Positions 1-64,000 of a stretch of 64,000 bases of DNA are shown piece after piece. Both the position numbers and the translations under genes were made by a program. The notes below the pieces were generated by a model. That model worked only from the letters and a program-made list of their open reading frames with translations, made no database searches and was not told the DNA's origin. Numbering within the stretch: the first letter of the stretch is position 1; each line of letters begins with the position of its first letter. Origin of the DNA: a phage; the NCBI GenBank assembly GCA_018027755.1, contig GCA_018027755.1_4098.1; one strand, given 5' to 3'.

Positions 1-254
1 ATTTCAAAGATGGTACTATTCAATCTATCAGTACTGAATATGAATATCAATGGACTGAGTACTTCACTTATGGATCGCGTAATACATTGATGGCTTCACG
101 TAGTAAATTGGAAGAAGTACTGACTCGTATGAATGAACGCGAACGTCAATTTTATGACAAACCAGAAATGTGGAGTTCAACTTACATTGACCGTATTGAC
201 TATGTTATTATGACTCCAATCTTTGACACTGCTTACTATGATTCTTTGAAATAA
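1..254 (+). CDS. hypothetical protein, 3' portion (5' end outside window)
   Basis: Frame open from window edge to TAA at 252-254; co-oriented with downstream genes. Confidence 0.4.
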   Translation, partial: FKDGTIQSISTEYEYQWTEYFTYGSRNTLMASRSKLEEVLTRMNERERQFYDKPEMWSSTYIDRIDYVIMTPIFDTAYYDSLK

Positions 255-265
255 GGATAACTTAT

Positions 266-442
266 ATGAAACTACGTACTCGTAATCGACTGATGGATGC
301 ACTGTACCATGAACAGCTTTCACTGAATGAAGTGAAGCGACAGTTAATGTACACATATCTGTTACCCGCTCGCATTGCAAAACAACGTGCTAAAGAATTG
401 CTGAAAGAAGCAATCGAGTACTGGGAATCTGATTCGTACTAA
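266..442 (+). CDS. hypothetical small protein (58 aa)
   Basis: ATG 266 after AAGGA; below 60-aa track cutoff, read directly from sequence. Confidence 0.4.
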   Translation: MKLRTRNRLMDALYHEQLSLNEVKRQLMYTYLLPARIAKQRAKELLKEAIEYWESDSY

Positions 443-470
443 TTGTCACGTTAATTAAGTGAGGCGATAA

Positions 471-722
471 ATGAAAATTTTATTAGTTCTAATACTACTA
501 ATTGTTTTACCATTTACGTTAGTATCCCCTGAACTTGCATGGAATGTGTTTGTGTACTTACTATGTACTATTGTAGTAAATGGTATCTTGTTCTTAGTTC
601 TATTCATAAATGGAATAGGACACGGTGGAGGATGGACCAGTACTGCTGATATTGTACATAAAACCACTATGTCTTTATTTGTAGTGTGGAATTTATTCTG
701 GACTTGGTTTGTGTTCTTCTAA
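471..722 (+). CDS. small hydrophobic membrane protein (83 aa)
   Basis: ORF track; translation almost entirely L/I/V/F-rich. Confidence 0.5.
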   Translation: MKILLVLILLIVLPFTLVSPELAWNVFVYLLCTIVVNGILFLVLFINGIGHGGGWTSTADIVHKTTMSLFVVWNLFWTWFVFF

Positions 723-733
723 TTAAAAAAAAT

Positions 734-1105
734 ATGAATATAGATTTGAAAGGTGCAACACGAACTGTCATACTCATTGGGGAATATGCTATCAAGATTC
801 CAACCTTTAAAAGTTGGAAGCTATTCTTAACAGGGATGATAGCTAACCTCAATGAACGTTCGTGGATGCAGTACTCCAAGCGTAGTAATAGTGGTATCTG
901 CCCTACGTTGTGGTCATCATGTACTGGACTAGTAACTGTACAGAAACGTTGTAAGCCAGTACAACATAGGGGTTTATTTTGGGTGGAGTTGTGTGCTTTA
1001 GCATTGGATTCAGAGTTAAGTACTGACTTCTTCTATTCAGATGCGAAGCCAGAAAACTTTGGGTATCTGTGTGGTAAGTTGGTTAAACTTGATTATGGAG
1101 ATTAA
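734..1105 (+). CDS. small protein-kinase-like protein
   Basis: Motifs IGEYAIKIP, DAKPENFG, KLVKLDYG resemble kinase Lys/catalytic-loop/DFG-like segments; start placed at internal ATG of track ORF 686..1105. Confidence 0.4.
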   Translation: MNIDLKGATRTVILIGEYAIKIPTFKSWKLFLTGMIANLNERSWMQYSKRSNSGICPTLWSSCTGLVTVQKRCKPVQHRGLFWVELCALALDSELSTDFFYSDAKPENFGYLCGKLVKLDYGD

Positions 1106-1106
1106 T

Positions 1107-1376
1107 ATGTACGCACTGTATAATAAAGAAAAGAAACGATTTGCTAAGGTTGAAATTTCGATTGATACATTTGACATGTTGGAGTACTGTATTGTAACGG
1201 ACTTATATGCTAACTTGTATTACGTTCTTGATGACGTATCAGTACTGCAACGATTGCTTGAGAATTCCAAAAGTCAATGCCAGGACATCCATGATGGTTC
1301 ATCTTATGAAACACCTGAGTGTCCCCACGGGCAACTCGATGGGTATGAGATTGTTAAGTTGGGAATTGTTGAGTAA
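1107..1376 (+). CDS. hypothetical protein
   Basis: ATG 1107 overlaps upstream stop (TAATATG); track ORF 1041..1376 trimmed. Confidence 0.5.
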   Translation: MYALYNKEKKRFAKVEISIDTFDMLEYCIVTDLYANLYYVLDDVSVLQRLLENSKSQCQDIHDGSSYETPECPHGQLDGYEIVKLGIVE

Positions 1377-1382
1377 AAGGTA

Positions 1383-1411
1383 TTGACACCGTACTCATTT
1401 AACTGTATTAT
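1383..1411 (+). promoter_or_regulatory. sigma70-like promoter (TTGACA-N17-TATTAT, TG-extended)
   Basis: -35 at 1383-1388, -10 at 1406-1411, 30 bp upstream of ATG 1442. Confidence 0.5.
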
Positions 1412-1441
1412 GTATGTACACCAACTAATGAGGAATCGGAA

Positions 1442-1801
1442 ATGGCATCTTTATCTGAAATCACTGAACTGAATCCACTGGTAATTAGTACTGTTCAACG
1501 CACCAAGACGTTTTACTTCCGTCCTGCTGATGGATGGAAACGTGGAATGAATGGTGACTATCGAGTACTGGAAGATTCGCTCATCGAGCGTATCAACTCT
1601 GAACTACAGAAGTATGAAGGTGTTAAAGTTGTCCGTTCAACTTCTCGTTATTTTGAGTACTACATTGAGTCTTCAACTGTAAATGAAAACTCATCATTCT
1701 CGGTGGATAACACTGATATTCTTCGCAATGCAGTTGGTTTGCTATGCAACATTGCAGAAGAAATGGGATTAACTATCACCACAATGAGTGAGTTAGAATA
1801 G
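1442..1801 (+). CDS. hypothetical protein (119 aa)
   Basis: ORF track; GAGGAA RBS; promoter upstream. Confidence 0.6.
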   Translation: MASLSEITELNPLVISTVQRTKTFYFRPADGWKRGMNGDYRVLEDSLIERINSELQKYEGVKVVRSTSRYFEYYIESSTVNENSSFSVDNTDILRNAVGLLCNIAEEMGLTITTMSELE

Positions 1802-1805
1802 AATA

Positions 1806-1850
1806 AAAAAAGGGTTGACTTAGGTCGGCCCTTTTGCTATTATATCTATA
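1806..1850 (+). promoter_or_regulatory. composite element: A-run + hairpin overlapping TTGACT-N17-TATTAT promoter
   Basis: AGGGTTGAC..GTCGGCCCT stem between A-run and T-run; -35 1815-1820, -10 1838-1843; same element recurs at 35585, 39262, 42529, 45286. Confidence 0.5.
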
Positions 1851-1871
1851 TCGAAACGAAGGAGACAAACC

Positions 1872-2645
1872 ATGACCCGTCAAGAGAAAGCAATCCAAAT
1901 CGAAAAAAACTTCAATAGCATGATGGCTGCACTGGAATGCCTTCTTGATACACAAGCTAACTCTATCAACTCTCTGATCGTATCAGGTAAAGGTGGTGTT
2001 GGTAAAACTTATAACGTTGACCAACGGTTGCAGAAAGCTGATGATAACTTTGAAATCGACTACAAGAAAATCAGTGGTAAAGTAACTACTTTGGGTCTGT
2101 ACGAAGCACTGTATCGTTCACGTCATGCCGCATCAGTACTGTTACTTGATGACGTTGATATCTTCTCTGACGAGACTAATATTGATTTGCTTAAAGCTGT
2201 GTTGGATACGTCAGAGAAGCGTGTAGTTTCTTACGCGACTTCTGCTAAGTACCTGGAACAGCAGGGTATCCCTAAGCAGTTTGAATTCCGTGGTAAAGTA
2301 ATCTTTCTGACTAACAAAAACCTGTCACAGATTGCTAAAGGTAAAAGCAGCTTAGCACCACACATCGATGCACTGATCACTCGTAGTATCTTTGTTGACC
2401 TGCAACTGTTCACCAACGAAGAAGTGATGATTCACATTGAGAACATCATGAACAAAACTAACATCCTTGAAAACAATGGTGTTAACAAAAATGGTTGTAA
2501 AGCAATCCTGAATTGGATGCTGAACAACGAAGAACGTTTGCGTAGTCCATCACTGCGTATGCCAGTACTGATCGCTGGTTTGTATAATAAATTCCCATAC
2601 GATTGGGAATCAATGGCAGAGAATATGTTCCTTGAGAAAATTTAA
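1872..2645 (+). CDS. P-loop NTPase (deviant Walker A, ParA/MinD-like signature)
   Basis: SGKGGVGKTY Walker A and hydrophobic-LLLDDVD Walker B in translation; GGAGA RBS. Confidence 0.6.
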   Translation: MTRQEKAIQIEKNFNSMMAALECLLDTQANSINSLIVSGKGGVGKTYNVDQRLQKADDNFEIDYKKISGKVTTLGLYEALYRSRHAASVLLLDDVDIFSDETNIDLLKAVLDTSEKRVVSYATSAKYLEQQGIPKQFEFRGKVIFLTNKNLSQIAKGKSSLAPHIDALITRSIFVDLQLFTNEEVMIHIENIMNKTNILENNGVNKNGCKAILNWMLNNEERLRSPSLRMPVLIAGLYNKFPYDWESMAENMFLEKI

Positions 2646-2654
2646 TTACATGTA

Positions 2655-2683
2655 TTGACAGTACTACACTATGGTAGTACTAT
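2655..2683 (+). promoter_or_regulatory. sigma70-like promoter (TTGACA-N17-TACTAT)
   Basis: -35 2655-2660, -10 2678-2683; GGAG RBS then ATG 2713. Confidence 0.45.
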
Positions 2684-2712
2684 AACTTAATATTCACCAC
2701 CGGAGATACGAT

Positions 2713-3051
2713 ATGCTTGAGTTTTTTAATTCAGATACAATGATTAGTATTACTTTGATTTATCTGTTTGGTTTTTTCTTTTATCATGCACTGGTTGTAG
2801 TACTGTGGTATTTTAAAAAGAAAATTGTTTTTAAACTGTATCCAGTAAGGAATTCATCACTAGTTCTTTACACACTAGTTCAAGGTTTGTTTGCAATTGT
2901 TGGTCTTATGGCACACTTAATTTATTGTGCCAATCCTCACTTGAACTCAATCTCACAATATATTGTATTCTTTGGGTTGTTCATTTGGTTAGTTGTATAC
3001 TTAATCCATCTCATTATTCATGGTAGAGATAAAATTCGCGGAGACTTCTAA
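2713..3051 (+). CDS. small polytopic membrane protein, tandem family M
   Basis: ORF track; multiple hydrophobic segments; first of 7 abutting membrane ORFs. Confidence 0.6.
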   Translation: MLEFFNSDTMISITLIYLFGFFFYHALVVVLWYFKKKIVFKLYPVRNSSLVLYTLVQGLFAIVGLMAHLIYCANPHLNSISQYIVFFGLFIWLVVYLIHLIIHGRDKIRGDF

Positions 3052-3398
3052 TGTTTGAAGCTTATCTTGAGTTTTTAAGGAGTAGTTCAGTTGCACATTC
3101 ACTTGCAGGGATTATTCTAACAACTTATGTATCATTTTGGGTAGTTATGTTTCTAGGATGGTATTTTAAACGACAATTCTATAAACGTAATGGTGAAGAT
3201 TTTATGAATTCTGCCATTAATCAATCGTTGTTTGCATCAACATTGATTGCATGTATTGTAGCAACACTCACAGGAAAGGTACTACCAGCTTTTTCCGCAG
3301 TTTACGGCACACTTGGGATGATATGTTTAACTTTTATATTGACCATTAAAATTTGTTGTGTTATGATTGAACTTCGAAATAAGATACCGGAGGAATGA
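3051..3398 (+). CDS. small polytopic membrane protein, tandem family M
   Basis: ORF track; start overlaps upstream stop; hydrophobic segments. Confidence 0.6.
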   Translation: MFEAYLEFLRSSSVAHSLAGIILTTYVSFWVVMFLGWYFKRQFYKRNGEDFMNSAINQSLFASTLIACIVATLTGKVLPAFSAVYGTLGMICLTFILTIKICCVMIELRNKIPEE

Positions 3399-3733
3399 TG
3401 GAGTACTTTATTGATTTACTGCCGTGGTATATGAAAGTTAGTACTTTGTACTATATTATTAGTGCTGGATTCTACTTTCTGATGTGGTTCTTTAAACGAC
3501 CAATTTCAGTATTCATCGCTGATAACATGCTGCAATTAAAATTACACGCATGGTTTGGTATGGCGATGATTATGCCTATTATTCACTACTCAATGATTAG
3601 TAGAGGTTTCCGTTCTAATGGTGAACCAATTGTATTAGTATTCTATTGGGGTTCAACTATTGCATATGTAAGTTTGTTGTTGTTCCCAGTCGTTCATAAG
3701 TTACGTGCTAAAGTTCCTGATGCGAGGTACTAA
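3395..3733 (+). CDS. small polytopic membrane protein, tandem family M
   Basis: ORF track; ATGA overlap with upstream gene; hydrophobic segments. Confidence 0.6.
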   Translation: MMEYFIDLLPWYMKVSTLYYIISAGFYFLMWFFKRPISVFIADNMLQLKLHAWFGMAMIMPIIHYSMISRGFRSNGEPIVLVFYWGSTIAYVSLLLFPVVHKLRAKVPDARY

Positions 3734-4047
3734 TGGATATAGTAACATTGATTTACACGTTGTATTCATTCTATTTCATTATGTGTTGGGTTGGATTTTT
3801 ATTTGTACTCAAGATGTTTGATTATGTTGAAAAACAGATAAAAGAATTTTGTATTCCTTTTATCGGTTCAACCATTATTAGTGTTTCTTGTGTGTATTTT
3901 TTGGTTTTTGATCCACCAGATAACACTGCAATGATTGACTTGATGTTACTACCAACAACTGTTACTTTTTTATGTAGTCTGATGCCGCCGATTAGCCGTG
4001 GACTAACAGAATTTAGACGCAATCAAAAGCGTAAACGAGGGATGTAA
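3733..4047 (+). CDS. small polytopic membrane protein, tandem family M
   Basis: ORF track; C-terminus KRKRG shared with next gene. Confidence 0.6.
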   Translation: MDIVTLIYTLYSFYFIMCWVGFLFVLKMFDYVEKQIKEFCIPFIGSTIISVSCVYFLVFDPPDNTAMIDLMLLPTTVTFLCSLMPPISRGLTEFRRNQKRKRGM

Positions 4048-4415
4048 TGGAAATTGCTCTTATTATCTTAACTGCTATGCTGTTTATTAGTACTGTGGTT
4101 ATAATTGGTAAATTCTTTTGTGTATCATTTTTAGAAACGGTATACGATGAAATTGCTGATGATTATGAATTACAAGCCGGATTTTTCATTACGTATTGGC
4201 TTAGTTTATTTTGTCTAGTCATTGCTTGGATTTTACATATCTTTAAATGGGGTATGGTAGACGGTGATCCTATTATGGCAATTATTGTTCTAGTGTTTGG
4301 TATCCTTGGTGGTGCAGTGCATAATCTAATGGTTATCTGGCAAACTGTTCAATATGTTTTGGTTCCCTATTTCGAAAAGATGCACAGTACAATTAAAAAA
4401 CGTAAACGAGGTTAG
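4047..4415 (+). CDS. small polytopic membrane protein, tandem family M
   Basis: ORF track; C-terminus KKRKRG; hydrophobic segments. Confidence 0.6.
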   Translation: MEIALIILTAMLFISTVVIIGKFFCVSFLETVYDEIADDYELQAGFFITYWLSLFCLVIAWILHIFKWGMVDGDPIMAIIVLVFGILGGAVHNLMVIWQTVQYVLVPYFEKMHSTIKKRKRG

Positions 4416-4416
4416 T

Positions 4417-4779
4417 ATGAACGGGATAGAATTATCTTTCGTTGGTCAATTACTAGTAATGGCGTATACATTTATCTTCTCACTGAATGCATTCGTGTGC
4501 ATTGGGAAGTACTTCCATAAGCGACCATTATCAAATATATATGATGTAATCCAAAAGAGATATAGTCCAGCATATACTGTGTTGGGTACAGTATTCAATT
4601 TTGGTTTTATTGTATTAATAATTGGACTGTTCACATCCTCTTTGAATACAATAACCTTCGGTCTTATGATATGTTCATTGGTATTAGCCGTAATTATATG
4701 TTGTTTAGTACTGCACCTTGTGGTACTATTGTATATAAAGATCTCTGAAATCCACCAACGTTTGGGTATGAGGAAATAA
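4417..4779 (+). CDS. small polytopic membrane protein, tandem family M
   Basis: Track ORF 4354..4779 trimmed to ATG 4417 after CGAGG RBS. Confidence 0.55.
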   Translation: MNGIELSFVGQLLVMAYTFIFSLNAFVCIGKYFHKRPLSNIYDVIQKRYSPAYTVLGTVFNFGFIVLIIGLFTSSLNTITFGLMICSLVLAVIICCLVLHLVVLLYIKISEIHQRLGMRK

Positions 4780-4780
4780 T

Positions 4781-5152
4781 ATGAGTTACCGTGAGATATT
4801 TTCCATTATTTCAATTATTATGTTCAGTACTGGAACACTGGTATGGTTATTATACTTCTTCTGTATTAATCCAGTGTATAATATGTTATGTAATATTAAA
4901 TCAAGTGCCGGATATATCACTTTTATGGTCTTTATGGGATATTATTGTCTAAGCATTTTAGGTGTTGTTTTGGTTGTTATATTTGATGTGGGACCAAATA
5001 GTGATGGTATGGAAATACATGAATTAATAACCATGTTTGGATGTATGATACCAACAGCACTACTGTTTGTAGCTACTTGTAGTGGATTGATAAAATTATA
5101 TAATTATTTAAAATCCATTCATAATTCCATTCATAATAAGCGTATGTCATAA
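4781..5152 (+). CDS. small polytopic membrane protein, tandem family M
   Basis: ORF track; GAGGAA RBS; hydrophobic segments. Confidence 0.6.
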   Translation: MSYREIFSIISIIMFSTGTLVWLLYFFCINPVYNMLCNIKSSAGYITFMVFMGYYCLSILGVVLVVIFDVGPNSDGMEIHELITMFGCMIPTALLFVATCSGLIKLYNYLKSIHNSIHNKRMS

Positions 5153-5158
5153 TAAAAA

Positions 5159-5182
5159 ATCCAGTACTATTAAGTACTGGAT
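5159..5182 (+). other. perfect stem-loop ATCCAGTAC-N6-GTACTGGAT
   Basis: 9-bp inverted repeat built from two AGTACT hexamers between genes; no T-run. Confidence 0.35.
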
Positions 5183-5194
5183 GTATAAGGAGTT

Positions 5195-5857
5195 ATGATG
5201 AAATCAAAATTAGGTTTGTTTTATAAAAACTATTTTGTTAAACAACGTAAATTTATAAAAAAATATTTCTCTGGCGAGAAGTCTAGTCCTATAATCTTTA
5301 AAAGACCAAGTTATAATACTTACTTAGCTGGTGCTAAACAGTCTAAGAAATTTATTACTCTTTTACATAAAAACAAAATTAAAGCTTCTTATGTTGAAAC
5401 GAGAAGAAACTCATCAATAACTCCTGGTGATTTTATTGAGTACGGATGTTTCAATATTAAGTACAATGATAATACATACTTTATGGATATTGATTGTAAT
5501 ACATCCAATCTTTTTAACATTGTAGTAAATCCATTAAAACAATATAATGTTTATGGTGATTCTATTATCAAATTAATCAAAAACAAAGATAGCTTTGATT
5601 TTGAAATAAATGTTTTAGATGATAATTTTGACGAAGTACCAGTAAACCCTGAAATCTGTGATATTTTAAACAGTTTAAAAGGTAGTACCTACAATATATC
5701 ATCTGATTTAATGTTTCAGTACTCATTAATCCATAAAGATATTGAAAAGTATATTGAATGCTCCAGAATTTTGAATTTTCTCTATGATGAATTTAAAAAG
5801 AGTTCTAAAATAACTGCATACACTTTGTACAATATTCCTAAAATGGTGAATCTTTAA
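5195..5857 (+). CDS. hypothetical protein (220 aa), basic N-terminus
   Basis: ORF track; AAGGAG RBS. Confidence 0.6.
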   Translation: MMKSKLGLFYKNYFVKQRKFIKKYFSGEKSSPIIFKRPSYNTYLAGAKQSKKFITLLHKNKIKASYVETRRNSSITPGDFIEYGCFNIKYNDNTYFMDIDCNTSNLFNIVVNPLKQYNVYGDSIIKLIKNKDSFDFEINVLDDNFDEVPVNPEICDILNSLKGSTYNISSDLMFQYSLIHKDIEKYIECSRILNFLYDEFKKSSKITAYTLYNIPKMVNL

Positions 5858-6261
5858 CAAATACAGTACTGGCAACTCCACCGTCTGTAATATATTGTCC
5901 AGTACTGTAAATTTGTATACCATCGGTTAAGTAAGTTCTGTATAAAGTTGCTGTAACATATACGTTATTCATATTCATCTCTATTGGTAGTACACATTTG
6001 GTATAGGCCGACACATCTGTTTGTGTACCTATACCCAATTGACCTGCGTTATCGCCTGTGTTATTACCAGTTGCGTAAACACCCAATGAAGTTATAATAT
6101 GATTAGAAAAATATGAATAACCCAAACTCTTGAGATTCTCTACTGTACAACGTACCATCTGACATAAGGGCAAAAACTGTCGTATCAGATGAAGCTATTT
6201 TTGTAACAGAAGGTTGTATGTTCTTTTTTGATGATGTGATAATTCTTCGAAAGGGTAGCAT
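5838..6261 (-). pseudogene. decayed MLPF-leader RCC1-like paralog (frameshifted, truncated)
   Basis: ATG 6261 after GGAGG gives MLPFRRIITSS..DGTLYSRE then stop after about 53 codons; GQLGIG-containing continuation is in another frame (track ORF 5838..6173). Confidence 0.55.
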
Positions 6262-6353
6262 TGTATCCTCCAAATGTAAATCGTTATTATATTTAGGACA
6301 AAAAAATGCCAGTACAAGGCACTGGCATAAAATCTAAGCAGAAGGCATATCCT

Positions 6354-6464
6354 TCATCTTAATAAATGAAAATTGTGTACCAGTATTTGTGGTTCCAATT
6401 TCTTTATTTCAGGAAGAGTTGGTTTAATATTTCCGTACTTTAACATTCTTCCAAAAGGTAACAT
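6354..6464 (-). pseudogene. MLPF-leader stub (36 codons)
   Basis: Canonical cassette upstream; MLPFGRMLKYGNIKP.. terminates after 36 codons. Confidence 0.5.
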
Positions 6465-6539
6465 AAATCCCTCCTTTATTCATTATACTATATTTAATAC
6501 AAAAAAAAAGAAAAGCCAGTATCAAGTACTGGCCCTATA
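6465..6539 (-). promoter_or_regulatory. array cassette boundary (terminator hairpin + TATAAT + AAGGAGG)
   Basis: Minus-strand reading: GCCAGTA..TACTGGC hairpin, T-run, TATAGTATAATGAATAAAGGAGG, ATG. Confidence 0.55.
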
Positions 6540-7889
6540 TTATTGTAAAGGTATTTCAGTCAAGGTACTATATGTTGTGCCATTATACACACCACGCCAG
6601 TATAATTTACCTTCAGTACTAACCACTAATAATCCATATGTTGTAAACCCAAGAGTACCACCAACATACATAGCATCTTTGATTTTAATACCAATGTCTT
6701 CATATGTAAATGAAGCGACTGCTCCCGCTTGCCATGAAGGACTAGCATAGTAATCACTATAAACACCATGTGCTTTATATATTGATGTTGTTCCGGGTTC
6801 AAAAATTACAGTTCCACAGTAGTTCATTCGTATTTTGGTACTGGATGAAGTTGGTACATTTATACCTACATCATCTTTAATCCCTGTAGTTAGGACGTTA
6901 AAACCACCCGCTACACGGTTGACGTCATTCGCACCGATTAGAAACATACCAACGTTGTAGCCCATATAATACACACTACTTGTACCATTCCAGAAAGAAA
7001 AACCACCACCATTACCACAGCGATATAGTTGTGAATTTGAGCAGTACATCATGCCTTCGTTTGTTGCATCAAAATCATCTGCTGTTCCGATTACAGCCAC
7101 TGTAGTCCACGTTTTAATCACTTGGTTTGTACTAGCTGGTTTTTGTATACCATATCGTATATTATATCCCTTACCTACGATTGTACCATCTTCTAATTTG
7201 GCATAAAGTACAGGTCTATTACCAACAAAATACACATTATTATGTGACATGTCTATTGTGCATCTTAATGAAACTGCTTTTTGTGTCAATTGATTATCTT
7301 TAGTAAAAGAAGTAAAGTAGTAATCTGATGTGGAGTTGTTTATTAAACCTTGAATCGACAAACCCATATACCAGATTTCACCATTAGTGTTCAATGCTGC
7401 CAAAATACAACTATATTTTGAAGTGTATGCTGGGGTTAATGATGTTGCTGGACCTTTATCATATCCACCACAGAATACCATTTCCACAACTTCACCTACG
7501 TTAGAAAAATAAGAAGATACATTTATAAAACCATTTGTTATAAAAGGTGCTGTAGTTATACTTGAATGTGTGAATATTCCATTTGCATATACACCACAAA
7601 AATGATATGAACCATCATTATCTTTAACTATTATTCCATTTGATAGTAGCCAAAAATTGTTTACATTTTTTCGTACTAATTCAATTCCTGTACCATTGGT
7701 TGGTGTTATACCAAAAGAAACATATTTTGTTTGACCAATACCATATAAATTTCCATTTGATGCTAATATTGCACCAAACCAATTACCACCACCATTCCTA
7801 TCATGACCCATACCAATGGAGTCGAATTTCTTCACAGTAGAGGCTTCAACTTTATTTCCGTACTTAACCATTCTCGCAAAAGGTAACAT
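6540..7889 (-). CDS. MLPF-leader RCC1-like beta-propeller repeat protein (449 aa)
   Basis: ORF track; leader MLPFARMVKYGN; G/T/S/N/Y-rich with RCC1-like G-x-N-x-x-G-Q/E/K-L/F-G-x-G repeats. Confidence 0.75.
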   Translation of the reverse strand: MLPFARMVKYGNKVEASTVKKFDSIGMGHDRNGGGNWFGAILASNGNLYGIGQTKYVSFGITPTNGTGIELVRKNVNNFWLLSNGIIVKDNDGSYHFCGVYANGIFTHSSITTAPFITNGFINVSSYFSNVGEVVEMVFCGGYDKGPATSLTPAYTSKYSCILAALNTNGEIWYMGLSIQGLINNSTSDYYFTSFTKDNQLTQKAVSLRCTIDMSHNNVYFVGNRPVLYAKLEDGTIVGKGYNIRYGIQKPASTNQVIKTWTTVAVIGTADDFDATNEGMMYCSNSQLYRCGNGGGFSFWNGTSSVYYMGYNVGMFLIGANDVNRVAGGFNVLTTGIKDDVGINVPTSSSTKIRMNYCGTVIFEPGTTSIYKAHGVYSDYYASPSWQAGAVASFTYEDIGIKIKDAMYVGGTLGFTTYGLLVVSTEGKLYWRGVYNGTTYSTLTEIPLQ

Positions 7890-7959
7890 AATTCCCTCCT
7901 TTATTCATTATACTATATTTAACCAAAAAGAAAAGCCAGTACAGAGTACTGGCATTGTA
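7890..7959 (-). promoter_or_regulatory. array cassette boundary (terminator hairpin + TATAAT + AAGGAGG)
   Basis: Same conserved cassette as at 6465. Confidence 0.55.
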
Positions 7960-9093
7960 TTAAGGTTTATTTTTATAATTAATTTCTACATAGTTACGTT
8001 GTGTTCCAGTATATCCTGGAACATTCCCTATATTTCCATTACCTGCACCAAACAGACGTTCTCCGACTGCAAAATATGTCCCATAGAAACAACCATCAAA
8101 CACAGGAACATCATTATAATTTGATATGTAATTATCCATTGAATCCATTCTAGTGTATGCAGTCAGAGTTACATTTGTACCTATACCATATGCACCATAA
8201 GGGTTAGTACCAGCAACATAATACCCAGTGGGTGTACATATTACTGGTGAATTTGCCCCTGATCTCGTGTGGATAAATCTAAATGTACCTTCAGGTACTG
8301 GTGCTTCTTTACTGAATAATGTTGTAGCTACTACTGGGTAATCAATACCATAACTATTACCACTCAACCACGTTTTACCATCACTATCTTTGAATAATGA
8401 ACAGGATTGTGTGCATCCGAACAGATTCAAATTGGTTACATTTGGAAATTTACTAATTTGTGTATATACCAGAACTGTGGTTGCGGCAGCACTACCAAGT
8501 TGTCCACGACCATTATCACCCGCACTGTACATGTACCCATCGGTCTTTAATATTATACTAGCGTTTCCTAAAATATCAAAATCAACAACATCCGTTTGTG
8601 TTAATGTAGCTATAGGATAACGAAAATTCACTGCCTCACCAGTACCAAATTGACAATTGGTGTTTACCCCACATCCATATAAGTTGCCGTTTTGCATTAA
8701 TATAAACAAACCTGTTGTCATTTTAATTTTCTTAATATTAAGAATATCTATATCTTGGAATATGTGTGTTACATTTACAAATGTGGTTGAGTTAACAGTA
8801 CTTGAACCATAATAAGAACCGTTCCCGCTACCAAAGAATTCATCGCCTTTTCTGTACATTGCACATAGACTGCCACCCCATACATCATCAACTCCAGTGT
8901 CAATTTGAATAACTGAAGTAACACTAGTTGTTGCACCAGTGCCAAGTTCACCACCTGAATTGAATCCAAAACCATACAAATCTCCACTTTCGGTGAGCAC
9001 CAAAACACTGTTATTGGTTGTGCATGAAATCTTTTTGATATTATTAGATGGTCTTTTATTTCCGTACTTAACCATTCTTGCAAAAGGTAACAT
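7960..9093 (-). CDS. MLPF-leader RCC1-like beta-propeller repeat protein (377 aa)
   Basis: ORF track; leader MLPFARMVKYGN; SGDLYGFGFNSGGELGTG-type repeats. Confidence 0.75.
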   Translation of the reverse strand: MLPFARMVKYGNKRPSNNIKKISCTTNNSVLVLTESGDLYGFGFNSGGELGTGATTSVTSVIQIDTGVDDVWGGSLCAMYRKGDEFFGSGNGSYYGSSTVNSTTFVNVTHIFQDIDILNIKKIKMTTGLFILMQNGNLYGCGVNTNCQFGTGEAVNFRYPIATLTQTDVVDFDILGNASIILKTDGYMYSAGDNGRGQLGSAAATTVLVYTQISKFPNVTNLNLFGCTQSCSLFKDSDGKTWLSGNSYGIDYPVVATTLFSKEAPVPEGTFRFIHTRSGANSPVICTPTGYYVAGTNPYGAYGIGTNVTLTAYTRMDSMDNYISNYNDVPVFDGCFYGTYFAVGERLFGAGNGNIGNVPGYTGTQRNYVEINYKNKP

Positions 9094-9166
9094 GATTTCT
9101 CTCCTTTATCCATTATACTATATTTAATACAAATAAGAAAGCCAGTACAGAGTACTGGCTTTTACA
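9094..9166 (-). promoter_or_regulatory. array cassette boundary
   Basis: Conserved hairpin/T-run/TATAAT/AAGGAG cassette. Confidence 0.55.
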
Positions 9167-10357
9167 TTACAATTGTCTAGGTGTATCCAGAACATATCTA
9201 TTTGTTTTAGGACCACCATCATCATAAGTTCCGGTTGAATATATATTTTTCATATCAGCAGTTAGGAAAGTACGTAACGACCCTCGATATATTTTTATTT
9301 TATCATACATAGAATATGTTATTTCTGACGGCAATGGACATGCAGTAAATTTACCAATGGTAACATTAGAACCAACACCCAATGAACCAGCATAACTACT
9401 CGCATTTAAACCTGTTGCATATACACCAGTACTCGTAACTAGTATACTAGATTGTGCTGGGTATCCAGTATGGATTGAATAATAAGTACCGGGTGGTAAT
9501 GTAGCACTATTATTTCCTAAAACTCCATTAACAGTGCTAGATGTAGTTTTATTTCCCCATGCCCCATTATTAGCGTTACCACCTACTAGGAACTGACGTG
9601 CTCCTGTACTTGGATTCTCTACTAAAGCACTGACAGCACCAAATGAACAAACAGTATATTGTAATGTTTTTGTATATGTGGTACTTGGCTTATACAAAGT
9701 ATATTCATTAAATGGTGTCCATGTGGTACTAGTACTTATGCCAGATGTACTACCACCAATATATAAATTATTTTGTGTATCAAAAAACATTGCACAGTAA
9801 TTTGTTGACTGTATTTGTGCAATATCTACATCTGGTGTTACCGCTTTAACAAATGAACCATCTGATATTTGATAAGTAGTTCCTGTACCATCTGCGAATT
9901 GTCTAGCACTATTCCACCCTGTACTCCATATTGTATTATTATCCATTAAGAAAGTAAACCATGTAGTACCTGCATACATCTGTTTAATTGAAGTACTTGA
10001 ACTTTGTTTGTACAATTTTTCAATATATTGGTTATAACTTAAAAATGATGTAGTACTAGTTTCTAAACCAATATGACTACCATATCCACAATAAAAATAA
10101 TTTAAGTCCTTATCTTGAACTAACAAAGTTCCTTGTGTCATCCAGCAATCTTTGACATTTTCTCTAATTAATGTCCACGACCTTACTGCATTATTATTTC
10201 CTCTACCAAACTTCCCAAAACTATTACTGCCTCGTGCGTATAGTTGACCGTCGGTATAAAGTACAACAACCTCAGTATCAGTTGGTATTATTTTCTTAAT
10301 TTGTAGTGGTACAGGCACAATATTCCCATAATTCATCATTCTTGCAAAAGGTAACAT
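9167..10357 (-). CDS. MLPF-leader RCC1-like beta-propeller repeat protein (396 aa)
   Basis: ORF track; leader MLPFARMMNYGN; body near-identical to 13612..14802. Confidence 0.75.
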   Translation of the reverse strand: MLPFARMMNYGNIVPVPLQIKKIIPTDTEVVVLYTDGQLYARGSNSFGKFGRGNNNAVRSWTLIRENVKDCWMTQGTLLVQDKDLNYFYCGYGSHIGLETSTTSFLSYNQYIEKLYKQSSSTSIKQMYAGTTWFTFLMDNNTIWSTGWNSARQFADGTGTTYQISDGSFVKAVTPDVDIAQIQSTNYCAMFFDTQNNLYIGGSTSGISTSTTWTPFNEYTLYKPSTTYTKTLQYTVCSFGAVSALVENPSTGARQFLVGGNANNGAWGNKTTSSTVNGVLGNNSATLPPGTYYSIHTGYPAQSSILVTSTGVYATGLNASSYAGSLGVGSNVTIGKFTACPLPSEITYSMYDKIKIYRGSLRTFLTADMKNIYSTGTYDDGGPKTNRYVLDTPRQL

Positions 10358-10436
10358 AATTCCCCTCCTTATTCATTATACTATATTTAATACAAATAAG
10401 AAAGCCAGTATCAAGTACTGGCATAGTTTTATAGTA
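10358..10436 (-). promoter_or_regulatory. array cassette boundary
   Basis: Conserved cassette. Confidence 0.55.
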
Positions 10437-11546
10437 TCATTTCGGCATTGTAATTGCAGACCATGAGTTCGTGGTAATAGGACCTGGCACATACAAAAAA
10501 GAACCACAAGCATAAATTTGATTATTACCATCAAATACTATACTAAAATGTGCACATGTGTATAATGCTGATTTTTCTGGGTTGTAATTATCTAAAGTTA
10601 GTGTATTGGTGAATCTACTCAAACCACCACCAGAACCATTTCTACCAAATTCACCAGTACTATATATCTTTCCTTCGGTTGTTGCGTACATATTAACATA
10701 TGAAGTTGCACTTGATTTTGATATTTTATGTATCTTACTATCAATAGTAGTGGAGTTAAATGCAAATGGATATACTTGTGTGTTCGTTGTAATACCGTTA
10801 CCAAGTTGACCAACATACTGCCAACCTGCGTTGTATATATTGCTGGCTGAATAAGCAAGAGTACCAGTACTGTTACCACCAAATAGTTTAACACTTGTTA
10901 ACCTTCTTACTAGTGTAGTATACTGTCCGGGACTTACGCCAAGTGAACCATACCCACTGCTCCCGCAACCGAGAAGTTCATTATTTGATGTTAATATTAA
11001 TGTGTTATTCTGTGTACCCAATATATCAAGGACTGTATTAGCTCCGGTATTAACAACTGAAACAAAAGTACTCTGAGCCGTGGAATACCCACCACCGAGT
11101 GAATAGTTACCATTCATGCCTCTACCATAAACAATCGAACCACTAGCATCAACGTAGTGCATTGTATCTGCACCAATTGATATCATTTTAATATTAGATA
11201 TATGTGGAAATGAAGAAGTAACATTCAAACCACCCAACGGAATCATAGTATTTCCTGTGCCTAATTGTGTGGTAACTCCATGCATTATGAATTCTTCACC
11301 CTTGAGATAAAGAATATTGTACGCACCAGCCCATGCATCAGTAACACCTTCTGAAATTAATATCCAAGTATTTCTTGTTGCTGTATTTTCAACGTTTAAC
11401 TGCAAATACGTATTAACCCCACAACCATAAAGTGAGCCATCGCCATAGAGGACGTACAAATTATCAAGACCGCACAGTACTTTCTTTATCTTTGGAGCTT
11501 CAGGTGCAATATTTCCGTACTTAACCATTCTTGCAAAAGGTAACAT
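10437..11546 (-). CDS. MLPF-leader RCC1-like beta-propeller repeat protein (369 aa)
   Basis: Track ORF trimmed to MLPF ATG; AGGAGTG RBS only 8 nt after upstream gene stop. Confidence 0.7.
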   Translation of the reverse strand: MLPFARMVKYGNIAPEAPKIKKVLCGLDNLYVLYGDGSLYGCGVNTYLQLNVENTATRNTWILISEGVTDAWAGAYNILYLKGEEFIMHGVTTQLGTGNTMIPLGGLNVTSSFPHISNIKMISIGADTMHYVDASGSIVYGRGMNGNYSLGGGYSTAQSTFVSVVNTGANTVLDILGTQNNTLILTSNNELLGCGSSGYGSLGVSPGQYTTLVRRLTSVKLFGGNSTGTLAYSASNIYNAGWQYVGQLGNGITTNTQVYPFAFNSTTIDSKIHKISKSSATSYVNMYATTEGKIYSTGEFGRNGSGGGLSRFTNTLTLDNYNPEKSALYTCAHFSIVFDGNNQIYACGSFLYVPGPITTNSWSAITMPK

Positions 11547-11554
11547 ATTCACTC

Positions 11555-12730
11555 CTATTCTGGTAAAATCATTTTCTTCATTTTAACTTGTTGTGTACCT
11601 GGACTCTGTTCCTGAAACATAGACCCGTTACCACACCAGTACACCTCATTAGTACCCACTAACGCGTATAACACACCAGAACCACCTTGTACTGAAAATG
11701 CATTAACATCTGGTGCAACATCCATATCCTCATATTGTACCTGGTGGTAATAAGATCTTTCTGATGCAGTAGTAACAGGCCAACCAAGAGGAACACCACT
11801 ACCACATGTATAAAGTTTACCATTCTGTGTCATTGCCATTATAAAATAATTCAAACTGTGATTGTTCATCGACCCAGCATCTGGTATAATACCACTAATT
11901 GCAGGAGTGGTACTAAATGGACTCATGATAATAGTAGTGTCGCCATACCCTATTCCTAAACAATAATCAGTGTTTTTTCCAGCAGTATATACATTAATCT
12001 TATTTCTATTGGATGTAAGTACTGAAGTGGTTTCAGGAGTACATGAAATACCAATAACTGTTCCAGATATATCAGTACTTACCGTAAATGTCGAAAGTTT
12101 AGAAGAACCTGACCCTAAGTTGTAACTTGCGTTATTCCCACATCTGTAGTATTGATTATTTTTAACATAATGGAAAGCATCCCCAGCCGTTGTTCCCGCA
12201 ATTATAGTAACTCCAGTAGCAATCTGAATTGGCGTTGTTTTTCTACCAGTAACACCCAATGCACCTCCTGTATTACGCCCAATCCCATATAAGTCCCCAT
12301 TACTTAACAAAATCAATAACGCACCATTTGATGCAGTAGTTTCAGTAGCAGCTATATCTACTACTGTAGTAAGTGCTGGTATTGTAGACAATAAAGATGT
12401 GATATTAGTCCATCCAGGAACTGGTGATGCAGATACACCGACATAACCCATTTGACCAGCTAAGTAAAATTCTCCGTCAGTCGTAAGTATAATTGTTGCT
12501 GCAAAGAAGCACCAAACATTAGAAACTTTATATGGACACTGTACCCACCCATTTTGCACATACGCAGTGCTATTATTTCCTAGCATATAGTGTGCACCAT
12601 TTCCACGTAGATATAAGTTACCACTATCAAATAACATACCCATATGTGATGGAGATGTACTTATCTTCATAACACCTGAAGGTGCTGGAACTCTGTTTCC
12701 GTACTTAACCATTCTTGCAAAAGGTAACAT
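11555..12730 (-). CDS. MLPF-leader RCC1-like beta-propeller repeat protein (391 aa)
   Basis: Track ORF trimmed to MLPF ATG after AAGGAGG; leader MLPFARMVKYGN. Confidence 0.7.
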   Translation of the reverse strand: MLPFARMVKYGNRVPAPSGVMKISTSPSHMGMLFDSGNLYLRGNGAHYMLGNNSTAYVQNGWVQCPYKVSNVWCFFAATIILTTDGEFYLAGQMGYVGVSASPVPGWTNITSLLSTIPALTTVVDIAATETTASNGALLILLSNGDLYGIGRNTGGALGVTGRKTTPIQIATGVTIIAGTTAGDAFHYVKNNQYYRCGNNASYNLGSGSSKLSTFTVSTDISGTVIGISCTPETTSVLTSNRNKINVYTAGKNTDYCLGIGYGDTTIIMSPFSTTPAISGIIPDAGSMNNHSLNYFIMAMTQNGKLYTCGSGVPLGWPVTTASERSYYHQVQYEDMDVAPDVNAFSVQGGSGVLYALVGTNEVYWCGNGSMFQEQSPGTQQVKMKKMILPE

Positions 12731-12801
12731 ATTTCCTCCTTTATTCATTATACTATATTTAATACAAAAAGAAATGCCAGTATCAAGTACTGGCCTATAT
12801 T
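12731..12801 (-). promoter_or_regulatory. array cassette boundary
   Basis: Conserved cassette. Confidence 0.55.
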
Positions 12802-13539
12802 TTAGACTGAATTGTTAGGATAATATCTCCCACGTCCCCATATTATTCGCACAGCACCACCACCAGCAGCCGTATAAGAAAAATTATCCCATATACTACC
12901 ACCACCACCATACATCTTACCAGCACCACCACTACCAGCACCACCATTATATGAACCATCGTATCTACCGCCAATACCATTAGCACCTTGAACAATGATA
13001 CCAGTACCACCACCCGTACCAATGAACGAGGTATTATAGAATGCACCACCACCACCGCCGCCGCCAGCACCATTTTCACCAGTGATTGCATCTCCGTTAC
13101 CACCTTTACCAGTGTAGCCACCAGCACCACCACCAATGACTGCACCACCACTTACACCAGCGTTGCCCCCATTACCACCACCATCATTAATAGCGTTAGC
13201 AGCTTTCCCACCTAGTCCACCAACCCTATATTCACCAGTGAAGCTAACACATAGTTTTTCAGTTCCACGATATAAACCGTTTTCAACTGCTGTAGTAGTG
13301 TTGGGATGTGTAAGAGAAACACTTAAGTACTCACCACTAGTAACCGGAATATTATTACGCCACGATAAGCCGCCGCCAGCACCACGTTGACCACCCGGCG
13401 AAATAACACATACTGATATTTCGGTAACGCTAGCAGGAACTGTAAATTGTGTTGTTCCTATTGTCGTGATTAATTGTTCACCATGTGGCTTATATTCAAT
13501 TTCATTCCCGTACTTAATCATTCTTCCAAAAGGTAACAT
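12802..13539 (-). CDS. MLPF-leader glycine-rich protein (245 aa)
   Basis: ORF track; leader MLPFGRMIKYGN but body is Gly-rich (runs of GGG/GxG) and unlike the RCC1-like paralogs. Confidence 0.7.
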   Translation of the reverse strand: MLPFGRMIKYGNEIEYKPHGEQLITTIGTTQFTVPASVTEISVCVISPGGQRGAGGGLSWRNNIPVTSGEYLSVSLTHPNTTTAVENGLYRGTEKLCVSFTGEYRVGGLGGKAANAINDGGGNGGNAGVSGGAVIGGGAGGYTGKGGNGDAITGENGAGGGGGGGAFYNTSFIGTGGGTGIIVQGANGIGGRYDGSYNGGAGSGGAGKMYGGGGSIWDNFSYTAAGGGAVRIIWGRGRYYPNNSV

Positions 13540-13611
13540 AATTCCCTCCTTTATTCATTATAATATATTTAATACAAAAAAGAAAAGCCAGTACAAAGTA
13601 CTGGCATTATA
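13540..13611 (-). promoter_or_regulatory. array cassette boundary
   Basis: Conserved cassette. Confidence 0.55.
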
Positions 13612-14802
13612 TTATAACTGTCTTGGAGTATCCAGTACATATCTATTTGTACGAGGACCACCATCATCATCAGTTCCTGTTGAATATATATTTTTCATAT
13701 CAGCAGTTAGGAAAGTACGATACGAACCGCGATATATTTTAATTTTATCATACATAGAATATGTTATTTCTGACGGCAATGGACATGCAGTAAATTTACC
13801 AATGGTAACATTAGAACCAACACCCAATGTGCCAGCATAACTACTCGCATTTAAACCAGTTGCATATACACCTGCACTCGTAACTAGTATACTAGATTGT
13901 GTTGGGTATCCAGTATGAATTGAATACAAAGTACCGGGTGGTAAGGTTGTACTATTATTTCCTAAAACTCCATTAACAGTGCTAGATGTAGTTTTATTTC
14001 CCCATGCTCCATTATTAGCTAATCCACCAACTAGAAACTGACGTGCTCCTGTATTTGGATTCTCCACCAAAGCACTGACTGAACCCATTGAGCATCCAGT
14101 GTATTGTAACGTTTTTGTGTATGTGGTACTTGGCTGATATAAAGTATATTCATTATATAAAGTCCATGTAGTGCTGGAACTTATACCGGATGTACCACCA
14201 CCAATATATAAATTATTTTGTGTATCAAAAAACATTGCACAGCTATTTGTTGACATTATTTGTGCAATATCAACATCTGGTGTTACAGCTTTAACAAATG
14301 AACCATCGGTTATTTGTTGAGTTTTTCCAGTACCATCAGCGAATTGTTTAGCCCCACTCCACCCAGTACTCCATATTGTATTATTATCCATTAAGAAAGT
14401 AAACCATGTAGTACCTGCATACATCTGTTTAATTGAAGTACTTGAACTTTGTTTGTACAATTTTTCAATATATTGGTTATAACTTAAAAATGATGTAGTA
14501 CTAGTTTCTAAACCAATATAACCACCATAGCCACAATAAAAATAATTTAAGTCCTTATCTTGTACTAACAAAGTTCCTTCTGACATCCAACAATCGTTAA
14601 CGTTTTCTCTAATTAATGTCCATGTTCTTAATGCAGTGTTGTTTCCTCTCCCAAACTTCCCAAAACTATTATTGCCTCGTGCGTATAGTTGACCATCAGT
14701 ATAAAGTACAACAACATCACTATTGATTGGTATTATTTTCTTAATTTGAAGAGGCTCAGGTGTAATATTTCCATAATCAAACATTCTAACAAAAGGTAAC
14801 AT
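13612..14802 (-). CDS. MLPF-leader RCC1-like beta-propeller repeat protein (396 aa)
   Basis: Track ORF 13612..14859 trimmed to MLPF ATG; leader MLPFVRMFDYGN; body near-identical to 9167..10357. Confidence 0.75.
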   Translation of the reverse strand: MLPFVRMFDYGNITPEPLQIKKIIPINSDVVVLYTDGQLYARGNNSFGKFGRGNNTALRTWTLIRENVNDCWMSEGTLLVQDKDLNYFYCGYGGYIGLETSTTSFLSYNQYIEKLYKQSSSTSIKQMYAGTTWFTFLMDNNTIWSTGWSGAKQFADGTGKTQQITDGSFVKAVTPDVDIAQIMSTNSCAMFFDTQNNLYIGGGTSGISSSTTWTLYNEYTLYQPSTTYTKTLQYTGCSMGSVSALVENPNTGARQFLVGGLANNGAWGNKTTSSTVNGVLGNNSTTLPPGTLYSIHTGYPTQSSILVTSAGVYATGLNASSYAGTLGVGSNVTIGKFTACPLPSEITYSMYDKIKIYRGSYRTFLTADMKNIYSTGTDDDGGPRTNRYVLDTPRQL

Positions 14803-14873
14803 ATTTCCTCCTTTATTCATTATACTATATTTAATACAAAAAAGAAAAGCCAGTATCAAGTACTGGCCTATAT
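14803..14873 (-). promoter_or_regulatory. array cassette boundary
   Basis: Conserved cassette. Confidence 0.55.
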
Positions 14874-16043
14874 TTAAACTGGCGAATCTAATATAAATTC
14901 TAAACTACTAATGCCACCATATGTGACATCTGTTCCCGTGCTATATACAAAATTACCATCAGTTATATAAGTTCGGTTATAACTACCTGCCATCTGTGAC
15001 TTACTATAATCAAACCCATCAGGTACGATTGCTTTGGTATATACTAATGCATTAGTAGATGTACCAATACCTAACATACCAGCTTGTGTAGATTGATTGT
15101 AGCCGCAACAATATATACCATCTGTTGTAGCAATAACTTGGTTATAATATGAAGTATTGTTAGCAATGCTTACTACATCACCAGGTGGCATTAGTGATGC
15201 TGTTTGTACCTCAAATGCTCTATAATCTTTGAGAGAACCATCTTTCCCATCTGCTTGTGCACCAAATATTCTTGAACCACCATTTGCGATGATAGTTTTA
15301 CCAGTGGGATCAGTGCCTATTGCCATTGCCATTGAAGTACCATTATTCACATAGTACTTTATATTAATTGTATTACTTAAGCTGGTAGGAGCACCATAAT
15401 ATATATTATATAACTTACTTCCTGAACTTGTAACTGCATTGACTCTTCCTGTATAAAATAACCATCCTTGGTTTGTAACATAACCGTGCATTAAATTACT
15501 TGCAAACAATTTAACAGGTAATTGATTTGCTGCGGTAGGAACAGTACTTTTGACGAATCTACCAGAAACATGGTTAATTGTTGTCCCATCACCCAACTGA
15601 CCATCCGACCCTACTCCAGTACTCCATATTGTTTGGTCTGATAGTAACACACTTGTAGTCTGATAACTAACGGCTATATCTAATATTGGTAATGTTAATG
15701 TATTGAATATAGGCATAGCAGATGTCCATATTGATACTCCTGACCCTTTCATACCAACAGTTGTTGAACTTCCACTGTACCATATTTCATTATTGCTTTT
15801 CTTAACAACTATCGACGTGGCTCCCATCCAAAAATCTTCAACACCAGAAGTACTAAAAGTCCATGTAGTAACAGTATTTTTGTGACCTAAACCCAAAATA
15901 CCATATGCATTATCACCACGCACATATAAATCACCACTGTTTGTTAAAACAGCAACATTATAGTTGTTAGCAAGTATTTTTTTAATATTTGGTTTAGCAG
16001 GTGCAATATTCCCGTAATCAAACAATCTCACAAAAGGTAACAT
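14874..16043 (-). CDS. MLPF-leader RCC1-like beta-propeller repeat protein (389 aa)
   Basis: Track ORF trimmed to MLPF ATG; leader MLPFVRLFDYGN; SGDLYVRGDNAYGILGLG repeats. Confidence 0.7.
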   Translation of the reverse strand: MLPFVRLFDYGNIAPAKPNIKKILANNYNVAVLTNSGDLYVRGDNAYGILGLGHKNTVTTWTFSTSGVEDFWMGATSIVVKKSNNEIWYSGSSTTVGMKGSGVSIWTSAMPIFNTLTLPILDIAVSYQTTSVLLSDQTIWSTGVGSDGQLGDGTTINHVSGRFVKSTVPTAANQLPVKLFASNLMHGYVTNQGWLFYTGRVNAVTSSGSKLYNIYYGAPTSLSNTINIKYYVNNGTSMAMAIGTDPTGKTIIANGGSRIFGAQADGKDGSLKDYRAFEVQTASLMPPGDVVSIANNTSYYNQVIATTDGIYCCGYNQSTQAGMLGIGTSTNALVYTKAIVPDGFDYSKSQMAGSYNRTYITDGNFVYSTGTDVTYGGISSLEFILDSPV

Positions 16044-16114
16044 AATTCCTCCTTTATTCATTATACTATATTTACCCCAAAAAGAAATGCCAGTACTTGA
16101 GTACTGGCATTATG
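16044..16114 (-). promoter_or_regulatory. array cassette boundary
   Basis: Conserved cassette. Confidence 0.55.
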
Positions 16115-17224
16115 TTATTTTGGTAAATCAATTTTAGTAAAGACTGCAACATCTGCACTTGCACCTGGAATGGCGTAATACGATCCAGTACTATATACAT
16201 TCCCGTCTTTGGTTAATAATGATGTTAATCCGTCACTAAAAGCAACATCACTAATCTCACTAACTTCTACAGGTAATTGTAAATTAGCAGCACTATAGAT
16301 AGCACCCGTTTGAGAATTGTTTAATCCCAAACCACGGTTTCCCCCAATACCTTTCTGATATGCACTAGTTAATATAATTTGCGTAGCCGTGCTTGTTGCC
16401 TCTGAATTTGTCATAAACAAAGGTGAATTATTAGGTAAAGTACTTACAGGAACTGCTTTGAATGTAGTTGAATCTGAACTAAGAAAGTTTGGAGTTGTAC
16501 CACATGTGAAATATGATGTACCATTATAGTAATTGAGTGTATGTCCACCAATAGCTGCATCTATTACACCAGAACTACGCAGTCCCCAAATGTTAACTTG
16601 TGTTCTGTTCCCTGTGCCATGTAATCCACGGTCATTCCACCCTGAACTATATAACTTATTATCTATGCTAATATACATACTATCATTAGGAGTAGACATA
16701 ACTTTACGCACATTAGAAGCACATAGTGTTAATGTATATATTGATGAAGAACCAATCCCCAATACACCACGGTATCCATTAGCCCCAGCACCATAGAGTA
16801 CTGAACTTGAACTGAGTACAAATATTACACCACCATTGCATACAATATTAGCAATTTGATTCACAGGAATTGTATTTGTAAACCACTCCGTTCTATCAAC
16901 TAATGTAGTACTGTAAGAAGTTGTTGATGATGATGTGAACCAAAATGTTTCACCTGATGTCCATATCGTATTGTCATTTTTAATAATAACAAGTGTTCGT
17001 CCTCCAGTGAAAAAATTAGAAACATCTGCACTTACTAATGTCCAAGAAGATACCGTGTTTTTATTACCATTTCCAGATTCACCACCTTGATTTCTGCCTA
17101 TGTAATACAATTCATGTGAATCAGTCAATACGAATTGACCTTGAGTAGAAGCACCAACTTTAATTATATTTTTAGGACCAGAGGTAATATTCCCATAATC
17201 AAATAGTCTTACAAAAGGTAACAT
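16115..17224 (-). CDS. MLPF-leader RCC1-like beta-propeller repeat protein (369 aa)
   Basis: Track ORF trimmed to MLPF ATG; leader MLPFVRLFDYGN; RBS 8 nt after upstream gene stop. Confidence 0.7.
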   Translation of the reverse strand: MLPFVRLFDYGNITSGPKNIIKVGASTQGQFVLTDSHELYYIGRNQGGESGNGNKNTVSSWTLVSADVSNFFTGGRTLVIIKNDNTIWTSGETFWFTSSSTTSYSTTLVDRTEWFTNTIPVNQIANIVCNGGVIFVLSSSSVLYGAGANGYRGVLGIGSSSIYTLTLCASNVRKVMSTPNDSMYISIDNKLYSSGWNDRGLHGTGNRTQVNIWGLRSSGVIDAAIGGHTLNYYNGTSYFTCGTTPNFLSSDSTTFKAVPVSTLPNNSPLFMTNSEATSTATQIILTSAYQKGIGGNRGLGLNNSQTGAIYSAANLQLPVEVSEISDVAFSDGLTSLLTKDGNVYSTGSYYAIPGASADVAVFTKIDLPK

Positions 17225-17232
17225 AATTCCTC

Positions 17233-18435
17233 CTATTGTTGCCATAACTGCGTTGGCATTAATGTTAGTGTAGTAATACTATAAGTGCCATCAGGCAATC
17301 TACCACCATTACCATTCCAGCCACCACATGCATATAATTTATAATCTTTAGTAATTATTATGGTTCTGCTCCAATCTTTAGATGCCATAAGAACATTGTC
17401 ATAACCACCACTTATTGCATTAAGATTAAAAATATTCCAAGTCCTAACTAATGTATTAGTTCCATTACCTTCTTGACCGTATCCGTTAGCACCACTACTT
17501 CTAACATATGGTGCGTATTGTGCCATAGGTGCACCAATTGATGCATTTCCCATATTACTTGGACAAATAAAAGTACTGTACTTACTTACATCAACCGTGA
17601 CCGATGTGTTCCTAATTGGTGTTAGCTGATTTACCGATGTAGTCGTACCATTACCAGCTTGTCCAGTACTGTTAGCCCCGCTATAATATACAGGCCCACC
17701 AGTAGTAAACCACCAAGTAACATCGTATGTAGTACTAATATGTTCGACATCACTCATCACATATTTGTTCAAATATATCATAGAACTAGCACCACAACCA
17801 CTTTCACCGAAGTTATCCTTACCACAAAACCATGCCTTTTTATTTGATTTAATATAGTGCGTTCCTTGTAATGAACATGCCATATGTGTAACTTCACCCA
17901 TATTAGTCATAACTGTTAGTGTAGGTATGGAATTTTGATTACCAGACCCACATTCACCATTGGTATTTCTTCCACACGCAATTACTCTACCATCGGTTAA
18001 TAATATTCTAGTACTTTCACCTATATATACACTCTTGATCATATTAGCCATAACACCAATTTTATTAAATGAAGCAGTAACATCAGTCCATGTTCTCAAA
18101 TAACCATTAACAGGTGTTGCATCTCCATAATCAGAAAATGCACCAACCGACCCAGTGTAGTATATTTTATTATCCAAATCAATCATCAATGAACCTTGAA
18201 CACCAAGCCAAAAGGCTGCACATCGCGTTGCAAGTACTGTAAATGACGCAACTGCTGCTGAATTCCCAAGACCAAATTGATAAAAGTTATTACTACCATA
18301 ACCATATAAAGTATTAGTTGGGCTATGTAGATACATACAGTTTGTATAATGTTGTTGTAAAACATCTGAGAACTCTACAGGTTCTGGACCTGGTGCAATA
18401 TTTGCGTACTTAACCATTCGTGCAAAAGGTAACAT
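17233..18435 (-). CDS. MLPF-leader RCC1-like beta-propeller repeat protein (400 aa)
   Basis: ORF track; leader MLPFARMVKYAN. Confidence 0.7.
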   Translation of the reverse strand: MLPFARMVKYANIAPGPEPVEFSDVLQQHYTNCMYLHSPTNTLYGYGSNNFYQFGLGNSAAVASFTVLATRCAAFWLGVQGSLMIDLDNKIYYTGSVGAFSDYGDATPVNGYLRTWTDVTASFNKIGVMANMIKSVYIGESTRILLTDGRVIACGRNTNGECGSGNQNSIPTLTVMTNMGEVTHMACSLQGTHYIKSNKKAWFCGKDNFGESGCGASSMIYLNKYVMSDVEHISTTYDVTWWFTTGGPVYYSGANSTGQAGNGTTTSVNQLTPIRNTSVTVDVSKYSTFICPSNMGNASIGAPMAQYAPYVRSSGANGYGQEGNGTNTLVRTWNIFNLNAISGGYDNVLMASKDWSRTIIITKDYKLYACGGWNGNGGRLPDGTYSITTLTLMPTQLWQQ

Positions 18436-18507
18436 ATTTCCCTCCTTTATTCATTATACTATATTTAATACAAAAAGAAATGCCAGTATCAAGTACTGGC
18501 ATAGTAT
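18436..18507 (-). promoter_or_regulatory. array cassette boundary
   Basis: Conserved cassette. Confidence 0.55.
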
Positions 18508-19635
18508 TCAAAAAGGTAAATCAATTTGCTTAGTAATAATAGTATCTAACGGTATTGAACACAATGAGAAATTCTTTCCACCCGTATTTTTAGGATTATA
18601 TCCATTCATCCATACATTATTACCTTCGTAAAATGTATTCCAGTATAAAGACCCACTATATCGTGTATTCGAATTGAACGATGTAAAATTGAATTCTTGA
18701 AATGCTGTAAAATATGGAAGGGAACTTGAACTACTTCCCGTAAATGGGGTATGCCCAGTTGCTATTAGTTTGTTTGTATCTGCATTAATTAAAAATACAA
18801 CACTAGTCGAATAGTCCAACGAATCAGGATGATATATATTACTCATATCACCTATAGTAAAACCAACATCAAAAACTTTACTATGTGCACCACTACCAGC
18901 AAAAGTAGTTCCAGTTGCATATATTTTATTATCAGATGTTATCATTACAAAACCAACACCAGAAACAAAACTGCATTTTATATCATAAGATATATCATCA
19001 AACAACGGAACAAATGTGGTTGCATCACCCGATGTTGCTTTAACTTGAAAGCTGTTATTTGAACCTGAACCATATACAGTTCCATCGTTTTTAATCTTAA
19101 ACAATGTATCGCCAAGGTAACCGCCAAATATATTATCCACATTAGTGTCAAGTACAGTCCACGCTGAAACATAATTTTTATGTCCTAAACCTAATGCACC
19201 ACTTCGATTCCATCCTCTTCCATAAAGTGTTCCGTCTTTCATTAATATAAATGCTGTATAACCACATAACATTTTTTTAATTTGGGTAACATCTATACCA
19301 GTGAAATACACAGCCCAGTCAGTATATCCTTGTTGGAAAGTATTAGAATTCGTGAATGCATATGTTGAACCTGAACCATATATTTTATCACCTTTAATAA
19401 CAACGGAAAACGATCCTAACCATAAGTCATCAACTTCAGTTGTGATTTGTTGAACTGCTCCTAACGATACAAACTTTGTACTTAAACCCGCATTATAGTT
19501 TGAATCTTCACCGTGTGCATATACAGTGCCATCTTGCATTAGAAACATTTCAAGAGTGTAACTAACAACACTTTTCTTTATATTATTAACTTCGATTATA
19601 TTCCCATAATCAAACATTCTAACAAAAGGTAACAT
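18508..19635 (-). CDS. MLPF-leader RCC1-like beta-propeller repeat protein (375 aa)
   Basis: ORF track; leader MLPFVRMFDYGN. Confidence 0.7.
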   Translation of the reverse strand: MLPFVRMFDYGNIIEVNNIKKSVVSYTLEMFLMQDGTVYAHGEDSNYNAGLSTKFVSLGAVQQITTEVDDLWLGSFSVVIKGDKIYGSGSTYAFTNSNTFQQGYTDWAVYFTGIDVTQIKKMLCGYTAFILMKDGTLYGRGWNRSGALGLGHKNYVSAWTVLDTNVDNIFGGYLGDTLFKIKNDGTVYGSGSNNSFQVKATSGDATTFVPLFDDISYDIKCSFVSGVGFVMITSDNKIYATGTTFAGSGAHSKVFDVGFTIGDMSNIYHPDSLDYSTSVVFLINADTNKLIATGHTPFTGSSSSSLPYFTAFQEFNFTSFNSNTRYSGSLYWNTFYEGNNVWMNGYNPKNTGGKNFSLCSIPLDTIITKQIDLPF

Positions 19636-19707
19636 AATTCCCTCCTTTATTCATTATACTTTATTTAATACAAATAAGAATTCCTGTATCGAGTACTGGC
19701 ATTCAAT
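19636..19707 (-). promoter_or_regulatory. array cassette boundary
   Basis: Conserved cassette. Confidence 0.55.
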
Positions 19708-20856
19708 TTATTGTAAAAAGGACATATCTACTTCTGTATAACTAAGAATGTTTTGACCAGCAATTCCACCCATTACTACTATTGCATACCCACAATAATA
19801 TAATTTCCCAGTGTCCGTAAGTATAAGTGAACCAGAAGGTGTTCTTACCAAATTACACGAACTATTAAAAGAAGTATACGAAGGAGTATAGGAGTACTGA
19901 TTAATATTATTACCAACACCTAATTGACCACCCCTATTCGAACCAGATGCATAAAGTACTTCATCTGCTTTGACAATATGTGATGCCATGTTAGCAACAC
20001 ATGCATATACACCATATACCCCTGTACTCAATAATGTAGGAGTCTTGTATTGAATATCAGTACTAGTAGATGTTCCACCTGTGCCAAATTCATTACCATA
20101 TTGTGCTCCGTACTGCTTCCCACATGCGTACAAATTATTATCCGATTTGATAAAAAATGTACTCTGATAACTTACATCAAAATCTATAACATCCGAAGAA
20201 ATCATCGTTACCCCAGTAATCGAAGTTTGATTACCAGTACCCAACTGGTAGTAATAGTTAAAACCACAACCCCATAAAGTATTATCTTCTCGCAAATAAA
20301 TGTTACCAACAGCCTTTTTAACAGATGTTATAGTACTGACCTTCTTGAATGTATTAAATGAATCAATGTTAGTACCATCTCCAAAGGAGGATATGTTCGA
20401 TGCGTTATTAGCACCACAACAATATAATGTCCCATCCTTCAGTACTAAATTTACCTTCATATCATTAAAACTGCTCATGTACTCAATATCAGATACACTA
20501 ATACCACCTGATGTTATCCACGTAGTACAGTCCGTCCATAACGTCTTCCTATCAGTTACCCCAGTAAATGCCTTCGTGTTACCAGTGATAAACACTTTAC
20601 CAGTACCCTTTTCTTCATACAATTGACAATCACTACTGTTATCTTCCAATAAAACCCTCTGTACATTCTCTGCACAAAGAATAAATTTACTCGAAGCTAC
20701 TCCTGTACCAGTACCCCAATTCGTCGCAGAAGATGCATACAACTTGTGTGTTAGTGTATCATGCAAATACATAGAACCACTAGAATATATTTTAAAACGC
20801 CCTTCTTTCTCAGGTATAATATTCCCATAATCAAACATTCTAACAAAAGGTAACAT
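19708..20856 (-). CDS. MLPF-leader RCC1-like beta-propeller repeat protein (382 aa)
   Basis: Track ORF trimmed to MLPF ATG; leader MLPFVRMFDYGN. Confidence 0.7.
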   Translation of the reverse strand: MLPFVRMFDYGNIIPEKEGRFKIYSSGSMYLHDTLTHKLYASSATNWGTGTGVASSKFILCAENVQRVLLEDNSSDCQLYEEKGTGKVFITGNTKAFTGVTDRKTLWTDCTTWITSGGISVSDIEYMSSFNDMKVNLVLKDGTLYCCGANNASNISSFGDGTNIDSFNTFKKVSTITSVKKAVGNIYLREDNTLWGCGFNYYYQLGTGNQTSITGVTMISSDVIDFDVSYQSTFFIKSDNNLYACGKQYGAQYGNEFGTGGTSTSTDIQYKTPTLLSTGVYGVYACVANMASHIVKADEVLYASGSNRGGQLGVGNNINQYSYTPSYTSFNSSCNLVRTPSGSLILTDTGKLYYCGYAIVVMGGIAGQNILSYTEVDMSFLQ

Positions 20857-20958
20857 ATTTCCTCCTTTATTCATTATATCATATTTACCCCATAAACAAA
20901 ACCCTTGACAACCTTCCAGTACTGATGTACTATAGAAGGAATATAAGGAGAACTACAC
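20857..20958. promoter_or_regulatory. divergent promoter region
   Basis: Minus-strand cassette promoter/RBS for 19708..20856; plus-strand TTGACA-N17-TACTAT and TAAGGAG before ATG 20959. Confidence 0.5.
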
Positions 20959-21186
20959 ATGACAAATACTCTTAAGTACTACCTCAATACTCTAAATGAA
21001 CTAGAGTACGCGAAGTTTCTCGCGGATAGTTCGTGGCTAATTGAGCTAAAAACACATAACAGTACTGGATGTAACCTAATGCTGAACAATGCACTTGATA
21101 CCCTTGTAGTGAGTATTTTACACAGCAACATCTGCGGGGATAGAAACAAACAATTATCAAAAATCTTAGTACTGCTATCTATATGA
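20959..21186 (+). CDS. small protein, tandem family A
   Basis: ORF track; first of a run of 59-75-aa paralogs. Confidence 0.5.
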   Translation: MTNTLKYYLNTLNELEYAKFLADSSWLIELKTHNSTGCNLMLNNALDTLVVSILHSNICGDRNKQLSKILVLLSI

Positions 21187-21386
21187 ATATCGAACAGTAC
21201 TACATCGATGCACTACCAACAAAAGGTCTACGTGAAAGCCTACTGCATACACAAACTAATTTCAAACACCTCAAACGTAGCCCTAAACTCCTGAACTCGT
21301 ACAGGAATAATAACATAAGAAATGCTTTACAAGGGGTAGAATGTATGCAATACTATTACATCCTTACCCTATTAATCGAGTACTAA
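21183..21386 (+). CDS. small protein, tandem family A
   Basis: ORF track; ATGA overlap; C-terminal L-x-L-I-x-Y-like tail. Confidence 0.55.
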   Translation: MNIEQYYIDALPTKGLRESLLHTQTNFKHLKRSPKLLNSYRNNNIRNALQGVECMQYYYILTLLIEY

Positions 21387-21387
21387 T

Positions 21388-21597
21388 ATGAATACTGAAC
21401 ATAAAGAATTCTACACCAAATACCTTAGCAACGAAGAACAATTGTTTCTAAGGAGTGTATCACCTGTAAGTACCAATACTCAATTCGGTAGAGATTGCTT
21501 TAATAATTGTATACGTAGTACTCTAGAAGCAATCGAATGCAATAACAAAAATATTATGTACTCAGGTTTAATAGGACTAATATATTTCTATGAATAA
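21388..21597 (+). CDS. small protein, tandem family A
   Basis: ORF track; MNTEHKEFYTKYLS..; close paralog of 24340..24549. Confidence 0.6.
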   Translation: MNTEHKEFYTKYLSNEEQLFLRSVSPVSTNTQFGRDCFNNCIRSTLEAIECNNKNIMYSGLIGLIYFYE

Positions 21598-21784
21598 TCA
21601 TAAAGATTTCTATTGTAGTAAACTACCCAAACAAGAACAGCTATCATTCTCTTTAGCACCACCTATGAGAAAGGATAATCTGTATTATAATTACGATTTC
21701 AGGATGGTGACACGTTATGCAATAGAACATCAGTTCCCTGAAACTAAGTACCGCTCTATCCTGAACCTCATCTTTAAGTTCTAA
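21590..21784 (+). CDS. small protein, tandem family A
   Basis: ORF track; MNNHKDFY.. N-terminus. Confidence 0.55.
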   Translation: MNNHKDFYCSKLPKQEQLSFSLAPPMRKDNLYYNYDFRMVTRYAIEHQFPETKYRSILNLIFKF

Positions 21785-21836
21785 AAGGTACACCAGGGAC
21801 CGAGTACTTTAATATAGTAAGGCTAATTACATTATA

Positions 21837-22022
21837 ATGAATCATATAAGCTACTACTACCAACAACTATCCGACAGAGACAAGTACAGTCACAACTCCC
21901 ATGTGTGGTACTACAAACGCGGCAGTATAAGAGACAAACAACATTACTTCTGTATTTCTATTAAAGAAGCACTGACAACTAAGTACACGTACCGAGCAGT
22001 ACTTAAACTAATCTCTATTTGA
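21837..22022 (+). CDS. small protein, tandem family A
   Basis: ORF track; ..YTYRAVLKLISI tail. Confidence 0.55.
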   Translation: MNHISYYYQQLSDRDKYSHNSHVWYYKRGSIRDKQHYFCISIKEALTTKYTYRAVLKLISI

Positions 22023-22030
22023 GGTAATAT

Positions 22031-22216
22031 ATGAATACATTTGAGTACTATACCAATAAACTATCTATGCCTGAAAGATCTCATCTCTATGTGTGGAGAA
22101 ATGCGTATAAAAGCGGCAATAAACTTATACAAAGAAATTCCCTTACAGTGTGTACAAATTTAATTAAAGCAGAGTACCGCACATATATTGAAGTACTGAA
22201 GCTGATAGCAATCTAA
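22031..22216 (+). CDS. small protein, tandem family A
   Basis: ORF track; ..YIEVLKLIAI tail. Confidence 0.55.
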   Translation: MNTFEYYTNKLSMPERSHLYVWRNAYKSGNKLIQRNSLTVCTNLIKAEYRTYIEVLKLIAI

Positions 22217-22224
22217 GGTACTCT

Positions 22225-22404
22225 ATGCAAGAATTCTATATCTATAACCTCCAGCACAAAGATAGATACAACTATAATAAATTCCAAAGGTACTACACAG
22301 TCGGGAACAAAAGAGATAAAAAACGATACTTTCTATCATGTACAGTAGAAGCACAAAACGAAAAGTACACGTACAGAGAAGTACTGAAACTCATCTCTAT
22401 GTAA
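22225..22404 (+). CDS. small protein, tandem family A (59 aa)
   Basis: Below track cutoff; MQEFYIYNLQ..YTYREVLKLISM read from sequence. Confidence 0.5.
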   Translation: MQEFYIYNLQHKDRYNYNKFQRYYTVGNKRDKKRYFLSCTVEAQNEKYTYREVLKLISM

Positions 22405-22412
22405 GGAATAAT

Positions 22413-22592
22413 ATGCAAGAATACTATATAGAACACATAAGCATTAAAGACCGTTTCATGTACGACACCTTCGTGAAGTACTACAACCTGGCAACTAACA
22501 GTACTAAAAATATTAATCTCAATAGCTGCATTCATCACGCACTAACAAAAGATAATCCCTTCAGGGAAATCCTCGCACTAGCATCTGTATAA
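22413..22592 (+). CDS. small protein, tandem family A (59 aa)
   Basis: Track ORF 22338..22592 trimmed to MQEYYIEHIS.. Confidence 0.5.
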   Translation: MQEYYIEHISIKDRFMYDTFVKYYNLATNSTKNINLNSCIHHALTKDNPFREILALASV

Positions 22593-22602
22593 AGGAAACC
22601 AA

Positions 22603-23262
22603 ATGAAACTTAATGCACACAGCAAACAATACCTTAAGCACTTTAAGTACCTCAACAGTATTCAAGCAGAATCTTTTACACCAGCATATACGTATCACCC
22701 TAATGTACTAAAGAAACGAAATAAAAAGAAAAAATCCAGAAATGTTCTCGTATCTAAGAACCTCAAATCGTACTTGAAGAAAAATAATATAGCTCTTGCT
22801 TTTATTAATATCTATAATACTGATTTAAAAGTATTGAGTACTAATACCAGCACAAAAGCACTAAAGAATGCATCTATCTATATACACATGGATAATATCC
22901 CGTGCACTATAATTCTATCTTTCGGGAATGTATACTTCTTCGGGAATTGTAATAGCACCCATGATATCAGTACTGCACAATTCCAAATCGGAGATATGTA
23001 CTGCATGGGTTCAGAAAAAATACACGATAACATGCACTTCTTCCAAAAGCAACGTACTAACGAAACTGATACAGTACTGCAATTCCTCAAAGAATTACAA
23101 AACAAAGAATTATCCGAGGAAGAAGAATTCATGTACAGTACTGTAATCGATAATCCAGAACTCTATAAAAACGCGTACAAACTAACAAAACATGTACAGG
23201 AACTTATCAGTACTGATAAGAAATTTCATCACCTCATTACGTATATTTCAAACTATGTATAA
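22603..23262 (+). CDS. hypothetical protein (219 aa)
   Basis: ORF track; GGAAAC RBS; no similarity to flanking family A. Confidence 0.55.
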   Translation: MKLNAHSKQYLKHFKYLNSIQAESFTPAYTYHPNVLKKRNKKKKSRNVLVSKNLKSYLKKNNIALAFINIYNTDLKVLSTNTSTKALKNASIYIHMDNIPCTIILSFGNVYFFGNCNSTHDISTAQFQIGDMYCMGSEKIHDNMHFFQKQRTNETDTVLQFLKELQNKELSEEEEFMYSTVIDNPELYKNAYKLTKHVQELISTDKKFHHLITYISNYV

Positions 23263-23386
23263 AGAATACTAAAATTATCTATAATGAATTAATGAAAGAA
23301 TGTATTAAAGGTGCTATTAACCCTAAAGATACGTATGACTTGTACTATGCAGTACTAACCCTTGTTTTCACGAAATAACACATAAT

Positions 23387-23578
23387 ATGAATAACCACAA
23401 AGAATACTACATAGAGAAACTCCCAATGTATCTCCAACACCTTGTACCAACAGAACCATTGGGTATAGAAAAAAACTACGAAAAAGACTACTTCATTCAG
23501 TGCACTAAATCCTCGATATATATTGAAGACTATAATCGAGTACTGTATCACATCCTTTTACTAATATATAGGTACTAA
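23387..23578 (+). CDS. small protein, tandem family A
   Basis: ORF track; MNNHKEYYIEKLP...LLLIYRY. Confidence 0.6.
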   Translation: MNNHKEYYIEKLPMYLQHLVPTEPLGIEKNYEKDYFIQCTKSSIYIEDYNRVLYHILLLIYRY

Positions 23579-23579
23579 T

Positions 23580-23762
23580 ATGCACAAAGAATACTACACA
23601 CAATTTCTCCCCAGCATTTTTGAACACTACGCCAGATACAAAGTCCCTATGGATAACGATTTGGCAGTACTGGGATTCAATAACTGCATAGAACGAAGTA
23701 TAGAAAATAGTAGTAGTTATGACCAGCTATATAACACTATCCTACTTATATTCAGGTACTAA
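23580..23762 (+). CDS. small protein, tandem family A
   Basis: ORF track; MHKEYYTQFLP...ILLIFRY. Confidence 0.6.
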   Translation: MHKEYYTQFLPSIFEHYARYKVPMDNDLAVLGFNNCIERSIENSSSYDQLYNTILLIFRY

Positions 23763-23763
23763 T

Positions 23764-23952
23764 ATGCATAAAGAATACTACACAAAATATTTCCCAATGT
23801 ACCTCAGTACTAATCTATTAGATAAACCTCGCGGTATCAATGCACAAAACGATAAAGTGTACTTTACTATGTGCACTAAAGCATGTATACTAGATTTTGA
23901 CAGCTATCATCGAGTACTGTATCATACCCTGTACCTAGCTTTCGTATTCTAA
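23764..23952 (+). CDS. small protein, tandem family A
   Basis: Track ORF 23719..23952 trimmed to MHKEYYTKYFP.. Confidence 0.55.
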   Translation: MHKEYYTKYFPMYLSTNLLDKPRGINAQNDKVYFTMCTKACILDFDSYHRVLYHTLYLAFVF

Positions 23953-23961
23953 AAGAACAAT

Positions 23962-24147
23962 ATGCATAAAGAATTCTACTTAAGCCATCTCGATCTAAAC
24001 TCCCAAATGCTTATACCACTAATCCCAATAGATATCAAGGATAAGAAAAATACCGAACAATTCATTTACCATACACAGTGTGCGATCACCCCAAATTACA
24101 TTCCATATGAATTGTACTACATTATCGCCCTAATATATAGGTACTAA
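23962..24147 (+). CDS. small protein, tandem family A
   Basis: ORF track; MHKEFYLSHL...ALIYRY. Confidence 0.6.
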   Translation: MHKEFYLSHLDLNSQMLIPLIPIDIKDKKNTEQFIYHTQCAITPNYIPYELYYIIALIYRY

Positions 24148-24148
24148 T

Positions 24149-24334
24149 ATGCATAGAGAATACTACACACAATTTGTTAAAGGGAACTACAAACATGCCG
24201 TACCCAGAACCCCTTTAAATTCTCATGACCCAAGTACTATATTCTTGTTTAATGACGCAATACGTACAGTACTCAATACTAAAGATGAAGATGTGCAGTA
24301 CGTATTCTTACTATTACTTATATACAGACACTAA
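24149..24334 (+). CDS. small protein, tandem family A
   Basis: ORF track; MHREYYTQFV...LLLIYRH. Confidence 0.6.
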   Translation: MHREYYTQFVKGNYKHAVPRTPLNSHDPSTIFLFNDAIRTVLNTKDEDVQYVFLLLLIYRH

Positions 24335-24339
24335 CTAAT

Positions 24340-24549
24340 ATGAATAAAGAACATAAAGAATTCTACTCCAAATACATAAGCCCCTCAGAACAAATGTTTC
24401 TAAGAACTACTCCACCTTTAAGTACTAATACATTTTTCGGCAGAGTATGCTACAATAATTGTATTCAAATGACTTTAAACGCAAACGAAGATGGTAACAG
24501 TACTAACCTGTACTCAGGTATCATAGGTATACTATTCCTGTATGAATAA
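24340..24549 (+). CDS. small protein, tandem family A
   Basis: ORF track; paralog of 21388..21597. Confidence 0.6.
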   Translation: MNKEHKEFYSKYISPSEQMFLRTTPPLSTNTFFGRVCYNNCIQMTLNANEDGNSTNLYSGIIGILFLYE

Positions 24550-24730
24550 TTTCAAAGACTTCTATTTGAATACACTACCTACTGTACTTTCTCTAAGTGC
24601 TCAATGTAAAATCCCGCTGGATAATGCTTACGCCAGATATAGCTATTCCATAACTGTTAATCGATGTATAGAGAATCATTGCAGTACTAACCAGTACTAT
24701 AACATAATCCTACTTATATTCAGGTACTAA
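24542..24730 (+). CDS. small protein, tandem family A
   Basis: ORF track; MNNFKDFYLNTLP...ILLIFRY. Confidence 0.6.
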   Translation: MNNFKDFYLNTLPTVLSLSAQCKIPLDNAYARYSYSITVNRCIENHCSTNQYYNIILLIFRY

Positions 24731-24731
24731 T

Positions 24732-24914
24732 ATGAATAAAGAACATAAAGAATTCTATATACGAAAACTAACATTCGTCCCCGTAAGAATATATAAAGAA
24801 TGCGACCCAAGATTATACCTATGGCACTTCAATGAGTGCATAAAAGATTCTATATACCATAAGAACTATAAAGAACAATTGTGCTCAGTACTAACACTAG
24901 TACTATCATATTAA
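24732..24914 (+). CDS. small protein, tandem family A
   Basis: ORF track; MNKEHKEFYIRKL.. Confidence 0.6.
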   Translation: MNKEHKEFYIRKLTFVPVRIYKECDPRLYLWHFNECIKDSIYHKNYKEQLCSVLTLVLSY

Positions 24915-24929
24915 TTAATAGAGAATACT

Positions 24930-25121
24930 ATGTATAAAAACTTCTATATAAGTAAACTAAAAGAAAATGAACAAGTATGGATTAGATCTATAATTCCACT
25001 GGCATTTAATAGATATGCATTTAACAGATGTACCGAGATTGCTATAGACCCTTATAATATTAAAGAGAATGTACAGTATAATCAGTACTACTATATCTTA
25101 ATGCTTATATATAGAAAGTAA
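24930..25121 (+). CDS. small protein, tandem family A
   Basis: ORF track; MYKNFYISKL...LMLIYRK. Confidence 0.55.
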   Translation: MYKNFYISKLKENEQVWIRSIIPLAFNRYAFNRCTEIAIDPYNIKENVQYNQYYYILMLIYRK

Positions 25122-25532
25122 TTAAACACATAGAGACAGGGGAAGCTCCTAGTGAACAACCTTTATGTACAGGCGAATTGTTAAAATTCAGCCTGGACAA
25201 ATGCGATCACTAGGATTCTCCCCAGGCTAAACCCCGTAATCATAGGTAGTCATAAGTAATCATATATAAACATTTATATGAGCACCGTAGAATCACAGAA
25301 TGATTATATATGATTCAGTACTGATTAGTATAGACAAGATTGCTCAAGAATGCACGGAAATGTGTGTGAATGATTCAGTACTGATATCCCACTAAGTAGG
25401 CAGAGGAAGTCTGCCGTACTTTGTAGTTTCCAAGCTCCTTTTCCATTTTGCAAATTACATCAAATGTAATCAAAAGTAATCACACAATGATTAGTACTGA
25501 ATTATTACTTTCACCTTAATTACAATTACCCT

Positions 25533-25550
25533 TTTACCCTTCGGGGTAAA
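25533..25550 (+). other. stem-loop with TTCG tetraloop
   Basis: TTTACCC-TTCG-GGGTAAA perfect inverted repeat in ORF-free hub. Confidence 0.35.
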
Positions 25551-26169
25551 ATTCCATTACCCCTTGAGGCTCCAGCAAAAAGTTGGTTAGTACTCCATCC
25601 TAAATCTCGATCCTAAAAATTTTGGAGTACCTATGAAATAAAAGTTGGATCTTCGAAAGTTGAAATTTACGTTGGGACGTTTATGATTTGTGGGATATAA
25701 TGATGTTTGTAGTCGGGTAGTTCTCAAGAATATCAGTACTGAATGATGAAAGAAAGCTATTGACTTTATGATTCAGTACTGTATAATGTTTTACATAGAG
25801 AGATGAGTTGCCGCAAACAATTCATTCACTCTACTTCCTGTCGTGAGACAGTACAGAAAGATAGTTCCTCCTATGGGTGGTACATCTTTTAGAACCTCTT
25901 TTTTCGTAATATGAACAGTACTGATATTAACAGAATGGTGTCAGTACTGATTTTAATTTAATGCATTATGCCACCAGCACAAGCTGGTGGATTCCCTCTA
26001 ACAGTATTCAGTACTACATGATGGTCTTCATCCTCCTAGGGTAACATAGTGAGGGCTATGATGGCAGTACTGAATACTCCCTTTCAAAAGATAGATCTAT
26101 GGTATAGTACTGACGGATTTTGGGCGTAGTTACCCTGGATGGATTTTGGGCGTAGATATGTCTAGCCCT

Positions 26170-26320
26170 CCAGAAGTCTGGAAGTAAAGATGGCTATCCA
26201 TCTAGACGGCTAAACGGCTAGATTTCTGGATGGCTGGATGGCTGGATGGCTGGATGGCTAGACGTTTGGACGGCTAAACGGCTAGATGGTTACACGTCTG
26301 GAAGTATAGACGGCTAAATC
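26170..26320. repeat. iteron-like tandem/symmetric repeat block
   Basis: CTGGATGG x4 in tandem (26226-26258) flanked by repeated GACGGCTAAACGGCTAGA and TCTGGAAGTA-AGA-GGCTA units. Confidence 0.6.
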
Positions 26321-26499
26321 AAAATTTTATTTTGTTTTTTCCAATAGTTCCCCTACCGCGTGGGGATAGTTTCCCCGCAGTATCTGGAGTTAGATTTTTC
26401 TGAATCTGGAATCATTATCTTATAAACTGGGGGCAATGTCAACGACCTGGTCGGATATTTTTAAAAATTTTTTCAGTACTGAATTTTGGGCGTAACTAT

Positions 26500-26514
26500 G
26501 CACCCGGTGGGCTT
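26500..26514 (+). repeat. motif-2 copy (GCACCCGGTGGGyT)
   Basis: Reverse complement of motif-1 core; preceded by GAATTTTGGGCGTAA. Confidence 0.5.
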
Positions 26515-26661
26515 GAGTCTTTCTCGACTTGATGGAACTATTATACAGTACTGAAAAAATAAAGCAATACCCTGGAAGCAAAAAAATTTTAATTAATTTG
26601 CTTGCTATCCTGGGCCGGACTATGGTACTATATTTCAGTACTGAGAAAGTGCGTTTGCCTG

Positions 26662-26681
26662 CTAGGGTGCGGGAGTGTATC
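26662..26681 (+). repeat. motif-1 copy (..AGGGTGCGGGAGTGTATC)
   Basis: Conserved 20-25-nt element, one of 7 copies. Confidence 0.5.
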
Positions 26682-26715
26682 CTTTTTTTATATCTTGAAT
26701 TTTGGGCGTAATTCC

Positions 26716-26730
26716 GCACCCCCTGGGGTT
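26716..26730 (+). repeat. motif-2 copy
   Basis: GCACCCCCTGGGGTT; about 50 nt downstream of motif-1 copy. Confidence 0.45.
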
Positions 26731-26936
26731 TCCGCTTTCTCGCGTCTATGTAGTAATTATACGCTTTTTCAGGATCAAGTCAATACCTAAAAACAAAATA
26801 ATTGAAAATAATTTAACGCGTTTAAACGGCCCGTAAAGCCCTGGAATGATTGGAATGGTGCAAATGTATAGCTTAGGTGTATTAATGCGTTAGAATGCGT
26901 CTGAGGCCGTTTTACGGGGTATAGGGATGATTTAGT

Positions 26937-27031
26937 GGATTGATTCAGTACTGAATAATAGTACTCCTATATAGAAAGATAGTTCCCCTGGATTGATTCA
27001 GTACTGAATAATAGTTCCCCTATATAGAAAG
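26937..27031 (+). repeat. about 42-bp direct repeat x2 containing palindrome TCAGTACTGA
   Basis: GGATTGATTCAGTACTGAATAATAGT.CC.TATATAGAAAG at 26937 and 26990, just upstream of first early promoter. Confidence 0.6.
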
Positions 27032-27063
27032 AAAACTATTTTAAAAGTATTTGTAGAAAGTAC

Positions 27064-27091
27064 TTGCACAGTACTGAAAAAAGCGTATAAT
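27064..27091 (+). promoter_or_regulatory. early promoter (TTGCAC-N16-TATAAT)
   Basis: -35 27064-27069, -10 27086-27091; followed by GTTTTACATC and GGGAA-CAC-TTCCC hairpin. Confidence 0.6.
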
Positions 27092-27145
27092 GTTTTACAT
27101 CGAGAGCGGGAACACTTCCCTACTCACTTTTAAGAGATTAAAACG

Positions 27146-27508
27146 ATGGCGACTCAAATCACTAAAATCATTGCTAACCTGGTTAACTTCCGCGACGATA
27201 TGAAAGATCTTCCGGCGGCAACGGTTAAAACTCACATTGACGCATACCGCGAACTGATTAAAATGCTGCCGCTTAAGCGTGAACAATACGCCGCCACCGT
27301 GATGCTTGATGCGATGATCCATAAGATGATCGCCAGTGATTTGACGATGGTTTATCAGTATATGGGCGAAAATTTCGCGGTGTATAGTAAACCAGTACCA
27401 GGAATGGAAAGTACAGAAGTATTACACGGTTTAAATTTAAAACAAGATGCATGGGATAATATGCCTCGTTTCCTGGTATGGGCTGACAGTGGCAAAATTT
27501 ACGAATAA
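27146..27508 (+). CDS. hypothetical protein (120 aa)
   Basis: ORF track; promoter + 5' hairpin upstream; E. coli-like codons. Confidence 0.65.
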   Translation: MATQITKIIANLVNFRDDMKDLPAATVKTHIDAYRELIKMLPLKREQYAATVMLDAMIHKMIASDLTMVYQYMGENFAVYSKPVPGMESTEVLHGLNLKQDAWDNMPRFLVWADSGKIYE

Positions 27509-27522
27509 GTTTTAGAAAGTAC

Positions 27523-27550
27523 TTGCAAACTAAGTTTAAAAGCGTATAAT
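27523..27550 (+). promoter_or_regulatory. early promoter (TTGCAA-N16-TATAAT)
   Basis: -35 27523-27528, -10 27545-27550. Confidence 0.6.
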
Positions 27551-27564
27551 GTTTTACATCAGGT

Positions 27565-27579
27565 GGGGAATAGTTCCCC
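27565..27579 (+). promoter_or_regulatory. 5'-proximal leader hairpin
   Basis: GGGGAA-TAG-TTCCCC immediately after predicted start site, before AGAGGA RBS. Confidence 0.5.
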
Positions 27580-27600
27580 ACTATATAAGAGGATTAAAAA

Positions 27601-27840
27601 ATGGCTAAATCAAAAATGTTCTTAGGTCACAAAAACAAAACTCATTGGAATGTAAGCCTTTGGATTAATAACGATGAGTCATTGTACCGGTTGGCCCTGG
27701 ACTTTATTGCCGCCAATACTAATCGCAATGATGCGGCCCGTCATATGATGTTATTTTTAGAACAGACTGGACAAGATAAAACACCGGACGGATTCAAATA
27801 TAGCACTACTGCGATCCGTGCGGCGATGGTTGGAATGTAA
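27601..27840 (+). CDS. hypothetical protein (79 aa), paralog of 29645..29884
   Basis: ORF track; shares GHKNKTHWNVSLWINNDESLYR and TPDGFKYSTTAIRAAMVGM with 29645..29884. Confidence 0.7.
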   Translation: MAKSKMFLGHKNKTHWNVSLWINNDESLYRLALDFIAANTNRNDAARHMMLFLEQTGQDKTPDGFKYSTTAIRAAMVGM

Positions 27841-27926
27841 TAGAATTTATTTAAAGTACTATCATTTTTTTGCGATAGTACTTTATAATAGTGTTTTATT
27901 CATACACCAACGATAAGGGCAACAGC

Positions 27927-28193
27927 ATGAATATTAAGTATTTTGCGACGCGTGAACAAGCTCGGATCGCCGCTCGCCAGGACGGGGCAACGTTTAAAGA
28001 TATGGGCGTACAATCGGAACGTGGTAAACGTTGGGCCATTGTAAAGCGTAGTACCGCCAGATCATTACAGTACTGGTTAGCGGCCTTAAAAAGTCCCGAT
28101 AGTGTATCGCGTCGAGTGGTAGAAATAAAGCTCGACCGAAAGGGCAACCGCGTGACCGTGTACCGTACTAAAAAGATTGCAGTACTTGAATAA
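27927..28193 (+). CDS. hypothetical protein (88 aa), paralog of 40612..41016
   Basis: Track ORF trimmed to ATG 27927; KYFATREQARIAAR and DRKGNRVTVY shared with 40612..41016. Confidence 0.6.
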   Translation: MNIKYFATREQARIAARQDGATFKDMGVQSERGKRWAIVKRSTARSLQYWLAALKSPDSVSRRVVEIKLDRKGNRVTVYRTKKIAVLE

Positions 28194-28200
28194 AAAGTAC

Positions 28201-28228
28201 TTGCAAACTATGTTTAATGGCGTATAAT
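28201..28228 (+). promoter_or_regulatory. early promoter (TTGCAA-N16-TATAAT)
   Basis: -35 28201-28206, -10 28223-28228. Confidence 0.6.
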
Positions 28229-28242
28229 GTTTTACATCGAGA

Positions 28243-28259
28243 GCGGGAACACTTCCCGC
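28243..28259 (+). promoter_or_regulatory. 5'-proximal leader hairpin
   Basis: GCGGGAA-CAC-TTCCCGC. Confidence 0.5.
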
Positions 28260-28281
28260 CTATAACCTGGAGTAATAAAAA

Positions 28282-28512
28282 ATGACTAATATGTATATGA
28301 CTGAAGTTAAAACCGTAAAAGATACTACCACGAATAAAACTACTTACTTACAGCGGATCTGCGGTGTATGGCAACGTATCAGCAAATCAAAGTACTTTAA
28401 ATTAACATCATATGCAAATCGTTCGGATTCATTCAGTACTGAAATAAAAGGTAATAAAGTACACCAATACGGCACTTATTATTATTACAGCCTGGACGCG
28501 ATTGCAGTATAA
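28282..28512 (+). CDS. hypothetical protein (76 aa)
   Basis: ORF track; GGAG RBS. Confidence 0.6.
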   Translation: MTNMYMTEVKTVKDTTTNKTTYLQRICGVWQRISKSKYFKLTSYANRSDSFSTEIKGNKVHQYGTYYYYSLDAIAV

Positions 28513-28545
28513 TCATATTTTTTGAAAAATTTACAATTGCCGGTA

Positions 28546-28574
28546 TTGACTTATTTTGTCAGTACTGGCATAAT
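28546..28574 (+). promoter_or_regulatory. promoter (TTGACT-N17-CATAAT) driving an ORF-less unit
   Basis: -35 28546-28551, -10 28569-28574; downstream about 150 nt carries motif-1 and motif-2 and ends in a T-run. Confidence 0.45.
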
Positions 28575-28597
28575 GTATTCATTGGCAGATAAGCCGT

Positions 28598-28622
28598 AGC
28601 CCATAGGGTGCGGGAGTGTATC
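28598..28622 (+). repeat. motif-1 copy
   Basis: AGCCCATAGGGTGCGGGAGTGTATC. Confidence 0.5.
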
Positions 28623-28666
28623 TATAGAAAAATTAGTTTAGTATAGTTACAATTGTGCACCCGGTG

Positions 28667-28680
28667 GGTTAGCTGTTGTC
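28667..28680 (+). repeat. motif-2 copy
   Basis: GCACCCGGTGGGTT. Confidence 0.5.
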
Positions 28681-28764
28681 ATGGGGTATATTATGCCAGT
28701 ACTTGATAATGCTGTCAATACTTTTTTTTAATATTCAGTACTGAAAACTATTTTTAAAAAGTAC

Positions 28765-28792
28765 TTGTAAACTATGTTTAAAGGCGTATAAT
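28765..28792 (+). promoter_or_regulatory. upstream promoter P1 (TTGTAA-N16-TATAAT)
   Basis: First of two tandem promoters before 28943. Confidence 0.5.
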
Positions 28793-28801
28793 GTTTTACA
28801 T

Positions 28802-28881
28802 CAGGACGGGGAACGAAATAAGTAACTTCCCGTTAAGTAGCCCAGGAGTAAGGCACACGAAAAACTCCCCTGATAAAATAG
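28802..28881 (+). ncRNA. candidate about 80-nt leader/small RNA element, copy 1
   Basis: CAGGACGGGGAACGAAATAAG...CTCCCCTGATAAAATAG between promoters P1 and P2; second copy at 39430..39508 before an unrelated gene. Confidence 0.35.
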
Positions 28882-28882
28882 T

Positions 28883-28910
28883 TTGACAATAGAAAGTAAA
28901 AGCGTATAAT
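28883..28910 (+). promoter_or_regulatory. promoter P2 (TTGACA-N16-TATAAT)
   Basis: -35 28883-28888, -10 28905-28910. Confidence 0.6.
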
Positions 28911-28942
28911 ACTTACATCAACTACTGAATGAGGGTTACAAA

Positions 28943-29554
28943 ATGAAAACTATCACTACTACTACTTTTGTTATGGCTTTTTCTGAACTGAACGCAGAAC
29001 AAAAAACGGCGGCTATCGAACTGGTTCGGGATCGTGAGCGTTCATGTGAGGATAATTTCTTTGCTGAGGGCGTTATCGAGTACTATAAAGAAACAGTACT
29101 ACCAGAATACGGCATAGATGAAGCTGAATTGCAATACAGTGGTTTTTGGTCGCAAGGTGACGGTGCATCAATCAGTACTAACCACGTTGACGCTGAGAAG
29201 TTTTTACGCAAGGTTAAGGCGTTAACGAAATATCGTTCAATCCGTCACCTGTTGAACGAGGATGATTTAGAAATGAGTGTAGAACGTTTCCAATCACGCT
29301 ACGCACACGAAAACACGGTAGGCGGTTGCGTTGATACTCGCTACACTGATTTAACTGTAAAACAGGCGGCATTGGCTGAGGATCTGGAAAACTTACTGAC
29401 TGATGCGATCCGTGAATTATCTCGTAAGTTGTACCGTGATTTAGAGAATGCATATGAGGATCAATTCACTACTGAAAACATCGTAGCACTGATTGAGGGT
29501 AACGAATATCAATTCAATGTGATTGATGGCGTAGTAGAATCAATCGAATATTAA
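28943..29554 (+). CDS. hypothetical protein (203 aa), acidic
   Basis: ORF track; GAGGG RBS; only a weak ISTNH motif reminiscent of ArdA, not called. Confidence 0.65.
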   Translation: MKTITTTTFVMAFSELNAEQKTAAIELVRDRERSCEDNFFAEGVIEYYKETVLPEYGIDEAELQYSGFWSQGDGASISTNHVDAEKFLRKVKALTKYRSIRHLLNEDDLEMSVERFQSRYAHENTVGGCVDTRYTDLTVKQAALAEDLENLLTDAIRELSRKLYRDLENAYEDQFTTENIVALIEGNEYQFNVIDGVVESIEY

Positions 29555-29566
29555 TTTAAAAAGTAC

Positions 29567-29594
29567 TTGCATACTAAGTTTAAAAGCGTATAAT
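29567..29594 (+). promoter_or_regulatory. early promoter (TTGCAT-N16-TATAAT)
   Basis: -35 29567-29572, -10 29589-29594. Confidence 0.6.
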
Positions 29595-29607
29595 ACTTTA
29601 TATCGAG

Positions 29608-29626
29608 GCGGGGAGTGGTTCCCCGC
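29608..29626 (+). promoter_or_regulatory. 5'-proximal leader hairpin
   Basis: GCGGGGA-GTGGT-TCCCCGC. Confidence 0.5.
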
Positions 29627-29644
29627 TCAAACGAGGATTTAAAA

Positions 29645-29884
29645 ATGGCTAGTACTAAAACTTATAACGGACACAAAAACAAAACTCATTGGAATGTAAG
29701 CCTTTGGATCAATAACGATGAATCATTATACCGGATTGCTCAAAATTGCATCGCACAAAGTAGAACTAAAGATATTGCTGCGGAATGTATGTACCGCAGA
29801 TTAAAAGCCAACGGTACTACTACAACGCCGGACGGCTTTAAGTATAGCACTACTGCGATCCGTGCTGCAATGGTTGGAATGTAA
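29645..29884 (+). CDS. hypothetical protein (79 aa), paralog of 27601..27840
   Basis: Track ORF trimmed to ATG 29645 after GAGGA RBS. Confidence 0.7.
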   Translation: MASTKTYNGHKNKTHWNVSLWINNDESLYRIAQNCIAQSRTKDIAAECMYRRLKANGTTTTPDGFKYSTTAIRAAMVGM

Positions 29885-29941
29885 TATTCAGTACTGAGAT
29901 AATGGCGGGTAATAGTTCCCGCCTTTACTGAGGGTTATCTA

Positions 29942-30202
29942 ATGAGTAAAGTAATTAGCTATACAGCACTAAGCAAGACATTATCTATTAGCCAGTGCAC
30001 CGATGGTTATTGGCTATTTGATGAAACGCGTGGCATGAATTTAGCCATGCGTGCAAAAACTGCTGAGGCGGCGTATCTTGAAGCATTGGAATACTACCAG
30101 GAACGTTTAAAGGAAGTAGAAGAAGATTATAAAAGCCTCAAAGCGAAAGTAGATCATTTCGTCGGTCAATTCATCGAGGAAGACGACGACAAACAATATT
30201 GA
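29942..30202 (+). CDS. hypothetical protein (86 aa)
   Basis: ORF track; GAGGG RBS; leader hairpin upstream. Confidence 0.6.
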   Translation: MSKVISYTALSKTLSISQCTDGYWLFDETRGMNLAMRAKTAEAAYLEALEYYQERLKEVEEDYKSLKAKVDHFVGQFIEEDDDKQY

Positions 30203-30210
30203 AAAAGTAC

Positions 30211-30238
30211 TTGCAATTAGTTTTCAGTACTGTATAAT
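30211..30238 (+). promoter_or_regulatory. early promoter (TTGCAA-N16-TATAAT, TG-extended)
   Basis: -35 30211-30216, -10 30233-30238. Confidence 0.6.
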
Positions 30239-30250
30239 GGTTTACATCAA

Positions 30251-30270
30251 AGGGAGAAATGGTTCTCCCT
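30251..30270 (+). promoter_or_regulatory. 5'-proximal leader hairpin
   Basis: AGGGAGAA-ATGG-TTCTCCCT. Confidence 0.5.
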
Positions 30271-30288
30271 GGTAATGAGGAAAATAAA

Positions 30289-30510
30289 ATGGCTAATATC
30301 ACTACTCTTTCCCAACTGGAAGCACTGGTGAAATCTATGCGGGAACATGCCGACAAAATCGGCGTACAAGATCCAGCCGTTTGCTTCTGCGACGAATTGA
30401 ATGATGATACCCTGGTAATAGCAGAAGTCCAGGACGTTTCTAACTATTCCTCGCGTTACACTGGCGGCGTAGCAAATAAAGGCGACTTCTGTTTATACCT
30501 TACAAAATAA
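30289..30510 (+). CDS. hypothetical protein (73 aa)
   Basis: Track ORF trimmed to ATG 30289 after GAGGAAAA. Confidence 0.6.
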   Translation: MANITTLSQLEALVKSMREHADKIGVQDPAVCFCDELNDDTLVIAEVQDVSNYSSRYTGGVANKGDFCLYLTK

Positions 30511-30586
30511 CAACGCGGGGAGATAATAACTCCCCGTTACTTTTTCAGTACTGAATCATTTAATAGACGGATCTCGGCACCCGGTG

Positions 30587-30600
30587 GGTTAGTGACTGTT
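30587..30600 (+). repeat. motif-2 copy
   Basis: GCACCCGGTGGGTT. Confidence 0.5.
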
Positions 30601-30678
30601 TCGTCTTGATGTAGTAATTATGCCAGTACTGGATGCACTTGTCAACAACTATTTTTCAAATACTTTTTATTAAAATAC

Positions 30679-30706
30679 TTGCAATTAGTTTTTAAACGCG
30701 TATAAT
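30679..30706 (+). promoter_or_regulatory. early promoter (TTGCAA-N16-TATAAT)
   Basis: -35 30679-30684, -10 30701-30706. Confidence 0.6.
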
Positions 30707-30716
30707 GTTTTGCATA

Positions 30717-30733
30717 GGGGGAGCGGTTCCCCC
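30717..30733 (+). promoter_or_regulatory. 5'-proximal leader hairpin
   Basis: GGGGGA-GCGGT-TCCCCC; identical leader reused at 31039. Confidence 0.5.
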
Positions 30734-30754
30734 TGGTAACTAAGGAATAATAAA

Positions 30755-30991
30755 ATGCTTGAACAAATCAAATCAACGACTTCGAATGTAACGGGAACGG
30801 TAGCACACTTTACTAGTGATGAATCGCGGGGCGTACCCTATTGTGCTGTACATGTAAACACTGATGGCAACTACTGGTTTACTGTTTACGGATCATATTC
30901 CTTTGGACGACCAGGGCATCAAAAAATTCTGGATAAAGTACAGCCAACGGGTAAAAATATCACTGCTGAAATGTTTTATAAAAAATCATAA
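30755..30991 (+). CDS. hypothetical protein (78 aa)
   Basis: ORF track; AAGGAA RBS. Confidence 0.6.
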   Translation: MLEQIKSTTSNVTGTVAHFTSDESRGVPYCAVHVNTDGNYWFTVYGSYSFGRPGHQKILDKVQPTGKNITAEMFYKKS

Positions 30992-30996
30992 AGTAC

Positions 30997-31024
30997 TTGA
31001 TAATAGTTTTTAGTACTGTATAAT
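30997..31024 (+). promoter_or_regulatory. early promoter (TTGATA-N16-TATAAT, TG-extended)
   Basis: -35 30997-31002, -10 31019-31024. Confidence 0.55.
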
Positions 31025-31038
31025 ATTTTACATCGCAA

Positions 31039-31055
31039 GGGGGAGCGGTTCCCCC
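31039..31055 (+). promoter_or_regulatory. 5'-proximal leader hairpin
   Basis: GGGGGA-GCGGT-TCCCCC. Confidence 0.5.
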
Positions 31056-31075
31056 TGGTAACTAAGGATAATCAA

Positions 31076-31375
31076 ATGAAAATTGCAATCATCGCCCTGG
31101 CTTTATCTGTTTCCTCTTTCGCTGTTAATGCGTCATTAGATGTAAGTAGTGAAAAATTCATTCAGTGCACTGTTGCAATGACCGATGAAAGTACTGGCGA
31201 GATTGTATTAAAGGATTTAGAGATCAAGCCGGAAGCATTTAAAAACGGCCCGTTCCATGAAGAAGACGAAAACGGTAGTACAACAATTTATTATGATGCC
31301 AGTACTAAACGCGGTTCGGTCACTGTAATGGATACTGAGAAAGTAACTCATACTGGCGTTATTAATTGCCGTTGA
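31076..31375 (+). CDS. small secreted/periplasmic protein (signal-peptide-like N-terminus)
   Basis: ORF track; MKIAIIALALSVSSFAVNAS.. hydrophobic leader. Confidence 0.6.
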   Translation: MKIAIIALALSVSSFAVNASLDVSSEKFIQCTVAMTDESTGEIVLKDLEIKPEAFKNGPFHEEDENGSTTIYYDASTKRGSVTVMDTEKVTHTGVINCR

Positions 31376-31396
31376 TAGATACTACGGGGTAACATC

Positions 31397-31627
31397 ATGA
31401 CTAAGCGAATTGTTTTACTTAACGAAAGCAGTACTACACAACTACTTAACGCCGTGCATTATGATATTGAAACGAGCGTTAATCTTATCAGTACTGTCGT
31501 ACTGTTGGACACTGGAAAGGTCGCCAATGATAAAGCGATTGCAGGTATACTAACGGATCTTGAGCCTGGTAGCAGTGCACCAATAACGTTAAATGGTAAA
31601 GTGTTTAATATTTTACTCACTGATTAA
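31397..31627 (+). CDS. hypothetical protein (76 aa)
   Basis: ORF track; terminator immediately downstream. Confidence 0.6.
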   Translation: MTKRIVLLNESSTTQLLNAVHYDIETSVNLISTVVLLDTGKVANDKAIAGILTDLEPGSSAPITLNGKVFNILLTD

Positions 31628-31633
31628 GTACAT

Positions 31634-31663
31634 AGCCCACCTGGTGGGCTTTTTTTGTTTTTG
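31634..31663 (+). terminator. intrinsic terminator
   Basis: AGCCCACC-TGGTGGGCT hairpin followed by TTTTTTTGTTTTT. Confidence 0.7.
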
Positions 31664-31861
31664 TAGTATCGTAGTACTGAGATACTTTGAAAATAGTTTT
31701 AAGAAAGTAGTTGACATTACCGCAGAAAAGCGTAGAATGTATTACATCAAGACGGGGAGCACTAAGTAGACCGCCAGTAAGTCGAACGAAAAACTGGACA
31801 CGTCGAGAAAACTTTGATACACTAACCAACGTAAACTAAACTTTAATTGAGGATTTATAAA

Positions 31862-32344
31862 ATGGCTAATGTAAAATCATTCATCAAAGCACTGGTAGCA
31901 AATGAAACTAACGTCGCGGCTGAGATCCTGGCTGAACTGGATAACGATACCATGAAAGCGGTACGCAATAATTTTAACATCGCGTACAGTACTGCGAAAG
32001 AACTACAAGCAAATAAAGCGGCAGAAATTGAAGCGGCAAAGGCGGCCCGTGAAGCAGAACTACAAGCAACAATTGAAAGTATTCAGGCGGCAGTAGTTGG
32101 ATTGGATCTGGAAGTAGTTACAGAGATGGCACAAAAAGCCCTGGCGAAAAAGTACGGTGAAGATAAGCCAGAAGTAAAAGCTAAAAAATGGATTCAAGAA
32201 CGTGTAGCGGTAGTACTTGATAACGGGGAAGAATATCTGATTCCGGTGCGTGGTAACTGCATTGCGGTAGTACTGGATGCGATTAACTCCAGTGGTATGA
32301 CTCGCGAGGAATGGATCGAAGCTCATCGCAAAGTTGAAGCATAA
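31862..32344 (+). CDS. hypothetical protein (160 aa), Ala/Glu-rich coiled-coil-like N-terminus
   Basis: Track ORF trimmed to ATG 31862 after GAGGA RBS. Confidence 0.6.
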   Translation: MANVKSFIKALVANETNVAAEILAELDNDTMKAVRNNFNIAYSTAKELQANKAAEIEAAKAAREAELQATIESIQAAVVGLDLEVVTEMAQKALAKKYGEDKPEVKAKKWIQERVAVVLDNGEEYLIPVRGNCIAVVLDAINSSGMTREEWIEAHRKVEA

Positions 32345-32365
32345 CAATTAAAGTACTGAATCACT

Positions 32366-32392
32366 AGCCCACCTTAAACAGTGGGCTTTTTT
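32366..32392 (+). terminator. intrinsic terminator
   Basis: AGCCCAC-CTTAAACA-GTGGGCT hairpin followed by TTTTTTG. Confidence 0.65.
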
Positions 32393-32619
32393 GTGTCTAT
32401 CGTTTACCAGGCCACCAGCACCGCCTAGAAACGATTCTAACGCATTAAACTGATTATCTGATGCATTGCCCTAGCTGGTGGCGTTAAAGTCGTTAGAATG
32501 CGATTGAGAGCGTTTAAAGTATTTTGCAAAAAGTAATAAAAAGTACTTGCACGATTAAGAGATTAGCGTATAATTAATTACATCAAGGTAAGACACCTTA
32601 ACTAACTGAGGATATAAAG

Positions 32620-32772
32620 ATGAATACTTATGACCTGGATTGTTTTACTTTACAAGTAATGTCAGTATGCAGTAAGAAAGATTGGTCATCAAAGGAATTT
32701 AAAGCAGTTATCGCGTGTGCAAAACACGGCAAGACTATCAATGAAACGGCATCAATCATTGATAAACTTTAA
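32620..32772 (+). CDS. hypothetical small protein (50 aa)
   Basis: Below track cutoff; promoter and GAGGA RBS upstream; read from sequence. Confidence 0.45.
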   Translation: MNTYDLDCFTLQVMSVCSKKDWSSKEFKAVIACAKHGKTINETASIIDKL

Positions 32773-32842
32773 AAAATAGTTTGACAATAGTTTTAAGTAC
32801 TGGCATAATACATACATCAACTACTGAATAGGAATCAAAACA

Positions 32843-33070
32843 ATGGCTATCGTAATCGCTTATGTAACTGGTACTACTGGCACTTCTTCTACTGTTGCTG
32901 TAATTACCAACAAGAAAGGTGCGGAATTACATTCTGCAATGGATACCTGGGCGGTAAATGAGTTCGGTCAGTGGGCAAGTGTAGCATATGTTGAAACCTA
33001 TCAAGTGCCAACCATTAGCTTAACGGATCTCGGTGTAGATCGTATCCTTTGCCTGGATGAATTAAATTAA
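32843..33070 (+). CDS. hypothetical protein (75 aa)
   Basis: ORF track; TAGGAA RBS. Confidence 0.6.
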   Translation: MAIVIAYVTGTTGTSSTVAVITNKKGAELHSAMDTWAVNEFGQWASVAYVETYQVPTISLTDLGVDRILCLDELN

Positions 33071-33157
33071 AAAAGTACTTGCAAAGTAAGTTGGATAAAG
33101 TATAATACATTACATCAAGGGGAGAAAATGGTTCTCCCCACTAAGAGGAAACTAAAA

Positions 33158-33301
33158 ATGAAAACTTGTCAATGTGGTAAAAAATCTATTACTGGTTTGA
33201 AACGGGGCGTTGCTCTTTGTCAGTATCACTATAACGCTCAGGTATGGGGTAAAGAGTGGGCCGACCAGGTGGAAGCAGTAAAGAAAGCAAAAAGTAAGTA
33301 A
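33158..33301 (+). CDS. small Cys-containing protein (47 aa), possible zinc ribbon
   Basis: Below track cutoff; promoter + leader hairpin + AGAGGAAA RBS; MKTCQCGKK...CQYHY. Confidence 0.45.
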   Translation: MKTCQCGKKSITGLKRGVALCQYHYNAQVWGKEWADQVEAVKKAKSK

Positions 33302-33382
33302 AATTATTATCACAGTACTATTGACATAGATTGATAGTACTGGCATAATAGATTTTATCAAGACAACTAAGAGGAAACAATA

Positions 33383-33595
33383 ATGGCTATCATCACAAAA
33401 ATCAAAGTAAACAAATCACTGGTTAAGCTGGAAGAAGTGAAAGAAGGTTATAAAGTATCGTGGTGCGGCATGTATCGGATTTTTACAGATGTTGACGATG
33501 CAATCAATTACTACACTGACACGGTAAAAAACTTTGTTCGTGCTGATGTGGTTATGGCAGTGGCAACACACAAAGCATCGAAAGAAAGTAAGTAA
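33383..33595 (+). CDS. hypothetical protein (70 aa), paralog of 36530..36709
   Basis: ORF track; MAIITKIK..; shared upstream promoter sequence with 33677 and 36530 genes. Confidence 0.6.
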   Translation: MAIITKIKVNKSLVKLEEVKEGYKVSWCGMYRIFTDVDDAINYYTDTVKNFVRADVVMAVATHKASKESK

Positions 33596-33676
33596 AAATA
33601 TTATCACAGTACTATTGACATAGTTTGATAGTACTGGCATAATAGATTTTATCAAGACAACTAAGAGGAAATTAAA

Positions 33677-34021
33677 ATGGCTAATATCAACACTATCGCA
33701 AAACAAAATATCAACCTGTCTTCTGTTGAAGTTGTACATATTGCCGCTCGGCGTTGGTTCCAGGCTTCATATGGTAACACTTATTTCTCTTTAAGTGTAG
33801 ACGTAGAAATTGATGGTAATTTTATTGAAGTAGTAAACGTGCCGTTCCAATATGGATACGGGGATCACTTTGACACTGTAGCAATGGAAGAATTTAGCAA
33901 GGTTATTAATATGGAAGATAAAGAGTTTTTACGCGGTTCTTATCTTTCCCGTTTTTGCCGTGACAATAATATCACTGTTTACAGTTCGGTAACTGATGTT
34001 AAACGCAAAAAAGATCTTTAA
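33677..34021 (+). CDS. hypothetical protein (114 aa), paralog of 40202..40525
   Basis: ORF track; shared GNTY, YGYG and C-terminal DVKRKKD. Confidence 0.65.
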   Translation: MANINTIAKQNINLSSVEVVHIAARRWFQASYGNTYFSLSVDVEIDGNFIEVVNVPFQYGYGDHFDTVAMEEFSKVINMEDKEFLRGSYLSRFCRDNNITVYSSVTDVKRKKDL

Positions 34022-34101
34022 TTAGCTTTACTTTATGCAGATACTTTGATATAGTGTCTGCATAGGGGAAAGAAATTAAATTAACTTAAGAGGATCGTAT
34101 A

Positions 34102-34371
34102 ATGAAAAATATCAGTACTTTAATCGATGCAGGTACTCATGTTCGTCGGTCTATGGTTGCAACCAGTACTACAAAACAAGTAGCGAGCGGTTATCTTGTA
34201 TTTGTGCACGATGGTAAACTCCTGGAACGTTCAATCAATTTTGATGTTAAAAACAATTGCCGTTTTATTATCTTTCGCCGTGAACAATATAAGATCGACA
34301 TTCCAGCGAAGCCCATTAGCGGTGCGTACAACGTGCAATCATTGTTTGAACGTCAACCATACACCTATTAA
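34102..34371 (+). CDS. hypothetical protein (89 aa)
   Basis: ORF track; AGAGGA RBS. Confidence 0.6.
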   Translation: MKNISTLIDAGTHVRRSMVATSTTKQVASGYLVFVHDGKLLERSINFDVKNNCRFIIFRREQYKIDIPAKPISGAYNVQSLFERQPYTY

Positions 34372-34422
34372 TCAAAACATCGTTAGCGGTCGATTTAGGC
34401 CGCTTATATTGGGGATTATACC

Positions 34423-34695
34423 ATGAACGTTAATCAAGTACTGAATGAGATCGAAAGCATCATTAAACCGATGAAGCGTACTGATGCTATGTTAACACCG
34501 GAAGAATGCCGCCTTTATGAGCGTTACAGCGTCGAACAAGTCCAGGCAATGGCTATGGCTACCCCAGCCGTTAAACAGCCTGAGAACGCGTTACAGGACG
34601 TTACAGGGGATTATATCATCAATCCAGTACTAGGGAAGATGGCTGCAATCACCGAAGATCAACAAGACTACTTAAGCCAGTACTTAAAAGGTTAA
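34423..34695 (+). CDS. hypothetical protein (90 aa)
   Basis: ORF track. Confidence 0.55.
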   Translation: MNVNQVLNEIESIIKPMKRTDAMLTPEECRLYERYSVEQVQAMAMATPAVKQPENALQDVTGDYIINPVLGKMAAITEDQQDYLSQYLKG

Positions 34696-34700
34696 TTAAT

Positions 34701-34910
34701 ATGCTTACTGTACAGGATAAGATCGACATCTTAAAGGTTAATATGTATGTGATTGATGCAGTACCTGGTAAAGTATTTGCATACGATGACAGTACTGTAA
34801 GCGATTTCTACTATAGCCAGGACGTGGGGGATCTTTCTGTACAGTCGGTTATTGAAAACGTAGTTAATGCAGCGTATGAGCATTTACTTTCAAATAGTAC
34901 TTGCAATTAG
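34701..34910 (+). CDS. hypothetical protein (69 aa)
   Basis: ORF track; starts 5 nt after upstream stop. Confidence 0.55.
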   Translation: MLTVQDKIDILKVNMYVIDAVPGKVFAYDDSTVSDFYYSQDVGDLSVQSVIENVVNAAYEHLLSNSTCN

Positions 34911-34979
34911 TTTTTAAACGCGTATAATGTTTTACATGAAGGGGAGAAATGATTCTCCCCACTAATTAAGGAATATGAA

Positions 34980-35126
34980 ATGAAAGCATCAAAAAAGAGT
35001 AATACTAAGAAAGCACGTTCAACCTTAGATGGGGTATTCCCTTTACGTTTCGTTGATGAAGTAGTTTCCTACCCGCCGGGCCTTACTCCTGAGATGGTAG
35101 AAAGTTTGCGTAAATCTAAAAAATAG
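34980..35126 (+). CDS. hypothetical small protein (48 aa)
   Basis: Below track cutoff; promoter + leader hairpin upstream. Confidence 0.4.
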   Translation: MKASKKSNTKKARSTLDGVFPLRFVDEVVSYPPGLTPEMVESLRKSKK

Positions 35127-35207
35127 TACTTGCAATTAGTTTTCAGTACTGTATAATAGTTTACATGAAGGGGAGAAATGATTCTCCCCAATAACAGGAG
35201 AAACAAA

Positions 35208-35360
35208 ATGAAACAATACAACGCTCGGTTTGATGTTACTATCGGTAACGGCAAAGGTCAATTCTCTTTCAGTACTCGCCGCAGTTATACAGAAAACTTC
35301 CTGCGTAATTGTGCACTGACCGCCGCACAAATTAAACATTACTTCCAGGCTAAAAAATGA
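35208..35360 (+). CDS. hypothetical small protein (50 aa)
   Basis: Track ORF trimmed to ATG 35208 after CAGGAG RBS. Confidence 0.5.
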   Translation: MKQYNARFDVTIGNGKGQFSFSTRRSYTENFLRNCALTAAQIKHYFQAKK

Positions 35361-35446
35361 AATCATTAGCTTATTACAGTTCAGCGGTGATCGGTGCATT
35401 GATCGCGGCATTGTTAGTAACCTATCTATTCTTTATGGTGATTTAA
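35357..35446 (+). CDS. hydrophobic micro-protein (29 aa)
   Basis: ATGA overlap with upstream gene; MKSLAYYSSAVIGALIAALLVTYLFFMVI single TM-like helix. Confidence 0.35.
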   Translation: MKSLAYYSSAVIGALIAALLVTYLFFMVI

Positions 35447-35581
35447 ATGAATCCTAACGGTTTAATTTACAGTACTCCTAAAACGAAAGCAGATAAAGCG
35501 AAAGCACGTAAAGCGAAAGTAAAGGAGTACATTAAGCAAGGCATGACGCGAAAGGCGGCAGTACTGAAAGCTAAAAAATAA
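35447..35581 (+). CDS. basic micro-protein (44 aa)
   Basis: TAAATGA coupling; Lys/Ala-rich. Confidence 0.35.
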   Translation: MNPNGLIYSTPKTKADKAKARKAKVKEYIKQGMTRKAAVLKAKK

Positions 35582-35584
35582 ATG

Positions 35585-35625
35585 AAAAAAGTGGTTGACT
35601 TCGGTCAGCCATTTTGCTATTATAT
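35585..35625 (+). promoter_or_regulatory. composite element: A-run + hairpin overlapping TTGACT-N17-TATTAT promoter
   Basis: Same element as 1806; followed by motif-1 copy and a second promoter. Confidence 0.5.
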
Positions 35626-35647
35626 ATTCATTGAGAGATAGCTCACT

Positions 35648-35672
35648 AGCCCACCGGGTGCATAAGTGTATC
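35648..35672 (+). repeat. motif-1 copy
   Basis: AGCCCACCGGGTGCATAAGTGTATC. Confidence 0.5.
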
Positions 35673-35795
35673 TATTATATAAGTATTGAGTACTGAAAAC
35701 TATTTTTAAAAAGTACTTGCAAACTATCTCAATTGGCGTATAATGTTTTACATCGCAAGGGGAAACGGTTTCCCCTGGTAATAAGGAAACAAATC

Positions 35796-36137
35796 ATGAC
35801 TATCTCAATTGCTCAATCTAACTTTGAAAATGAAATCATCGCCCAGGCACTGCGTTTAAATGATGGTCGGGCCGAAATTAATTACGGTTTCAATTCAGGC
35901 GGTTGTGAAAACTATCAGTACTTTGTAACGGCTGATGGCGGTGTCCTGGGTATCAATACAGTTATTGTAAACATCCAAAAAATTAATTTCAATGATCCAG
36001 ACGATAGCCAGTTTTACATTGTAGGCGTAGACGTGAACTATGAGGATGACTCACTAACTGATGATCACACTGGCGAGCGGTTAGAAAGTGCATACGGTGA
36101 AGATGATTATCAGTCCGGTCCAGAAGATTTCGAATAA
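35796..36137 (+). CDS. hypothetical protein (113 aa), acidic C-terminus
   Basis: Track ORF trimmed to ATG 35796 after AAGGAAAC. Confidence 0.6.
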   Translation: MTISIAQSNFENEIIAQALRLNDGRAEINYGFNSGGCENYQYFVTADGGVLGINTVIVNIQKINFNDPDDSQFYIVGVDVNYEDDSLTDDHTGERLESAYGEDDYQSGPEDFE

Positions 36138-36233
36138 TATAAAAAAATAGTTTGACAATAGATTATAGTACTGTATAATAGTTTACATCAAGGGGAGAAA
36201 AACTTCTCCCCACTAACAGAGAGAGAAAACAAA

Positions 36234-36446
36234 ATGGCTAATATCCGGTCGAAATTAAAAAATGCAAAACAAGTTTTATTTTCAGATCATGAATACTTTA
36301 ATAAAGATATTACAGGAGTTACAAGTATCAAGGAAGTAAAAGAAAAAACCGGTGTTTTGTGTGATGTGCGATTAGTTGGGACATTTGGGAATAACGTGCT
36401 ATATCGCTGCGGTGATTACAATTTTACACTGACTATCATTAACTAA
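36234..36446 (+). CDS. hypothetical protein (70 aa)
   Basis: ORF track; promoter + leader hairpin upstream. Confidence 0.6.
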   Translation: MANIRSKLKNAKQVLFSDHEYFNKDITGVTSIKEVKEKTGVLCDVRLVGTFGNNVLYRCGDYNFTLTIIN

Positions 36447-36529
36447 AAATATTATCACAGTACTATTGACATAGTTTGATAGTACTGACATAATAACTTT
36501 TATCAACTACACTACTAAGGAATTAAAAA

Positions 36530-36709
36530 ATGGCTATCATCGCAAAAACTGAAATCGTTGGTCTGGATTCTATCATCATGACGTTTGAAGATCAAAAAGG
36601 TATGTATGTAGTTTCCTATGGTGATTATGTTCGGGAGTATGAAACGGTAGACGAAGCCTTTGAAAGTTATATTCGCCAGGTGAATAAAGCATACGACGAC
36701 TACCGCTAA
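36530..36709 (+). CDS. hypothetical protein (59 aa), paralog of 33383..33595
   Basis: Below track cutoff; MAIIAKTEIVGL..; same upstream promoter sequence. Confidence 0.5.
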   Translation: MAIIAKTEIVGLDSIIMTFEDQKGMYVVSYGDYVREYETVDEAFESYIRQVNKAYDDYR

Positions 36710-36810
36710 AATATATTACCAGTACTATTAAATCTATTGACAACGTTTGATAGTACTGTATAATAAGTTTTATAAACAGTAATTAACTTAACCTAAGAGA
36801 GAGAAACAAA

Positions 36811-36954
36811 ATGATCGCACTGGATTCATTCATCGACGCAGTACTGGCAAAAACTGGCGAGGATCTGACCGCAGAACAATACGCGATGATCGAGCAATGT
36901 CAGCAAAACGGTAAATCGGTGAAAGATACTGTTAAGATTATCCGCAAGATGTAA
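36811..36954 (+). CDS. hypothetical small protein (47 aa)
   Basis: Below track cutoff; AGAGAGAGAAAC leader then ATG. Confidence 0.4.
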   Translation: MIALDSFIDAVLAKTGEDLTAEQYAMIEQCQQNGKSVKDTVKIIRKM

Positions 36955-36960
36955 TATTAT

Positions 36961-36986
36961 AGCCCACTGGTTAACGCTGGTGGGCT
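36961..36986 (+). terminator. probable intrinsic terminator (weak T-tract)
   Basis: AGCCCAC-TGGTTAACGC-TGGTGGGCT hairpin; contains a GCTGGTGG octamer. Confidence 0.45.
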
Positions 36987-37059
36987 TTAATCATTTACCC
37001 TATACAATGCCAGTACTAAACCGTTTATCTCGTTAGAATGCGTTACAGGACGTTTAACA

Positions 37060-37257
37060 ATGATTAGCATGAAATCAGTACAAAAACAAATAGAAACATT
37101 ATCAAAAATTAAACGTAAACAGTACTCCTTAGAATATACAATCAATGGTAACTATCATCTAATGAAAGAAAATAATTTTATAGTCATTGATGAATCATTG
37201 CAAATCATTAGTATAGTACTGAAAGCATTAATCAATGACAGAAAAAAATTAAAATAA
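37060..37257 (+). CDS. hypothetical protein (65 aa)
   Basis: ORF track; AT-rich, weak RBS. Confidence 0.4.
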   Translation: MISMKSVQKQIETLSKIKRKQYSLEYTINGNYHLMKENNFIVIDESLQIISIVLKALINDRKKLK

Positions 37258-37317
37258 TCTATTGACAATATCATCCAGTACTGGCATAATACTTACATCA
37301 AGACGAGAACGTCACTA

Positions 37318-37342
37318 ACCCATAGGGTGCACAAATGTAACT
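37318..37342 (+). repeat. motif-1 copy (diverged)
   Basis: AACCCATAGGGTGCACAAATGTAAC. Confidence 0.4.
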
Positions 37343-37586
37343 ATATAATATCGTTCAATAAATGATCAAAAAAGTACTGGATCAATTTAACATAAGGAGT
37401 ATAATTCTGATCAATTCTTGATCAAAGGCAATATACGCAGTTGAATTTATATAGACAATACAAAGGCGTTACTATCCGTGGTAATGCTGGTGGATATGTA
37501 GTATCATATGGTTTGAATAAGATTAGCACTAGTAGTATTATTGTAGCATTACAGTACTATAGTATTTTTATAATGAGGTTAAAATA

Positions 37587-37844
37587 ATGGCAGTAGGATA
37601 CGCGAAAGACGGGGCCGAACAAGACGAGATTCACGCAGTGATTCAGGCCGCCGTTAACCACGCTAGAAAGCAAATTAACGCACAAAGAGAATCACTGGTA
37701 CATTGCCTCGACTGCGGCGATAAAATCCCTGAGAATCGACGCCAGGCCGTTATAGGGTGCATGTATTGTATTACTTGCCAGGAGGATCATGATAGTACTT
37801 TTAAAAGAGATCCGCGTAATTGTTGGCATAGATCTATGAGATAA
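37587..37844 (+). CDS. TraR/DksA-family C4 zinc-finger protein
   Basis: INAQRESLVHCLDCGDKIPENRR....CMYCITCQ matches TraR-type CxxC-N17-CxxC pattern. Confidence 0.65.
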   Translation: MAVGYAKDGAEQDEIHAVIQAAVNHARKQINAQRESLVHCLDCGDKIPENRRQAVIGCMYCITCQEDHDSTFKRDPRNCWHRSMR

Positions 37845-37907
37845 AAAGTATTGACAGTACTGAAAGATAGTGTATAATGTTTTATATCTTAACTGAGGAT
37901 AGTAATC

Positions 37908-38264
37908 ATGGGAATACAACATATCACGCGTACTACTGACAATGGAGAGATCACTGGTTATCAGGTACAGGGCAAAGTAGCACAATTGCAGTACTGGTTT
38001 GTTAAACGTGGAATCATTGCACCGGATCTTGATTATGACCGTGTAGCGTTTATTGATTCTCTTTATGTTGATCCTGATAGTCGGGGCAATGGTGAAGGTA
38101 ACGAATTAATGAATGCCTTTATTGATGCCGCCGGTGATTCAGATTGTATCATCTTAGAATGCGATACGGGAGAAGATAACGCCTTTAATCTTAAAGAATG
38201 GTACGAAGGTTTCGGATTCGAGGTATTGATAGATAGTGAATATCCTATCATGATTTTATCATAG
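37908..38264 (+). CDS. GNAT-family N-acetyltransferase-like protein
   Basis: IDSLYVDPDSRGNGEGNELM resembles GNAT acetyl-CoA motif (V-x-P-x-x-R-G-x-G); promoter upstream. Confidence 0.45.
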   Translation: MGIQHITRTTDNGEITGYQVQGKVAQLQYWFVKRGIIAPDLDYDRVAFIDSLYVDPDSRGNGEGNELMNAFIDAAGDSDCIILECDTGEDNAFNLKEWYEGFGFEVLIDSEYPIMILS

Positions 38265-38336
38265 TACTTGCATTTAGTTTTCAGTACTGTTATAGTACTT
38301 ACATCAAGGGGAAACGTCTTCCCCTACTAAGAGGAA

Positions 38337-38531
38337 ATGAAAATGGAAAACTTATCAAGTATTTTAGTACAAGATGATTTTGGCAATCCTGGTAGTGCTA
38401 TCATTGTTCGGGGTAATAAAGCAACGTTTGTTATTGCTGGTGGGCCAGTACAGCGTAGCATTAAAAATAATGCTGTTACCATTAATAATGTACGCTATCG
38501 CTTAGATAAAGAATTGATTCATAAACTTTAA
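38337..38531 (+). CDS. hypothetical protein (64 aa)
   Basis: ORF track; leader hairpin + AGAGGAAA RBS. Confidence 0.6.
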   Translation: MKMENLSSILVQDDFGNPGSAIIVRGNKATFVIAGGPVQRSIKNNAVTINNVRYRLDKELIHKL

Positions 38532-38615
38532 AAAGTATTTGACAATAGATTATAGTGCTGTATAATAAGTTACATGAAGGGGTGAAATGATTCTCCCCAC
38601 TAAGAGGAAAGAAAA

Positions 38616-38828
38616 ATGCAAGGTCAACTAATCGTTCGTAAATGGTCTGATACTAACGAAAAACCGTGGGATGTACAATACATCGGACCGGATGGGGTAT
38701 CACGTTATCAGCCTGGCGTAACGCATAGTACTGAGCAATTCGCAAACGCTCACCGCGAACGCCTGTTAGAATCCATGAAACAGGGATTCTGTGAAAAATT
38801 CATTCAAGATCATTGGCTGAAAGATTAA
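38616..38828 (+). CDS. hypothetical protein (70 aa)
   Basis: ORF track; leader hairpin + AGAGGAAA RBS. Confidence 0.6.
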   Translation: MQGQLIVRKWSDTNEKPWDVQYIGPDGVSRYQPGVTHSTEQFANAHRERLLESMKQGFCEKFIQDHWLKD

Positions 38829-38845
38829 TATAAGGAGTACAGCTT

Positions 38846-38938
38846 ATGCAAATGAATCCGATGATTATTGTTTTAGCTGTACTTATGATCATTCATGCAA
38901 TAGTAGAAGTATTAACGCAATCAGGAGTAATAAAATGA
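38846..38938 (+). CDS. hydrophobic micro-protein (30 aa)
   Basis: AAGGAG RBS; MQMNPMIIVLAVLMIIHAIVEVL.. Confidence 0.35.
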   Translation: MQMNPMIIVLAVLMIIHAIVEVLTQSGVIK

Positions 38939-39108
38939 TTCAAGTAGAATTATCAGTACTGAAAGATCTGTTTTATCGGTTAGGTACTACTGGCGAGTAT
39001 CCTAAAAGTGATACCGCAAAACTTTTTGTATCACTCGACTTATGGCAACGCGAACAATTAGTAATGTCCTGGCGTAAAGGTAAAGCAGATAGCGAGGTGA
39101 AAGCATGA
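38935..39108 (+). CDS. hypothetical small protein (57 aa)
   Basis: ATGA overlap with upstream micro-ORF. Confidence 0.4.
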   Translation: MIQVELSVLKDLFYRLGTTGEYPKSDTAKLFVSLDLWQREQLVMSWRKGKADSEVKA

Positions 39109-39254
39109 AAGAATTCTTATTCGAAGTAGTGTTTCAAGGTGTCGGTAGTAACCAACTGATTCGCTCAAGTGGTTACAATGTTAACCAGGCATGGAATAAC
39201 ATTAAACAAATGTACCCGAACGCTATCACCTATCGCAACCCGAAACAAGTTTAA
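39105..39254 (+). CDS. hypothetical small protein (49 aa)
   Basis: ATGA overlap; followed by composite terminator/promoter element. Confidence 0.4.
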   Translation: MKEFLFEVVFQGVGSNQLIRSSGYNVNQAWNNIKQMYPNAITYRNPKQV

Positions 39255-39261
39255 AAATAAT

Positions 39262-39303
39262 TGAAAAAGGGATTGACACCGGTCAGTCCCTTTGCTATTA
39301 TAT
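39262..39303 (+). promoter_or_regulatory. composite element: A-run + hairpin overlapping TTGACA-N17-TATTAT promoter
   Basis: AGGGATTGAC-ACCG-GTCAGTCCCT; -35 39273-39278, -10 39296-39301. Confidence 0.5.
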
Positions 39304-39320
39304 ACGCATAGAAACAAATC

Positions 39321-39345
39321 AGCCCACAGGGTGCATAAATGTATC
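39321..39345 (+). repeat. motif-1 copy
   Basis: AGCCCACAGGGTGCATAAATGTATC, followed by a GCTGGTGG octamer. Confidence 0.5.
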
Positions 39346-39429
39346 TATTGTTTGCTGGTGGCTAGTACTGAAAACTATTTTTAAAAAAGTACTTGCATTG
39401 TACTTAGAATCAAGTATAATGTTTTACAT

Positions 39430-39508
39430 CAGGACGGGGAACGAAACAAGTAACCCCGTTAAGTAGTCCAGGAGTAAGACATACGAAAAACTCCCCTGAT
39501 AAAATAGT
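39430..39508 (+). ncRNA. candidate about 80-nt leader/small RNA element, copy 2
   Basis: Near-identical to 28802..28881, again between tandem promoters. Confidence 0.35.
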
Positions 39509-39569
39509 TTGACAATAGAAATTAAACGAGTATAATACTTACATCAACCACTGATAAGGAAACATAAAA

Positions 39570-39845
39570 ATGCGGATTCTACTGACAGCTAACGAAATCG
39601 AACAAGTACTGACTACTAACCTGGAAGACTGGAAACGTGAAGCAGATATCCAGGCGGTTCAATGGCTTAACGATAAGTTAACGCCGGATGACTTAAGCAA
39701 GATTGTAGATCCTCAATTCTACGAAGATATTCACGACACCGCGTTAAGCGTCGAGGATGTACTTGATAAGCACTACATTGATACTGATTTACATGTTTAC
39801 GGTCGTAAAAACTTTATCACTATTCACGACATTTACAATACTTAA
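39570..39845 (+). CDS. hypothetical protein (91 aa)
   Basis: ORF track; AAGGAAAC RBS. Confidence 0.6.
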   Translation: MRILLTANEIEQVLTTNLEDWKREADIQAVQWLNDKLTPDDLSKIVDPQFYEDIHDTALSVEDVLDKHYIDTDLHVYGRKNFITIHDIYNT

Positions 39846-39932
39846 GTATTGACAAAGTATCTTAGTACTGTATAATAGTTTACATCAAGGCGGGGAAATG
39901 GTTCCCCTCCTAACTAAAAGAGAGAAATTAAA

Positions 39933-40115
39933 ATGGCTAAGTGCACTATCTGTAAGAAAGAAATCGTATTAGTTCCAAGTGCCCGTGAACGTGCCGCTCG
40001 GTTCGGTGGCAAAGCGTCAGACTATACAAAAATGTTTACTGCCCATGCAGATTGCCAGGTAGCAAAACGTTCACAAGAAAGCGTAGAATTAATGCGTAAA
40101 CTTTCCAAAAAATAA
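39933..40115 (+). CDS. small Cys-containing protein (60 aa)
   Basis: ORF track; MAKCTICKK...HADC; promoter + leader hairpin. Confidence 0.55.
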   Translation: MAKCTICKKEIVLVPSARERAARFGGKASDYTKMFTAHADCQVAKRSQESVELMRKLSKK

Positions 40116-40201
40116 GTATTGACAAAGTATCTTAGTACTGTATAATAGTTTACATCAAGTGAGGGGAAACGGTTCCCCTCCTAACAGAGAGAGAAATAAA
40201 A

Positions 40202-40525
40202 ATGGCTATGATCCTTACCCAGAAAGTGGAATTGAAAATTGTAACCTCCTTTGACATTAAAGTTAATCGCTGGACTGATCGGAACGGCAATACTTACCAC
40301 TCTTGCTACGTGTCTGCATTGATTGGTGATCGTTGGGAAGACCTGGGACACGAAACTTTTACATACGGTTACGGTACGCAAGGCGAATACACGGGCTTGG
40401 AGATCATTAAAGAAACCGTTATAGGTTTCAACCCGAAAGAAAAAGTTATTCACCGCATCGAAAAAGAGATTAACAAAGAAATAACAGTTCGCTACTACGA
40501 TGTAAAACGTAAGAAAGACATGTAA
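40202..40525 (+). CDS. hypothetical protein (107 aa), paralog of 33677..34021
   Basis: ORF track; C-terminal DVKRKKDM. Confidence 0.65.
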   Translation: MAMILTQKVELKIVTSFDIKVNRWTDRNGNTYHSCYVSALIGDRWEDLGHETFTYGYGTQGEYTGLEIIKETVIGFNPKEKVIHRIEKEINKEITVRYYDVKRKKDM

Positions 40526-40611
40526 TAGAATCCATTTAAAGTACTATTTGACATTACACAGATAGTACTTTATAATAGACTCTAACTTGTAGTACTAACT
40601 CAACTAATAGG

Positions 40612-41016
40612 ATGTATACCATGATTACTAAATTCTACGCTACCCGTGAAGCTGCCCGTATTGTTGCACGCGAGGAAGGAGCAGCATTTAAAGACATGGG
40701 AACGACAGCACCGAAAGGTCAACGCTGGGCCGTACAGTTCAAAGAAATCTCTGATATTGTGAATTCACCTGAGCCAGTACTGACAGCAGCAGAACTAAAA
40801 CGAGCGGATATGCTGGCGGCAATACTTGACGCTCAAGATGAATTTATCGCTGATTCTGATATCAAAGTACAGGTAAACCACACCGCATGGACTCACGCGG
40901 ATCACCTGGCAAACCTTAAGCGTCCAAGTGAACTGATTCGCAACCAGAAAGAGATCCGACACGACCGTAAGGGTAATCGTGTAACAGTATACAGTAAACG
41001 CCGCCAGGTTATCTAA
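40612..41016 (+). CDS. hypothetical protein (134 aa), paralog of 27927..28193
   Basis: ORF track; shared N- and C-terminal blocks with extra central insert. Confidence 0.6.
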   Translation: MYTMITKFYATREAARIVAREEGAAFKDMGTTAPKGQRWAVQFKEISDIVNSPEPVLTAAELKRADMLAAILDAQDEFIADSDIKVQVNHTAWTHADHLANLKRPSELIRNQKEIRHDRKGNRVTVYSKRRQVI

Positions 41017-41038
41017 TAACTTGCAGTACTAACAACAC

Positions 41039-41064
41039 GGCGGGATCAGTTCCCGCCTTTTTTA
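41039..41064 (+). terminator. intrinsic terminator
   Basis: GGCGGGA-TCAGT-TCCCGCC hairpin followed by TTTTTTA. Confidence 0.65.
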
Positions 41065-41077
41065 TAGGACAAACAAA

Positions 41078-41332
41078 ATGATTAAGGTTCAACTATATAA
41101 AGATAACATCTTACGGGTACACTATAAAGCACCGAAGAGAATCATCACAAAGGCCGTACAGCTTGCTAATGAGTTTATTAATGGTAACCTATTACCAAGG
41201 AAGTTAAGCAACGGGAAACTGCGTGTAATCGACGTGGACACTAACAACAGGATAGTAATCGAGAACACAGGAAAAATAAACCTTTATGAACACCAACAAT
41301 ATAATAAGAAAATAAAACTAATATCACGTTGA
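41078..41332 (+). CDS. hypothetical protein (84 aa)
   Basis: ORF track. Confidence 0.55.
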   Translation: MIKVQLYKDNILRVHYKAPKRIITKAVQLANEFINGNLLPRKLSNGKLRVIDVDTNNRIVIENTGKINLYEHQQYNKKIKLISR

Positions 41333-41385
41333 CAGTACTCAAATGTTTTAGTACTATGTACACATACCAACACGGGAGAAACAAA

Positions 41386-41604
41386 ATGAAATTATCTAAA
41401 ATCGAAAAAACAACTATTGATGTAGCAGTTAAGCACGGTTATACCTTTCGTAATGATTCACATTTTACCAATTTTCAACAAGGACAGAGAACTATTAAAA
41501 AACTAATTGACAAAGGCTTATTAGTTAAAGTAGATAACGGTAACGGTGTGGAGTATCAACCAACACAGGACGCATTTTATTTTAAGAAATATAATATTAT
41601 CTAA
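41386..41604 (+). CDS. hypothetical protein (72 aa)
   Basis: Track ORF trimmed to ATG 41386; TTGACA-N17-TACTAT promoter at about 41334. Confidence 0.55.
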   Translation: MKLSKIEKTTIDVAVKHGYTFRNDSHFTNFQQGQRTIKKLIDKGLLVKVDNGNGVEYQPTQDAFYFKKYNII

Positions 41605-41662
41605 TTGACAGTACTCAAATGTTTTAGTACTATATGTACATACCAACACGGGGAAAAACAAA

Positions 41663-41905
41663 ATGATTACTTTAGAAAAACGTATCAAAGAAACTACATC
41701 GCTGGTGGAATTGTTAACAGTACTCAAATGTAAAACAACACCATTCAGCACGCCGGACTTTATTAATATGGTTGATGTTAATGGTCGCTATCGTATCACG
41801 GTCGAACAAGGAGCGGCGAAAGTATTCAGTACTAAAAACACTAAGGAAGTGATCCACGCCGTTAATGTTAAAAAAGTAGTTGCCATTGATAGTAAAGTAC
41901 TGTAA
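41663..41905 (+). CDS. hypothetical protein (80 aa)
   Basis: ORF track; upstream region duplicates that of 41386 gene. Confidence 0.55.
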   Translation: MITLEKRIKETTSLVELLTVLKCKTTPFSTPDFINMVDVNGRYRITVEQGAAKVFSTKNTKEVIHAVNVKKVVAIDSKVL

Positions 41906-41936
41906 GATAGTTTCATTAACTCAAGGAGTAAATGCA

Positions 41937-42521
41937 ATGCGTAATTATACTAAATTCATCCGTACACTGTCAGAAATGGAAACCAACAAAGAGATCCTTT
42001 CAGCTTGTCGGTTAGCTGGCCTGGAGATCATCGGTGCTGGTTCTTCCCGTATAGTATTCGCTTTAAATGATCGGTTAGTGATTAAGGTCGCGAATTGTGA
42101 TGCGGGTGTCGAACAAAATGAAACTGAATGTAAGGTATGGAATTTTTTAGACTATGACCGCCCTCAGTTGAAACAGTACTTTGCAAAGGTGCATATGCAT
42201 TTATGCGATCCTGATAATATGTTTATCGTTATGGATCGGTTGAGTACTGCAAGCAAAGGCAGTGTGAAGCACGTTAACGCGTGCAATGAATTAAAGTACA
42301 ATATTAAACGTAATGCAATCGAACGCCAGCACCGCTTTGCTGATGCACTACAACACGTTGATGATACATTATCAACACTAACGATAAGAGATATCAGAAA
42401 ACAGAATATCGGCCAGGATCGTAATGGCCTTATTAAAGTACTTGATTACGGTTTAACCCGCAATATCTGGAATCAGTACTATAAAAAGCGTGATGTGGCA
42501 GCAAGTAAGGTAACACGATAA
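41937..42521 (+). CDS. protein-kinase-like protein (194 aa)
   Basis: Track ORF trimmed to ATG 41937 after AAGGAG; IIGAGSSRIVF (Gly loop), VIKV, IRDIRKQN, KVLDYG resemble kinase motifs. Confidence 0.45.
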   Translation: MRNYTKFIRTLSEMETNKEILSACRLAGLEIIGAGSSRIVFALNDRLVIKVANCDAGVEQNETECKVWNFLDYDRPQLKQYFAKVHMHLCDPDNMFIVMDRLSTASKGSVKHVNACNELKYNIKRNAIERQHRFADALQHVDDTLSTLTIRDIRKQNIGQDRNGLIKVLDYGLTRNIWNQYYKKRDVAASKVTR

Positions 42522-42528
42522 AAAAGAT

Positions 42529-42570
42529 TAAAAAAGGGATTGACTCCGGTCAGTCCCTTTGCTATTATAT
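42529..42570 (+). promoter_or_regulatory. composite element: A-run + hairpin overlapping TTGACT-N17-TATTAT promoter
   Basis: -35 42540-42545, -10 42563-42568. Confidence 0.5.
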
Positions 42571-42592
42571 ATCCATTGAGAGATAACTCACT

Positions 42593-42617
42593 GACCCATA
42601 GGGTGCGGAAGTGTATC
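42593..42617 (+). repeat. motif-1 copy
   Basis: GACCCATAGGGTGCGGAAGTGTATC. Confidence 0.5.
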
Positions 42618-42742
42618 TATTATATAAGTATTCAGTACTGAAAACTATTTTTAAAAAAGTACTTGCATTGTACTTAGAATCAAGTATAATGTTTTATATC
42701 GAGAGGGGGAAATGGTTCTCCCTGGCAATAAGGAATAAAATC

Positions 42743-42964
42743 ATGACTACAATGACTTGCATTTACGCTTCCAATCGTCTGAATGATGCGGCCTTTAATG
42801 TTGATTCAGAATATCAATGTTATCGGGATGAAAATAAAAAAGTTTTTGTAGTTGATAATAATGGTTTCCATATTGAATTACAATCCGGCTTCACTGGTGT
42901 TGATGGTAAATCAGTATGGGGCGTACAGGATGATAAAGGTACATATCATTTTAAACGTAATTAA
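42743..42964 (+). CDS. hypothetical protein (73 aa)
   Basis: Track ORF 42611..42964 trimmed to ATG after promoter, leader hairpin and AAGGAA RBS. Confidence 0.55.
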   Translation: MTTMTCIYASNRLNDAAFNVDSEYQCYRDENKKVFVVDNNGFHIELQSGFTGVDGKSVWGVQDDKGTYHFKRN

Positions 42965-43048
42965 GTATTTGACAAAGTATCTTAGTACTGTATAATAGTT
43001 TACATCAAGGGGAGAATAGTTCTCCCCGATACTAAAAGGAATAAAATC

Positions 43049-43456
43049 ATGACTACTACCAATCAAGCTCGGAACATCACCAACGATAAAAATCATGCTG
43101 CAATGGTCGCTGGTTACATTGAAGCTATGCAATTCAGTACTGTACACAATGAGAACGGCGAATACCTGGAAGATTATGAATTATCAGAGCAAGCCCATCA
43201 AGCGGCAGTGATTGCATGTTCACGTTTCCTTGCTGTACATGGTGAAGATATGGAAACAGTACAAAAACACCATAATCCTGATTATACTTATAGTCATGCA
43301 GGTCATGATCTCTTTCTTACTCGCGAAGGTCACGGCACTGGTTTTTGGGATCGTGATATCGGTCACTATGATGATATATTCACTAAGTACTGCGAAGAAA
43401 TCAACGTTTGCGATCCCTATGTAGGCGATGATAATCTAATCTATATGGGCGAATAA
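43049..43456 (+). CDS. hypothetical protein (135 aa), His-rich
   Basis: ORF track; leader hairpin + AAGGAA RBS. Confidence 0.6.
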   Translation: MTTTNQARNITNDKNHAAMVAGYIEAMQFSTVHNENGEYLEDYELSEQAHQAAVIACSRFLAVHGEDMETVQKHHNPDYTYSHAGHDLFLTREGHGTGFWDRDIGHYDDIFTKYCEEINVCDPYVGDDNLIYMGE

Positions 43457-43544
43457 AAGTATTTGACAAAGTATATCAGTACTGTATAATAGTTTACATC
43501 AAGGGGAGAATAGTTCTCCCCCACCAATAAAAGGAAACAAAATT

Positions 43545-43817
43545 ATGTCCAGCTACTCCGCTACTATGATCATTAAAGATATGAACGGTAATCCTACTTC
43601 TGCTGGTGGATCATTTGGAAACATTAATTTAGATGGGCGGTTATCCATGCAATCAGCCATCGATACAGCGAAAGAAGTTTTTAAGAATGAATGTACTGTA
43701 AGCAAGCTGGATTATATGGGATTCGCTATCGAGAAAACTAATCGTTTTGTGAACTACAAAAATCCACTGATGATTGATACTAACCTGAAAGCTAACGAAG
43801 TGGAATACTTATTATGA
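43545..43817 (+). CDS. hypothetical protein (90 aa)
   Basis: ORF track. Confidence 0.6.
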   Translation: MSSYSATMIIKDMNGNPTSAGGSFGNINLDGRLSMQSAIDTAKEVFKNECTVSKLDYMGFAIEKTNRFVNYKNPLMIDTNLKANEVEYLL

Positions 43818-44005
43818 CAGTTGAAGAAGTTAAAAAAGTACTGGCAGTACTACGCTATCATAATCATTGCAAGGTGAAGAATGATCCTGATTATCTCGAT
43901 TCATCCCTGGAAGAGGATACACTACAAGCAATAAGCCATATGCAAAAAATGCTTAAGCGTATGACCGAAAAGAATAGACCGGACTATATCGGAAATAAAA
44001 TTTAA
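43814..44005 (+). CDS. hypothetical protein (63 aa)
   Basis: ORF track; ATGA overlap. Confidence 0.55.
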   Translation: MTVEEVKKVLAVLRYHNHCKVKNDPDYLDSSLEEDTLQAISHMQKMLKRMTEKNRPDYIGNKI

Positions 44006-44091
44006 AAAGTACTTGCATTGTAGTTAGATTAACGTATAATGTTTTATATCGAGAGGGGAAATGGTTTCCCCTCAAGTCCAGGAGATACACC

Positions 44092-44355
44092 ATGAACACT
44101 ATCGAAATCACTATCAATGCACACGTATACGACAACGTAGTACTGCAAACTACTATGACCGCTAATGATACCAGTACTTTGCGGAATACTGTTATTAGTG
44201 CCGTATGTGCTGCAATCGGTGATGTTGCCCTGGAAAATGCAGAACATATCAACAACGGTTTCACTATGTGCAAACGTGATAACGCAAAACATATCATCGT
44301 GGAAGGTTACGGCGGTGTAGAATTTAATGTTTATATGAAAAAAGTATTTGCATAA
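44092..44355 (+). CDS. hypothetical protein (87 aa)
   Basis: ORF track. Confidence 0.6.
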   Translation: MNTIEITINAHVYDNVVLQTTMTANDTSTLRNTVISAVCAAIGDVALENAEHINNGFTMCKRDNAKHIIVEGYGGVEFNVYMKKVFA

Positions 44356-44422
44356 TAACTAAAACAAAGTATAATGTTTTGCATAGGGGGAGATATCCTC
44401 CCCCACTAAAAGGAGTAATAAA

Positions 44423-44647
44423 ATGGCTAACTTTGATGAACTGATGCGGGAAGTAGCTACCCTGGCAGAAGAGAAGAAATCATTCGATTCTATCTATAAC
44501 ACCTCTTACCGTGATTCAGTACTGGCATGTACTCAGGATCAAAAAGATGAACTAATCGCCACATATCATGAAGCATGGAAGTACTACCGCCAATGGGAGA
44601 AAGAAGAAAGCGAGTCTACCATCAACGGCATCAATAATCTAATCTAA
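44423..44647 (+). CDS. hypothetical protein (74 aa)
   Basis: ORF track. Confidence 0.6.
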   Translation: MANFDELMREVATLAEEKKSFDSIYNTSYRDSVLACTQDQKDELIATYHEAWKYYRQWEKEESESTINGINNLI

Positions 44648-44723
44648 AAGTTTTATTTCAGTACTATTGACATAGCTTGATAGTACTGATGTAATAACTT
44701 TACTAACTACAAGGGGAAACATA

Positions 44724-44981
44724 ATGGAACAGTTCACACAATATCGGGTAAATCCTCAAGCTATGGCCTACGTAGAAGACCATAAAACGTTACCAGTACT
44801 GCAACCAGTTAAAGGCCATATCTATCGTGCAATGTCGTGGAGTACGGCCCAGGATGGCTATAAAACCGTAGCTGTCGGTATGTACTGCGGTAATGGTGAA
44901 TGGTTTGATCCAAATAATCCGGTCGCCGTTGACAGTACTGAAAAAATGAAATGGGCCGACTACATCGAAGATATTTCATAA
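44724..44981 (+). CDS. hypothetical protein (85 aa)
   Basis: ORF track. Confidence 0.6.
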   Translation: MEQFTQYRVNPQAMAYVEDHKTLPVLQPVKGHIYRAMSWSTAQDGYKTVAVGMYCGNGEWFDPNNPVAVDSTEKMKWADYIEDIS

Positions 44982-45071
44982 AAACTATTTGACAGTACTA
45001 ACCAGTAATGTATAATGTTTTACATAGAGCGGGGGAATAGTTCTCCCGCCAATAGTTTGGAGTAAAACATT

Positions 45072-45272
45072 ATGTCTATCGCTATCGCCCTGGTTGAAGT
45101 ACTGAAAGAAGCTAAAGCCAACCTTATCGATGTACAGATTAAGGAATTGCAAAACGGCTTAATCGGCTGCACTTGTACCGCTGGCGGTGCGGCAGACTAT
45201 CGAGAACACGAATCACTCGAATCACTGGTTCGGTATCTTACCATGATCGTTGATGATTGGAGAATCATCTAA
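45072..45272 (+). CDS. hypothetical protein (66 aa)
   Basis: ORF track. Confidence 0.55.
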   Translation: MSIAIALVEVLKEAKANLIDVQIKELQNGLIGCTCTAGGAADYREHESLESLVRYLTMIVDDWRII

Positions 45273-45285
45273 CAAAAAAAGAATA

Positions 45286-45327
45286 AAAAAAGGGATTGAC
45301 TCCGGTCAGTCCCTTTGCTATTATATA
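45286..45327 (+). promoter_or_regulatory. composite element: A-run + hairpin overlapping TTGACT-N17-TATTAT promoter
   Basis: -35 45297-45302, -10 45320-45325. Confidence 0.5.
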
Positions 45328-45343
45328 CGCATAGACAAAAACT

Positions 45344-45368
45344 AGCCCACAGGGTGCATAAGTGTATC
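45344..45368 (+). repeat. motif-1 copy
   Basis: AGCCCACAGGGTGCATAAGTGTATC, followed by a GCTGGTGG octamer. Confidence 0.5.
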
Positions 45369-45519
45369 CAAAATATATAGTTAATAACGGTGAGTAACTA
45401 TCTGCTGGTGGAGTGAAAACTATTAATAAAAAAAGTATTGACAAAGTATATCAGTACTGCGATAATGTATCTCGTAGGGCGGCAATGGTGCGACGGCCCA
45501 CAAAGTTAGGAGATTCAAA

Positions 45520-45852
45520 ATGACTACTTCAATCGCTATCGTTAAAGCTTTCATCCGTACTAATGTTTCCTCTGTATTCATCGACGGCCTCGACCGTAAC
45601 GTAGAATACTCAATCATTATCGCACAAACGGCAAACGGTTCTCGGTACATCCTTAATGATAGTGAAGCAAATCACTACTACTTCACTAAAGCCACTGGCT
45701 TTAAACGCATCGATGCTGATGTAGTATACGCTAAGATGAATAAGCTGGTAGATAAGATTAACGCTAAAGGTACTATAGATTTACAGTACTGGACCGAAAC
45801 CGATCCAGAATATGGATCTCACCGCTACCTGAATCCAGGTATTAAAATGTAA
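45520..45852 (+). CDS. hypothetical protein (110 aa)
   Basis: ORF track; AGGAG RBS. Confidence 0.6.
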   Translation: MTTSIAIVKAFIRTNVSSVFIDGLDRNVEYSIIIAQTANGSRYILNDSEANHYYFTKATGFKRIDADVVYAKMNKLVDKINAKGTIDLQYWTETDPEYGSHRYLNPGIKM

Positions 45853-45941
45853 AAAGTACTTGCATAGTACTTAGAATCAAGTATAATGTTTTACATAGAG
45901 AGGGGGAAATGGTTCTCCCTCCTAAATTAAGGAGTTTTATC

Positions 45942-46343
45942 ATGACCTTCTCAATCAATTCCTTCGCTGACGTTTTAGTACTGGCTCGGACTTTCGGTAA
46001 AGATGCACTGGAGTACGCTGTAAGTAATGGTACTATCCAACCGGAACAGTGCCGCATCATTGGAAACTGCAAACGTTGGGCGGTATCCAATACTATTGCA
46101 CTGGAAAACTTCCACGATGGCAACAATGAATATTCTGTTGATGTAGTATTCGAAGCCGTTGATCTCGGCGGTATCTATAATACTAACCTGAATGATGTGC
46201 GTATCGTTCGCACGGGGTTCGGTGCTTATGATGTATCTATTCGTGAAGCTATGAACACCGGATACATTAGCAAGGACTTACTTGCTCACATCATGCAGCT
46301 GTGTACGGAACGTAACGAAGCACGTACTATCTTAGGGCTGTAA
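45942..46343 (+). CDS. hypothetical protein (133 aa)
   Basis: Track ORF trimmed to ATG 45942 after AAGGAG. Confidence 0.6.
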   Translation: MTFSINSFADVLVLARTFGKDALEYAVSNGTIQPEQCRIIGNCKRWAVSNTIALENFHDGNNEYSVDVVFEAVDLGGIYNTNLNDVRIVRTGFGAYDVSIREAMNTGYISKDLLAHIMQLCTERNEARTILGL

Positions 46344-46411
46344 GCAATACACATCACCAAACATCATAGGCCGCTCTCTAGCGGCCTTAACTATATCAGG
46401 AGGGCATACAT

Positions 46412-46621
46412 ATGTTCTATACAGTATACAGCGTTCTAGGCACTATTGCAGGCGTACATGATAACGTCAATGATGCTATGCGTACAGTACTGCAACAGGT
46501 TCCACTAAAGCCTAAGACCATTAAGCAGATGACAGCACGACTAACCAGGGCGACCGATGGCGTGGAAGTATGGCAGGACTACGGGGATACACAGATAATC
46601 GTAAGCGTAACGAAGGATTAA
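46412..46621 (+). CDS. hypothetical protein (69 aa)
   Basis: ORF track; AGGAGGG RBS. Confidence 0.6.
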   Translation: MFYTVYSVLGTIAGVHDNVNDAMRTVLQQVPLKPKTIKQMTARLTRATDGVEVWQDYGDTQIIVSVTKD

Positions 46622-46871
46622 TGCGTAAAGGGATCTAGTACTGATTCAGAAAAAAGTCAAGGCGTTTTTAAAATTATGCGTTAAAAAAATGCATAGGTAA
46701 TCCCTTGACTTTTTTGAAATAAAAGGGATTGGACTATGGCAAAATGCGTAGGGGGCTAAAGGGCGGGTAACCTTAGCGACTTCGATAAAGGGGTATTACG
46801 AATAAAATGTTATTGATTTTTTATACGAATCGTATATTATAGGATTGATATTATTTTTTAATGGAGTCCCT

Positions 46872-47069
46872 ATGCGTATTTTAACTAAAGAACAGCACCA
46901 CGAAAGACTTATCAATAACATGGCTATGATAATGTATAAGTCCCATGACCGTGGTATTGCCTATAAGCGTGAATTAATTATGGCACTATTCATTGGAACT
47001 AACTTTCAGGAAAGGTATGTCAACGATTGGATTTGGTATTTAATTGAAGATATAACGAGTAAACTATGA
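46872..47069 (+). CDS. small protein, tandem family B (LGTNYQE motif)
   Basis: Track ORF trimmed to MRILTKEQ; FIGTNFQERYV motif. Confidence 0.6.
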   Translation: MRILTKEQHHERLINNMAMIMYKSHDRGIAYKRELIMALFIGTNFQERYVNDWIWYLIEDITSKL

Positions 47070-47266
47070 AAATGCGTATTTTAAATAAAGAAGAATATCA
47101 ATCACTGTTACGTAAAAACTTCACAAAGATTTATAATACAGACACACACGTAGAACGAATGGAGTTATACCTTTTGATTACTTTGGGAACTAACTATCAG
47201 GAAAGATGGGTGATTCAATATATGGATACATTGAAAAATAAAATATTGTCCACGAGGAAACAATGA
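47066..47266 (+). CDS. small protein, tandem family B
   Basis: ORF track; ATGA overlap; LGTNYQERWV. Confidence 0.65.
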   Translation: MKMRILNKEEYQSLLRKNFTKIYNTDTHVERMELYLLITLGTNYQERWVIQYMDTLKNKILSTRKQ

Positions 47267-47472
47267 AAACTATAACACGAACCCAATCATACGGTCTTAT
47301 CTTGAAATACATGGACTTAATGGTGGATATCAGCAAAGACCTTCCTAAAACTGAAATTGAAGTTGCAAGAGCAGAGATCCGCATGTTGGCTGTACTGAAC
47401 ACAAACCATCAGGAAGATTATGTTGAAGAATGGATTCGATTTTTAATTCAAGATATAAAGAGTAAATTATGA
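47263..47472 (+). CDS. small protein, tandem family B
   Basis: ORF track; LNTNHQEDYV. Confidence 0.6.
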   Translation: MKTITRTQSYGLILKYMDLMVDISKDLPKTEIEVARAEIRMLAVLNTNHQEDYVEEWIRFLIQDIKSKL

Positions 47473-47684
47473 TTATTATAGAAAACTCATATCAATATAC
47501 TGAACGCATCGCTGCCAGACAACTTGAAATCCTCATAATATACGAAGAGACTTCTGATTTAAACTTAGCCGAGGTATTGGAAAATGATATACTATTGGGT
47601 GCATTCTTAGGAACAGACTATCAGAAGTATTATGAGGAAAAGTATTTGTCATCTCTTGAGAAATATATCAGGAGCAAATTATGA
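47469..47684 (+). CDS. small protein, tandem family B
   Basis: ORF track; LGTDYQKYY. Confidence 0.6.
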   Translation: MIIIENSYQYTERIAARQLEILIIYEETSDLNLAEVLENDILLGAFLGTDYQKYYEEKYLSSLEKYIRSKL

Positions 47685-47893
47685 TTTTTTTAACACCAGA
47701 AGAATATAAGAAACGTTTCAATTCCGCACAGGGTGAAATCTTACTTATATACCTTTCAAATGCAGACCTTAACTTATCAAGGGTATTAGAAAAAGATTTA
47801 CTTATGGGTGCATTCCTTGATACAGACTTTCAGGTGTATTATGTAGGGGAATACTTAATTGCACTTCAGAATTATATCAGGAGTAAACTATGA
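47681..47893 (+). CDS. small protein, tandem family B
   Basis: ORF track; close paralog of 47469..47684. Confidence 0.65.
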   Translation: MIFLTPEEYKKRFNSAQGEILLIYLSNADLNLSRVLEKDLLMGAFLDTDFQVYYVGEYLIALQNYIRSKL

Positions 47894-48117
47894 AACATTT
47901 AAGTAACTCCGAGAAGAATAAAATTATCGTTGCTGCAATAAACAAATATTTTACACTTCCTCACAAAGAAGGTTTATGTGTAAGGGAACACAGGATAAAC
48001 ACCACCGATAAACGCATGATGGCTGTACTGGGGACGAACTTCCAGGAAGAGTATGTTATTGCACACATAGTTGCACTCAAGAATTACATTATGGACAAAT
48101 GTAATGAACATCATTAA
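47890..48117 (+). CDS. small protein, tandem family B
   Basis: ORF track; LGTNFQEEYV. Confidence 0.65.
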   Translation: MKHLSNSEKNKIIVAAINKYFTLPHKEGLCVREHRINTTDKRMMAVLGTNFQEEYVIAHIVALKNYIMDKCNEHH

Positions 48118-48328
48118 TAACTTTGAATACGAGGCCCGTGCTAAGAGTGCCAGAAAAAAAGAGAACACCATTTACTTCACTATGATGTACTTACAATGGA
48201 CTGAAATTGAAGAAAAGGTTGCTGAAGTATGGATGTTGGAATTCATGGGGACGCAGTATCAGAATAGGTTTGCGGGTGAGTATATCAATGTTCTTATGAA
48301 ACAAATAGAAAGAAAGGAAAAGAACTAA
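48104..48328 (+). CDS. small protein, tandem family B
   Basis: Track ORF trimmed to MNIINNFEYE; MGTQYQNRF. Confidence 0.55.
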   Translation: MNIINNFEYEARAKSARKKENTIYFTMMYLQWTEIEEKVAEVWMLEFMGTQYQNRFAGEYINVLMKQIERKEKN

Positions 48329-48486
48329 TGGTTTTCATTAACATATCTGACCAACTCGATACTAAACTAGAAGTCGAGCAGAGTGAGGGAGGGATGTTGT
48401 ACTTTCTTGGAACTTCTCATCAGAATTTTTATATCCATGAACACATAGTTGCACTCACAAATCTAATAAGGGATAAATGTAAATGA
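48328..48486 (+). CDS. small protein, tandem family B (52 aa)
   Basis: Below track cutoff; FLGTSHQNFY motif. Confidence 0.5.
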   Translation: MVFINISDQLDTKLEVEQSEGGMLYFLGTSHQNFYIHEHIVALTNLIRDKCK

Positions 48487-48740
48487 AACACTTGACGAAC
48501 GATGAATATTCACTTAGAATTCGAAAGCTCACCCCAGAAGCAAGAGTAATCTACGATGACGATGCACTTTCATGGAACGAGATGAAAGTTAAAGTTCATG
48601 AGCTATGGTTGCTGTACTTTGTGGGAACCCAATATCAAGAGAAATATTGTACCGATTATCTTGAACAACTAATGGATCTTATACAGATAAAACTAAATGA
48701 ACGAATTGTGGAAAAATATGAAAACTTTATCAAGCACTGA
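48483..48740 (+). CDS. small protein, tandem family B
   Basis: ORF track; VGTQYQEKY. Confidence 0.65.
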   Translation: MKHLTNDEYSLRIRKLTPEARVIYDDDALSWNEMKVKVHELWLLYFVGTQYQEKYCTDYLEQLMDLIQIKLNERIVEKYENFIKH

Positions 48741-48969
48741 GTATCAAACTGCCCTCTTCTCCCTTCTAAACACCCTCCGCACGAACAATAAACTTTATAA
48801 TTCCCGTGAAGCTGATATCGTCAACGCTGATGTATATCTTAATAAATTCATAGGGACTAACTATCAAGAACTGTTCACTCTACGATATATCGCTGCATTG
48901 AGAAACGAAATATCAGATAAAACCCGTCAAGCCAGAAGAGAATGGAATAAACAATGCGACACAGACTAA
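48718..48969 (+). CDS. small protein, tandem family B
   Basis: Track ORF trimmed to MKTLSSTEY; IGTNYQELF. Confidence 0.6.
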   Translation: MKTLSSTEYQTALFSLLNTLRTNNKLYNSREADIVNADVYLNKFIGTNYQELFTLRYIAALRNEISDKTRQARREWNKQCDTD

Positions 48970-49205
48970 ATCACAAAATGTATTGTAAACTATTACAGAC
49001 ACTGGCACAGAAACACTATGACACGGTATCTGGAATATTACCCTATGATATCATGCGTTTACTTCACTGTGAGGCCGAGATGCTTGTACTGATGACTGGC
49101 ACAGATAAAAACGCAATTGCCAAATCTATAGATATGTTCATCGATGCACACTGCCAACACATTAGAACCGAGATATGGAGACGTGAGAATGAAAATCCTG
49201 ACTGA
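48954..49205 (+). CDS. small protein, tandem family B (divergent)
   Basis: ORF track; MTGTDKNAIAK in motif position. Confidence 0.5.
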   Translation: MRHRLNHKMYCKLLQTLAQKHYDTVSGILPYDIMRLLHCEAEMLVLMTGTDKNAIAKSIDMFIDAHCQHIRTEIWRRENENPD

Positions 49206-49404
49206 GCATGAGTATTACAATAGGTTAAGAACTATACAAGGAAAAGTCTCGTGGACTTTTTTAGATAATTCTATTGCAGAAGCGGACCGATGTGTTATAA
49301 TAGCTGAAATGAAGCTATTACTCTTCATTGGGACAAACTATCAAAGTATCTACATAGACGCATGGTTAAGCAGCTTACGTCTGAAGTCGGTGAGTTTAAA
49401 ATGA
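49189..49404 (+). CDS. small protein, tandem family B
   Basis: Track ORF trimmed to MKILTEHEY; IGTNYQSIY. Confidence 0.6.
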   Translation: MKILTEHEYYNRLRTIQGKVSWTFLDNSIAEADRCVIIAEMKLLLFIGTNYQSIYIDAWLSSLRLKSVSLK

Positions 49405-49619
49405 GAAAATTAATAGGTTTCGAATATGTTAAGCTTCTACAAACCTGTGGAATCAGAAGGAGAATGATTCAAAAGGATAAAAAAATTGCCGAAGAACGAA
49501 AGTATATAATGATAACTGAACTTTATGTCTTAACACTCTTAGGCACAAACTATCAACACACTTATGTAGACCTATGGATCGATGCACTACAGAAAGAGGT
49601 TAAAAGTAAATGCAAATGA
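49401..49619 (+). CDS. small protein, tandem family B
   Basis: Track ORF trimmed to MRKLIGFEY; LGTNYQHTYV. Confidence 0.6.
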   Translation: MRKLIGFEYVKLLQTCGIRRRMIQKDKKIAEERKYIMITELYVLTLLGTNYQHTYVDLWIDALQKEVKSKCK

Positions 49620-49828
49620 TTAATTTAAGTAAAGATGAATATTATGAACGTCTTGCAAAAACTTATCCAGCACGTAACGCCGTTTATAATAGTAACATTA
49701 TTGAACGCTCAAAGAAGTTGATTGTAGTAAATGAGATTAAGATGCTTTCAGTCTTAGGAACAAACTATCAAGAGAATGCTGTACTGTTGTTAATTGATGC
49801 CCTCCAGAGAGAGATACAAAGTAAATGA
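49610..49828 (+). CDS. small protein, tandem family B
   Basis: ORF track; MQMINLSKDEY; LGTNYQENAV. Confidence 0.65.
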   Translation: MQMINLSKDEYYERLAKTYPARNAVYNSNIIERSKKLIVVNEIKMLSVLGTNYQENAVLLLIDALQREIQSK

Positions 49829-50073
49829 TTCATTTATCTTACCATGATTATCAAAAACGTTTAAATGCATCAAGGGATATAAGGATTCAAATCTTCAATA
49901 ACAAAAAATTGAAACCTGACACCAGAAGAATCAAAATGATAGAAGCAGAGTTATGCAACTTCCTGGGGACGAACTATCAGGCAGGTAAGGTAAAAAACTA
50001 TCTTAGAGAACTAATGATTTGTATCGAAAATAAATGTGAGGTTGATGAACATGCAAATGATCAATTTAAGTAA
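49825..50073 (+). CDS. small protein, tandem family B
   Basis: ORF track; LGTNYQAGKV. Confidence 0.6.
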   Translation: MIHLSYHDYQKRLNASRDIRIQIFNNKKLKPDTRRIKMIEAELCNFLGTNYQAGKVKNYLRELMICIENKCEVDEHANDQFK

Positions 50074-50314
50074 AGATGAATATACCGAGCGTATGACAAA
50101 AATTACGCACAAACGTAATACAATCTATCACAACCCAGAAATCCAACACAGTAAGAAAATGATTATGATGCGTGAGTTAAAGATGGGTGTATTCTTAGGA
50201 ACAAACTATCAAGATACAGAAGTAAATCGCTTAATCGCGGAGTTACTACTGGAAATCAGAGGTAAGCTGTACTTTCATCAAATGACCCAACCACTGAGGT
50301 GTACTGATCGATGA
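50051..50314 (+). CDS. small protein, tandem family B
   Basis: Track ORF trimmed to MQMINLSKDEYTER; paralog of 49610..49828. Confidence 0.6.
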   Translation: MQMINLSKDEYTERMTKITHKRNTIYHNPEIQHSKKMIMMRELKMGVFLGTNYQDTEVNRLIAELLLEIRGKLYFHQMTQPLRCTDR

Positions 50315-50562
50315 ATGCGATGAATATTGTGAATAACATCAGATTAGCAGAAAGATTTGATAGAATTGGGGAAGCACTGAGAAGATACGATAAAGAATAT
50401 GGTCATTTGAGCTTTTCTATAGAAAAGAGATATGAACTTGAAGCAGAGTTTAAAATGCAGAGTCTCTTAGGCACACAGTATCAAAACCAATATATTCAAA
50501 CTTGGATTGATTGTTTAATCCAGACAATTTACGTAAGAAACATTAAATGCAAAATGAAATGA
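50311..50562 (+). CDS. small protein, tandem family B
   Basis: ORF track; LGTQYQNQYI. Confidence 0.6.
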   Translation: MNAMNIVNNIRLAERFDRIGEALRRYDKEYGHLSFSIEKRYELEAEFKMQSLLGTQYQNQYIQTWIDCLIQTIYVRNIKCKMK

Positions 50563-50807
50563 TATACTTAACCTATAATGAATACGTCGAGAGATTAGTT
50601 CGTGCCAAGAGATATACCAATAAACGTCCAATTGACCTAAACCAAACCCCAGCAGAAAGGAGTGCAGAAGTATTATTCCAATCACTACCATATCTTCTGG
50701 GAACTGATAGACAAGAGGAATATGTTGCACGTATGATTAGATATCTTAAAATCACTATTAAGGAAAAAGTAAATGCAAATGCAAATGAAATACTTAACAG
50801 ACGATGA
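50547..50807 (+). CDS. small protein, tandem family B
   Basis: ORF track; LGTDRQEEYV; paralog of next gene. Confidence 0.6.
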   Translation: MQNEMIYLTYNEYVERLVRAKRYTNKRPIDLNQTPAERSAEVLFQSLPYLLGTDRQEEYVARMIRYLKITIKEKVNANANEILNRR

Positions 50808-51030
50808 GTTAAAAGAACGACTAATTAAATCCAGAAAACTTACAAATCAACTTCCAAACGACACAAACAAGTCACATGCCGAAAGGAGTGCAGAAGTTTT
50901 ATACATTCAACTCATGTACTTTCTTGGAACTGACAGACAAGAGTATTACATTGAAAGTATGCTTCGATATCTTAAATTCTCTATAAAGGAAAAGATACAT
51001 GCTCAAGAATTTAAAAATCCTAACAGTTAA
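50773..51030 (+). CDS. small protein, tandem family B
   Basis: ORF track; LGTDRQEYYI. Confidence 0.6.
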   Translation: MQMQMKYLTDDELKERLIKSRKLTNQLPNDTNKSHAERSAEVLYIQLMYFLGTDRQEYYIESMLRYLKFSIKEKIHAQEFKNPNS

Positions 51031-51256
51031 TGAATATCATACGATTGTAATGAAAACTAATAGTGAAATTTCTAAAAAATCAAACCCAAAGTACATACTG
51101 GAACACACATTCGAAGAACGCCAATTAGCTCTAGTTGAAGCAAAACTTCTTGCACTCCTAGGAACAAACTATCAGGAAGAATACATCAGAAAACTAATAT
51201 ACCTTTTAACTAAACACATCAGGAAAAGAAAAAAGCATGAAGCACTTGACAGATGA
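50999..51256 (+). CDS. small protein, tandem family B
   Basis: ORF track; LGTNYQEEYI. Confidence 0.65.
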   Translation: MLKNLKILTVNEYHTIVMKTNSEISKKSNPKYILEHTFEERQLALVEAKLLALLGTNYQEEYIRKLIYLLTKHIRKRKKHEALDR

Positions 51257-51467
51257 TGAACATGGGCTTATAGTAATGGATGTAATCAACATCGAATACA
51301 AAAAGTTGATACGCTACCGTTGTTATGAAGATAAGCAACTCGTTCTAGCAGAACAGAAGTTGTTTCGACTCTTAAACACAAACTTCCAAGCACAATACGA
51401 AGAATCGTATATGTACCTTTTGGCGAGGAAAGCAAAAAGAGATTATGAAAATTTTAAGCAAAGGTGA
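51237..51467 (+). CDS. small protein, tandem family B
   Basis: ORF track; LNTNFQAQY. Confidence 0.6.
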   Translation: MKHLTDDEHGLIVMDVINIEYKKLIRYRCYEDKQLVLAEQKLFRLLNTNFQAQYEESYMYLLARKAKRDYENFKQR

Positions 51468-51660
51468 TTCAGTAATATTACTTATAGAGAGTTCAAGTAA
51501 ATTCTTAAACATAACACTGTCTGATATAGATGAAGATGACAAAGAAGTACTGAGAGCAGATTTAAGAGTACTGTTACATATCGGAACAAACCTACAAGAA
51601 GAATATGTAGAGTGCTACATCAATGAACTTAAAGAATTAGTACTGAGAAAATGCAAATGA
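51445..51660 (+). CDS. small protein, tandem family B
   Basis: ORF track; IGTNLQEEYV. Confidence 0.6.
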   Translation: MKILSKGDSVILLIESSSKFLNITLSDIDEDDKEVLRADLRVLLHIGTNLQEEYVECYINELKELVLRKCK

Positions 51661-51878
51661 AAATCATTACCGATGCAGAATACCTAACAATCATAAATGG
51701 ACTGTTTTTGAAGCTCTTCGTCATTAACACATCAGATATACCAGATATGGATAAAATTATTAAGAGAAATGAAGTCTATGTTCTAGCTACCCTTGGAACG
51801 AACTATCAAGAACACGACATTAAAGATTATATTAATACACTTAAACGAGCGATTGAACTAAAATGCCAAAACCACTAG
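51651..51878 (+). CDS. small protein, tandem family B
   Basis: ORF track; LGTNYQEHDI. Confidence 0.65.
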   Translation: MQMKIITDAEYLTIINGLFLKLFVINTSDIPDMDKIIKRNEVYVLATLGTNYQEHDIKDYINTLKRAIELKCQNH

Positions 51879-52078
51879 GAACAGCAGAATACATTGAACT
51901 AATGGGATTACACTTCTCATCCTTTCAGAAACTTATGCGAGAATCAAAGAATGATTTAGAATATACCATCAGAGGTTCCGATTTAAGAATGCTTCTCACC
52001 CTAGACACAGATTCCCAAGAGCGATTTGTCAATGAGCATATTAGAGCACTTTTAATGGAAATTCAAAGTAAACTATGA
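51863..52078 (+). CDS. small protein, tandem family B
   Basis: ORF track; LDTDSQERFV. Confidence 0.55.
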   Translation: MPKPLGTAEYIELMGLHFSSFQKLMRESKNDLEYTIRGSDLRMLLTLDTDSQERFVNEHIRALLMEIQSKL

Positions 52079-52290
52079 AGGTAATATCAAATCAAGAGTA
52101 CTTGGCACTATTCAGGAAGAATAATCACAAATATATGGCACTTGATTCAAGAACTGATATAAGTGAACTTGAAAAAAATCTTTTGCGTTCAGATATGATA
52201 GTACTGACACTCTTAGGAACACAGCATCAAGAGAGAACTGTTAATTCACACATAGAAATACTTAAGAAGCTTATACAGGAAAAGTTATGA
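52075..52290 (+). CDS. small protein, tandem family B
   Basis: ORF track; LGTQHQERTV. Confidence 0.6.
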   Translation: MKVISNQEYLALFRKNNHKYMALDSRTDISELEKNLLRSDMIVLTLLGTQHQERTVNSHIEILKKLIQEKL

Positions 52291-52508
52291 GAATCATAAC
52301 ACAACAAGATATTCTTAAGTTCACAAGGGTTCATGCATCTGAATTTGATGCTATATTATCAAAAAGTTACAACAACCCTTATACACAAGATGTACACTAC
52401 AATGAATTATGGGTGTATATACTTTTAGGTACAGATCATCAAGAGCAAGCAGTACAGAAGTATTTGTTAGCTTTACGTGATGCTACTGCTAATGGAGTAC
52501 GTGTTTAA
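52287..52508 (+). CDS. small protein, tandem family B
   Basis: ORF track; LGTDHQEQAV. Confidence 0.6.
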   Translation: MRIITQQDILKFTRVHASEFDAILSKSYNNPYTQDVHYNELWVYILLGTDHQEQAVQKYLLALRDATANGVRV

Positions 52509-52509
52509 T

Positions 52510-52752
52510 ATGAAAGTACTGACAGAACTAGAAATGTATCATAGATTTAATAAGTACTATCATTTACTTAAGCCTATACAGAGGATTAAATGTCCATTTG
52601 AAGAGAAACAGGTTTTAATCTATGAGCACAAGTTCTTTGTATCATTAGGTACAGATCAACAAGAGTACTATTTGACGTTGTACTTGATTACATTAATAGA
52701 TTTAATTTACTATAAAACCAAACAAGCTAATAAAGAGAAATATGAAAACTAA
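52510..52752 (+). CDS. small protein, tandem family B
   Basis: Track ORF trimmed to MKVLTELEMY; LGTDQQEYYL. Confidence 0.6.
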   Translation: MKVLTELEMYHRFNKYYHLLKPIQRIKCPFEEKQVLIYEHKFFVSLGTDQQEYYLTLYLITLIDLIYYKTKQANKEKYEN

Positions 52753-53086
52753 TATACAACTCAAGGTATATAAATCATTTGAACATACATATATCAAAAG
52801 TAGTCTATGTAGAGATGTAATGGATTACAAGGGTAAGCCATTCACAATTACTTATGATTCTTATGTTGATGATTTATATATATCATTTGTTAATTACGAA
52901 AATAAAATATACAAGCACGTTGATATTAAAGATTTAAGTACTTTATCTGAAGAGGAATACTTTCAGGAATCATTAGTATGGGATTTAGAGTTTCCTATGC
53001 CATTAGTACATAAGATGATAGTACTAATGAAAGAATCTAAACAGGAGCCTAATGGTGATTATGAAGAACACACAGTTGAGTATTAA
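52742..53086 (+). CDS. tandem family C protein (acidic-aromatic-FQ-x-SL motif)
   Basis: ORF track; SEEEYFQESLVWD. Confidence 0.6.
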   Translation: MKTNIQLKVYKSFEHTYIKSSLCRDVMDYKGKPFTITYDSYVDDLYISFVNYENKIYKHVDIKDLSTLSEEEYFQESLVWDLEFPMPLVHKMIVLMKESKQEPNGDYEEHTVEY

Positions 53087-53456
53087 AAGTACTGATAATA
53101 TTAAGAGTTATACAAGCTCAAGTACTGTGACAATCGAAGTGAATTCTATTAATGCTGGTAATGCAGTAGATAAGTTCTTTATTGCTCAAGGGTACAGGAA
53201 AGATATTCATCAATATTGTTCAGTATATGGGGAGTACAATAGTACTGAAGATATAATTTATTGGTCAACACATCAAGATTATCTAACTAAAATTGGAGTC
53301 CCAGATGTTAGTACTTTATCTGAAGAAGAATACTTTCAGTACAGCTTAATATGTGATGTACCTATACCTTTAGGGTTAATCAAGGGTATACAGGAAGAGG
53401 TTCATAAGCTTAAATCCATGAGTAAAGGTACTTTCATTAGAACAGTGCAATACTAG
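53052..53456 (+). CDS. tandem family C protein
   Basis: ORF track; SEEEYFQYSLICD; paralog of previous. Confidence 0.6.
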   Translation: MVIMKNTQLSIKSTDNIKSYTSSSTVTIEVNSINAGNAVDKFFIAQGYRKDIHQYCSVYGEYNSTEDIIYWSTHQDYLTKIGVPDVSTLSEEEYFQYSLICDVPIPLGLIKGIQEEVHKLKSMSKGTFIRTVQY

Positions 53457-53457
53457 C

Positions 53458-53486
53458 TTGACAGTACTTTTCATTACTGATATAGT
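53458..53486 (+). promoter_or_regulatory. sigma70-like promoter (TTGACA-N17-TATAGT)
   Basis: -35 53458-53463, -10 53481-53486, before ATG 53516. Confidence 0.5.
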
Positions 53487-53515
53487 ACACTAACGTTAAT
53501 CATAGGGTAAAAATT

Positions 53516-53761
53516 ATGTTAAATTTTTTAAATTTCCTTATCGTTTTGTGTATTGTTCTTGGGATTGCACCATTTGTATTGTATTTCATGGATTCAGATG
53601 AAATGCAGAAGATGAATTGCACAAGGACAGGACAGAGTAGAGAAGAGACGATTCTTATGCCTGTTACGGTTATTGTTAACAACATGCCCATTACAAACAT
53701 GGTCCCTACCCTAACGACAACGTACCAGTACTCTTGTGCTGACGGAGAGAGGTGGAGATGA
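53516..53761 (+). CDS. small membrane-anchored protein (81 aa)
   Basis: ORF track; hydrophobic N-terminal helix; own promoter. Confidence 0.55.
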   Translation: MLNFLNFLIVLCIVLGIAPFVLYFMDSDEMQKMNCTRTGQSREETILMPVTVIVNNMPITNMVPTLTTTYQYSCADGERWR

Positions 53762-54078
53762 AATTTAATATAGCAAAAACATCGAGTATATGTATTTTTG
53801 GTTATGCAGAAGAGTTAGGTGATATTGACATTCTTTTGTACAAAAAGGATGGTGTTATGCATTTCAAGTACCAGGATGAAGAGGCAGACAATTATCTTTT
53901 ACCTAATTTAGTACAAATGCAGGAAGAGGAATTATTCCAGTACAGCTTAGTATACGACATTGATATTTGCACGATGCCAGTACTAATTAGTATTCAAAAA
54001 GTGATGCTCGATATGTATGATAAGCTAATACAAGGTACATCAGGGAGAATCATTGAAATCGATATACAAGACAATTAA
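53752..54078 (+). CDS. tandem family C protein
   Basis: ORF track; EEELFQYSLVYD. Confidence 0.6.
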   Translation: MEMKFNIAKTSSICIFGYAEELGDIDILLYKKDGVMHFKYQDEEADNYLLPNLVQMQEEELFQYSLVYDIDICTMPVLISIQKVMLDMYDKLIQGTSGRIIEIDIQDN

Positions 54079-54271
54079 TCAAGAATGGAAGACCCAAAAG
54101 TACAGGGAATTCAACAGGAATTTTACAAAAGATGCATTGAATTTAAAAACAACAGAGTTTGATATGTTTATTTTTCTTGGAACACGTTCACAAGAACAAT
54201 TTGTTCATTATTATATAAATTCGTTGCGAACGGAGATAGTATGCAAAACACAGGGTATTATAAAAAGGTAA
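54053..54271 (+). CDS. small protein, family B-like (embedded in family C array)
   Basis: ORF track; FLGTRSQEQFV motif. Confidence 0.5.
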   Translation: MKSIYKTINQEWKTQKYREFNRNFTKDALNLKTTEFDMFIFLGTRSQEQFVHYYINSLRTEIVCKTQGIIKR

Positions 54272-54507
54272 ACCAATATTTGTACGCTACAAAGTACAGG
54301 GATTTTTGTTTAAAGGGTGGTGATGAAGATTTTTCTTTGCGATTATCAGAATTTAATCTGTTATTTTATCTTGGTACAAAAGAACAAGAAGAAATGGCAC
54401 AGAAATTTATCAAGCACCTTTTACAAAAAATTAATATGCAAATTTTGATGCTTAAGTTACAGAATGAGATAAATGAATATGAATCCAGAAATAGTTCAGG
54501 ATCTTAA
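54241..54507 (+). CDS. small protein, family B-like
   Basis: ORF track; YLGTKEQEEMA motif. Confidence 0.5.
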   Translation: MQNTGYYKKVNQYLYATKYRDFCLKGGDEDFSLRLSEFNLLFYLGTKEQEEMAQKFIKHLLQKINMQILMLKLQNEINEYESRNSSGS

Positions 54508-54865
54508 AAAAGTAATATTTCTTTTGAATACCAGAAGTGAATTGTATACAGAGTTAAAAGAGATTAATGCATTTTATCAGAATTTTGTAATCCAAGAGTT
54601 CAGTGATTTAATTACAGATGCATTATTTGAATTCTCGGAGAAATACAAAGGAACAGAGTTCAGTGTTAAGAATGTTATTCGTCCAAGTACAAGGAAAATT
54701 ATATTATCACATTTTACATTTGACAATAAAGATTTATTCAGTCATAATCCAAGTACAGCTTTATATTTTATTCCTGATTCAGACAAAAATCATCCTATTC
54801 ATTACGGATGGATTTTGTCATATATAGTACAAGGAAAGGAGTATCCTATTAAATGGAAAGATTAG
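54473..54865 (+). CDS. hypothetical protein (130 aa)
   Basis: ORF track; no family motif. Confidence 0.5.
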   Translation: MNMNPEIVQDLKKVIFLLNTRSELYTELKEINAFYQNFVIQEFSDLITDALFEFSEKYKGTEFSVKNVIRPSTRKIILSHFTFDNKDLFSHNPSTALYFIPDSDKNHPIHYGWILSYIVQGKEYPIKWKD

Positions 54866-55013
54866 GGCGATTAGATTATTACACAATTAATACAAATTAT
54901 TTGTTGAGTAATATAAAATCCGATTACAAAATATGGATAAAGAACAGAGATAGCATGTGTTATGAATTTTATTTAGATTATGCTATCAAACGATTTTTAA
55001 GAGAAGAACATTA

Positions 55014-55217
55014 ATGCAAAAGATTAATACGATAACATTAAATGCATTACAGGATTCATTATTAGATAGTATTAAGATGTATTACAATATACATTTGAAG
55101 GGTGGTATTGATAATTACGATTATTATTTGAGTTTAATTACATTTGAGCACCTTTCAGTACAGGACAGGATTATACATCCTACAAATCCTAGGTATCCAT
55201 CGATAGGTAAATTATGA
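55014..55217 (+). CDS. hypothetical protein (67 aa)
   Basis: ORF track. Confidence 0.45.
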   Translation: MQKINTITLNALQDSLLDSIKMYYNIHLKGGIDNYDYYLSLITFEHLSVQDRIIHPTNPRYPSIGKL

Positions 55218-55762
55218 ATGAGATAGATTTATTAGCACACAAGATAAGTACAATAATGCTTATCCTCAATAACAACCATCCTATATCGCAGATAGATGGA
55301 ATCCTGAGTCAGAGGACAGGTGGTAGTTTATATTTGTCCATAAACGCAGATATCGCAAGGAAATACATTGATATTGATGTTGAAATCGAATATGATACAA
55401 CGGGGATTGTTGATGTAGGAGCATTAATCAGTTCAAATCCAGTATCAGCATCCCCATTGACCAAAGATGTTAGTACAGGATTCGAAGGATATTTGTGGTA
55501 CAATACCAATGATGATTATTTTATATATCAGCATTCCAATACAAATTATGATGAAGACAAATTTCAGTTCATAGACCCTTATGATGAAGCTGAAGTATTT
55601 CAAAAATCATTAATCACAAAACCGCATGAGATGATGTATCTAATGTTATTCAGTACAATGCATTTGAATCCATTAATTAAAGGTTTAAAATTTTATATTC
55701 AATTAAATTTAGTCCATGTAGTTTATGATTTATTAATGCAAGGATATAGTTATGAAGTATAA
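55214..55762 (+). CDS. tandem family C protein
   Basis: ORF track; DEAEVFQKSLITKP. Confidence 0.55.
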   Translation: MNEIDLLAHKISTIMLILNNNHPISQIDGILSQRTGGSLYLSINADIARKYIDIDVEIEYDTTGIVDVGALISSNPVSASPLTKDVSTGFEGYLWYNTNDDYFIYQHSNTNYDEDKFQFIDPYDEAEVFQKSLITKPHEMMYLMLFSTMHLNPLIKGLKFYIQLNLVHVVYDLLMQGYSYEV

Positions 55763-56063
55763 AATGATGTATACCCCAGATATGATTTATGTTGAATTAG
55801 AAGATGATGACGATGGGTGGAATTTGATTTATTCAAGAAGTTCAGGTTGGTACATGGCACATTTAAATGATTCGATAGTTACAGATTATTTTGTAGATTT
55901 CAATACATTATCCGATGAAGAATTGTTCCAACAGCAATTAGTGATTGACACGGGTGGTTATGATGTCTTATTATTAAAAAAGATACAAAAAGCTGTTATT
56001 GATTTTAAGCCCATGATATGGCAAAGGAAATATTATGACCTCGAAGTACCATACCAGCAATGA
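55752..56063 (+). CDS. tandem family C protein
   Basis: ORF track; SDEELFQQQLVID. Confidence 0.6.
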   Translation: MKYKMMYTPDMIYVELEDDDDGWNLIYSRSSGWYMAHLNDSIVTDYFVDFNTLSDEELFQQQLVIDTGGYDVLLLKKIQKAVIDFKPMIWQRKYYDLEVPYQQ

Positions 56064-56601
56064 AATTCAGTACACCTACGCTAATGCAATCCTTATGGGA
56101 CAAAAGTTAGCTTGTATTGTTGCAGCCTTATATAATGCCCAGAAAGATTACAAGCGTCATATCCACAAATGTATTGGTATTATTCCATCGAAGTACAATA
56201 CATATATTGCGTGCACGAGTCATTTTGATAAACGATTCAATACACCTGATACCCCAAATGCCAGTAGTGTTATTGGTCTTTTGGATTTCGCACCTGGTGC
56301 TGTTATTGGAAAGAATGATTTAGAGTACACATGGTATAATAAAAATGCCCCGTTAGTAATGGGAAAATATGATACAGAAACGAATAAAACAATAGAGTAC
56401 AATACATATAAATCAGAGGAAGAATTTTTCCAAGGTTCATTGCTTGTACCAGTGCGTTTGTTGTTTTATAATGTCCTTATTAGTACAGTACACAATAGTC
56501 CATTACACAAGAATCACAAAATTAATTTCAATTTTTGTGCTTATGCGATTGATGGTGTGTATGAGTGTTTAATGGAGGTATTGAGTTATGAAGCTGAATA
56601 A
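56035..56601 (+). CDS. tandem family C protein
   Basis: ORF track; SEEEFFQGSLLV. Confidence 0.6.
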   Translation: MTSKYHTSNEIQYTYANAILMGQKLACIVAALYNAQKDYKRHIHKCIGIIPSKYNTYIACTSHFDKRFNTPDTPNASSVIGLLDFAPGAVIGKNDLEYTWYNKNAPLVMGKYDTETNKTIEYNTYKSEEEFFQGSLLVPVRLLFYNVLISTVHNSPLHKNHKINFNFCAYAIDGVYECLMEVLSYEAE

Positions 56602-56929
56602 TACATTTGATATTAATAAGTTAAGAGAATGGTTTTATAGTATTGAAATTGAAGCCATCCCGTATCATAGATATGAACAATATAATTTAACCAGTATTGA
56701 TATCCGTGAGTTGTACGCGTATTATCAAAGTGCATTAGAGATGCATAAGTTATTTTTGAGTACAGATTTTGTTATAAATTACAATTTTGAGGAATTTAAT
56801 AATTATAATTTAGTACAGAAATATGTAGTAGCAAAGTACATGTACCTTCAAGGAATTACAAGTAATTTGGAATTCAATACAGTCCTGGCTTTAGTTGAGG
56901 TAATTTTATGCAGTACATGTATGATTTAG
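56588..56929 (+). CDS. hypothetical protein (113 aa)
   Basis: ORF track; no clear family motif. Confidence 0.5.
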   Translation: MKLNNTFDINKLREWFYSIEIEAIPYHRYEQYNLTSIDIRELYAYYQSALEMHKLFLSTDFVINYNFEEFNNYNLVQKYVVAKYMYLQGITSNLEFNTVLALVEVILCSTCMI

Positions 56930-57414
56930 AGTTTAGTTTAGATGCTGCCTTTAAATTTGTTCACAAGATAGAAACAATATACAGTACATTATGTGCAATA
57001 CAATCAGTATCATCTGAGTTTGATGTTGGTGAAAAATATCAGGTATGGAATAATACATTTCTAAACAAAGAACGTTGCTCTACGGGGTTTAATATTTTAA
57101 CATTTAATCCCAGCAATTGTTACCCAGAGAAGCATGAACGTTATCCGAATGACGACATGTGGTTTGATTACACAAAAGATGGTGATATGTCATCCCTTGT
57201 AGTTCCTGATGATTTTAATGCCGAAGATTTAACGAAAGAGTGGTGGTTTCAACAGAATTTAGTACACGATGATATTGATTTATTTTTTTATGTAGTATTT
57301 AAAATGCTTTACCACAACAATATATTAAAAGATAGTGTGTTTTTTTCATGTCTATATATTGATGATTTGTACAATGAAATCCAAATCAACATGCCCAGAA
57401 CGCCTGTATCGTAA
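56908..57414 (+). CDS. tandem family C protein
   Basis: ORF track; KEWWFQQNLVHDD. Confidence 0.55.
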   Translation: MQYMYDLEFSLDAAFKFVHKIETIYSTLCAIQSVSSEFDVGEKYQVWNNTFLNKERCSTGFNILTFNPSNCYPEKHERYPNDDMWFDYTKDGDMSSLVVPDDFNAEDLTKEWWFQQNLVHDDIDLFFYVVFKMLYHNNILKDSVFFSCLYIDDLYNEIQINMPRTPVS

Positions 57415-57439
57415 GATATGGGCTTTTTTCGTTTTGGTA

Positions 57440-57468
57440 TTGACAAAGAAGTGCAAAGCTGTTATCAT
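57440..57468 (+). promoter_or_regulatory. sigma70-like promoter (TTGACA-N17-TATCAT)
   Basis: -35 57440-57445, -10 57463-57468; T-run just upstream; AAAGGAG RBS downstream. Confidence 0.45.
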
Positions 57469-57496
57469 GTGTAATCATTTTAAAGGAGAACATATA

Positions 57497-58009
57497 GTGA
57501 GTTTCATAATCCCTAGTACATACGAAGATGCATCAAGTGCAGTTCATAAGATTCATTATATTTTTAATTTAATTATTAGATCTGCAAAAATTAAAATGTA
57601 TGCACCTCTTGTGACAAATAATCGAAATGAAGAAATTTTTATTAGCACAGACAAAATTATTTTTCCATATTTCAATGAAGATATATTGTGGTTCATACAT
57701 TTAGCTGCATTACAAAAATATAAAATGTCAATTCGTAATAATTTGGATATACCGTTATATCATCCTGATATTGGAGAGGATGAATATTTTCAGTACAGTA
57801 CAGTACACCGCCATGAAGATATCTTTGTTGCTATGCTTATTGCTAAATTGAACACCGTTGATTTGGAGTACCACAAATACAATAATAAATCATGTAAGAT
57901 CATAATCCCTGCATTCATAGCTCTTTATGATTATGTGGTGCATAACAAAAAAGATGATACATATGCTTTCAATGAAGAGTATTTGAATTTTTTTAAGGAG
58001 AACATATGA
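57497..58009 (+). CDS. tandem family C protein
   Basis: Track ORF 57335..58009 trimmed to GTG 57497 after AAAGGAG; EDEYFQYSTVH. Confidence 0.5.
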   Translation: MSFIIPSTYEDASSAVHKIHYIFNLIIRSAKIKMYAPLVTNNRNEEIFISTDKIIFPYFNEDILWFIHLAALQKYKMSIRNNLDIPLYHPDIGEDEYFQYSTVHRHEDIFVAMLIAKLNTVDLEYHKYNNKSCKIIIPAFIALYDYVVHNKKDDTYAFNEEYLNFFKENI

Positions 58010-58533
58010 GCAGTGAAGTGCAGAAATCAATGACATTCAATGAAATTGGTGCATTTAAAGATAAGATCATTGATTGCATTGAATACATGATTTGTAGTAA
58101 TATCGAAAGTATCGAGATATTTAACAAGACAAATCGCTCTTACCATATGATGTACATTGCAAACAATAATGGTATCATTCCATTTATTTCGGATAGTACA
58201 ATATGGTACGCATGTGATACGAAAAAAACCACAATAGGTTTACATTCATTTGAGACACATTATGATCTAATTATTCCTGAACATTGTATGCAAGAAGAAG
58301 AATATTTTCAAATGCAATGTATACATTCACCATTAGTGTTGTTTAGTTTATATATTATACCTTATATCACCAAATGTGTTCATGAGAATAAAGCTCCGTG
58401 GAATCATGAATTTGTATCGTTGAAGTTATTGTATAATGTATTAGTAGAATATTATGATTACAGGCACAATGGTACAATCAGTGATGTATGGGATTTTGAA
58501 TCGCTAAGGGTGAAAACATACACAGGTGAATGA
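58006..58533 (+). CDS. tandem family C protein
   Basis: ORF track; EEEYFQMQCIH. Confidence 0.6.
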   Translation: MSSEVQKSMTFNEIGAFKDKIIDCIEYMICSNIESIEIFNKTNRSYHMMYIANNNGIIPFISDSTIWYACDTKKTTIGLHSFETHYDLIIPEHCMQEEEYFQMQCIHSPLVLFSLYIIPYITKCVHENKAPWNHEFVSLKLLYNVLVEYYDYRHNGTISDVWDFESLRVKTYTGE

Positions 58534-59149
58534 TATGACCAGAATTAAAATGTATGATTTGATGCAGTACAGTAAAATTGCCATTCCAGTGCTTAATAAA
58601 GTGCTGGATGCATTCATTGCCAAATACCCTGAGAATTCAGTGTTATGTATTCCATTTAGTGTTCCAGATAAAGATGATATATTCCAAGTGAATGTCAGTA
58701 CACGTGGTATTACATTGCAGCAGAAATATATGGATACGGAATATTATGGAATAAAGTTGGATTCAGTACAGGGTTCTAAATCAGCCTATGATTTTTTTGT
58801 TCCTAATAACATCGAGTCATGGGAAACAAACATTTCAAAGAAAGATGAAAATGATGTTCCTATTAGTGGTGTGTTCAACAATAAAGTTTTTTATTATTAC
58901 GAAACCGACAAATTCCCTGAAGAGTTATATTACAATTCAGAAATGAATGAAGATGTAGATGCATTCATGTTTCAATTATCTTTAGTACATGATATCATTG
59001 ATGTTCAAGAGTTAAGAGCAGAAATCAATTTAGCTAAAGAGTTATCGGACATGCTGCCACCGTTTAGTATGCTTTTTTGTGAAGGAGGTTATTTTTCAAA
59101 AGAAGTGTTTGAACATTTCGTAGATGTTGTAAAAGGGTTGGATATATAG
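58526..59149 (+). CDS. tandem family C protein
   Basis: ORF track; DAFMFQLSLVHD. Confidence 0.55.
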   Translation: MNDMTRIKMYDLMQYSKIAIPVLNKVLDAFIAKYPENSVLCIPFSVPDKDDIFQVNVSTRGITLQQKYMDTEYYGIKLDSVQGSKSAYDFFVPNNIESWETNISKKDENDVPISGVFNNKVFYYYETDKFPEELYYNSEMNEDVDAFMFQLSLVHDIIDVQELRAEINLAKELSDMLPPFSMLFCEGGYFSKEVFEHFVDVVKGLDI

Positions 59150-59150
59150 T

Positions 59151-59345
59151 ATGCTTATAATTGATATTAAACAAAAATACCGTAAGTTTGATTGGTTCAC
59201 CGATAGTTTCCAGCTTGAATTATTACATATGAATATCAGTGAAACATTATGTGCAGAAACACAAGATGAATTTGATGATAGAGTGATGAACATAGTAATG
59301 CTTTCTTGCTTTAAACATTTTGGTTATTTTTTCGGACAGAATTGA
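59151..59345 (+). CDS. hypothetical protein (64 aa)
   Basis: ORF track. Confidence 0.45.
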   Translation: MLIIDIKQKYRKFDWFTDSFQLELLHMNISETLCAETQDEFDDRVMNIVMLSCFKHFGYFFGQN

Positions 59346-59353
59346 GGTAAAAA

Positions 59354-59872
59354 ATGCATCAACACAAGCATCATTCATATGATTTTGCAATTAACATTAT
59401 GAAGTTTATTCGAGCGTTGGAGGATGGGAAGCTTAGTCATAAGTACACCAAAGTAGGTGACAATTGGTTCAGAAATGATGATGATGAGTTCAGAAGTCAT
59501 AAGATTGTTTACAGCAATAATTACAGTGCCAATTACCTACAAGATGTAGTGATGTGTTTTGAATACGTGTTGCAGTTCAGGGGTTCAATCCAAGATGAGT
59601 TGATGGAGAACATGTACATCCGATACCTTCCAATGCTCAAAGATGAAAATGTATTATTAAATTCAATATACCAACGAGTTCGTGAAATTGAGTGCAGGGA
59701 TATATTAGATACAGAAGAATCGTATTTCCAGCAATCCCTGATTTATGCACCTGATTTATTACAGGTACATAATTTGTTTAATACATTACGTCAGAACATC
59801 AGTACAGACATATTTTTGTCATTATCGGATTATGATACATTTGTCAAAGATTTAGAGGAAATAGGTTTATGA
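59354..59872 (+). CDS. tandem family C protein
   Basis: ORF track; EESYFQQSLIYAPD. Confidence 0.6.
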   Translation: MHQHKHHSYDFAINIMKFIRALEDGKLSHKYTKVGDNWFRNDDDEFRSHKIVYSNNYSANYLQDVVMCFEYVLQFRGSIQDELMENMYIRYLPMLKDENVLLNSIYQRVREIECRDILDTEESYFQQSLIYAPDLLQVHNLFNTLRQNISTDIFLSLSDYDTFVKDLEEIGL

Positions 59873-60213
59873 GTCGATTTTCGGTTTATATAGTAAACGT
59901 CAGTAAAGATGGTAGTTTAATTGAATTTGATGTAGTTGATAACAATGATAATTCATATGGTATTAAGGTACAGGACAATAATGTACAGTTCAGTACAAGG
60001 ACAAATTTTGAGAATCCAGTCCAAGTTCCGAATTTCATAGAAGATGAAGCTGCACGATTCCAATACGAAACGGCCTTTGATAATATGCATATGCATATTA
60101 TTATGCAACAAAGTTTAGTTCAATTGCTTCAGGTATTCAGACAAAATATATATGTACATGAAGTGTCGATTAATGGCATTCAAAGTTCCGTTTTGTTCGG
60201 TACAAATATGTAA
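59869..60213 (+). CDS. tandem family C-like protein
   Basis: ORF track; degenerate motif (ARFQYETAF..QQSLVQL). Confidence 0.5.
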   Translation: MSRFSVYIVNVSKDGSLIEFDVVDNNDNSYGIKVQDNNVQFSTRTNFENPVQVPNFIEDEAARFQYETAFDNMHMHIIMQQSLVQLLQVFRQNIYVHEVSINGIQSSVLFGTNM

Positions 60214-60223
60214 GGAAAGTACA

Positions 60224-60775
60224 ATGAGTTCAATGAGTTTATTAGATACATTAGAAAAAGACAGAAGTGCAATTAAGCGTTTAAAAGAGCAAGTACAAAA
60301 GATTGTATACAACGTTGATAAGTTTGAGGTTCCCGGAAGATTTGGTGATATTTCCCATACGGAGATCAAATCCCTTAAGTCAGATTTGTTGATTAAAAAT
60401 AAAAATGGGTTGATTTTAGTTTTGAGTTCAGATATGATGGGGGCAACACATAGTTATAATGCCGTATCGGTGCGTTCCGAGTGTGAAGGTATATATCTAT
60501 CACAGGGTTTCAATAGCGAGACACAGGTTTGTTTTTGTGATGCAGTACATGACCCTATGAAGTTCACGAGAAGTGAAGCCCAAGCGTTATTAGAGCTATC
60601 AGACGAGAGTTTGTTTCAGTACAGTACAATGTATGACAATGATAAGCTTCGTTGTATGTACGCTGTAAAGCATTATACACAGGAGTTTTCTGGATTTGCA
60701 TACCTTTTAGTTAGAACCAATACCAGATATATTGATATGTTAGAAGATTACATCGATAAAGTTGTTAATGTATGA
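60224..60775 (+). CDS. tandem family C protein
   Basis: Track ORF trimmed to ATG 60224 after AAGGAAAG; DESLFQYSTMYD. Confidence 0.55.
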   Translation: MSSMSLLDTLEKDRSAIKRLKEQVQKIVYNVDKFEVPGRFGDISHTEIKSLKSDLLIKNKNGLILVLSSDMMGATHSYNAVSVRSECEGIYLSQGFNSETQVCFCDAVHDPMKFTRSEAQALLELSDESLFQYSTMYDNDKLRCMYAVKHYTQEFSGFAYLLVRTNTRYIDMLEDYIDKVVNV

Positions 60776-60965
60776 TGTATTATTATGTGATGGGATAATG
60801 CTGATGAAAGAGTTATTTGAAGATCAGTTCAATACATATGTGGATAATATTCTTTATTCCAGCCGTGCTAGTCAACGAGGAAATCGTGCTTACAATATTG
60901 ATTACCTATTAGTGGTGCTGAGTTCACAGTACACCTACGCTGTACAGAGGACATATTATGAATAA
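60762..60965 (+). CDS. hypothetical protein (67 aa)
   Basis: ORF track. Confidence 0.45.
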   Translation: MLMYDVLLCDGIMLMKELFEDQFNTYVDNILYSSRASQRGNRAYNIDYLLVVLSSQYTYAVQRTYYE

Positions 60966-61161
60966 TTTTAGAGATGTTGCTAAGGAGAAGTTCAAGTGCA
61001 GTTTAGATTTTGGGTTAAATGATTTTCTGACATGCACAATGTACAGGAATGATGATTATGAGCAATCCGTAATTTCGTTGCACAGATATTTCGAAATAAT
61101 TTACGCAAGATATCTTAGAAGGTTAGAGGGAATAGGGGATTGGTATAATGATTACGTTTGA
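60958..61161 (+). CDS. hypothetical protein (67 aa)
   Basis: ORF track. Confidence 0.45.
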   Translation: MNNFRDVAKEKFKCSLDFGLNDFLTCTMYRNDDYEQSVISLHRYFEIIYARYLRRLEGIGDWYNDYV

Positions 61162-61384
61162 AGAACCAGAAACAATGAGTCCATATACGATGAAAGGTTT
61201 TGAATTCATGATGGATTCAATTTTGAAGAGTTCGTGTTTAGTACACAATCCTGAGCGTGCAACAGTGAGGGAATATCAGGACAATGCATTACAGCGTGTA
61301 ATGAATATGTACAGGAATACGAGTCGCAAGCTTTGTGCGTTGAAAAGGATTGAAGAAATCAAGGTTTCTAGGCTGAATAAATAG
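61148..61384 (+). CDS. hypothetical protein (78 aa)
   Basis: ORF track. Confidence 0.45.
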   Translation: MITFEEPETMSPYTMKGFEFMMDSILKSSCLVHNPERATVREYQDNALQRVMNMYRNTSRKLCALKRIEEIKVSRLNK

Positions 61385-61581
61385 AGACGTTTCATTTTGA
61401 CAGGCCGCAGGGGGGGTCAAAAAAATTTCCGCTGAAAAACATGCTAAGGTATATGTTTAATATAAAGTTTTATATTGTGTTTTTCAGAGTACAGTTCATG
61501 TTTCCTGAAACAAAAAATACCCCGCCGCCGAACGTTCTCCTTATATTGGAGTTTACCTTATTAATTATAGTAGAGATTAAG

Positions 61582-61959
61582 ATGGAAATAAAATATAATG
61601 AATTTTGTGCAAGGACATGGATGTACACTGGTGAGTTAGTTACGCACTCTAACTTATACAAGGGTGATTTAAACTACGCTAGGGACAAGATTTTAAAGTA
61701 CTGGAATGCTGACTTTTATTTGATGGATTTTAGTACTGGGTTTAGGGGTAAAGCAACCGAGATGTTGGACTATACAGTACTTGATGATGCTGCACTGTTT
61801 CAGGAGGCATTAGTATTTGATAAGAAGTACATCTGTACATTAGAAGAGATGATTGAATTACAGCGTAGTATTAAATGTATTCACAGGGAATGTATAGATA
61901 TCTGGTGCAGTACTGGTGAAGATAATTTTTGTAATCATTTCAATCTAGGGGAAGTGTGA
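61582..61959 (+). CDS. tandem family C protein
   Basis: Track ORF 61441..61959 trimmed to MEIKYNEF; DAALFQEALVFDKKY. Confidence 0.5.
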   Translation: MEIKYNEFCARTWMYTGELVTHSNLYKGDLNYARDKILKYWNADFYLMDFSTGFRGKATEMLDYTVLDDAALFQEALVFDKKYICTLEEMIELQRSIKCIHRECIDIWCSTGEDNFCNHFNLGEV

Positions 61960-62315
61960 TGGAATTTGATTTTTTAATATCAGTACATACTTTCAAGCAC
62001 AGTTATCAGTACTTTTGTAATTTAAACAAAGGTGATTTAATGCACAGTGCAAATGAGTATATTCATTACACTCAGGGTAAATTTACATTCATTGATTACA
62101 GTTCATTACAGTATCCACACCAAGATATGCCGGACTATACATTAATGGATACCGCAGAACTATTCCAAGAATCATTAGTATTTGATAAGAAGTACTTGTG
62201 TACATTTGAAGAAGTTATTGCAATACAAAATGAAATGAAAGAGTATGCTGCTTTGCATAAACCCAATGCAAGTATTAATCAAGAATACAAATTCAATTTA
62301 GGAATTCAAGAATGA
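61956..62315 (+). CDS. tandem family C protein
   Basis: ORF track; TAELFQESLVFDKKY; close paralog of neighbours. Confidence 0.65.
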   Translation: MMEFDFLISVHTFKHSYQYFCNLNKGDLMHSANEYIHYTQGKFTFIDYSSLQYPHQDMPDYTLMDTAELFQESLVFDKKYLCTFEEVIAIQNEMKEYAALHKPNASINQEYKFNLGIQE

Positions 62316-62671
62316 CATATGATTATTCTATGTACTATTATAAGTTACCTAAAGGATGGGACTTGTGCTGTAATCTTATTAAGGGCGACTCGGAACATGA
62401 GTTGAGTTTATATATGCATTACAAAGATTCTTGTTTTAAATTTATTCATGTATCACATGACGACTATGACTATGAATCTGAGAGTCTTATAGATTATACA
62501 GTACTGGACGATGGTGAACTATTTCAGGCTGCATTAGTGTTTGATAAGAATAAGTACTCCTGTACATTTGAAGAAATGGTTTCTTTGCAAAATGAAATGA
62601 AGAGATTTGAAAAAGAAAACGTATTTAATCCATCCCCATCAAGAACGAATAATTATTATTTCAATATATGA
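62312..62671 (+). CDS. tandem family C protein
   Basis: ORF track; DGELFQAALVFDKNKY. Confidence 0.65.
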   Translation: MTYDYSMYYYKLPKGWDLCCNLIKGDSEHELSLYMHYKDSCFKFIHVSHDDYDYESESLIDYTVLDDGELFQAALVFDKNKYSCTFEEMVSLQNEMKRFEKENVFNPSPSRTNNYYFNI

Positions 62672-62680
62672 GATTATAAA

Positions 62681-63175
62681 ATGACATTACAGAGTTCATT
62701 GGAAAAAGCAAAGAAGATTCATGAGTACATGAATATGGCAAAAGAAGGTTCAGTTTACGGTGTTTTCAAAGACACAAGTACTCAATATTATGTGCCAGAT
62801 AACCTCCTTTATAATGACTGCTCAGATACAGAAACGTGCGTACTGGATACAGAAACGTGCATACTAGATACCGACCCTAATGATTATGAATGTTTCATTG
62901 ATATGCATAATGAGTACATGGTCTATATTAATGATGCAGATATTACCATATACAGTACTGACTGCGATTCCGATGACATTATAATTCCGAGTGAAGTACT
63001 AGAAGGTCAGTGGGATAGTGAAGAGTATTACTTCCAACAAAGTACTGTATACGATGATGAAGTACTTGAAGTATTAGTTATTATGTGGTACTTTAAAAGT
63101 ATTGGTTCTGGGAACTTCTATTTCGATTACAGATACGTAACGAAAACTGTAGATAACGGTATTAACAGGGGTTGA
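62681..63175 (+). CDS. tandem family C protein
   Basis: ORF track; SEEYYFQQSTVYDDEVLEVLVIMWYF. Confidence 0.65.
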   Translation: MTLQSSLEKAKKIHEYMNMAKEGSVYGVFKDTSTQYYVPDNLLYNDCSDTETCVLDTETCILDTDPNDYECFIDMHNEYMVYINDADITIYSTDCDSDDIIIPSEVLEGQWDSEEYYFQQSTVYDDEVLEVLVIMWYFKSIGSGNFYFDYRYVTKTVDNGINRG

Positions 63176-63176
63176 A

Positions 63177-63647
63177 ATGAGTTTAGAAAGAGCATTAGAG
63201 ATTGCGAAGTTAATTGATTTATGCAGCAAAGAAATTGTAGCAAATTGTCTTAATGGATATCTATTCAAGGAAGGTAAATCATATTGTCGAATGAGATACG
63301 ATGACAGTAGTGAGTACATTCACATGTATGAAGAAAACTTAGATTCTTCTGAAACAACACTCAATGGGTGTGATGTTAATTTGGAAGATAATTACATGTA
63401 CTTCTGTCGTGATGCTGATATTTTAATACAAGATTCTGACATTATATCTGGTGCAGCAGAGAAACATCTTCCGTATTCAGTACTGGATAATGACTGGGGA
63501 AGTGAAGAGTACTACTTCCAGCAGAATACTATCTACGAGGAAGATGTACTTGACAAGCTTGTCATTCTGTGGTACTTTAATAATACAGATTGTCCTAGCT
63601 TCTATTTGGACTTGGATCTACTACGAGTTATTAAAGAGGATATATGA
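63177..63647 (+). CDS. tandem family C protein
   Basis: ORF track; SEEYYFQQNTIYEEDVLDKLVILWYF. Confidence 0.65.
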   Translation: MSLERALEIAKLIDLCSKEIVANCLNGYLFKEGKSYCRMRYDDSSEYIHMYEENLDSSETTLNGCDVNLEDNYMYFCRDADILIQDSDIISGAAEKHLPYSVLDNDWGSEEYYFQQNTIYEEDVLDKLVILWYFNNTDCPSFYLDLDLLRVIKEDI

Positions 63648-64000
63648 GTTTAGCAAGTGCACTTGAACTAGCACACAGAATACATCACTTCCACGATAAC
63701 ATAAAAAGTGGGTTCTATGGTGATAAAGTAAGTGCATTTGGTGATGAGTATTATCTATCAGGTATAAAGACATACTCTGATGATATTTTACTTATGGGAC
63801 AGGATAAAGACAATACTATACAGTACTCTTCATGTAGTCAATATACTAATTTTTTTGTATATATTCCAGGTACTAAGATTACTTTTGACACAACAAATAC
63901 ACCTGTTGACTTCGGGGTACTTGATGGCCCGTGGGGTACTGAAGAGTATTACTTCCAACAGAGTCTCATTTTTAACCAAGAAATTCTTGATTCCTTGGTT
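63644..64000 (+). CDS. tandem family C protein, 5' portion (3' end outside window)
   Basis: ATGA overlap at 63644; TEEYYFQQSLIFNQEILDSLV; open to window edge. Confidence 0.55.
   Translation, partial: MSLASALELAHRIHHFHDNIKSGFYGDKVSAFGDEYYLSGIKTYSDDILLMGQDKDNTIQYSSCSQYTNFFVYIPGTKITFDTTNTPVDFGVLDGPWGTEEYYFQQSLIFNQEILDSLV

Follow-up and report, generated by a model that had tools for sequence, protein, structure and literature searches.

Multi-copy arrays of RCC1-like genes have been described in the jumbo coliphages 121Q, PBECO4, and phAPEC6 (Buttimer 2017, PMC5259590; Wagemans 2020, PMC7247149); in their available text, these papers note the paralogs as multi-copy virion proteins and regard them as DNA-condensation candidates. 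The T4 capsid-targeting sequence (CTS) of IPI, IPII, IPIII, and Alt is a short N-terminal peptide of approximately 10–12 residues that is common to divergent proteins, is encoded in the variable internal protein locus of T-even phages, and sets virion incorporation. PeSLs are composite terminator/promoter cassettes of T4-like phages (Arbiol 2010, PMC2839356; Comeau 2014, PMC4122927), small repeated units beside variable genes with insertions, deletions, duplications, and swaps. In receptor-binding-protein systems such as the CBA120 TSP and RaK2 gp526–534, with its anchor and branching domains, a conserved docking N-terminus is joined to a variable C-terminal binding module, and several alternative modules are present per virion; the same principle is seen in the S16 gp38 adhesin on the gp37 tip, in Pam3 gp24, and in the Bxb1 gp33 "wing brush". 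The known anchors are folded domains of approximately 100 residues or helical bundles, usually on trimeric fibres or spikes.

The window analysed here, a 64,000-nt stretch of contig GCA_018027755.1_4098.1, showed 85–96% identity, in patches, to 37 Asteriusvirus records and is from a 121Q/PBECO4/phAPEC6-like jumbo coliphage (host E. coli) of this genus. The ORF list of the whole window and the leader matches bore out the original prediction of 12 intact and two decayed paralogs on the minus strand (5838–20856), isolated between plus-strand neighbours (Table 1). All 12 intact ORFs (245–449 aa) carry the leader M-L-P-F-x-R-x-x-x-Y-G/A-N. They are the same genes as the RCC1-like clusters of Rak2-like phages (121Q_234–248, PBECO4, phAPEC6 gp549–gp010, GAP32_001; PHROG 4219), and the paralogs are labelled "regulator of chromosome condensation" in dozens of GenBank records. 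The architecture, predicted to be unknown, has therefore been recorded before, and the "DNA condensation" label is a wrong name. The common 12-residue tag, by contrast with the published array, seems to be undescribed: the available text of PMC5259590 and PMC7247149 mentions neither the leader, nor non-RCC1 bodies bearing it, nor the junction cassette, a literature search with leader strings returned no relevant paper, and the leader was not found in a jumbo-phage genomics review.

Table 1. Features of the leader-gene array, in window positions; the leader ATG of each intact gene is at its higher coordinate.
Feature	Coordinates	Strand	Basis and details
Array-head promoter-like element and RBS, GGGGTAAATATGATATAATGAATAAAGGAGGAAAT	20857..20900	-	
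Gene 1, 382 aa, RCC1-like propeller, array head	19708..20856	-	Pfam RCC1, RCC1_2, WD40_RLD; V-type leader MLPFVRMFDYGN
Gene 2, 375 aa, RCC1-like, V-type leader	18508..19635	-	ORF, Pfam
Representative junction cassette: stop, hairpin ATGCCAGTACTTGATACTGGCAT, T-run, TAAATATAGTATAAT, GAATAAAGGAGG, ATG	18436..18507	-	Repeat families D2, D4
Gene 3, 400 aa, RCC1-like, leader MLPFARMVKYAN	17233..18435	-	ORF, Pfam
Gene 4, 369 aa, RCC1-like, leader MLPFVRLFDYGN, no cassette	16115..17224	-	Pfam, junction alignment
Gene 5, 389 aa, RCC1-like, leader MLPFVRLFDYGN	14874..16043	-	Pfam
Gene 6, 396 aa, RCC1-like, V-type leader	13612..14802	-	Pfam, repeat family D5
Gene 7, 245 aa, TNF-like plus glycine-rich body, non-propeller, leader MLPFGRMIKYGN	12802..13539	-	
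Gene 8, 391 aa, RCC1-like, A-type leader	11555..12730	-	Pfam
Gene 9, 369 aa, RCC1-like, A-type leader, no cassette	10437..11546	-	Pfam, junction alignment
Gene 10, 396 aa, RCC1-like, leader MLPFARMMNYGN	9167..10357	-	Pfam
Gene 11, 377 aa, RCC1-like, protein used for AlphaFold	7960..9093	-	Pfam, AlphaFold, Foldseek
Gene 12, 449 aa, divergent RCC1-like body with insertions, A-type leader	6540..7889	-	PHROG 4219
Decayed copy 1: intact cassette, leader, 24 more codons, stop	6354..6464	-	
Decayed copy 2: leader degenerate (MLPFRRIITSSK), RCC1-like body shortened and with a frameshift	5838..6261	-	
Further junction cassettes	19636-19707, 16044-16114, 14803-14873, 13540-13611, 12731-12801	-	
Further junction cassettes	10358-10436, 9094-9166, 7890-7959, 6465-6539	-	

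Eleven of the bodies are RCC1-like propellers, and the remaining one adopts a TNF-like plus glycine-rich fold. Pfam RCC1 repeats were detected in 10 bodies; gene 12 had no Pfam match, and its body matched PHROG 4219 ("regulator of chromosome condensation") with an E value of 3.6e-18. The predicted beta-propeller fold held up in the AlphaFold model of gene 11 (pLDDT 81, pTM 0.83), for which Foldseek returned UVR8, RPGR, HERC2, and RCC1 at TM scores of at most 0.80, with UVR8 as the best match. The gene 7 body belongs to a separate glycine-rich family (PHROG 4474; PF21722 in relatives), its closest solved structures are all phage tail fibre or tail-tip parts, and its fold is common to Pam3 gp24 and Bxb1 gp33. 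PHROG "tail protein" matches of the bodies were weak. In both models the body is confident and the N-terminus has a pLDDT below 50 (residues 1–15 of the propeller and 1–10 of the glycine-rich protein); a disordered leader on two confidently modelled body types suggests that the leader is independent of fold.

Seven of the 12 leader positions (M1, L2, P3, F4, R6, Y10, N12) are constant in all 12 copies and G11 is present in 11, although two subtypes occur, MLPF[AG]RM[VIM][KN]Y[GA]N and MLPFVR[ML]FDYGN, so that the leader is strongly conserved but was overstated as "invariant". The strong divergence predicted for the bodies behind it was evident from a median local body identity of 28%, compared with a mean pairwise leader identity of 80%. 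For four genes the ORF lister chose an upstream in-frame ATG (MNKGGN-MLPF), which sits within the cassette sequence TATAATG and lacks a Shine-Dalgarno sequence. The MLPF ATG is placed 4–6 nt downstream of AGGAGG (or, for three genes, a variant of it), and translation probably starts there.

The leader was also found across related jumbo phages and on several body types. We collected 102–103 non-redundant leader genes from jumbo-phage contigs; they form at least 13 BLAST clusters with bodies that include RCC1, Kelch, LamG, and glycine-rich types, and in IMG/VR a degenerate leader DNA pattern matched jumbo contigs only. In Vequintavirinae, another shared leader, M[LN]EM[LM]x[LV]G (MLEML...), is found on the same three body types (the RCC1-like A73_252–254, glycine-rich proteins, and one LamG protein), and these bodies are homologous to those of the jumbo phages (35% identity, E 3e-25). 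By sequence comparison, a second lineage appears to follow the same principle of one tag on several body types, using a tag of its own.

The cassette of approximately 70 bp, comprising a terminator, a promoter-like element, and an RBS, was confirmed by junction alignment at the 10 predicted junctions, each with hairpin, T-run, core, and ATG; the 3' arm of the hairpin is degraded at 19636–19707. Eleven copies of the 27-nt core TAAATATAGTATAATGAATAAAGGAGG were found at three or fewer mismatches, against zero expected, all of them in the array, and terminator-like sites numbered 23 against 6.7 ± 2.8 expected. The array-head gene has the core, and no canonical terminator hairpin was found upstream of its promoter-like element. 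Two genes lack a cassette: gene 4 begins 8 nt past the gene 3 stop, so it is probably translationally coupled, and gene 9 begins 8 nt past the gene 8 stop.

A scan of the window, of 120 kb of phAPEC6, and of loci from other genera placed every TAAATA-N3-TATAAT motif upstream of a leader gene. It has no -35 element and includes TAAATA, the core common to the T4-type late promoters of this phage, whose structural genes use TATAAATA; the early cassettes of the phage have TTGCAA or TTGACA, a 17-nt spacing, and TATAAT. By its motif, the promoter-like element of the array is placed outside the early class, and late expression of the array may be expected. The array cassette resembles PeSLs as a small repeated terminator-plus-promoter unit beside variable genes, at sites of insertion, deletion, duplication, and swapping. 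The early sigma-70 promoters of PeSLs differ from the array element, however, and the array cassette, unlike PeSLs, reaches beyond the RBS to cover the first 12 codons, so that recombination would preserve the protein tag. PeSL-type early cassettes occur elsewhere in the window, at 27–46 kb.

Leaders and bodies were compared with those of phAPEC6 and 121Q. In four orthologs the bodies are 80–91% identical and the leaders agree at only 8 or 9 of 12 positions (gene 1 and phAPEC6 gp549: 91% and 9/12). Five window genes have the V-type leader, which none of their best phAPEC6/121Q matches carries. For three bodies, neither phAPEC6 nor 121Q has an ortholog; among them are those of gene 2 (best body identity at most 30%) and of gene 11, of which tblastn identified a 99.7% identical copy in phage Turkey3. 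One recent duplication and one 1-kb deletion were noted: genes 6 and 10 share the 300-nt repeat family D5 at 93% identity, which marks gene 6 as a recent duplicate of gene 10, and decayed copy 1 is a 36-codon remnant corresponding to the phAPEC6 gp010 ortholog minus approximately 1,038 bp internally. Decayed copy 2, preceded by a degenerate cassette (6262–6335), is 99.6% identical to an equally decayed phAPEC6 copy. Evolution of the array through cassette-mediated duplication, deletion, and gene conversion is the best reading of these patterns; the repeated 5' units would serve as recombination substrates, and we propose that this leads to gene duplication, internal deletion, body replacement, and leader gene conversion.

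Virion association, which had been predicted, is already on record from published mass spectrometry of purified virions of related phages. In phAPEC6, 62 of 551 proteins were detected, and these included eight of the 11 annotated paralogs, namely gp003, 005, 006, 007, 009, 010, 549, and 551 (hypergeometric P = 2e-6). JP4 virions contained JP4_581 and JP4_577, both of which begin with the leader, and CBB virions contained eight of 10 leader genes' products (CBB_247, 536, 537, 548, 549, 551, 552, and 553). GAP32_001 is reportedly a structural protein by mass spectrometry, and W70_237–239 had spectral counts of 141–233. Peptide counts in the phAPEC6 and JP4 data were low (1–5), so co-purification is possible in these two phages.

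Taken with the leader distribution, these data favour a reading in which the leader is a lineage-specific tag that attaches exchangeable, adhesin-like modules to the virion of a Rak2-like jumbo myovirus; to this reading we assign a probability of roughly 0.55. The array would encode accessory virion proteins, each consisting of a flexible N-terminal address tag (consensus M-[LI]-P-F-x-R-[IM]-x-x-Y-G-N) followed by a swappable beta-rich binding module, and most genes would be their own transcription unit with an intrinsic terminator, the promoter-like element, a strong RBS, and the leader. Comparison across lineages argues strongly for a role of the leader in virion incorporation. The tag may dock all members at one common virion site, most likely outside, on tail, fibre, or hair structures, so that particles would display a mixed repertoire of adhesin-like modules. 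An external site and an adhesin role are suggested by fold analogy and by synteny in phages other than the present one: in PBES02 the RCC1-like gene comes after a tail-fibre gene, and in phiCD211 a 1,759-aa RCC1-repeat protein is encoded among tail-fibre genes. The array would follow the principle of the receptor-binding proteins, with a docking N-terminus and variable binding modules, but compared with the known anchors it would use a predicted disordered 12-mer on apparently monomeric globular modules. No solved phage structure is known in which a peptide of 12 residues holds an RCC1, Kelch, or LamG module, nor is such a module mentioned in the paper on the phiTE virion structure. The array proteins were ruled out as the approximately 120-nm hairs of phAPEC6 and CBB, since the modules are globular and of 25–45 kDa.

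The leader could instead be a T4-type CTS that binds the prohead scaffolding core, so that the paralogs are packaged inside the head, perhaps in the phAPEC6 inner body, and ejected with the DNA as a diversifying set of effectors or anti-defence binders; this is a serious alternative, although we consider it less likely. CTSs are the closest precedent for a shared N-terminal tag of 10–12 residues in a T4-related phage, and they direct proteins inside the head. They are 10–19 residues long, of which the first 10 suffice, and occur on divergent internal proteins. Foreign proteins, even large ones, can be brought into the head by a CTS, and CTSs are seen as a means by which evolution varies the packaged cargo. 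These phages are related to T4 and have a gp21-like prohead protease, a scaffold, a late sigma factor of the gp55 type, and late promoters of the type given above; phAPEC6 possesses the inner body, low peptide counts suit low-copy cargo, and quick divergence among near-identical phages also suits anti-defence proteins. However, gp21 cuts the CTS at (L/I)-x-E, and neither a conserved Glu nor such a site was found in the leader or behind it (Glu stands at position 16 in 16 of 103 genes); leader and CTS sequences are unrelated. T4 internal proteins are basic, whereas the array proteins are near neutral (pI 5.0–8.7, net charge -8 to +5). LamG lectin, Kelch/RCC1 propeller, and TNF-like plus glycine-rich fibre-tip folds are types of exposed binding proteins, unlike CTS cargo, and the tail-associated structural relatives of gene 7 also argue against capsid cargo. 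In Vequintavirinae, moreover, the same bodies with another tag coexist with a non-T4 head module (S78-type protease, Mu-like portal).

It is improbable that the leader has no protein function and is conserved as part of the cassette, through its translation-initiation region or by gene-conversion homogenisation. Codons 2–4 (TTA-CCT-TTT) are identical in all 12 window copies, and the bodies use these codons in only 39–76% of cases, which indicates that DNA-level homogenisation also contributes; the leader directly continues the conserved RBS, and its subtypes move between paralogs inside one lineage. Across genera, however, the residues are kept and the codons change: P3 is constant in 103 of 103 genes (CCA 49, CCT 48, CCG 5, CCC 1), Y10 is encoded by TAC 50 and TAT 40 times, and G11 by GGG 38, GGA 28, and GGT 17 times, a turnover that points to selection at the protein level. 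The implicit claim that the per-gene cassette explains the leader found no support, because CBB and a Yersinia phage keep it in operon-like arrays without such a cassette; it also persists on window genes 4 and 9 and on CBB_247, a lone gene 170 kb from the CBB array. The strong enrichment of leader-bearing genes among virion-detected proteins also speaks against this reading, and DNA homogenisation would hardly explain why a second phage lineage joins these body types to a different leader.

Organisation of the packaged 350-kb genome by the paralogs as "regulators of chromosome condensation" or "DNA condensation proteins" is highly improbable. The name was transferred from eukaryotic RCC1, the phAPEC6 and W70 papers speculate on such a role, and virion presence is compatible with it, yet the family name is the sole basis of the inference. 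RCC1-like propellers are generic interaction scaffolds with UVR8, not RCC1, as the top structural match here, and the proteins are not basic. CBB packages a similar genome without RCC1-like genes, and its LamG and Kelch proteins begin with this leader; W70 has three copies with a genome of only 140 kb.

In RCC1-type propellers, terminal strands help to close the blade. A leader acting as such an N-terminal "velcro" strand might be suggested by the semi-conserved C-termini of the paralogs (hydrophobic-D/T-hydrophobic-P), but this reading is already contradicted by the presence of the same leader on non-propeller folds and by the gene 11 model, in which residues 1–15 are unstructured and the first strand begins at residue 19.

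The minus strand of the window carries 12 intact ORFs encoding products of 245–449 aa that start M-L-P-F-x-R-x-x-x-Y-G/A-N (the leader, a shared 12-residue N-terminus), with two decayed copies at the downstream end of the array. Alignment of the 12 window paralogs revealed that M1, L2, P3, F4, R6, Y10, and N12 of the leader were identical in all of them, whereas the remainder of the proteins (the bodies) contained only five invariant columns, every one of them glycine. Mean pairwise identity was 80% in the leader compared with a median local identity of 28% in the bodies, and no BLAST match was found between bodies in 8 of the 66 pairs, which bears out the expectation that the bodies diverge behind the leader. 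The original prediction was confirmed as an observation and supported in part as an interpretation: 12 intact and two decayed paralogs with a common leader are present, but the leader is not invariant, with two subtypes (MLPF[AG]RM..Y[GA]N and the V-type, MLPFVR[ML]FDYGN) occurring in the window. The two decayed copies arose in different ways, decayed copy 1 being the ortholog of phAPEC6 gp010 after an internal deletion of about 1,038 bp. The one internal deletion that was mapped has its endpoints in coding sequence and not in the cassettes between the genes.

Coordinates of features in the window and in the phage genomes compared with it
Feature	Genome	Position	Strand	Description
Leader array	window	5838–20856	−	
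RCC1-like paralogs	window	6540–20856	−	semi-conserved C-termini
Gene 4	window	16115–17224 (ATG 17224)	−	no cassette; starts 8 nt past the preceding stop
Gene 9	window	ATG 11546	−	no cassette; starts 8 nt past the preceding stop
Gene 11	window	7960–9093	−	377 aa, modelled propeller
Decayed copy 1	window	start 6464	−	cassette, leader and 24 more codons left
Decayed copy 2	window	6261..5838	−	frameshifted; same version in phAPEC6, 99.6% identity
Small paralogous ORFs	window	20959–24800	+	~60–85 aa
Segment aligned to fEgEco12 353250–356000	window	24933–27659		93% identity
Terminal repeat boundary	window	~25.4 kb		by homology
Tandem 8-bp units	window	26173–26316		
Early cassettes	window	27000–46000	+	at least 21 copies, ahead of small ORFs
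Unannotated leader gene locus	phAPEC6 (MK817115)	12105–14101		two intact genes
RCC1-like leader gene	phAPEC6 (MK817115)	12911–14101		396 aa, unannotated
Glycine-rich leader gene	phAPEC6 (MK817115)	12105–12839		244 aa, unannotated
Three adjacent RCC1-like paralogs	A73	4788–8286		start MLEM[LM]NLG
LamG and glycine-rich genes	contig L031	1459–2109, 9001–9693		starts MNEMLMLG (LamG) and MLEMLTVG (glycine-rich)
RCC1-like gene	PBES02	6001–7197		starts MFPFAIIPPF

Pfam analysis identified RCC1 or RCC1_2 matches in 10 bodies (E 3e-12 to 2.5e-4), nine of which passed the gathering cut-off, while gene 4 scored 21.2 bits against a cut-off of 22. The best match to the whole-domain model WD40_RLD (114 bits) was under its 150-bit cut-off, and gene 12, with a body of 449 aa, matched only PHROG 4219 ("regulator of chromosome condensation"; E 3.6e-18). 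The AlphaFold model of gene 11 had a pLDDT of 81 and a pTM of 0.83, and Foldseek matched it to UVR8 with TM values up to 0.80 and to RPGR, HERC2, and RCC1 with lower values (E down to 3e-22), so that the predicted seven-bladed propeller holds for the single paralog modelled. Gene 7 (245 aa) had no direct Pfam match at E 0.01; it matched PHROG 4474 (E 9e-69) and had 182 homologs at E ≤1e-3, many with PF21722. Its glycine-rich body showed a TNF-like plus glycine-rich fold, whose nearest solved relatives were all tail fiber or tail tip parts. In the AlphaFold models, pLDDT was below 50 at residues 1–15 of the propeller and 1–10 of the glycine-rich protein, and the first propeller strand began at residue 19; the leader is thus predicted to lie outside either fold, and on these models its reading as the velcro strand of the propeller was rejected. 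The C-terminal 6–8 residues of the RCC1-like paralogs were also semi-conserved (hydrophobic-D/T-hydrophobic-P-x, e.g., IDLPK, ITMPK, LDTPRQL, and LDSPV), with comparable endings (ITLPL, LPWK, and LELPE) in other genera; they could act as an additional contact element or as the strand that closes the propeller.

The window matched 37 phage records, comprising 121Q/PBECO4-type jumbo coliphages and Salmonella relatives, at 85–96% identity with patchy coverage of at most 37%, and phage Turkey3 encodes a protein with 99.7% identity to one window paralog. GenBank labels for these genes include "regulator of chromosome condensation," "putative DNA condensation protein," "HERC1," and "RPGR." Buttimer et al. 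list 121Q_234–238, 240–242, and 244–248 and give GAP32_001 as a structural protein identified by MS (PMC5259590), and Wagemans et al., who counted eleven copies in phAPEC6, speculate that these help to order the packaged DNA (PMC7247149). The claim that the architecture is unknown from any described phage was therefore wrong for the array itself. Two intact leader genes of phAPEC6 are unannotated, a 100-aa "gp004" being annotated at their locus instead, so the number of paralogs exceeds the eleven that were published. Neither the shared leader nor the junction cassette was mentioned in the accessible text of the literature searched: leader strings returned irrelevant matches only, a search on jumbo phages with RCC1 and propeller terms returned nothing beyond the phAPEC6 paper, and these proteins go unmentioned in the jumbo phage review of Iyer (2021), the rV5 proteome paper, and the phiTE virion structure paper. 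The array was already known, but two features appear to be undescribed, namely the leader as a lineage-specific tag that spans bodies and genera and the cassette fused to it. They are variations on two known kinds of system, peptides for virion targeting or attachment and regulatory cassettes similar to PeSLs (the terminator/promoter cassettes of T4-like phages).

A word-seeded protein search with one propeller query gave 10 hits, and the distribution of the leader was mapped using tblastn and a degenerate DNA pattern. The leader, sometimes in variant form, was found on GAP32_001 and on GAP32_002 (a 210-aa LamG-type protein), on five tandem genes in Yersinia phage fHe-Yen9-04, and on fourteen tandem genes in Salmonella phage Munch. 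In IMG/VR, the pattern matched 19 stretches in eight contigs (seven of 348–378 kb and one of 109 kb), most with several copies. The 102–103 non-redundant leader genes formed at least 13 BLAST clusters of bodies, including RCC1-like (70 genes), LamG-like, Kelch propeller, glycine-rich, and several further clusters; CBB had no RCC1-like genes and ten leader genes (CBB_247, 536, 537, and 548–554) with LamG and Kelch bodies. Judged from these sequences, the leader is spread far wider than the RCC1 bodies. Over 103 leader genes, M1, P3, and F4 were invariant and position 2 was Leu or Ile in 101, with R6 in 80 (Ile in 21), Y10 in 90, G11 in 84, and N12 in 89. The P3 codons were mixed (CCA 49, CCT 48, CCG 5, and CCC 1), as were those for Tyr and Gly, and the leader is conserved at the protein level. 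It does not require the cassette either: CBB and the Yersinia phage retain it in compact arrays resembling operons, and CBB_247 retains it as an isolated gene. In Cronobacter phage PBES02, a single RCC1-like gene lies directly downstream of a 1,074-aa tail fiber gene, and its start is possibly a degenerate jumbo phage leader.

A second N-terminal peptide was observed in the Vequintavirinae, where it begins the three RCC1-like paralogs of phage A73. Glycine-rich homologs in ~150-kb phage contigs, including PVP-SE1 gp19, start with MLEML, MIELM, MLELL, or MFEMM, and one such contig (L031) carries a LamG gene and a glycine-rich gene with similar starts. The LamG protein of this contig aligned with GAP32_002 at 35% identity (E 3e-25), the alignment beginning only past the leaders. 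The Vequintavirinae bodies are homologous to their jumbo phage counterparts, so that the same three body types stand behind a different, lineage-specific N-terminal peptide in each of the two myovirus lineages. Such a distribution would be predicted for interchangeable bodies carried as cargo by a peptide that fits the docking site of its own lineage, and neither fold constraints nor DNA homogenisation account for it easily.

Published particle proteomes, which report presence in the virion and not location, revealed that 8 of the 11 annotated phAPEC6 paralogs are virion proteins, compared with 62 of 551 ORFs detected overall (hypergeometric P = 2e-6). Two leader-starting proteins were present in JP4 virions (protein-level data), and the products of 8 of the 10 CBB leader genes were present in CBB virions with coverage up to 50%. 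CBB_247, which lies far from the array and was chosen by its leader alone, was detected, providing a useful check. GAP32_001 was likewise reported as a virion protein by Buttimer et al. In W70, a phage related to A73, all three RCC1-like paralogs were present with spectral counts of 141–233, similar to those of baseplate proteins.

The best-supported reading is that the paralogs are accessory virion proteins, in which a disordered N-terminal address tag would dock an exchangeable binding module at a common virion site. By analogy, we favour an external, adhesin-like role, because every recognisable body has the kind of fold that is typical of exposed modules binding carbohydrates or proteins, one body type has its nearest solved relatives exclusively in tail components, and related RCC1-like genes adjoin tail fiber genes in PBES02 and phiCD211. 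A serious rival is a system similar to the T4 capsid-targeting sequence (CTS), which would load the paralogs into the head; the T4-type head machinery, the inner body of phAPEC6, and a short N-terminal peptide common to otherwise unrelated virion proteins speak for it. However, in T4 the prohead protease cuts off the CTS at a conserved (L/I)-x-E site, which the window leaders appear to lack: Glu is absent from leader positions 1–12, no more than 16 of 103 genes have it at position 16, and the stretch before the first strand is Glu-free in several window paralogs. The neutral charge of the proteins, their body folds, and the parallel tag system of the Vequintavirinae, whose head module is not T4-like, also argue against head loading. 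The annotated "DNA condensation" role rests on the name, and both CBB and the non-basic character of the paralogs speak against it. This name derives from chromatin binding or from guanine-nucleotide exchange on Ran; to our knowledge, no bacterial Ran exists, and "chromosome condensation" is an annotation transfer. The paralogs were also rejected as the "hairs" of phAPEC6 and CBB, as CBB has hairs without RCC1 genes and the modules are globular, but they may be located on, or at the tip of, the hair fibers.

Extending the address-tag reading, we assign a probability of roughly 40% to a plug-in system in large myoviruses, in which lineage-specific N-terminal tags (MLPFxRxxxYGN in Rak2-like jumbo phages and MLEMLxLG in the Vequintavirinae) would mount any tagged protein on a common virion site. 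RCC1, Kelch, LamG, and TNF-like plus glycine-rich modules would cross lineages by tag swap only, and the lectin-like modules on display would make up a mixed adhesin repertoire; fusion of the tag to a mobile terminator-promoter-RBS cassette in Asteriusvirus would create a self-contained, recombination-ready "display cassette." If the leader suffices for virion incorporation, this would explain a conspicuous, mis-annotated gene family carried by dozens of jumbo coliphages, including some phage therapy candidates, and would correct the "DNA condensation" label that now steers genome-packaging hypotheses. It would also offer a minimal transferable tag to display or package foreign proteins, comparable to T4 CTS, Hoc, and Soc, and would mean that binding modules are traded across lineages via a short address peptide alone, an exchange that bears on the evolution of host range and environmental adhesion.

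Repeat families and junction alignment confirmed that ten junctions carry the same cassette, consisting of a stop codon, the hairpin (A)TGCCAGTACTYGRTACTGGC(AT), a T-run, TAAATATAGTATAAT, GAATAAAGGAGG, 4–6 nt, and ATG; genes 4 and 9 start without it. Its 27-nt core occurred 11 times, against 0 expected, and was confined to the array, and terminator-like sites numbered 23 compared with 6.7 ± 2.8 expected. No TTGACA-like −35 element was found in the array cassette, where the best register (CTGGCA, 17 nt, TATAGT) scored 9/12, and a sigma-70 consensus scan showed no enrichment (80 sites versus 79 expected) and did not single out the cassette. The cassette carries TAAATA-N3-TATAAT without a −35 element, a motif that was confined to positions ahead of leader genes when the window, 120 kb of phAPEC6, and loci from three other lineages were scanned; its [GT]TAAATA core recurs at the array heads of GAP32, CBB, the Yersinia phage, and Munch. 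Upstream of its structural genes, phAPEC6 has the T4-type late motif TATAAATA, and it encodes a gp55-like late sigma factor. Three promoter classes (structural late, early, and array cassette) could thus be distinguished, and we infer that the array element may be a dedicated variant of the late promoter.

The early cassettes contain a strong sigma-70-type promoter (AAAAAGTACTTGCAA (TTGCAA) or TTGACA, 17 nt, GTATAATGTTTTACAT (TATAAT)), a GC-rich stem-loop such as GGGGAGAAATGGTTCTCCCC, an RBS, and ATG. This is the early promoter plus stem-loop architecture of the PeSLs of T4-like phages (PMC4122927), and PeSL-type early cassettes are apparently new for Asteriusvirus. The array cassette resembles PeSLs as a stem-loop terminator and promoter unit repeated between variable genes, whereas PeSLs have the strong early sigma-70 −35/−10 elements and the array cassette has no −35.

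Comparison with phAPEC6 and 121Q revealed one recent duplication (genes 6 and 10) and three window bodies without an ortholog in either phage. In four orthologs, bodies with 80–91% identity carried leaders switched to the V-type, indicating gene conversion of 5' ends; DNA-level homogenisation is also indicated by codons 2–4, which were TTA CCT TTT in all 12 window copies. The terminal repeat boundary of the window was placed by alignment to fEgEco12, whose experimentally confirmed repeat of 20,993 bp starts at 353,741. By this homology, the array ends ~4.5 kb before the right terminal repeat (0.5 kb in CBB) and is the last large gene block before it, as in CBB. The window yielded no tRNA genes. 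The small paralogous ORFs (MN..EYY...L...), divergent from the array head, have repeated segments upstream (repeat families D13 and D14). The tandem 8-bp units (GGATGGCT / GACGGCTA / AACGGCTA) adjoin a GC-skew sign change and a rise in GC content at ~26 kb, and may be an array of protein-binding sites close to the end of the genome, or else an origin.

Follow-up and report, generated by a model that had tools for sequence, protein, structure and literature searches.

The RCC1 beta-propeller comprises about 7 repeats. Gene decay in tandem multigene families is described by the birth-and-death model, and programmed +1 frameshifting at hungry or rare codons is known from E. coli prfB, from yeast Ty3 and from the structural genes of the Listeria phage PSA. 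Among the Asteriusviruses, an array of RCC1-like genes carries the GenBank labels “regulator of chromosome condensation” or “putative DNA condensation protein”; eight array proteins have been detected by mass spectrometry in phAPEC6 virions, and phAPEC6 gp010 has been detected in virions by 1 peptide (PMC7247149 Table 1).

Three groups of described genes come closest to the two broken array units analyzed here, which we call remnant 1 and the stub. The “RCC1-like” pair 121Q gp235 and gp234 (PBI_121Q_235/234; PBECO4 gp296; SHEFM2K M2K_0263/0264) is the ortholog of remnant 1 and resembles it in being the last array unit, in having the same leader and the same 20-nt overlap with a convergent gene, and in showing 97-98% nucleotide identity over 424 nt. 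It differs in being full length (1153 nt), whereas the window, by which we mean the whole 64,000-nt stretch of phage DNA that was analyzed, is without 729 nt of it, including the site of a frame break. The 106-aa “putative DNA condensation protein” of SP27 (EO157G_2130) and JP4 (JP4_CDS0214) represents the deletion allele of remnant 1 itself, to which it is 98-99.5% identical; the databases annotate its C-terminal ORF alone, which here is the tail of a gutted gene. The group formed by phAPEC6 gp010, EO157G_2140, G17_00081 and M2K_0262 matches the stub in the first 71 nt, the last 60 nt and the downstream terminator, and is unlike it in being intact, while the window and two metagenome contigs are without 1039 internal nucleotides. 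A literature search found no description of the remnants or of the frame break in the parent gene.

From the comparison with these genes, we conclude that both features are very probably non-functional remnants (pseudogenes) at the transcriptionally downstream end of the array, each with one internal deletion. Each has homology to a gene that is full length elsewhere, a disrupted reading frame and a lesion that is present in independent sequences. The original prediction, made from the letters of the window, had described them as decayed cassette units, and the comparison bears this out: the retained parts are 96-99.5% identical to full-length relatives, from which they differ by one clean deletion each, of 729 and 1039 nt, respectively.

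The MLPF cassette array and its host phage

The window comes from an Asteriusvirus, a 121Q/PBECO4-like jumbo coliphage, and a megablast search with positions 5100..8000 matched exclusively Asteriusvirus genomes (121Q, PBECO4, SP27, phAPEC6, G17 and others). Fourteen MLPF starts were found on the minus strand, from 6261 to 20856, with none elsewhere in the 64 kb. They define an array of paralogous genes that runs on the minus strand from 20856 down to 5838, in which 12 of the 14 units are intact (245-449 aa) and 2 are broken. RCC1-type Pfam families were matched by three of the five intact units that were scanned, as well as by the parent genes of both remnants. No tRNA genes were found within the 64-kb window.

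A conserved cassette precedes 10 of the 14 units and consists of a GCCAGTAC-loop-GTACTGGC hairpin followed by a T-run, the motif gtattaaatatagtataatgaataaaggagg and the start ATGTTACCTTTT; across all 14 units, the first ~12 residues of the protein are the best-conserved part. Terminator-like sites number 24 in the array against 6.5 +/- 2.4 in shuffled sequences. A sigma-70 promoter scan gave no enrichment (84 sites, 84.7 expected), and the conserved leader motif was obtained by direct alignment of the leaders, not by that scan. The cassette signals that had been predicted for the two broken units were recovered, in that both lie on the minus strand, begin with MLPF and are preceded by a GCCAGT..ACTGGC hairpin with a T-run and an AAGGAGG-type ribosome binding site, the stub having the consensus leader and remnant 1 a diverged leader of its own with a GGAGG. 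The 42-aa “DNA condensation” ORFs (121Q gp237 type; 10296..10424 in the window) annotated in relatives were considered as extra stubs and rejected, as they are out-of-frame readings across a cassette leader.

The content of the array varies greatly between Asteriusviruses, even between close phages, and the nearest relatives of the window switch at about 6394-6420, from SP27-like on the left (99.5%) to EC.P1/Turkey3/ph0011-like on the right (90-96%). One paralog pair elsewhere in the array is 88.9% identical. For the parent of either remnant, the nearest intact paralog in the window has 36% identity, so neither gene loss is backed up by a close paralog.

A 729-nt internal deletion in remnant 1

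Remnant 1 occupies 5838..6261 on the minus strand (424 nt, ~141 codons). From the ATG at 6261 (minus strand), frame 0 reads MLPFRRIITSSKKNIQPSVTKIASSDTTVFALMSDGTLYSRESQEFGLFIFF, that is, MLPFRRIITSS...DGTLYSRESQEFGLFIFF, up to a stop at 6103..6105, and the +1 frame reads ...LGYSYFSNHIITSLGVYATGNNTGDNAGQLGIG...VFVKDSPF to its stop at 5838 and carries ...GYSYFSNHIITSLGVYATGNNTGDNAGQLGIG...; the two ORFs overlap by ~30 codons. These coordinates and translations, with the frame-0 stop, the RCC1-like continuation in the +1 frame and the 36-codon stub at 6354..6464, agree with the original prediction.

The unit is the ortholog of 121Q gp235 and gp234 minus exactly 729 internal nucleotides. BLAST splits it into two pieces in 121Q, SHEFM2K, PBECO4, UB and SD-15; in the 121Q locus (L001), window positions 6121..6315 correspond to 3571..3765 and window positions 5800..6131 to 2521..2853, at 97.9% identity. 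This is matched by the multiple alignment, in which the window has a single gap of exactly 729 columns (columns 201-929). The N-terminal part (6121..6261, minus strand) holds the first 47 parent codons in frame 0, with the MLPF start. The C-terminal part (5838..6120, minus strand) holds the last 93 parent codons and the stop, in the +1 frame relative to ATG 6261; it is 97-99% identical to 121Q L001 2559..2842 and its relatives and is open to the native stop, and the frame-0 ORF enters it out of frame and ends there. In 121Q the left flank of the deleted segment reads CAAGAGTTTGGG followed by CAAATG and the right flank AGCAGTGTGGG followed by TTATTC, and the window reads CAAGAGTTTGGG followed by TTATTC. 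The flanks of the two sequences therefore place the crossover in the TGGG at 6121..6124 (minus strand), where the microhomology is 4 nt if perfect and 7 of 8 nt if counted as AGT(T/G)TGGG. What has been lost is 243 of ~383 codons (~48-290), which is most of the repeat body, leaving the first and last repeat regions.

Upstream of the unit, its own leader (GGAGG, then ATG) and a hairpin occupy 6262..6328 (minus strand). The leader, which has a close match in 121Q-type phages, is a diverged cassette variant native to its own gene lineage, and the hairpin at 6306..6328 (GCCAGT..ACTGGC with a T-run) doubles as the terminator of the stub. The protein N-terminus has lost the family motif (MLPFRRIITSS vs MLPF.RM.KYGN) and has gained the changes G5R and G42E.

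At the other end lies a convergent gene of 220 aa (5195..5857, plus strand), for which no Pfam family was found and which shares its final 20 nt with the native 3' end of remnant 1. The same 20-nt overlap is present in 121Q (gp233/gp234), SHEFM2K, PBECO4, UB and the metagenome locus L020. The unit had been predicted to be truncated to about 140 codons where it meets this gene, and of this the size holds (~141 codons), but the overlapping end is native and the loss is internal; the mechanism is internal deletion and not 3' truncation.

Orthologous loci in related phages, named as a check in the original prediction, supplied both full-length relatives and shared deletions. Among the 21 phage records that hold this gene, it is full length in 10, carries the 729-nt deletion in 7 (SP27, phAPEC6, JP4, G17, Sharanji, ECO103 4-12-1 and EC22.5-2, from different laboratories) and has other internal deletions in 4, the Salmonella SD phages. 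Both the 729-nt and the 1039-nt deletion are carried by the metagenome contigs OERM01000102.1, which is colinear with window positions 4092..13569 at 99.44% identity, and OERV01002943.1 (99.27%). Exact searches for either junction in IMG/VR gave no match, and IMG/VR apparently holds 121Q alone from this group. The C-terminal ORF, annotated as a 106-aa gene in some GenBank records, remains uninterrupted in the window, in SP27, phAPEC6 and JP4, and in the two metagenome contigs. In G17 it has an additional TCA>TAA stop two codons past the junction, in the frame of the C-terminal part, together with deletions of 12 and 6 nt; Sharanji probably has the same further lesions, because its BLAST statistics are identical.

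A 1039-nt out-of-frame deletion in the stub

The ORF at 6354..6464 (minus strand) translates as MLPFGRMLKYGNIKPTLPEIKKLEPQILVHNFHLLR before a stop, giving 36 aa with an MLPF start, and is the ortholog of phAPEC6 gp010 and SP27 EO157G_2140 (389 aa) with a 1039-nt out-of-frame deletion. Aligned to SP27, phAPEC6, SHEFM2K and G17, the stub shows one gap of 1039 columns between matching flanks. Its 5' end (6394..6464, minus strand) corresponds to the first 71 nt of the parent (~24 codons, MLPFGRMLKYGNIKPTLPEIKKL-), and window positions 6394..6476 match the beginning of the 389-aa gene and its leader at 96% identity. Its 3' end (6334..6393, minus strand) corresponds to the last 60 nt of the parent, now out of frame, with the native stop TAG at 6334..6336 and the native-frame translation TNTGTQFSFIKMKDMPSA; the wider segment 6300..6393 matches these 60 nt plus the intergenic region. 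At the junction at 6394, AAATTGGA is joined to ACCACAAAT with 1 nt of microhomology. As 1039 is 1 modulo 3, the ORF passes from 24 native codons into 12 out-of-frame ones before it meets a stop. The leader and hairpin of the stub were located at 6465..6536 (minus strand) by leader alignment and terminator scan. The leader, with the promoter-like TAAATATAGTATAAT and AAGGAGG, is a perfect consensus (gtattaaatatagtataatgaataaaggagg..ATGTTACCTTTT), and the hairpin at 6512..6536 (GCCAGT..ACTGGC with a T-run) is terminator-like and belongs to the upstream 449-aa unit.

The 389-aa parent is intact in SP27 (EO157G_2140), phAPEC6 (gp010), G17 (G17_00081), SHEFM2K (M2K_0262) and JP4. No phage record spans the junction of the stub, and the metagenome contigs OERM01000102.1 and OERV01002943.1 do; the other two of four metagenome matches to the 22-nt junction (L013 and L014) were rejected as chance matches of 27-29 nt. 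The three known copies of the stub are identical across the compared ORF region. The gene of the stub was gutted more recently than that of remnant 1, within the narrow lineage of the window itself.

The frame break in the parent gene of remnant 1

All 10 full-length copies of the parent gene in phage records are 1153 nt long (1 modulo 3) and frameshifted, and they are annotated as a 74-aa and a 298-aa ORF, frame 0 covering the first ~72 codons and frame +1 the remainder. An intact ortholog of this parent occurs in metagenomes (P0001/L017, 382 aa, 76% identity), and a scan of genome contigs with the parent protein turned up no relatives. Alignment locates the extra base, the intact gene reading TGG TGT GGC and the frameshifted copies TGG-G-TKC-GG. 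An inserted C, which would give W-V-G, was also considered; the alignment with intact orthologs favours an extra G after TGG as the most parsimonious placement. Because 729 is a multiple of 3, the deletion preserved the frame offset and did not create it. The offset predates the deletion, since it is inherited from the one-base insertion in the parent gene, and because the insertion site lies inside the deleted segment, the window keeps both frames while the break point itself is gone.

The insertion is common to 121Q-type and PBECO4-type copies, which show 34 synonymous and 6 nonsynonymous differences when read in the correct frames, and the extra base is flanked on both sides by differences at distances of 1-16 nt. 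Between these types, pN/pS is 0 in the frame-0 part and 0.06 in the frame +1 part, as against 1.2-1.5 in wrong-frame controls. A third, syntenic and much more divergent copy, the metagenome locus L020 (Logan ERR11558579), is likewise divided into ORFs of 74 and 298 aa and shares with the others its leader, its overlap with the convergent gene and the extra G, at 75.3% nucleotide identity to 121Q, with dS of 1.3-1.7 and dN/dS of 0.06-0.19 in the N-terminal part, in the 14 codons between the shift site and an internal ATG, and in the C-terminal part. A neutral simulation with the 284 observed differences yielded an expectation of 14.3 stops, where none is present, and 0 of 5000 runs was stop-free. 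The explanation that the parental frameshift was a simple inactivating lesion preceding the deletion is contradicted by these dN/dS and stop-codon analyses. Patch recombination cannot have transferred the base, since sequence differences flank the extra G at 3 nt upstream and at 2 nt downstream.

In a fourth lineage (L021), the ORF is clean apart from a one-base insertion of another kind, GAC-C-GGG at codon ~36. With either insertion, the frame-0 codon at the shift site is CGG, which in-frame counting finds 0 times among the 4550 codons of the 12 array genes that are intact in the window; the raw trinucleotide count was uninformative. A 3-sequence consensus fold at the parental shift site revealed no convincing conserved structure.

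The parent gene thus has a frame break conserved across diverged lineages and purifying selection in both frames, and since the extra base is common to lineages ~75% identical in which both frames are under such selection, the parent may use +1 recoding. The break is therefore an old one that the gene tolerates while under purifying selection. It may reflect +1 recoding at a hungry CGG, of the kind known from Ty3, or a functional split gene, with recurrent insertion at a hot spot a less likely candidate; codon conservation between the shift site and the internal Met, over few sites, would mildly favour recoding. The likeness to prfB, Ty3 and PSA concerns the parent gene only and lies in the conserved one-base break, the purifying selection and the frame-0 CGG. 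It differs from these systems in that neither a canonical slippery codon nor an adjacent stop nor a Shine-Dalgarno-like stimulator could be recognised in the parent, and in that the window has lost the shift site. The two-frame layout of remnant 1 might be the fossil of an ancient, maintained +1 recoding site (UGG GUK CGG) in its parent, a possibility that we hold tentatively and with more doubt than confidence.

Selection and family membership after the deletion

Derived changes in the copies with the 729-nt deletion are 9 nonsynonymous or nonsense vs 5 synonymous, as compared with 6 vs 34 in full-length copies (Fisher P = 0.001), and the ratio in the deletion carriers is compatible with neutrality (P = 0.34). 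Selection on remnant 1 was relaxed after the deletion, by a test in which the numbers are small (14 derived changes in all, mostly on the G17 branch) and in which polymorphisms common to deletion and full-length haplotypes point to recombination, which blurs the assignment of changes to branches.

Family membership was assessed with the Pfam families PF00415 (RCC1), PF13540 (RCC1_2) and PF25390 (RCC1-like domain) at their gathering cutoffs. The repaired parent of remnant 1 passes for RCC1 (32.5, cutoff 21.7) and RCC1_2 (28.9, cutoff 22), whereas the conceptual 140-aa fusion encoded by remnant 1 stays under every cutoff (20.1 bits vs 22 for RCC1_2; 19.3 vs 150 for PF25390). With the fusion below the cutoffs and the repaired parent above them, remnant 1 is RCC1-derived and no longer qualifies as a member of the family. 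A complete multi-bladed propeller is found in neither unit, given the 243 of ~383 codons missing from remnant 1 and the 24 native codons kept by the stub.

Origin of the remnants and rival explanations

The layout of both units is best explained by the following course of events. An old single-base insertion (TGG-G-TKC-GG) would have split the 1153-nt parent into a frame-0 and a frame +1 part, and a 729-nt deletion between short imperfect repeats (AGT-T/G-TGGG) would then have taken out the repeat body together with the old insertion site, leaving a unit in which the first 47 codons, in frame 0, run into the last 93, in frame +1. In the stub, a 1039-nt deletion with 1 nt of microhomology would have fused codon 24 to the last 60 nt out of frame, leaving a 36-codon ORF between an intact promoter-like leader and an intact terminator. 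The copies of the remnant 1 gene form a decay series that leads from the intact gene (L017), via the one-base break under selection (121Q, PBECO4, L020) and the 729-nt deletion (window, SP27, phAPEC6, JP4), to further lesions in the form of a nonsense codon and indels (G17 and probably Sharanji). This reading is carried by the orthology of the pieces, the sizes and junctions of the deletions, their presence in independent sequences and the relaxed constraint after the first deletion. We infer that neither remnant has a function and that the deletions occurred through replication slippage or illegitimate recombination. Plausible expression signals survive in both remnants, and short products may well be made.

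The units had also been read as a sign of birth-and-death turnover. Loss is supported by the deletions, while birth is supported indirectly, by the 88.9% paralog pair. The array is like the families described by this model in its diverged tandem paralogs, its one recent duplicate pair and its members lost by deletion, and it differs in belonging to a virulent jumbo phage, in which DNA without a function should soon be lost, and in the small size of its remnants (424 and 131 nt).

Other origins were weighed against the same evidence. Programmed +1 frameshifting within remnant 1 of the window, for example at the T5 run at 6107..6111, would yield a functional ~140-aa protein and had been put forward in the original prediction as an alternative to decay; it would account for the ~30-codon overlap of the two frames and for a UUUUU directly before the frame-0 stop, and the parent gene does seem tolerant of a +1 frame break. 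We nevertheless consider it extremely improbable, because the two frames meet in a deletion scar, the deletion has taken the parental shift site (UGG GUK CGG) with it, and the U5 run before the frame-0 UAA, the only candidate slippery site near the junction, is plain parental coding sequence (GYSYFSNH) that full-length copies contain too. The nonsense codon of G17 in the frame of the C-terminal part, derived substitutions that look neutral, the lack of an Rfam match at the junction, an unremarkable RNA folding z-score there (+1.06) and a fusion that would retain ~2 of ~7 RCC1 repeats and fall below all Pfam cutoffs tell against it as well. That a collapsed repeat or a homopolymer error lies behind the breaks has a negligible chance. 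The array is repetitive, with conserved leaders and N-termini at which assemblers can err, yet neither junction is located in conserved repeat sequence, the 729-nt deletion is found in 7 phage genomes from different laboratories, and both deletions recur in two separate metagenome assemblies that differ by 0.6-0.7% from the window. Assembly error is excluded on these grounds, and so is a sequencing correction that would restore a single long frame, the outcome that would have overturned the reading as decayed units.

The remnants might also be kept for active short products, namely MLPF peptides of 36 and 52 aa or the C-terminal ORF of 106-111 aa, which we regard as very unlikely. It is conceivable that MLPF peptides serve as free copies of a conserved targeting or assembly motif, and an N-terminal signal for incorporation can be imagined as well, given the eight virion-associated array proteins of phAPEC6. 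Leaders, Shine-Dalgarno sequences and terminators have stayed intact, conservation across all 14 units is highest in the first ~12 residues, and most carriers have an open C-terminal ORF; against this stand the N-terminus of remnant 1 without the family motif and with G5R and G42E, the interruption of the C-terminal ORF in G17 and Sharanji, and the lack of any detectable selection signal. The retention of the stub, all known copies of which belong to a single narrow lineage, is uninformative. Scars of cassette exchange, in which recombination between the conserved leaders or N-termini of different phages left partial units, would fit the very different array content among Asteriusviruses, the switch of nearest relatives at ~6394-6420 and the polymorphisms common to the deletion and full-length classes, which indicate recombination. 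Such an exchange is highly improbable as the source of the two units, however, in that both ends of each remnant come from one parent gene in native order, orientation and flanks, and the junctions fall in unit-specific sequence with 1-4 nt of perfect homology, outside the ~75-nt leader and the first 12 codons.

Implications for the RCC1-like array

Two small ORFs that pipelines annotate as “DNA condensation protein” or “hypothetical protein” are the debris of larger genes, and for one gene they provide a clean, datable decay series that is useful for annotating 350-kb genomes. The RCC1-like virion-protein array of Asteriusvirus loses members by internal deletion, which adds to the differences in array content. 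In itself the finding matters little, as it is ordinary decay in a known gene family of a known phage genus. If the layout of remnant 1 were indeed the fossil of a recoding site, one Asteriusvirus RCC1-like virion-protein gene would be expressed by programmed +1 frameshifting at a hungry CGG, with the C skipped and the following GGN read, as in Ty3, and the lineage of the window would have destroyed the gene by deleting the site. The frame break in the parent gene, which lies outside the window, is a testable candidate for +1 recoding in a jumbo phage.

Frame break and deletions in the parent gene of remnant 1

Full-length orthologs of remnant 1 (5838..6261, minus strand) carry one extra base (TGG-G-TKC-GG), which is common to lineages only 75% identical in DNA. 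This base was located at 3487..3500 on the minus strand of the 121Q locus (L001), at the same position in the PBECO4 locus (L005), and at about 1519..1533 in the diverged metagenome locus L020. Locus L021, from an additional diverged lineage, has another single-base insertion instead, at about 2806..2815, likewise yielding frame-0 CGG. Both frames of the full-length orthologs are under strong purifying selection (dN/dS 0.06-0.19), with 0 stops observed versus 14 expected. Judged from these sequences, the extra-base site is a candidate for either +1 recoding or a functional split gene.

In Salmonella phages SD-1, SD-2, SD-6, and SD-15 (records OR699181-OR699183 and OR699188; locus L009), coverage of the same parent gene differs from phage to phage (94%, 83%, 64%, and 55% among the four), and the SD-15 copy contains a 68-nt internal deletion. 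These differences look like independent further deletions at this one locus.

Composition of the cassette array and its surroundings

Among the units of the array of MLPF-start cassettes, the minus-strand pair 9167..10357 and 13612..14802 shares 88.9% protein identity, whereas every other pair of units shares 23-36%. From the sequence comparison, this pair looks like the product of a recent duplication inside the array or of an exchange into it. The 245-aa unit at 12802..13539 (minus) combines the MLPF N-terminus and the cassette leader with a glycine-rich body that is not RCC1-like, and it returned no Pfam match; the array of Turkey3 has, at the equivalent position, an annotated gene of 245 aa that may be its counterpart. 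Adjoining the 36-codon stub (6354..6464), the 449-aa MLPF unit at 6540..7889 (minus) matched no Pfam family at E <= 0.01 and shows 90-96% DNA identity with units of ph0011, EC.P1, and Turkey3. The nearest relatives of the window switch at about 6394-6420, being SP27-like to the left and EC.P1/Turkey3-like to the right.

Relatives also carry 42-aa ORFs with the database label "putative DNA condensation protein" (121Q gp237, SHEFM2K M2K_0261, and JP4_CDS0218), matched in the window at 10296..10424 (minus). These ORFs begin in the terminator hairpin and pass out of frame through both the cassette leader and the MLPF start, so that they probably reflect an artefact of annotation. The CCAGTAC..GTACTGG type of palindromic hairpin seen in the array terminators also occurs at 5159..5182, in the gap that separates gene 4781..5152 from gene 5195..5857 (both plus strand), and the motif is thus used beyond the array and on both strands.

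Possible further paralog series in the window

Directly upstream of the convergent gene (5195..5857), seven small plus-strand ORFs in tandem (2713..5152; 104-141 aa), with hydrophobic, membrane-protein-like sequences, look like another paralog series. In a long plus-strand run of about 20 ORFs (52742..63647; 103-224 aa), the members have in common a short, acidic motif with the pattern (S/E)EEE(Y/L)FQ(Q/Y)SL(V/I), and they seem to form another large family of paralogs, the second in the window. Moreover, some plus-strand ORF pairs (27891..28193 with 40612..41016, and 33677..34021 with 40202..40525) have N-terminal or C-terminal motifs in common, for example ..FYATREQARIAARQDGATFKDMG.. versus ..FYATREAARIVAREEGAAFKDMG.. 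and ..DVKRKKDL versus ..DVKRKKDM, which points to further duplicated modules.
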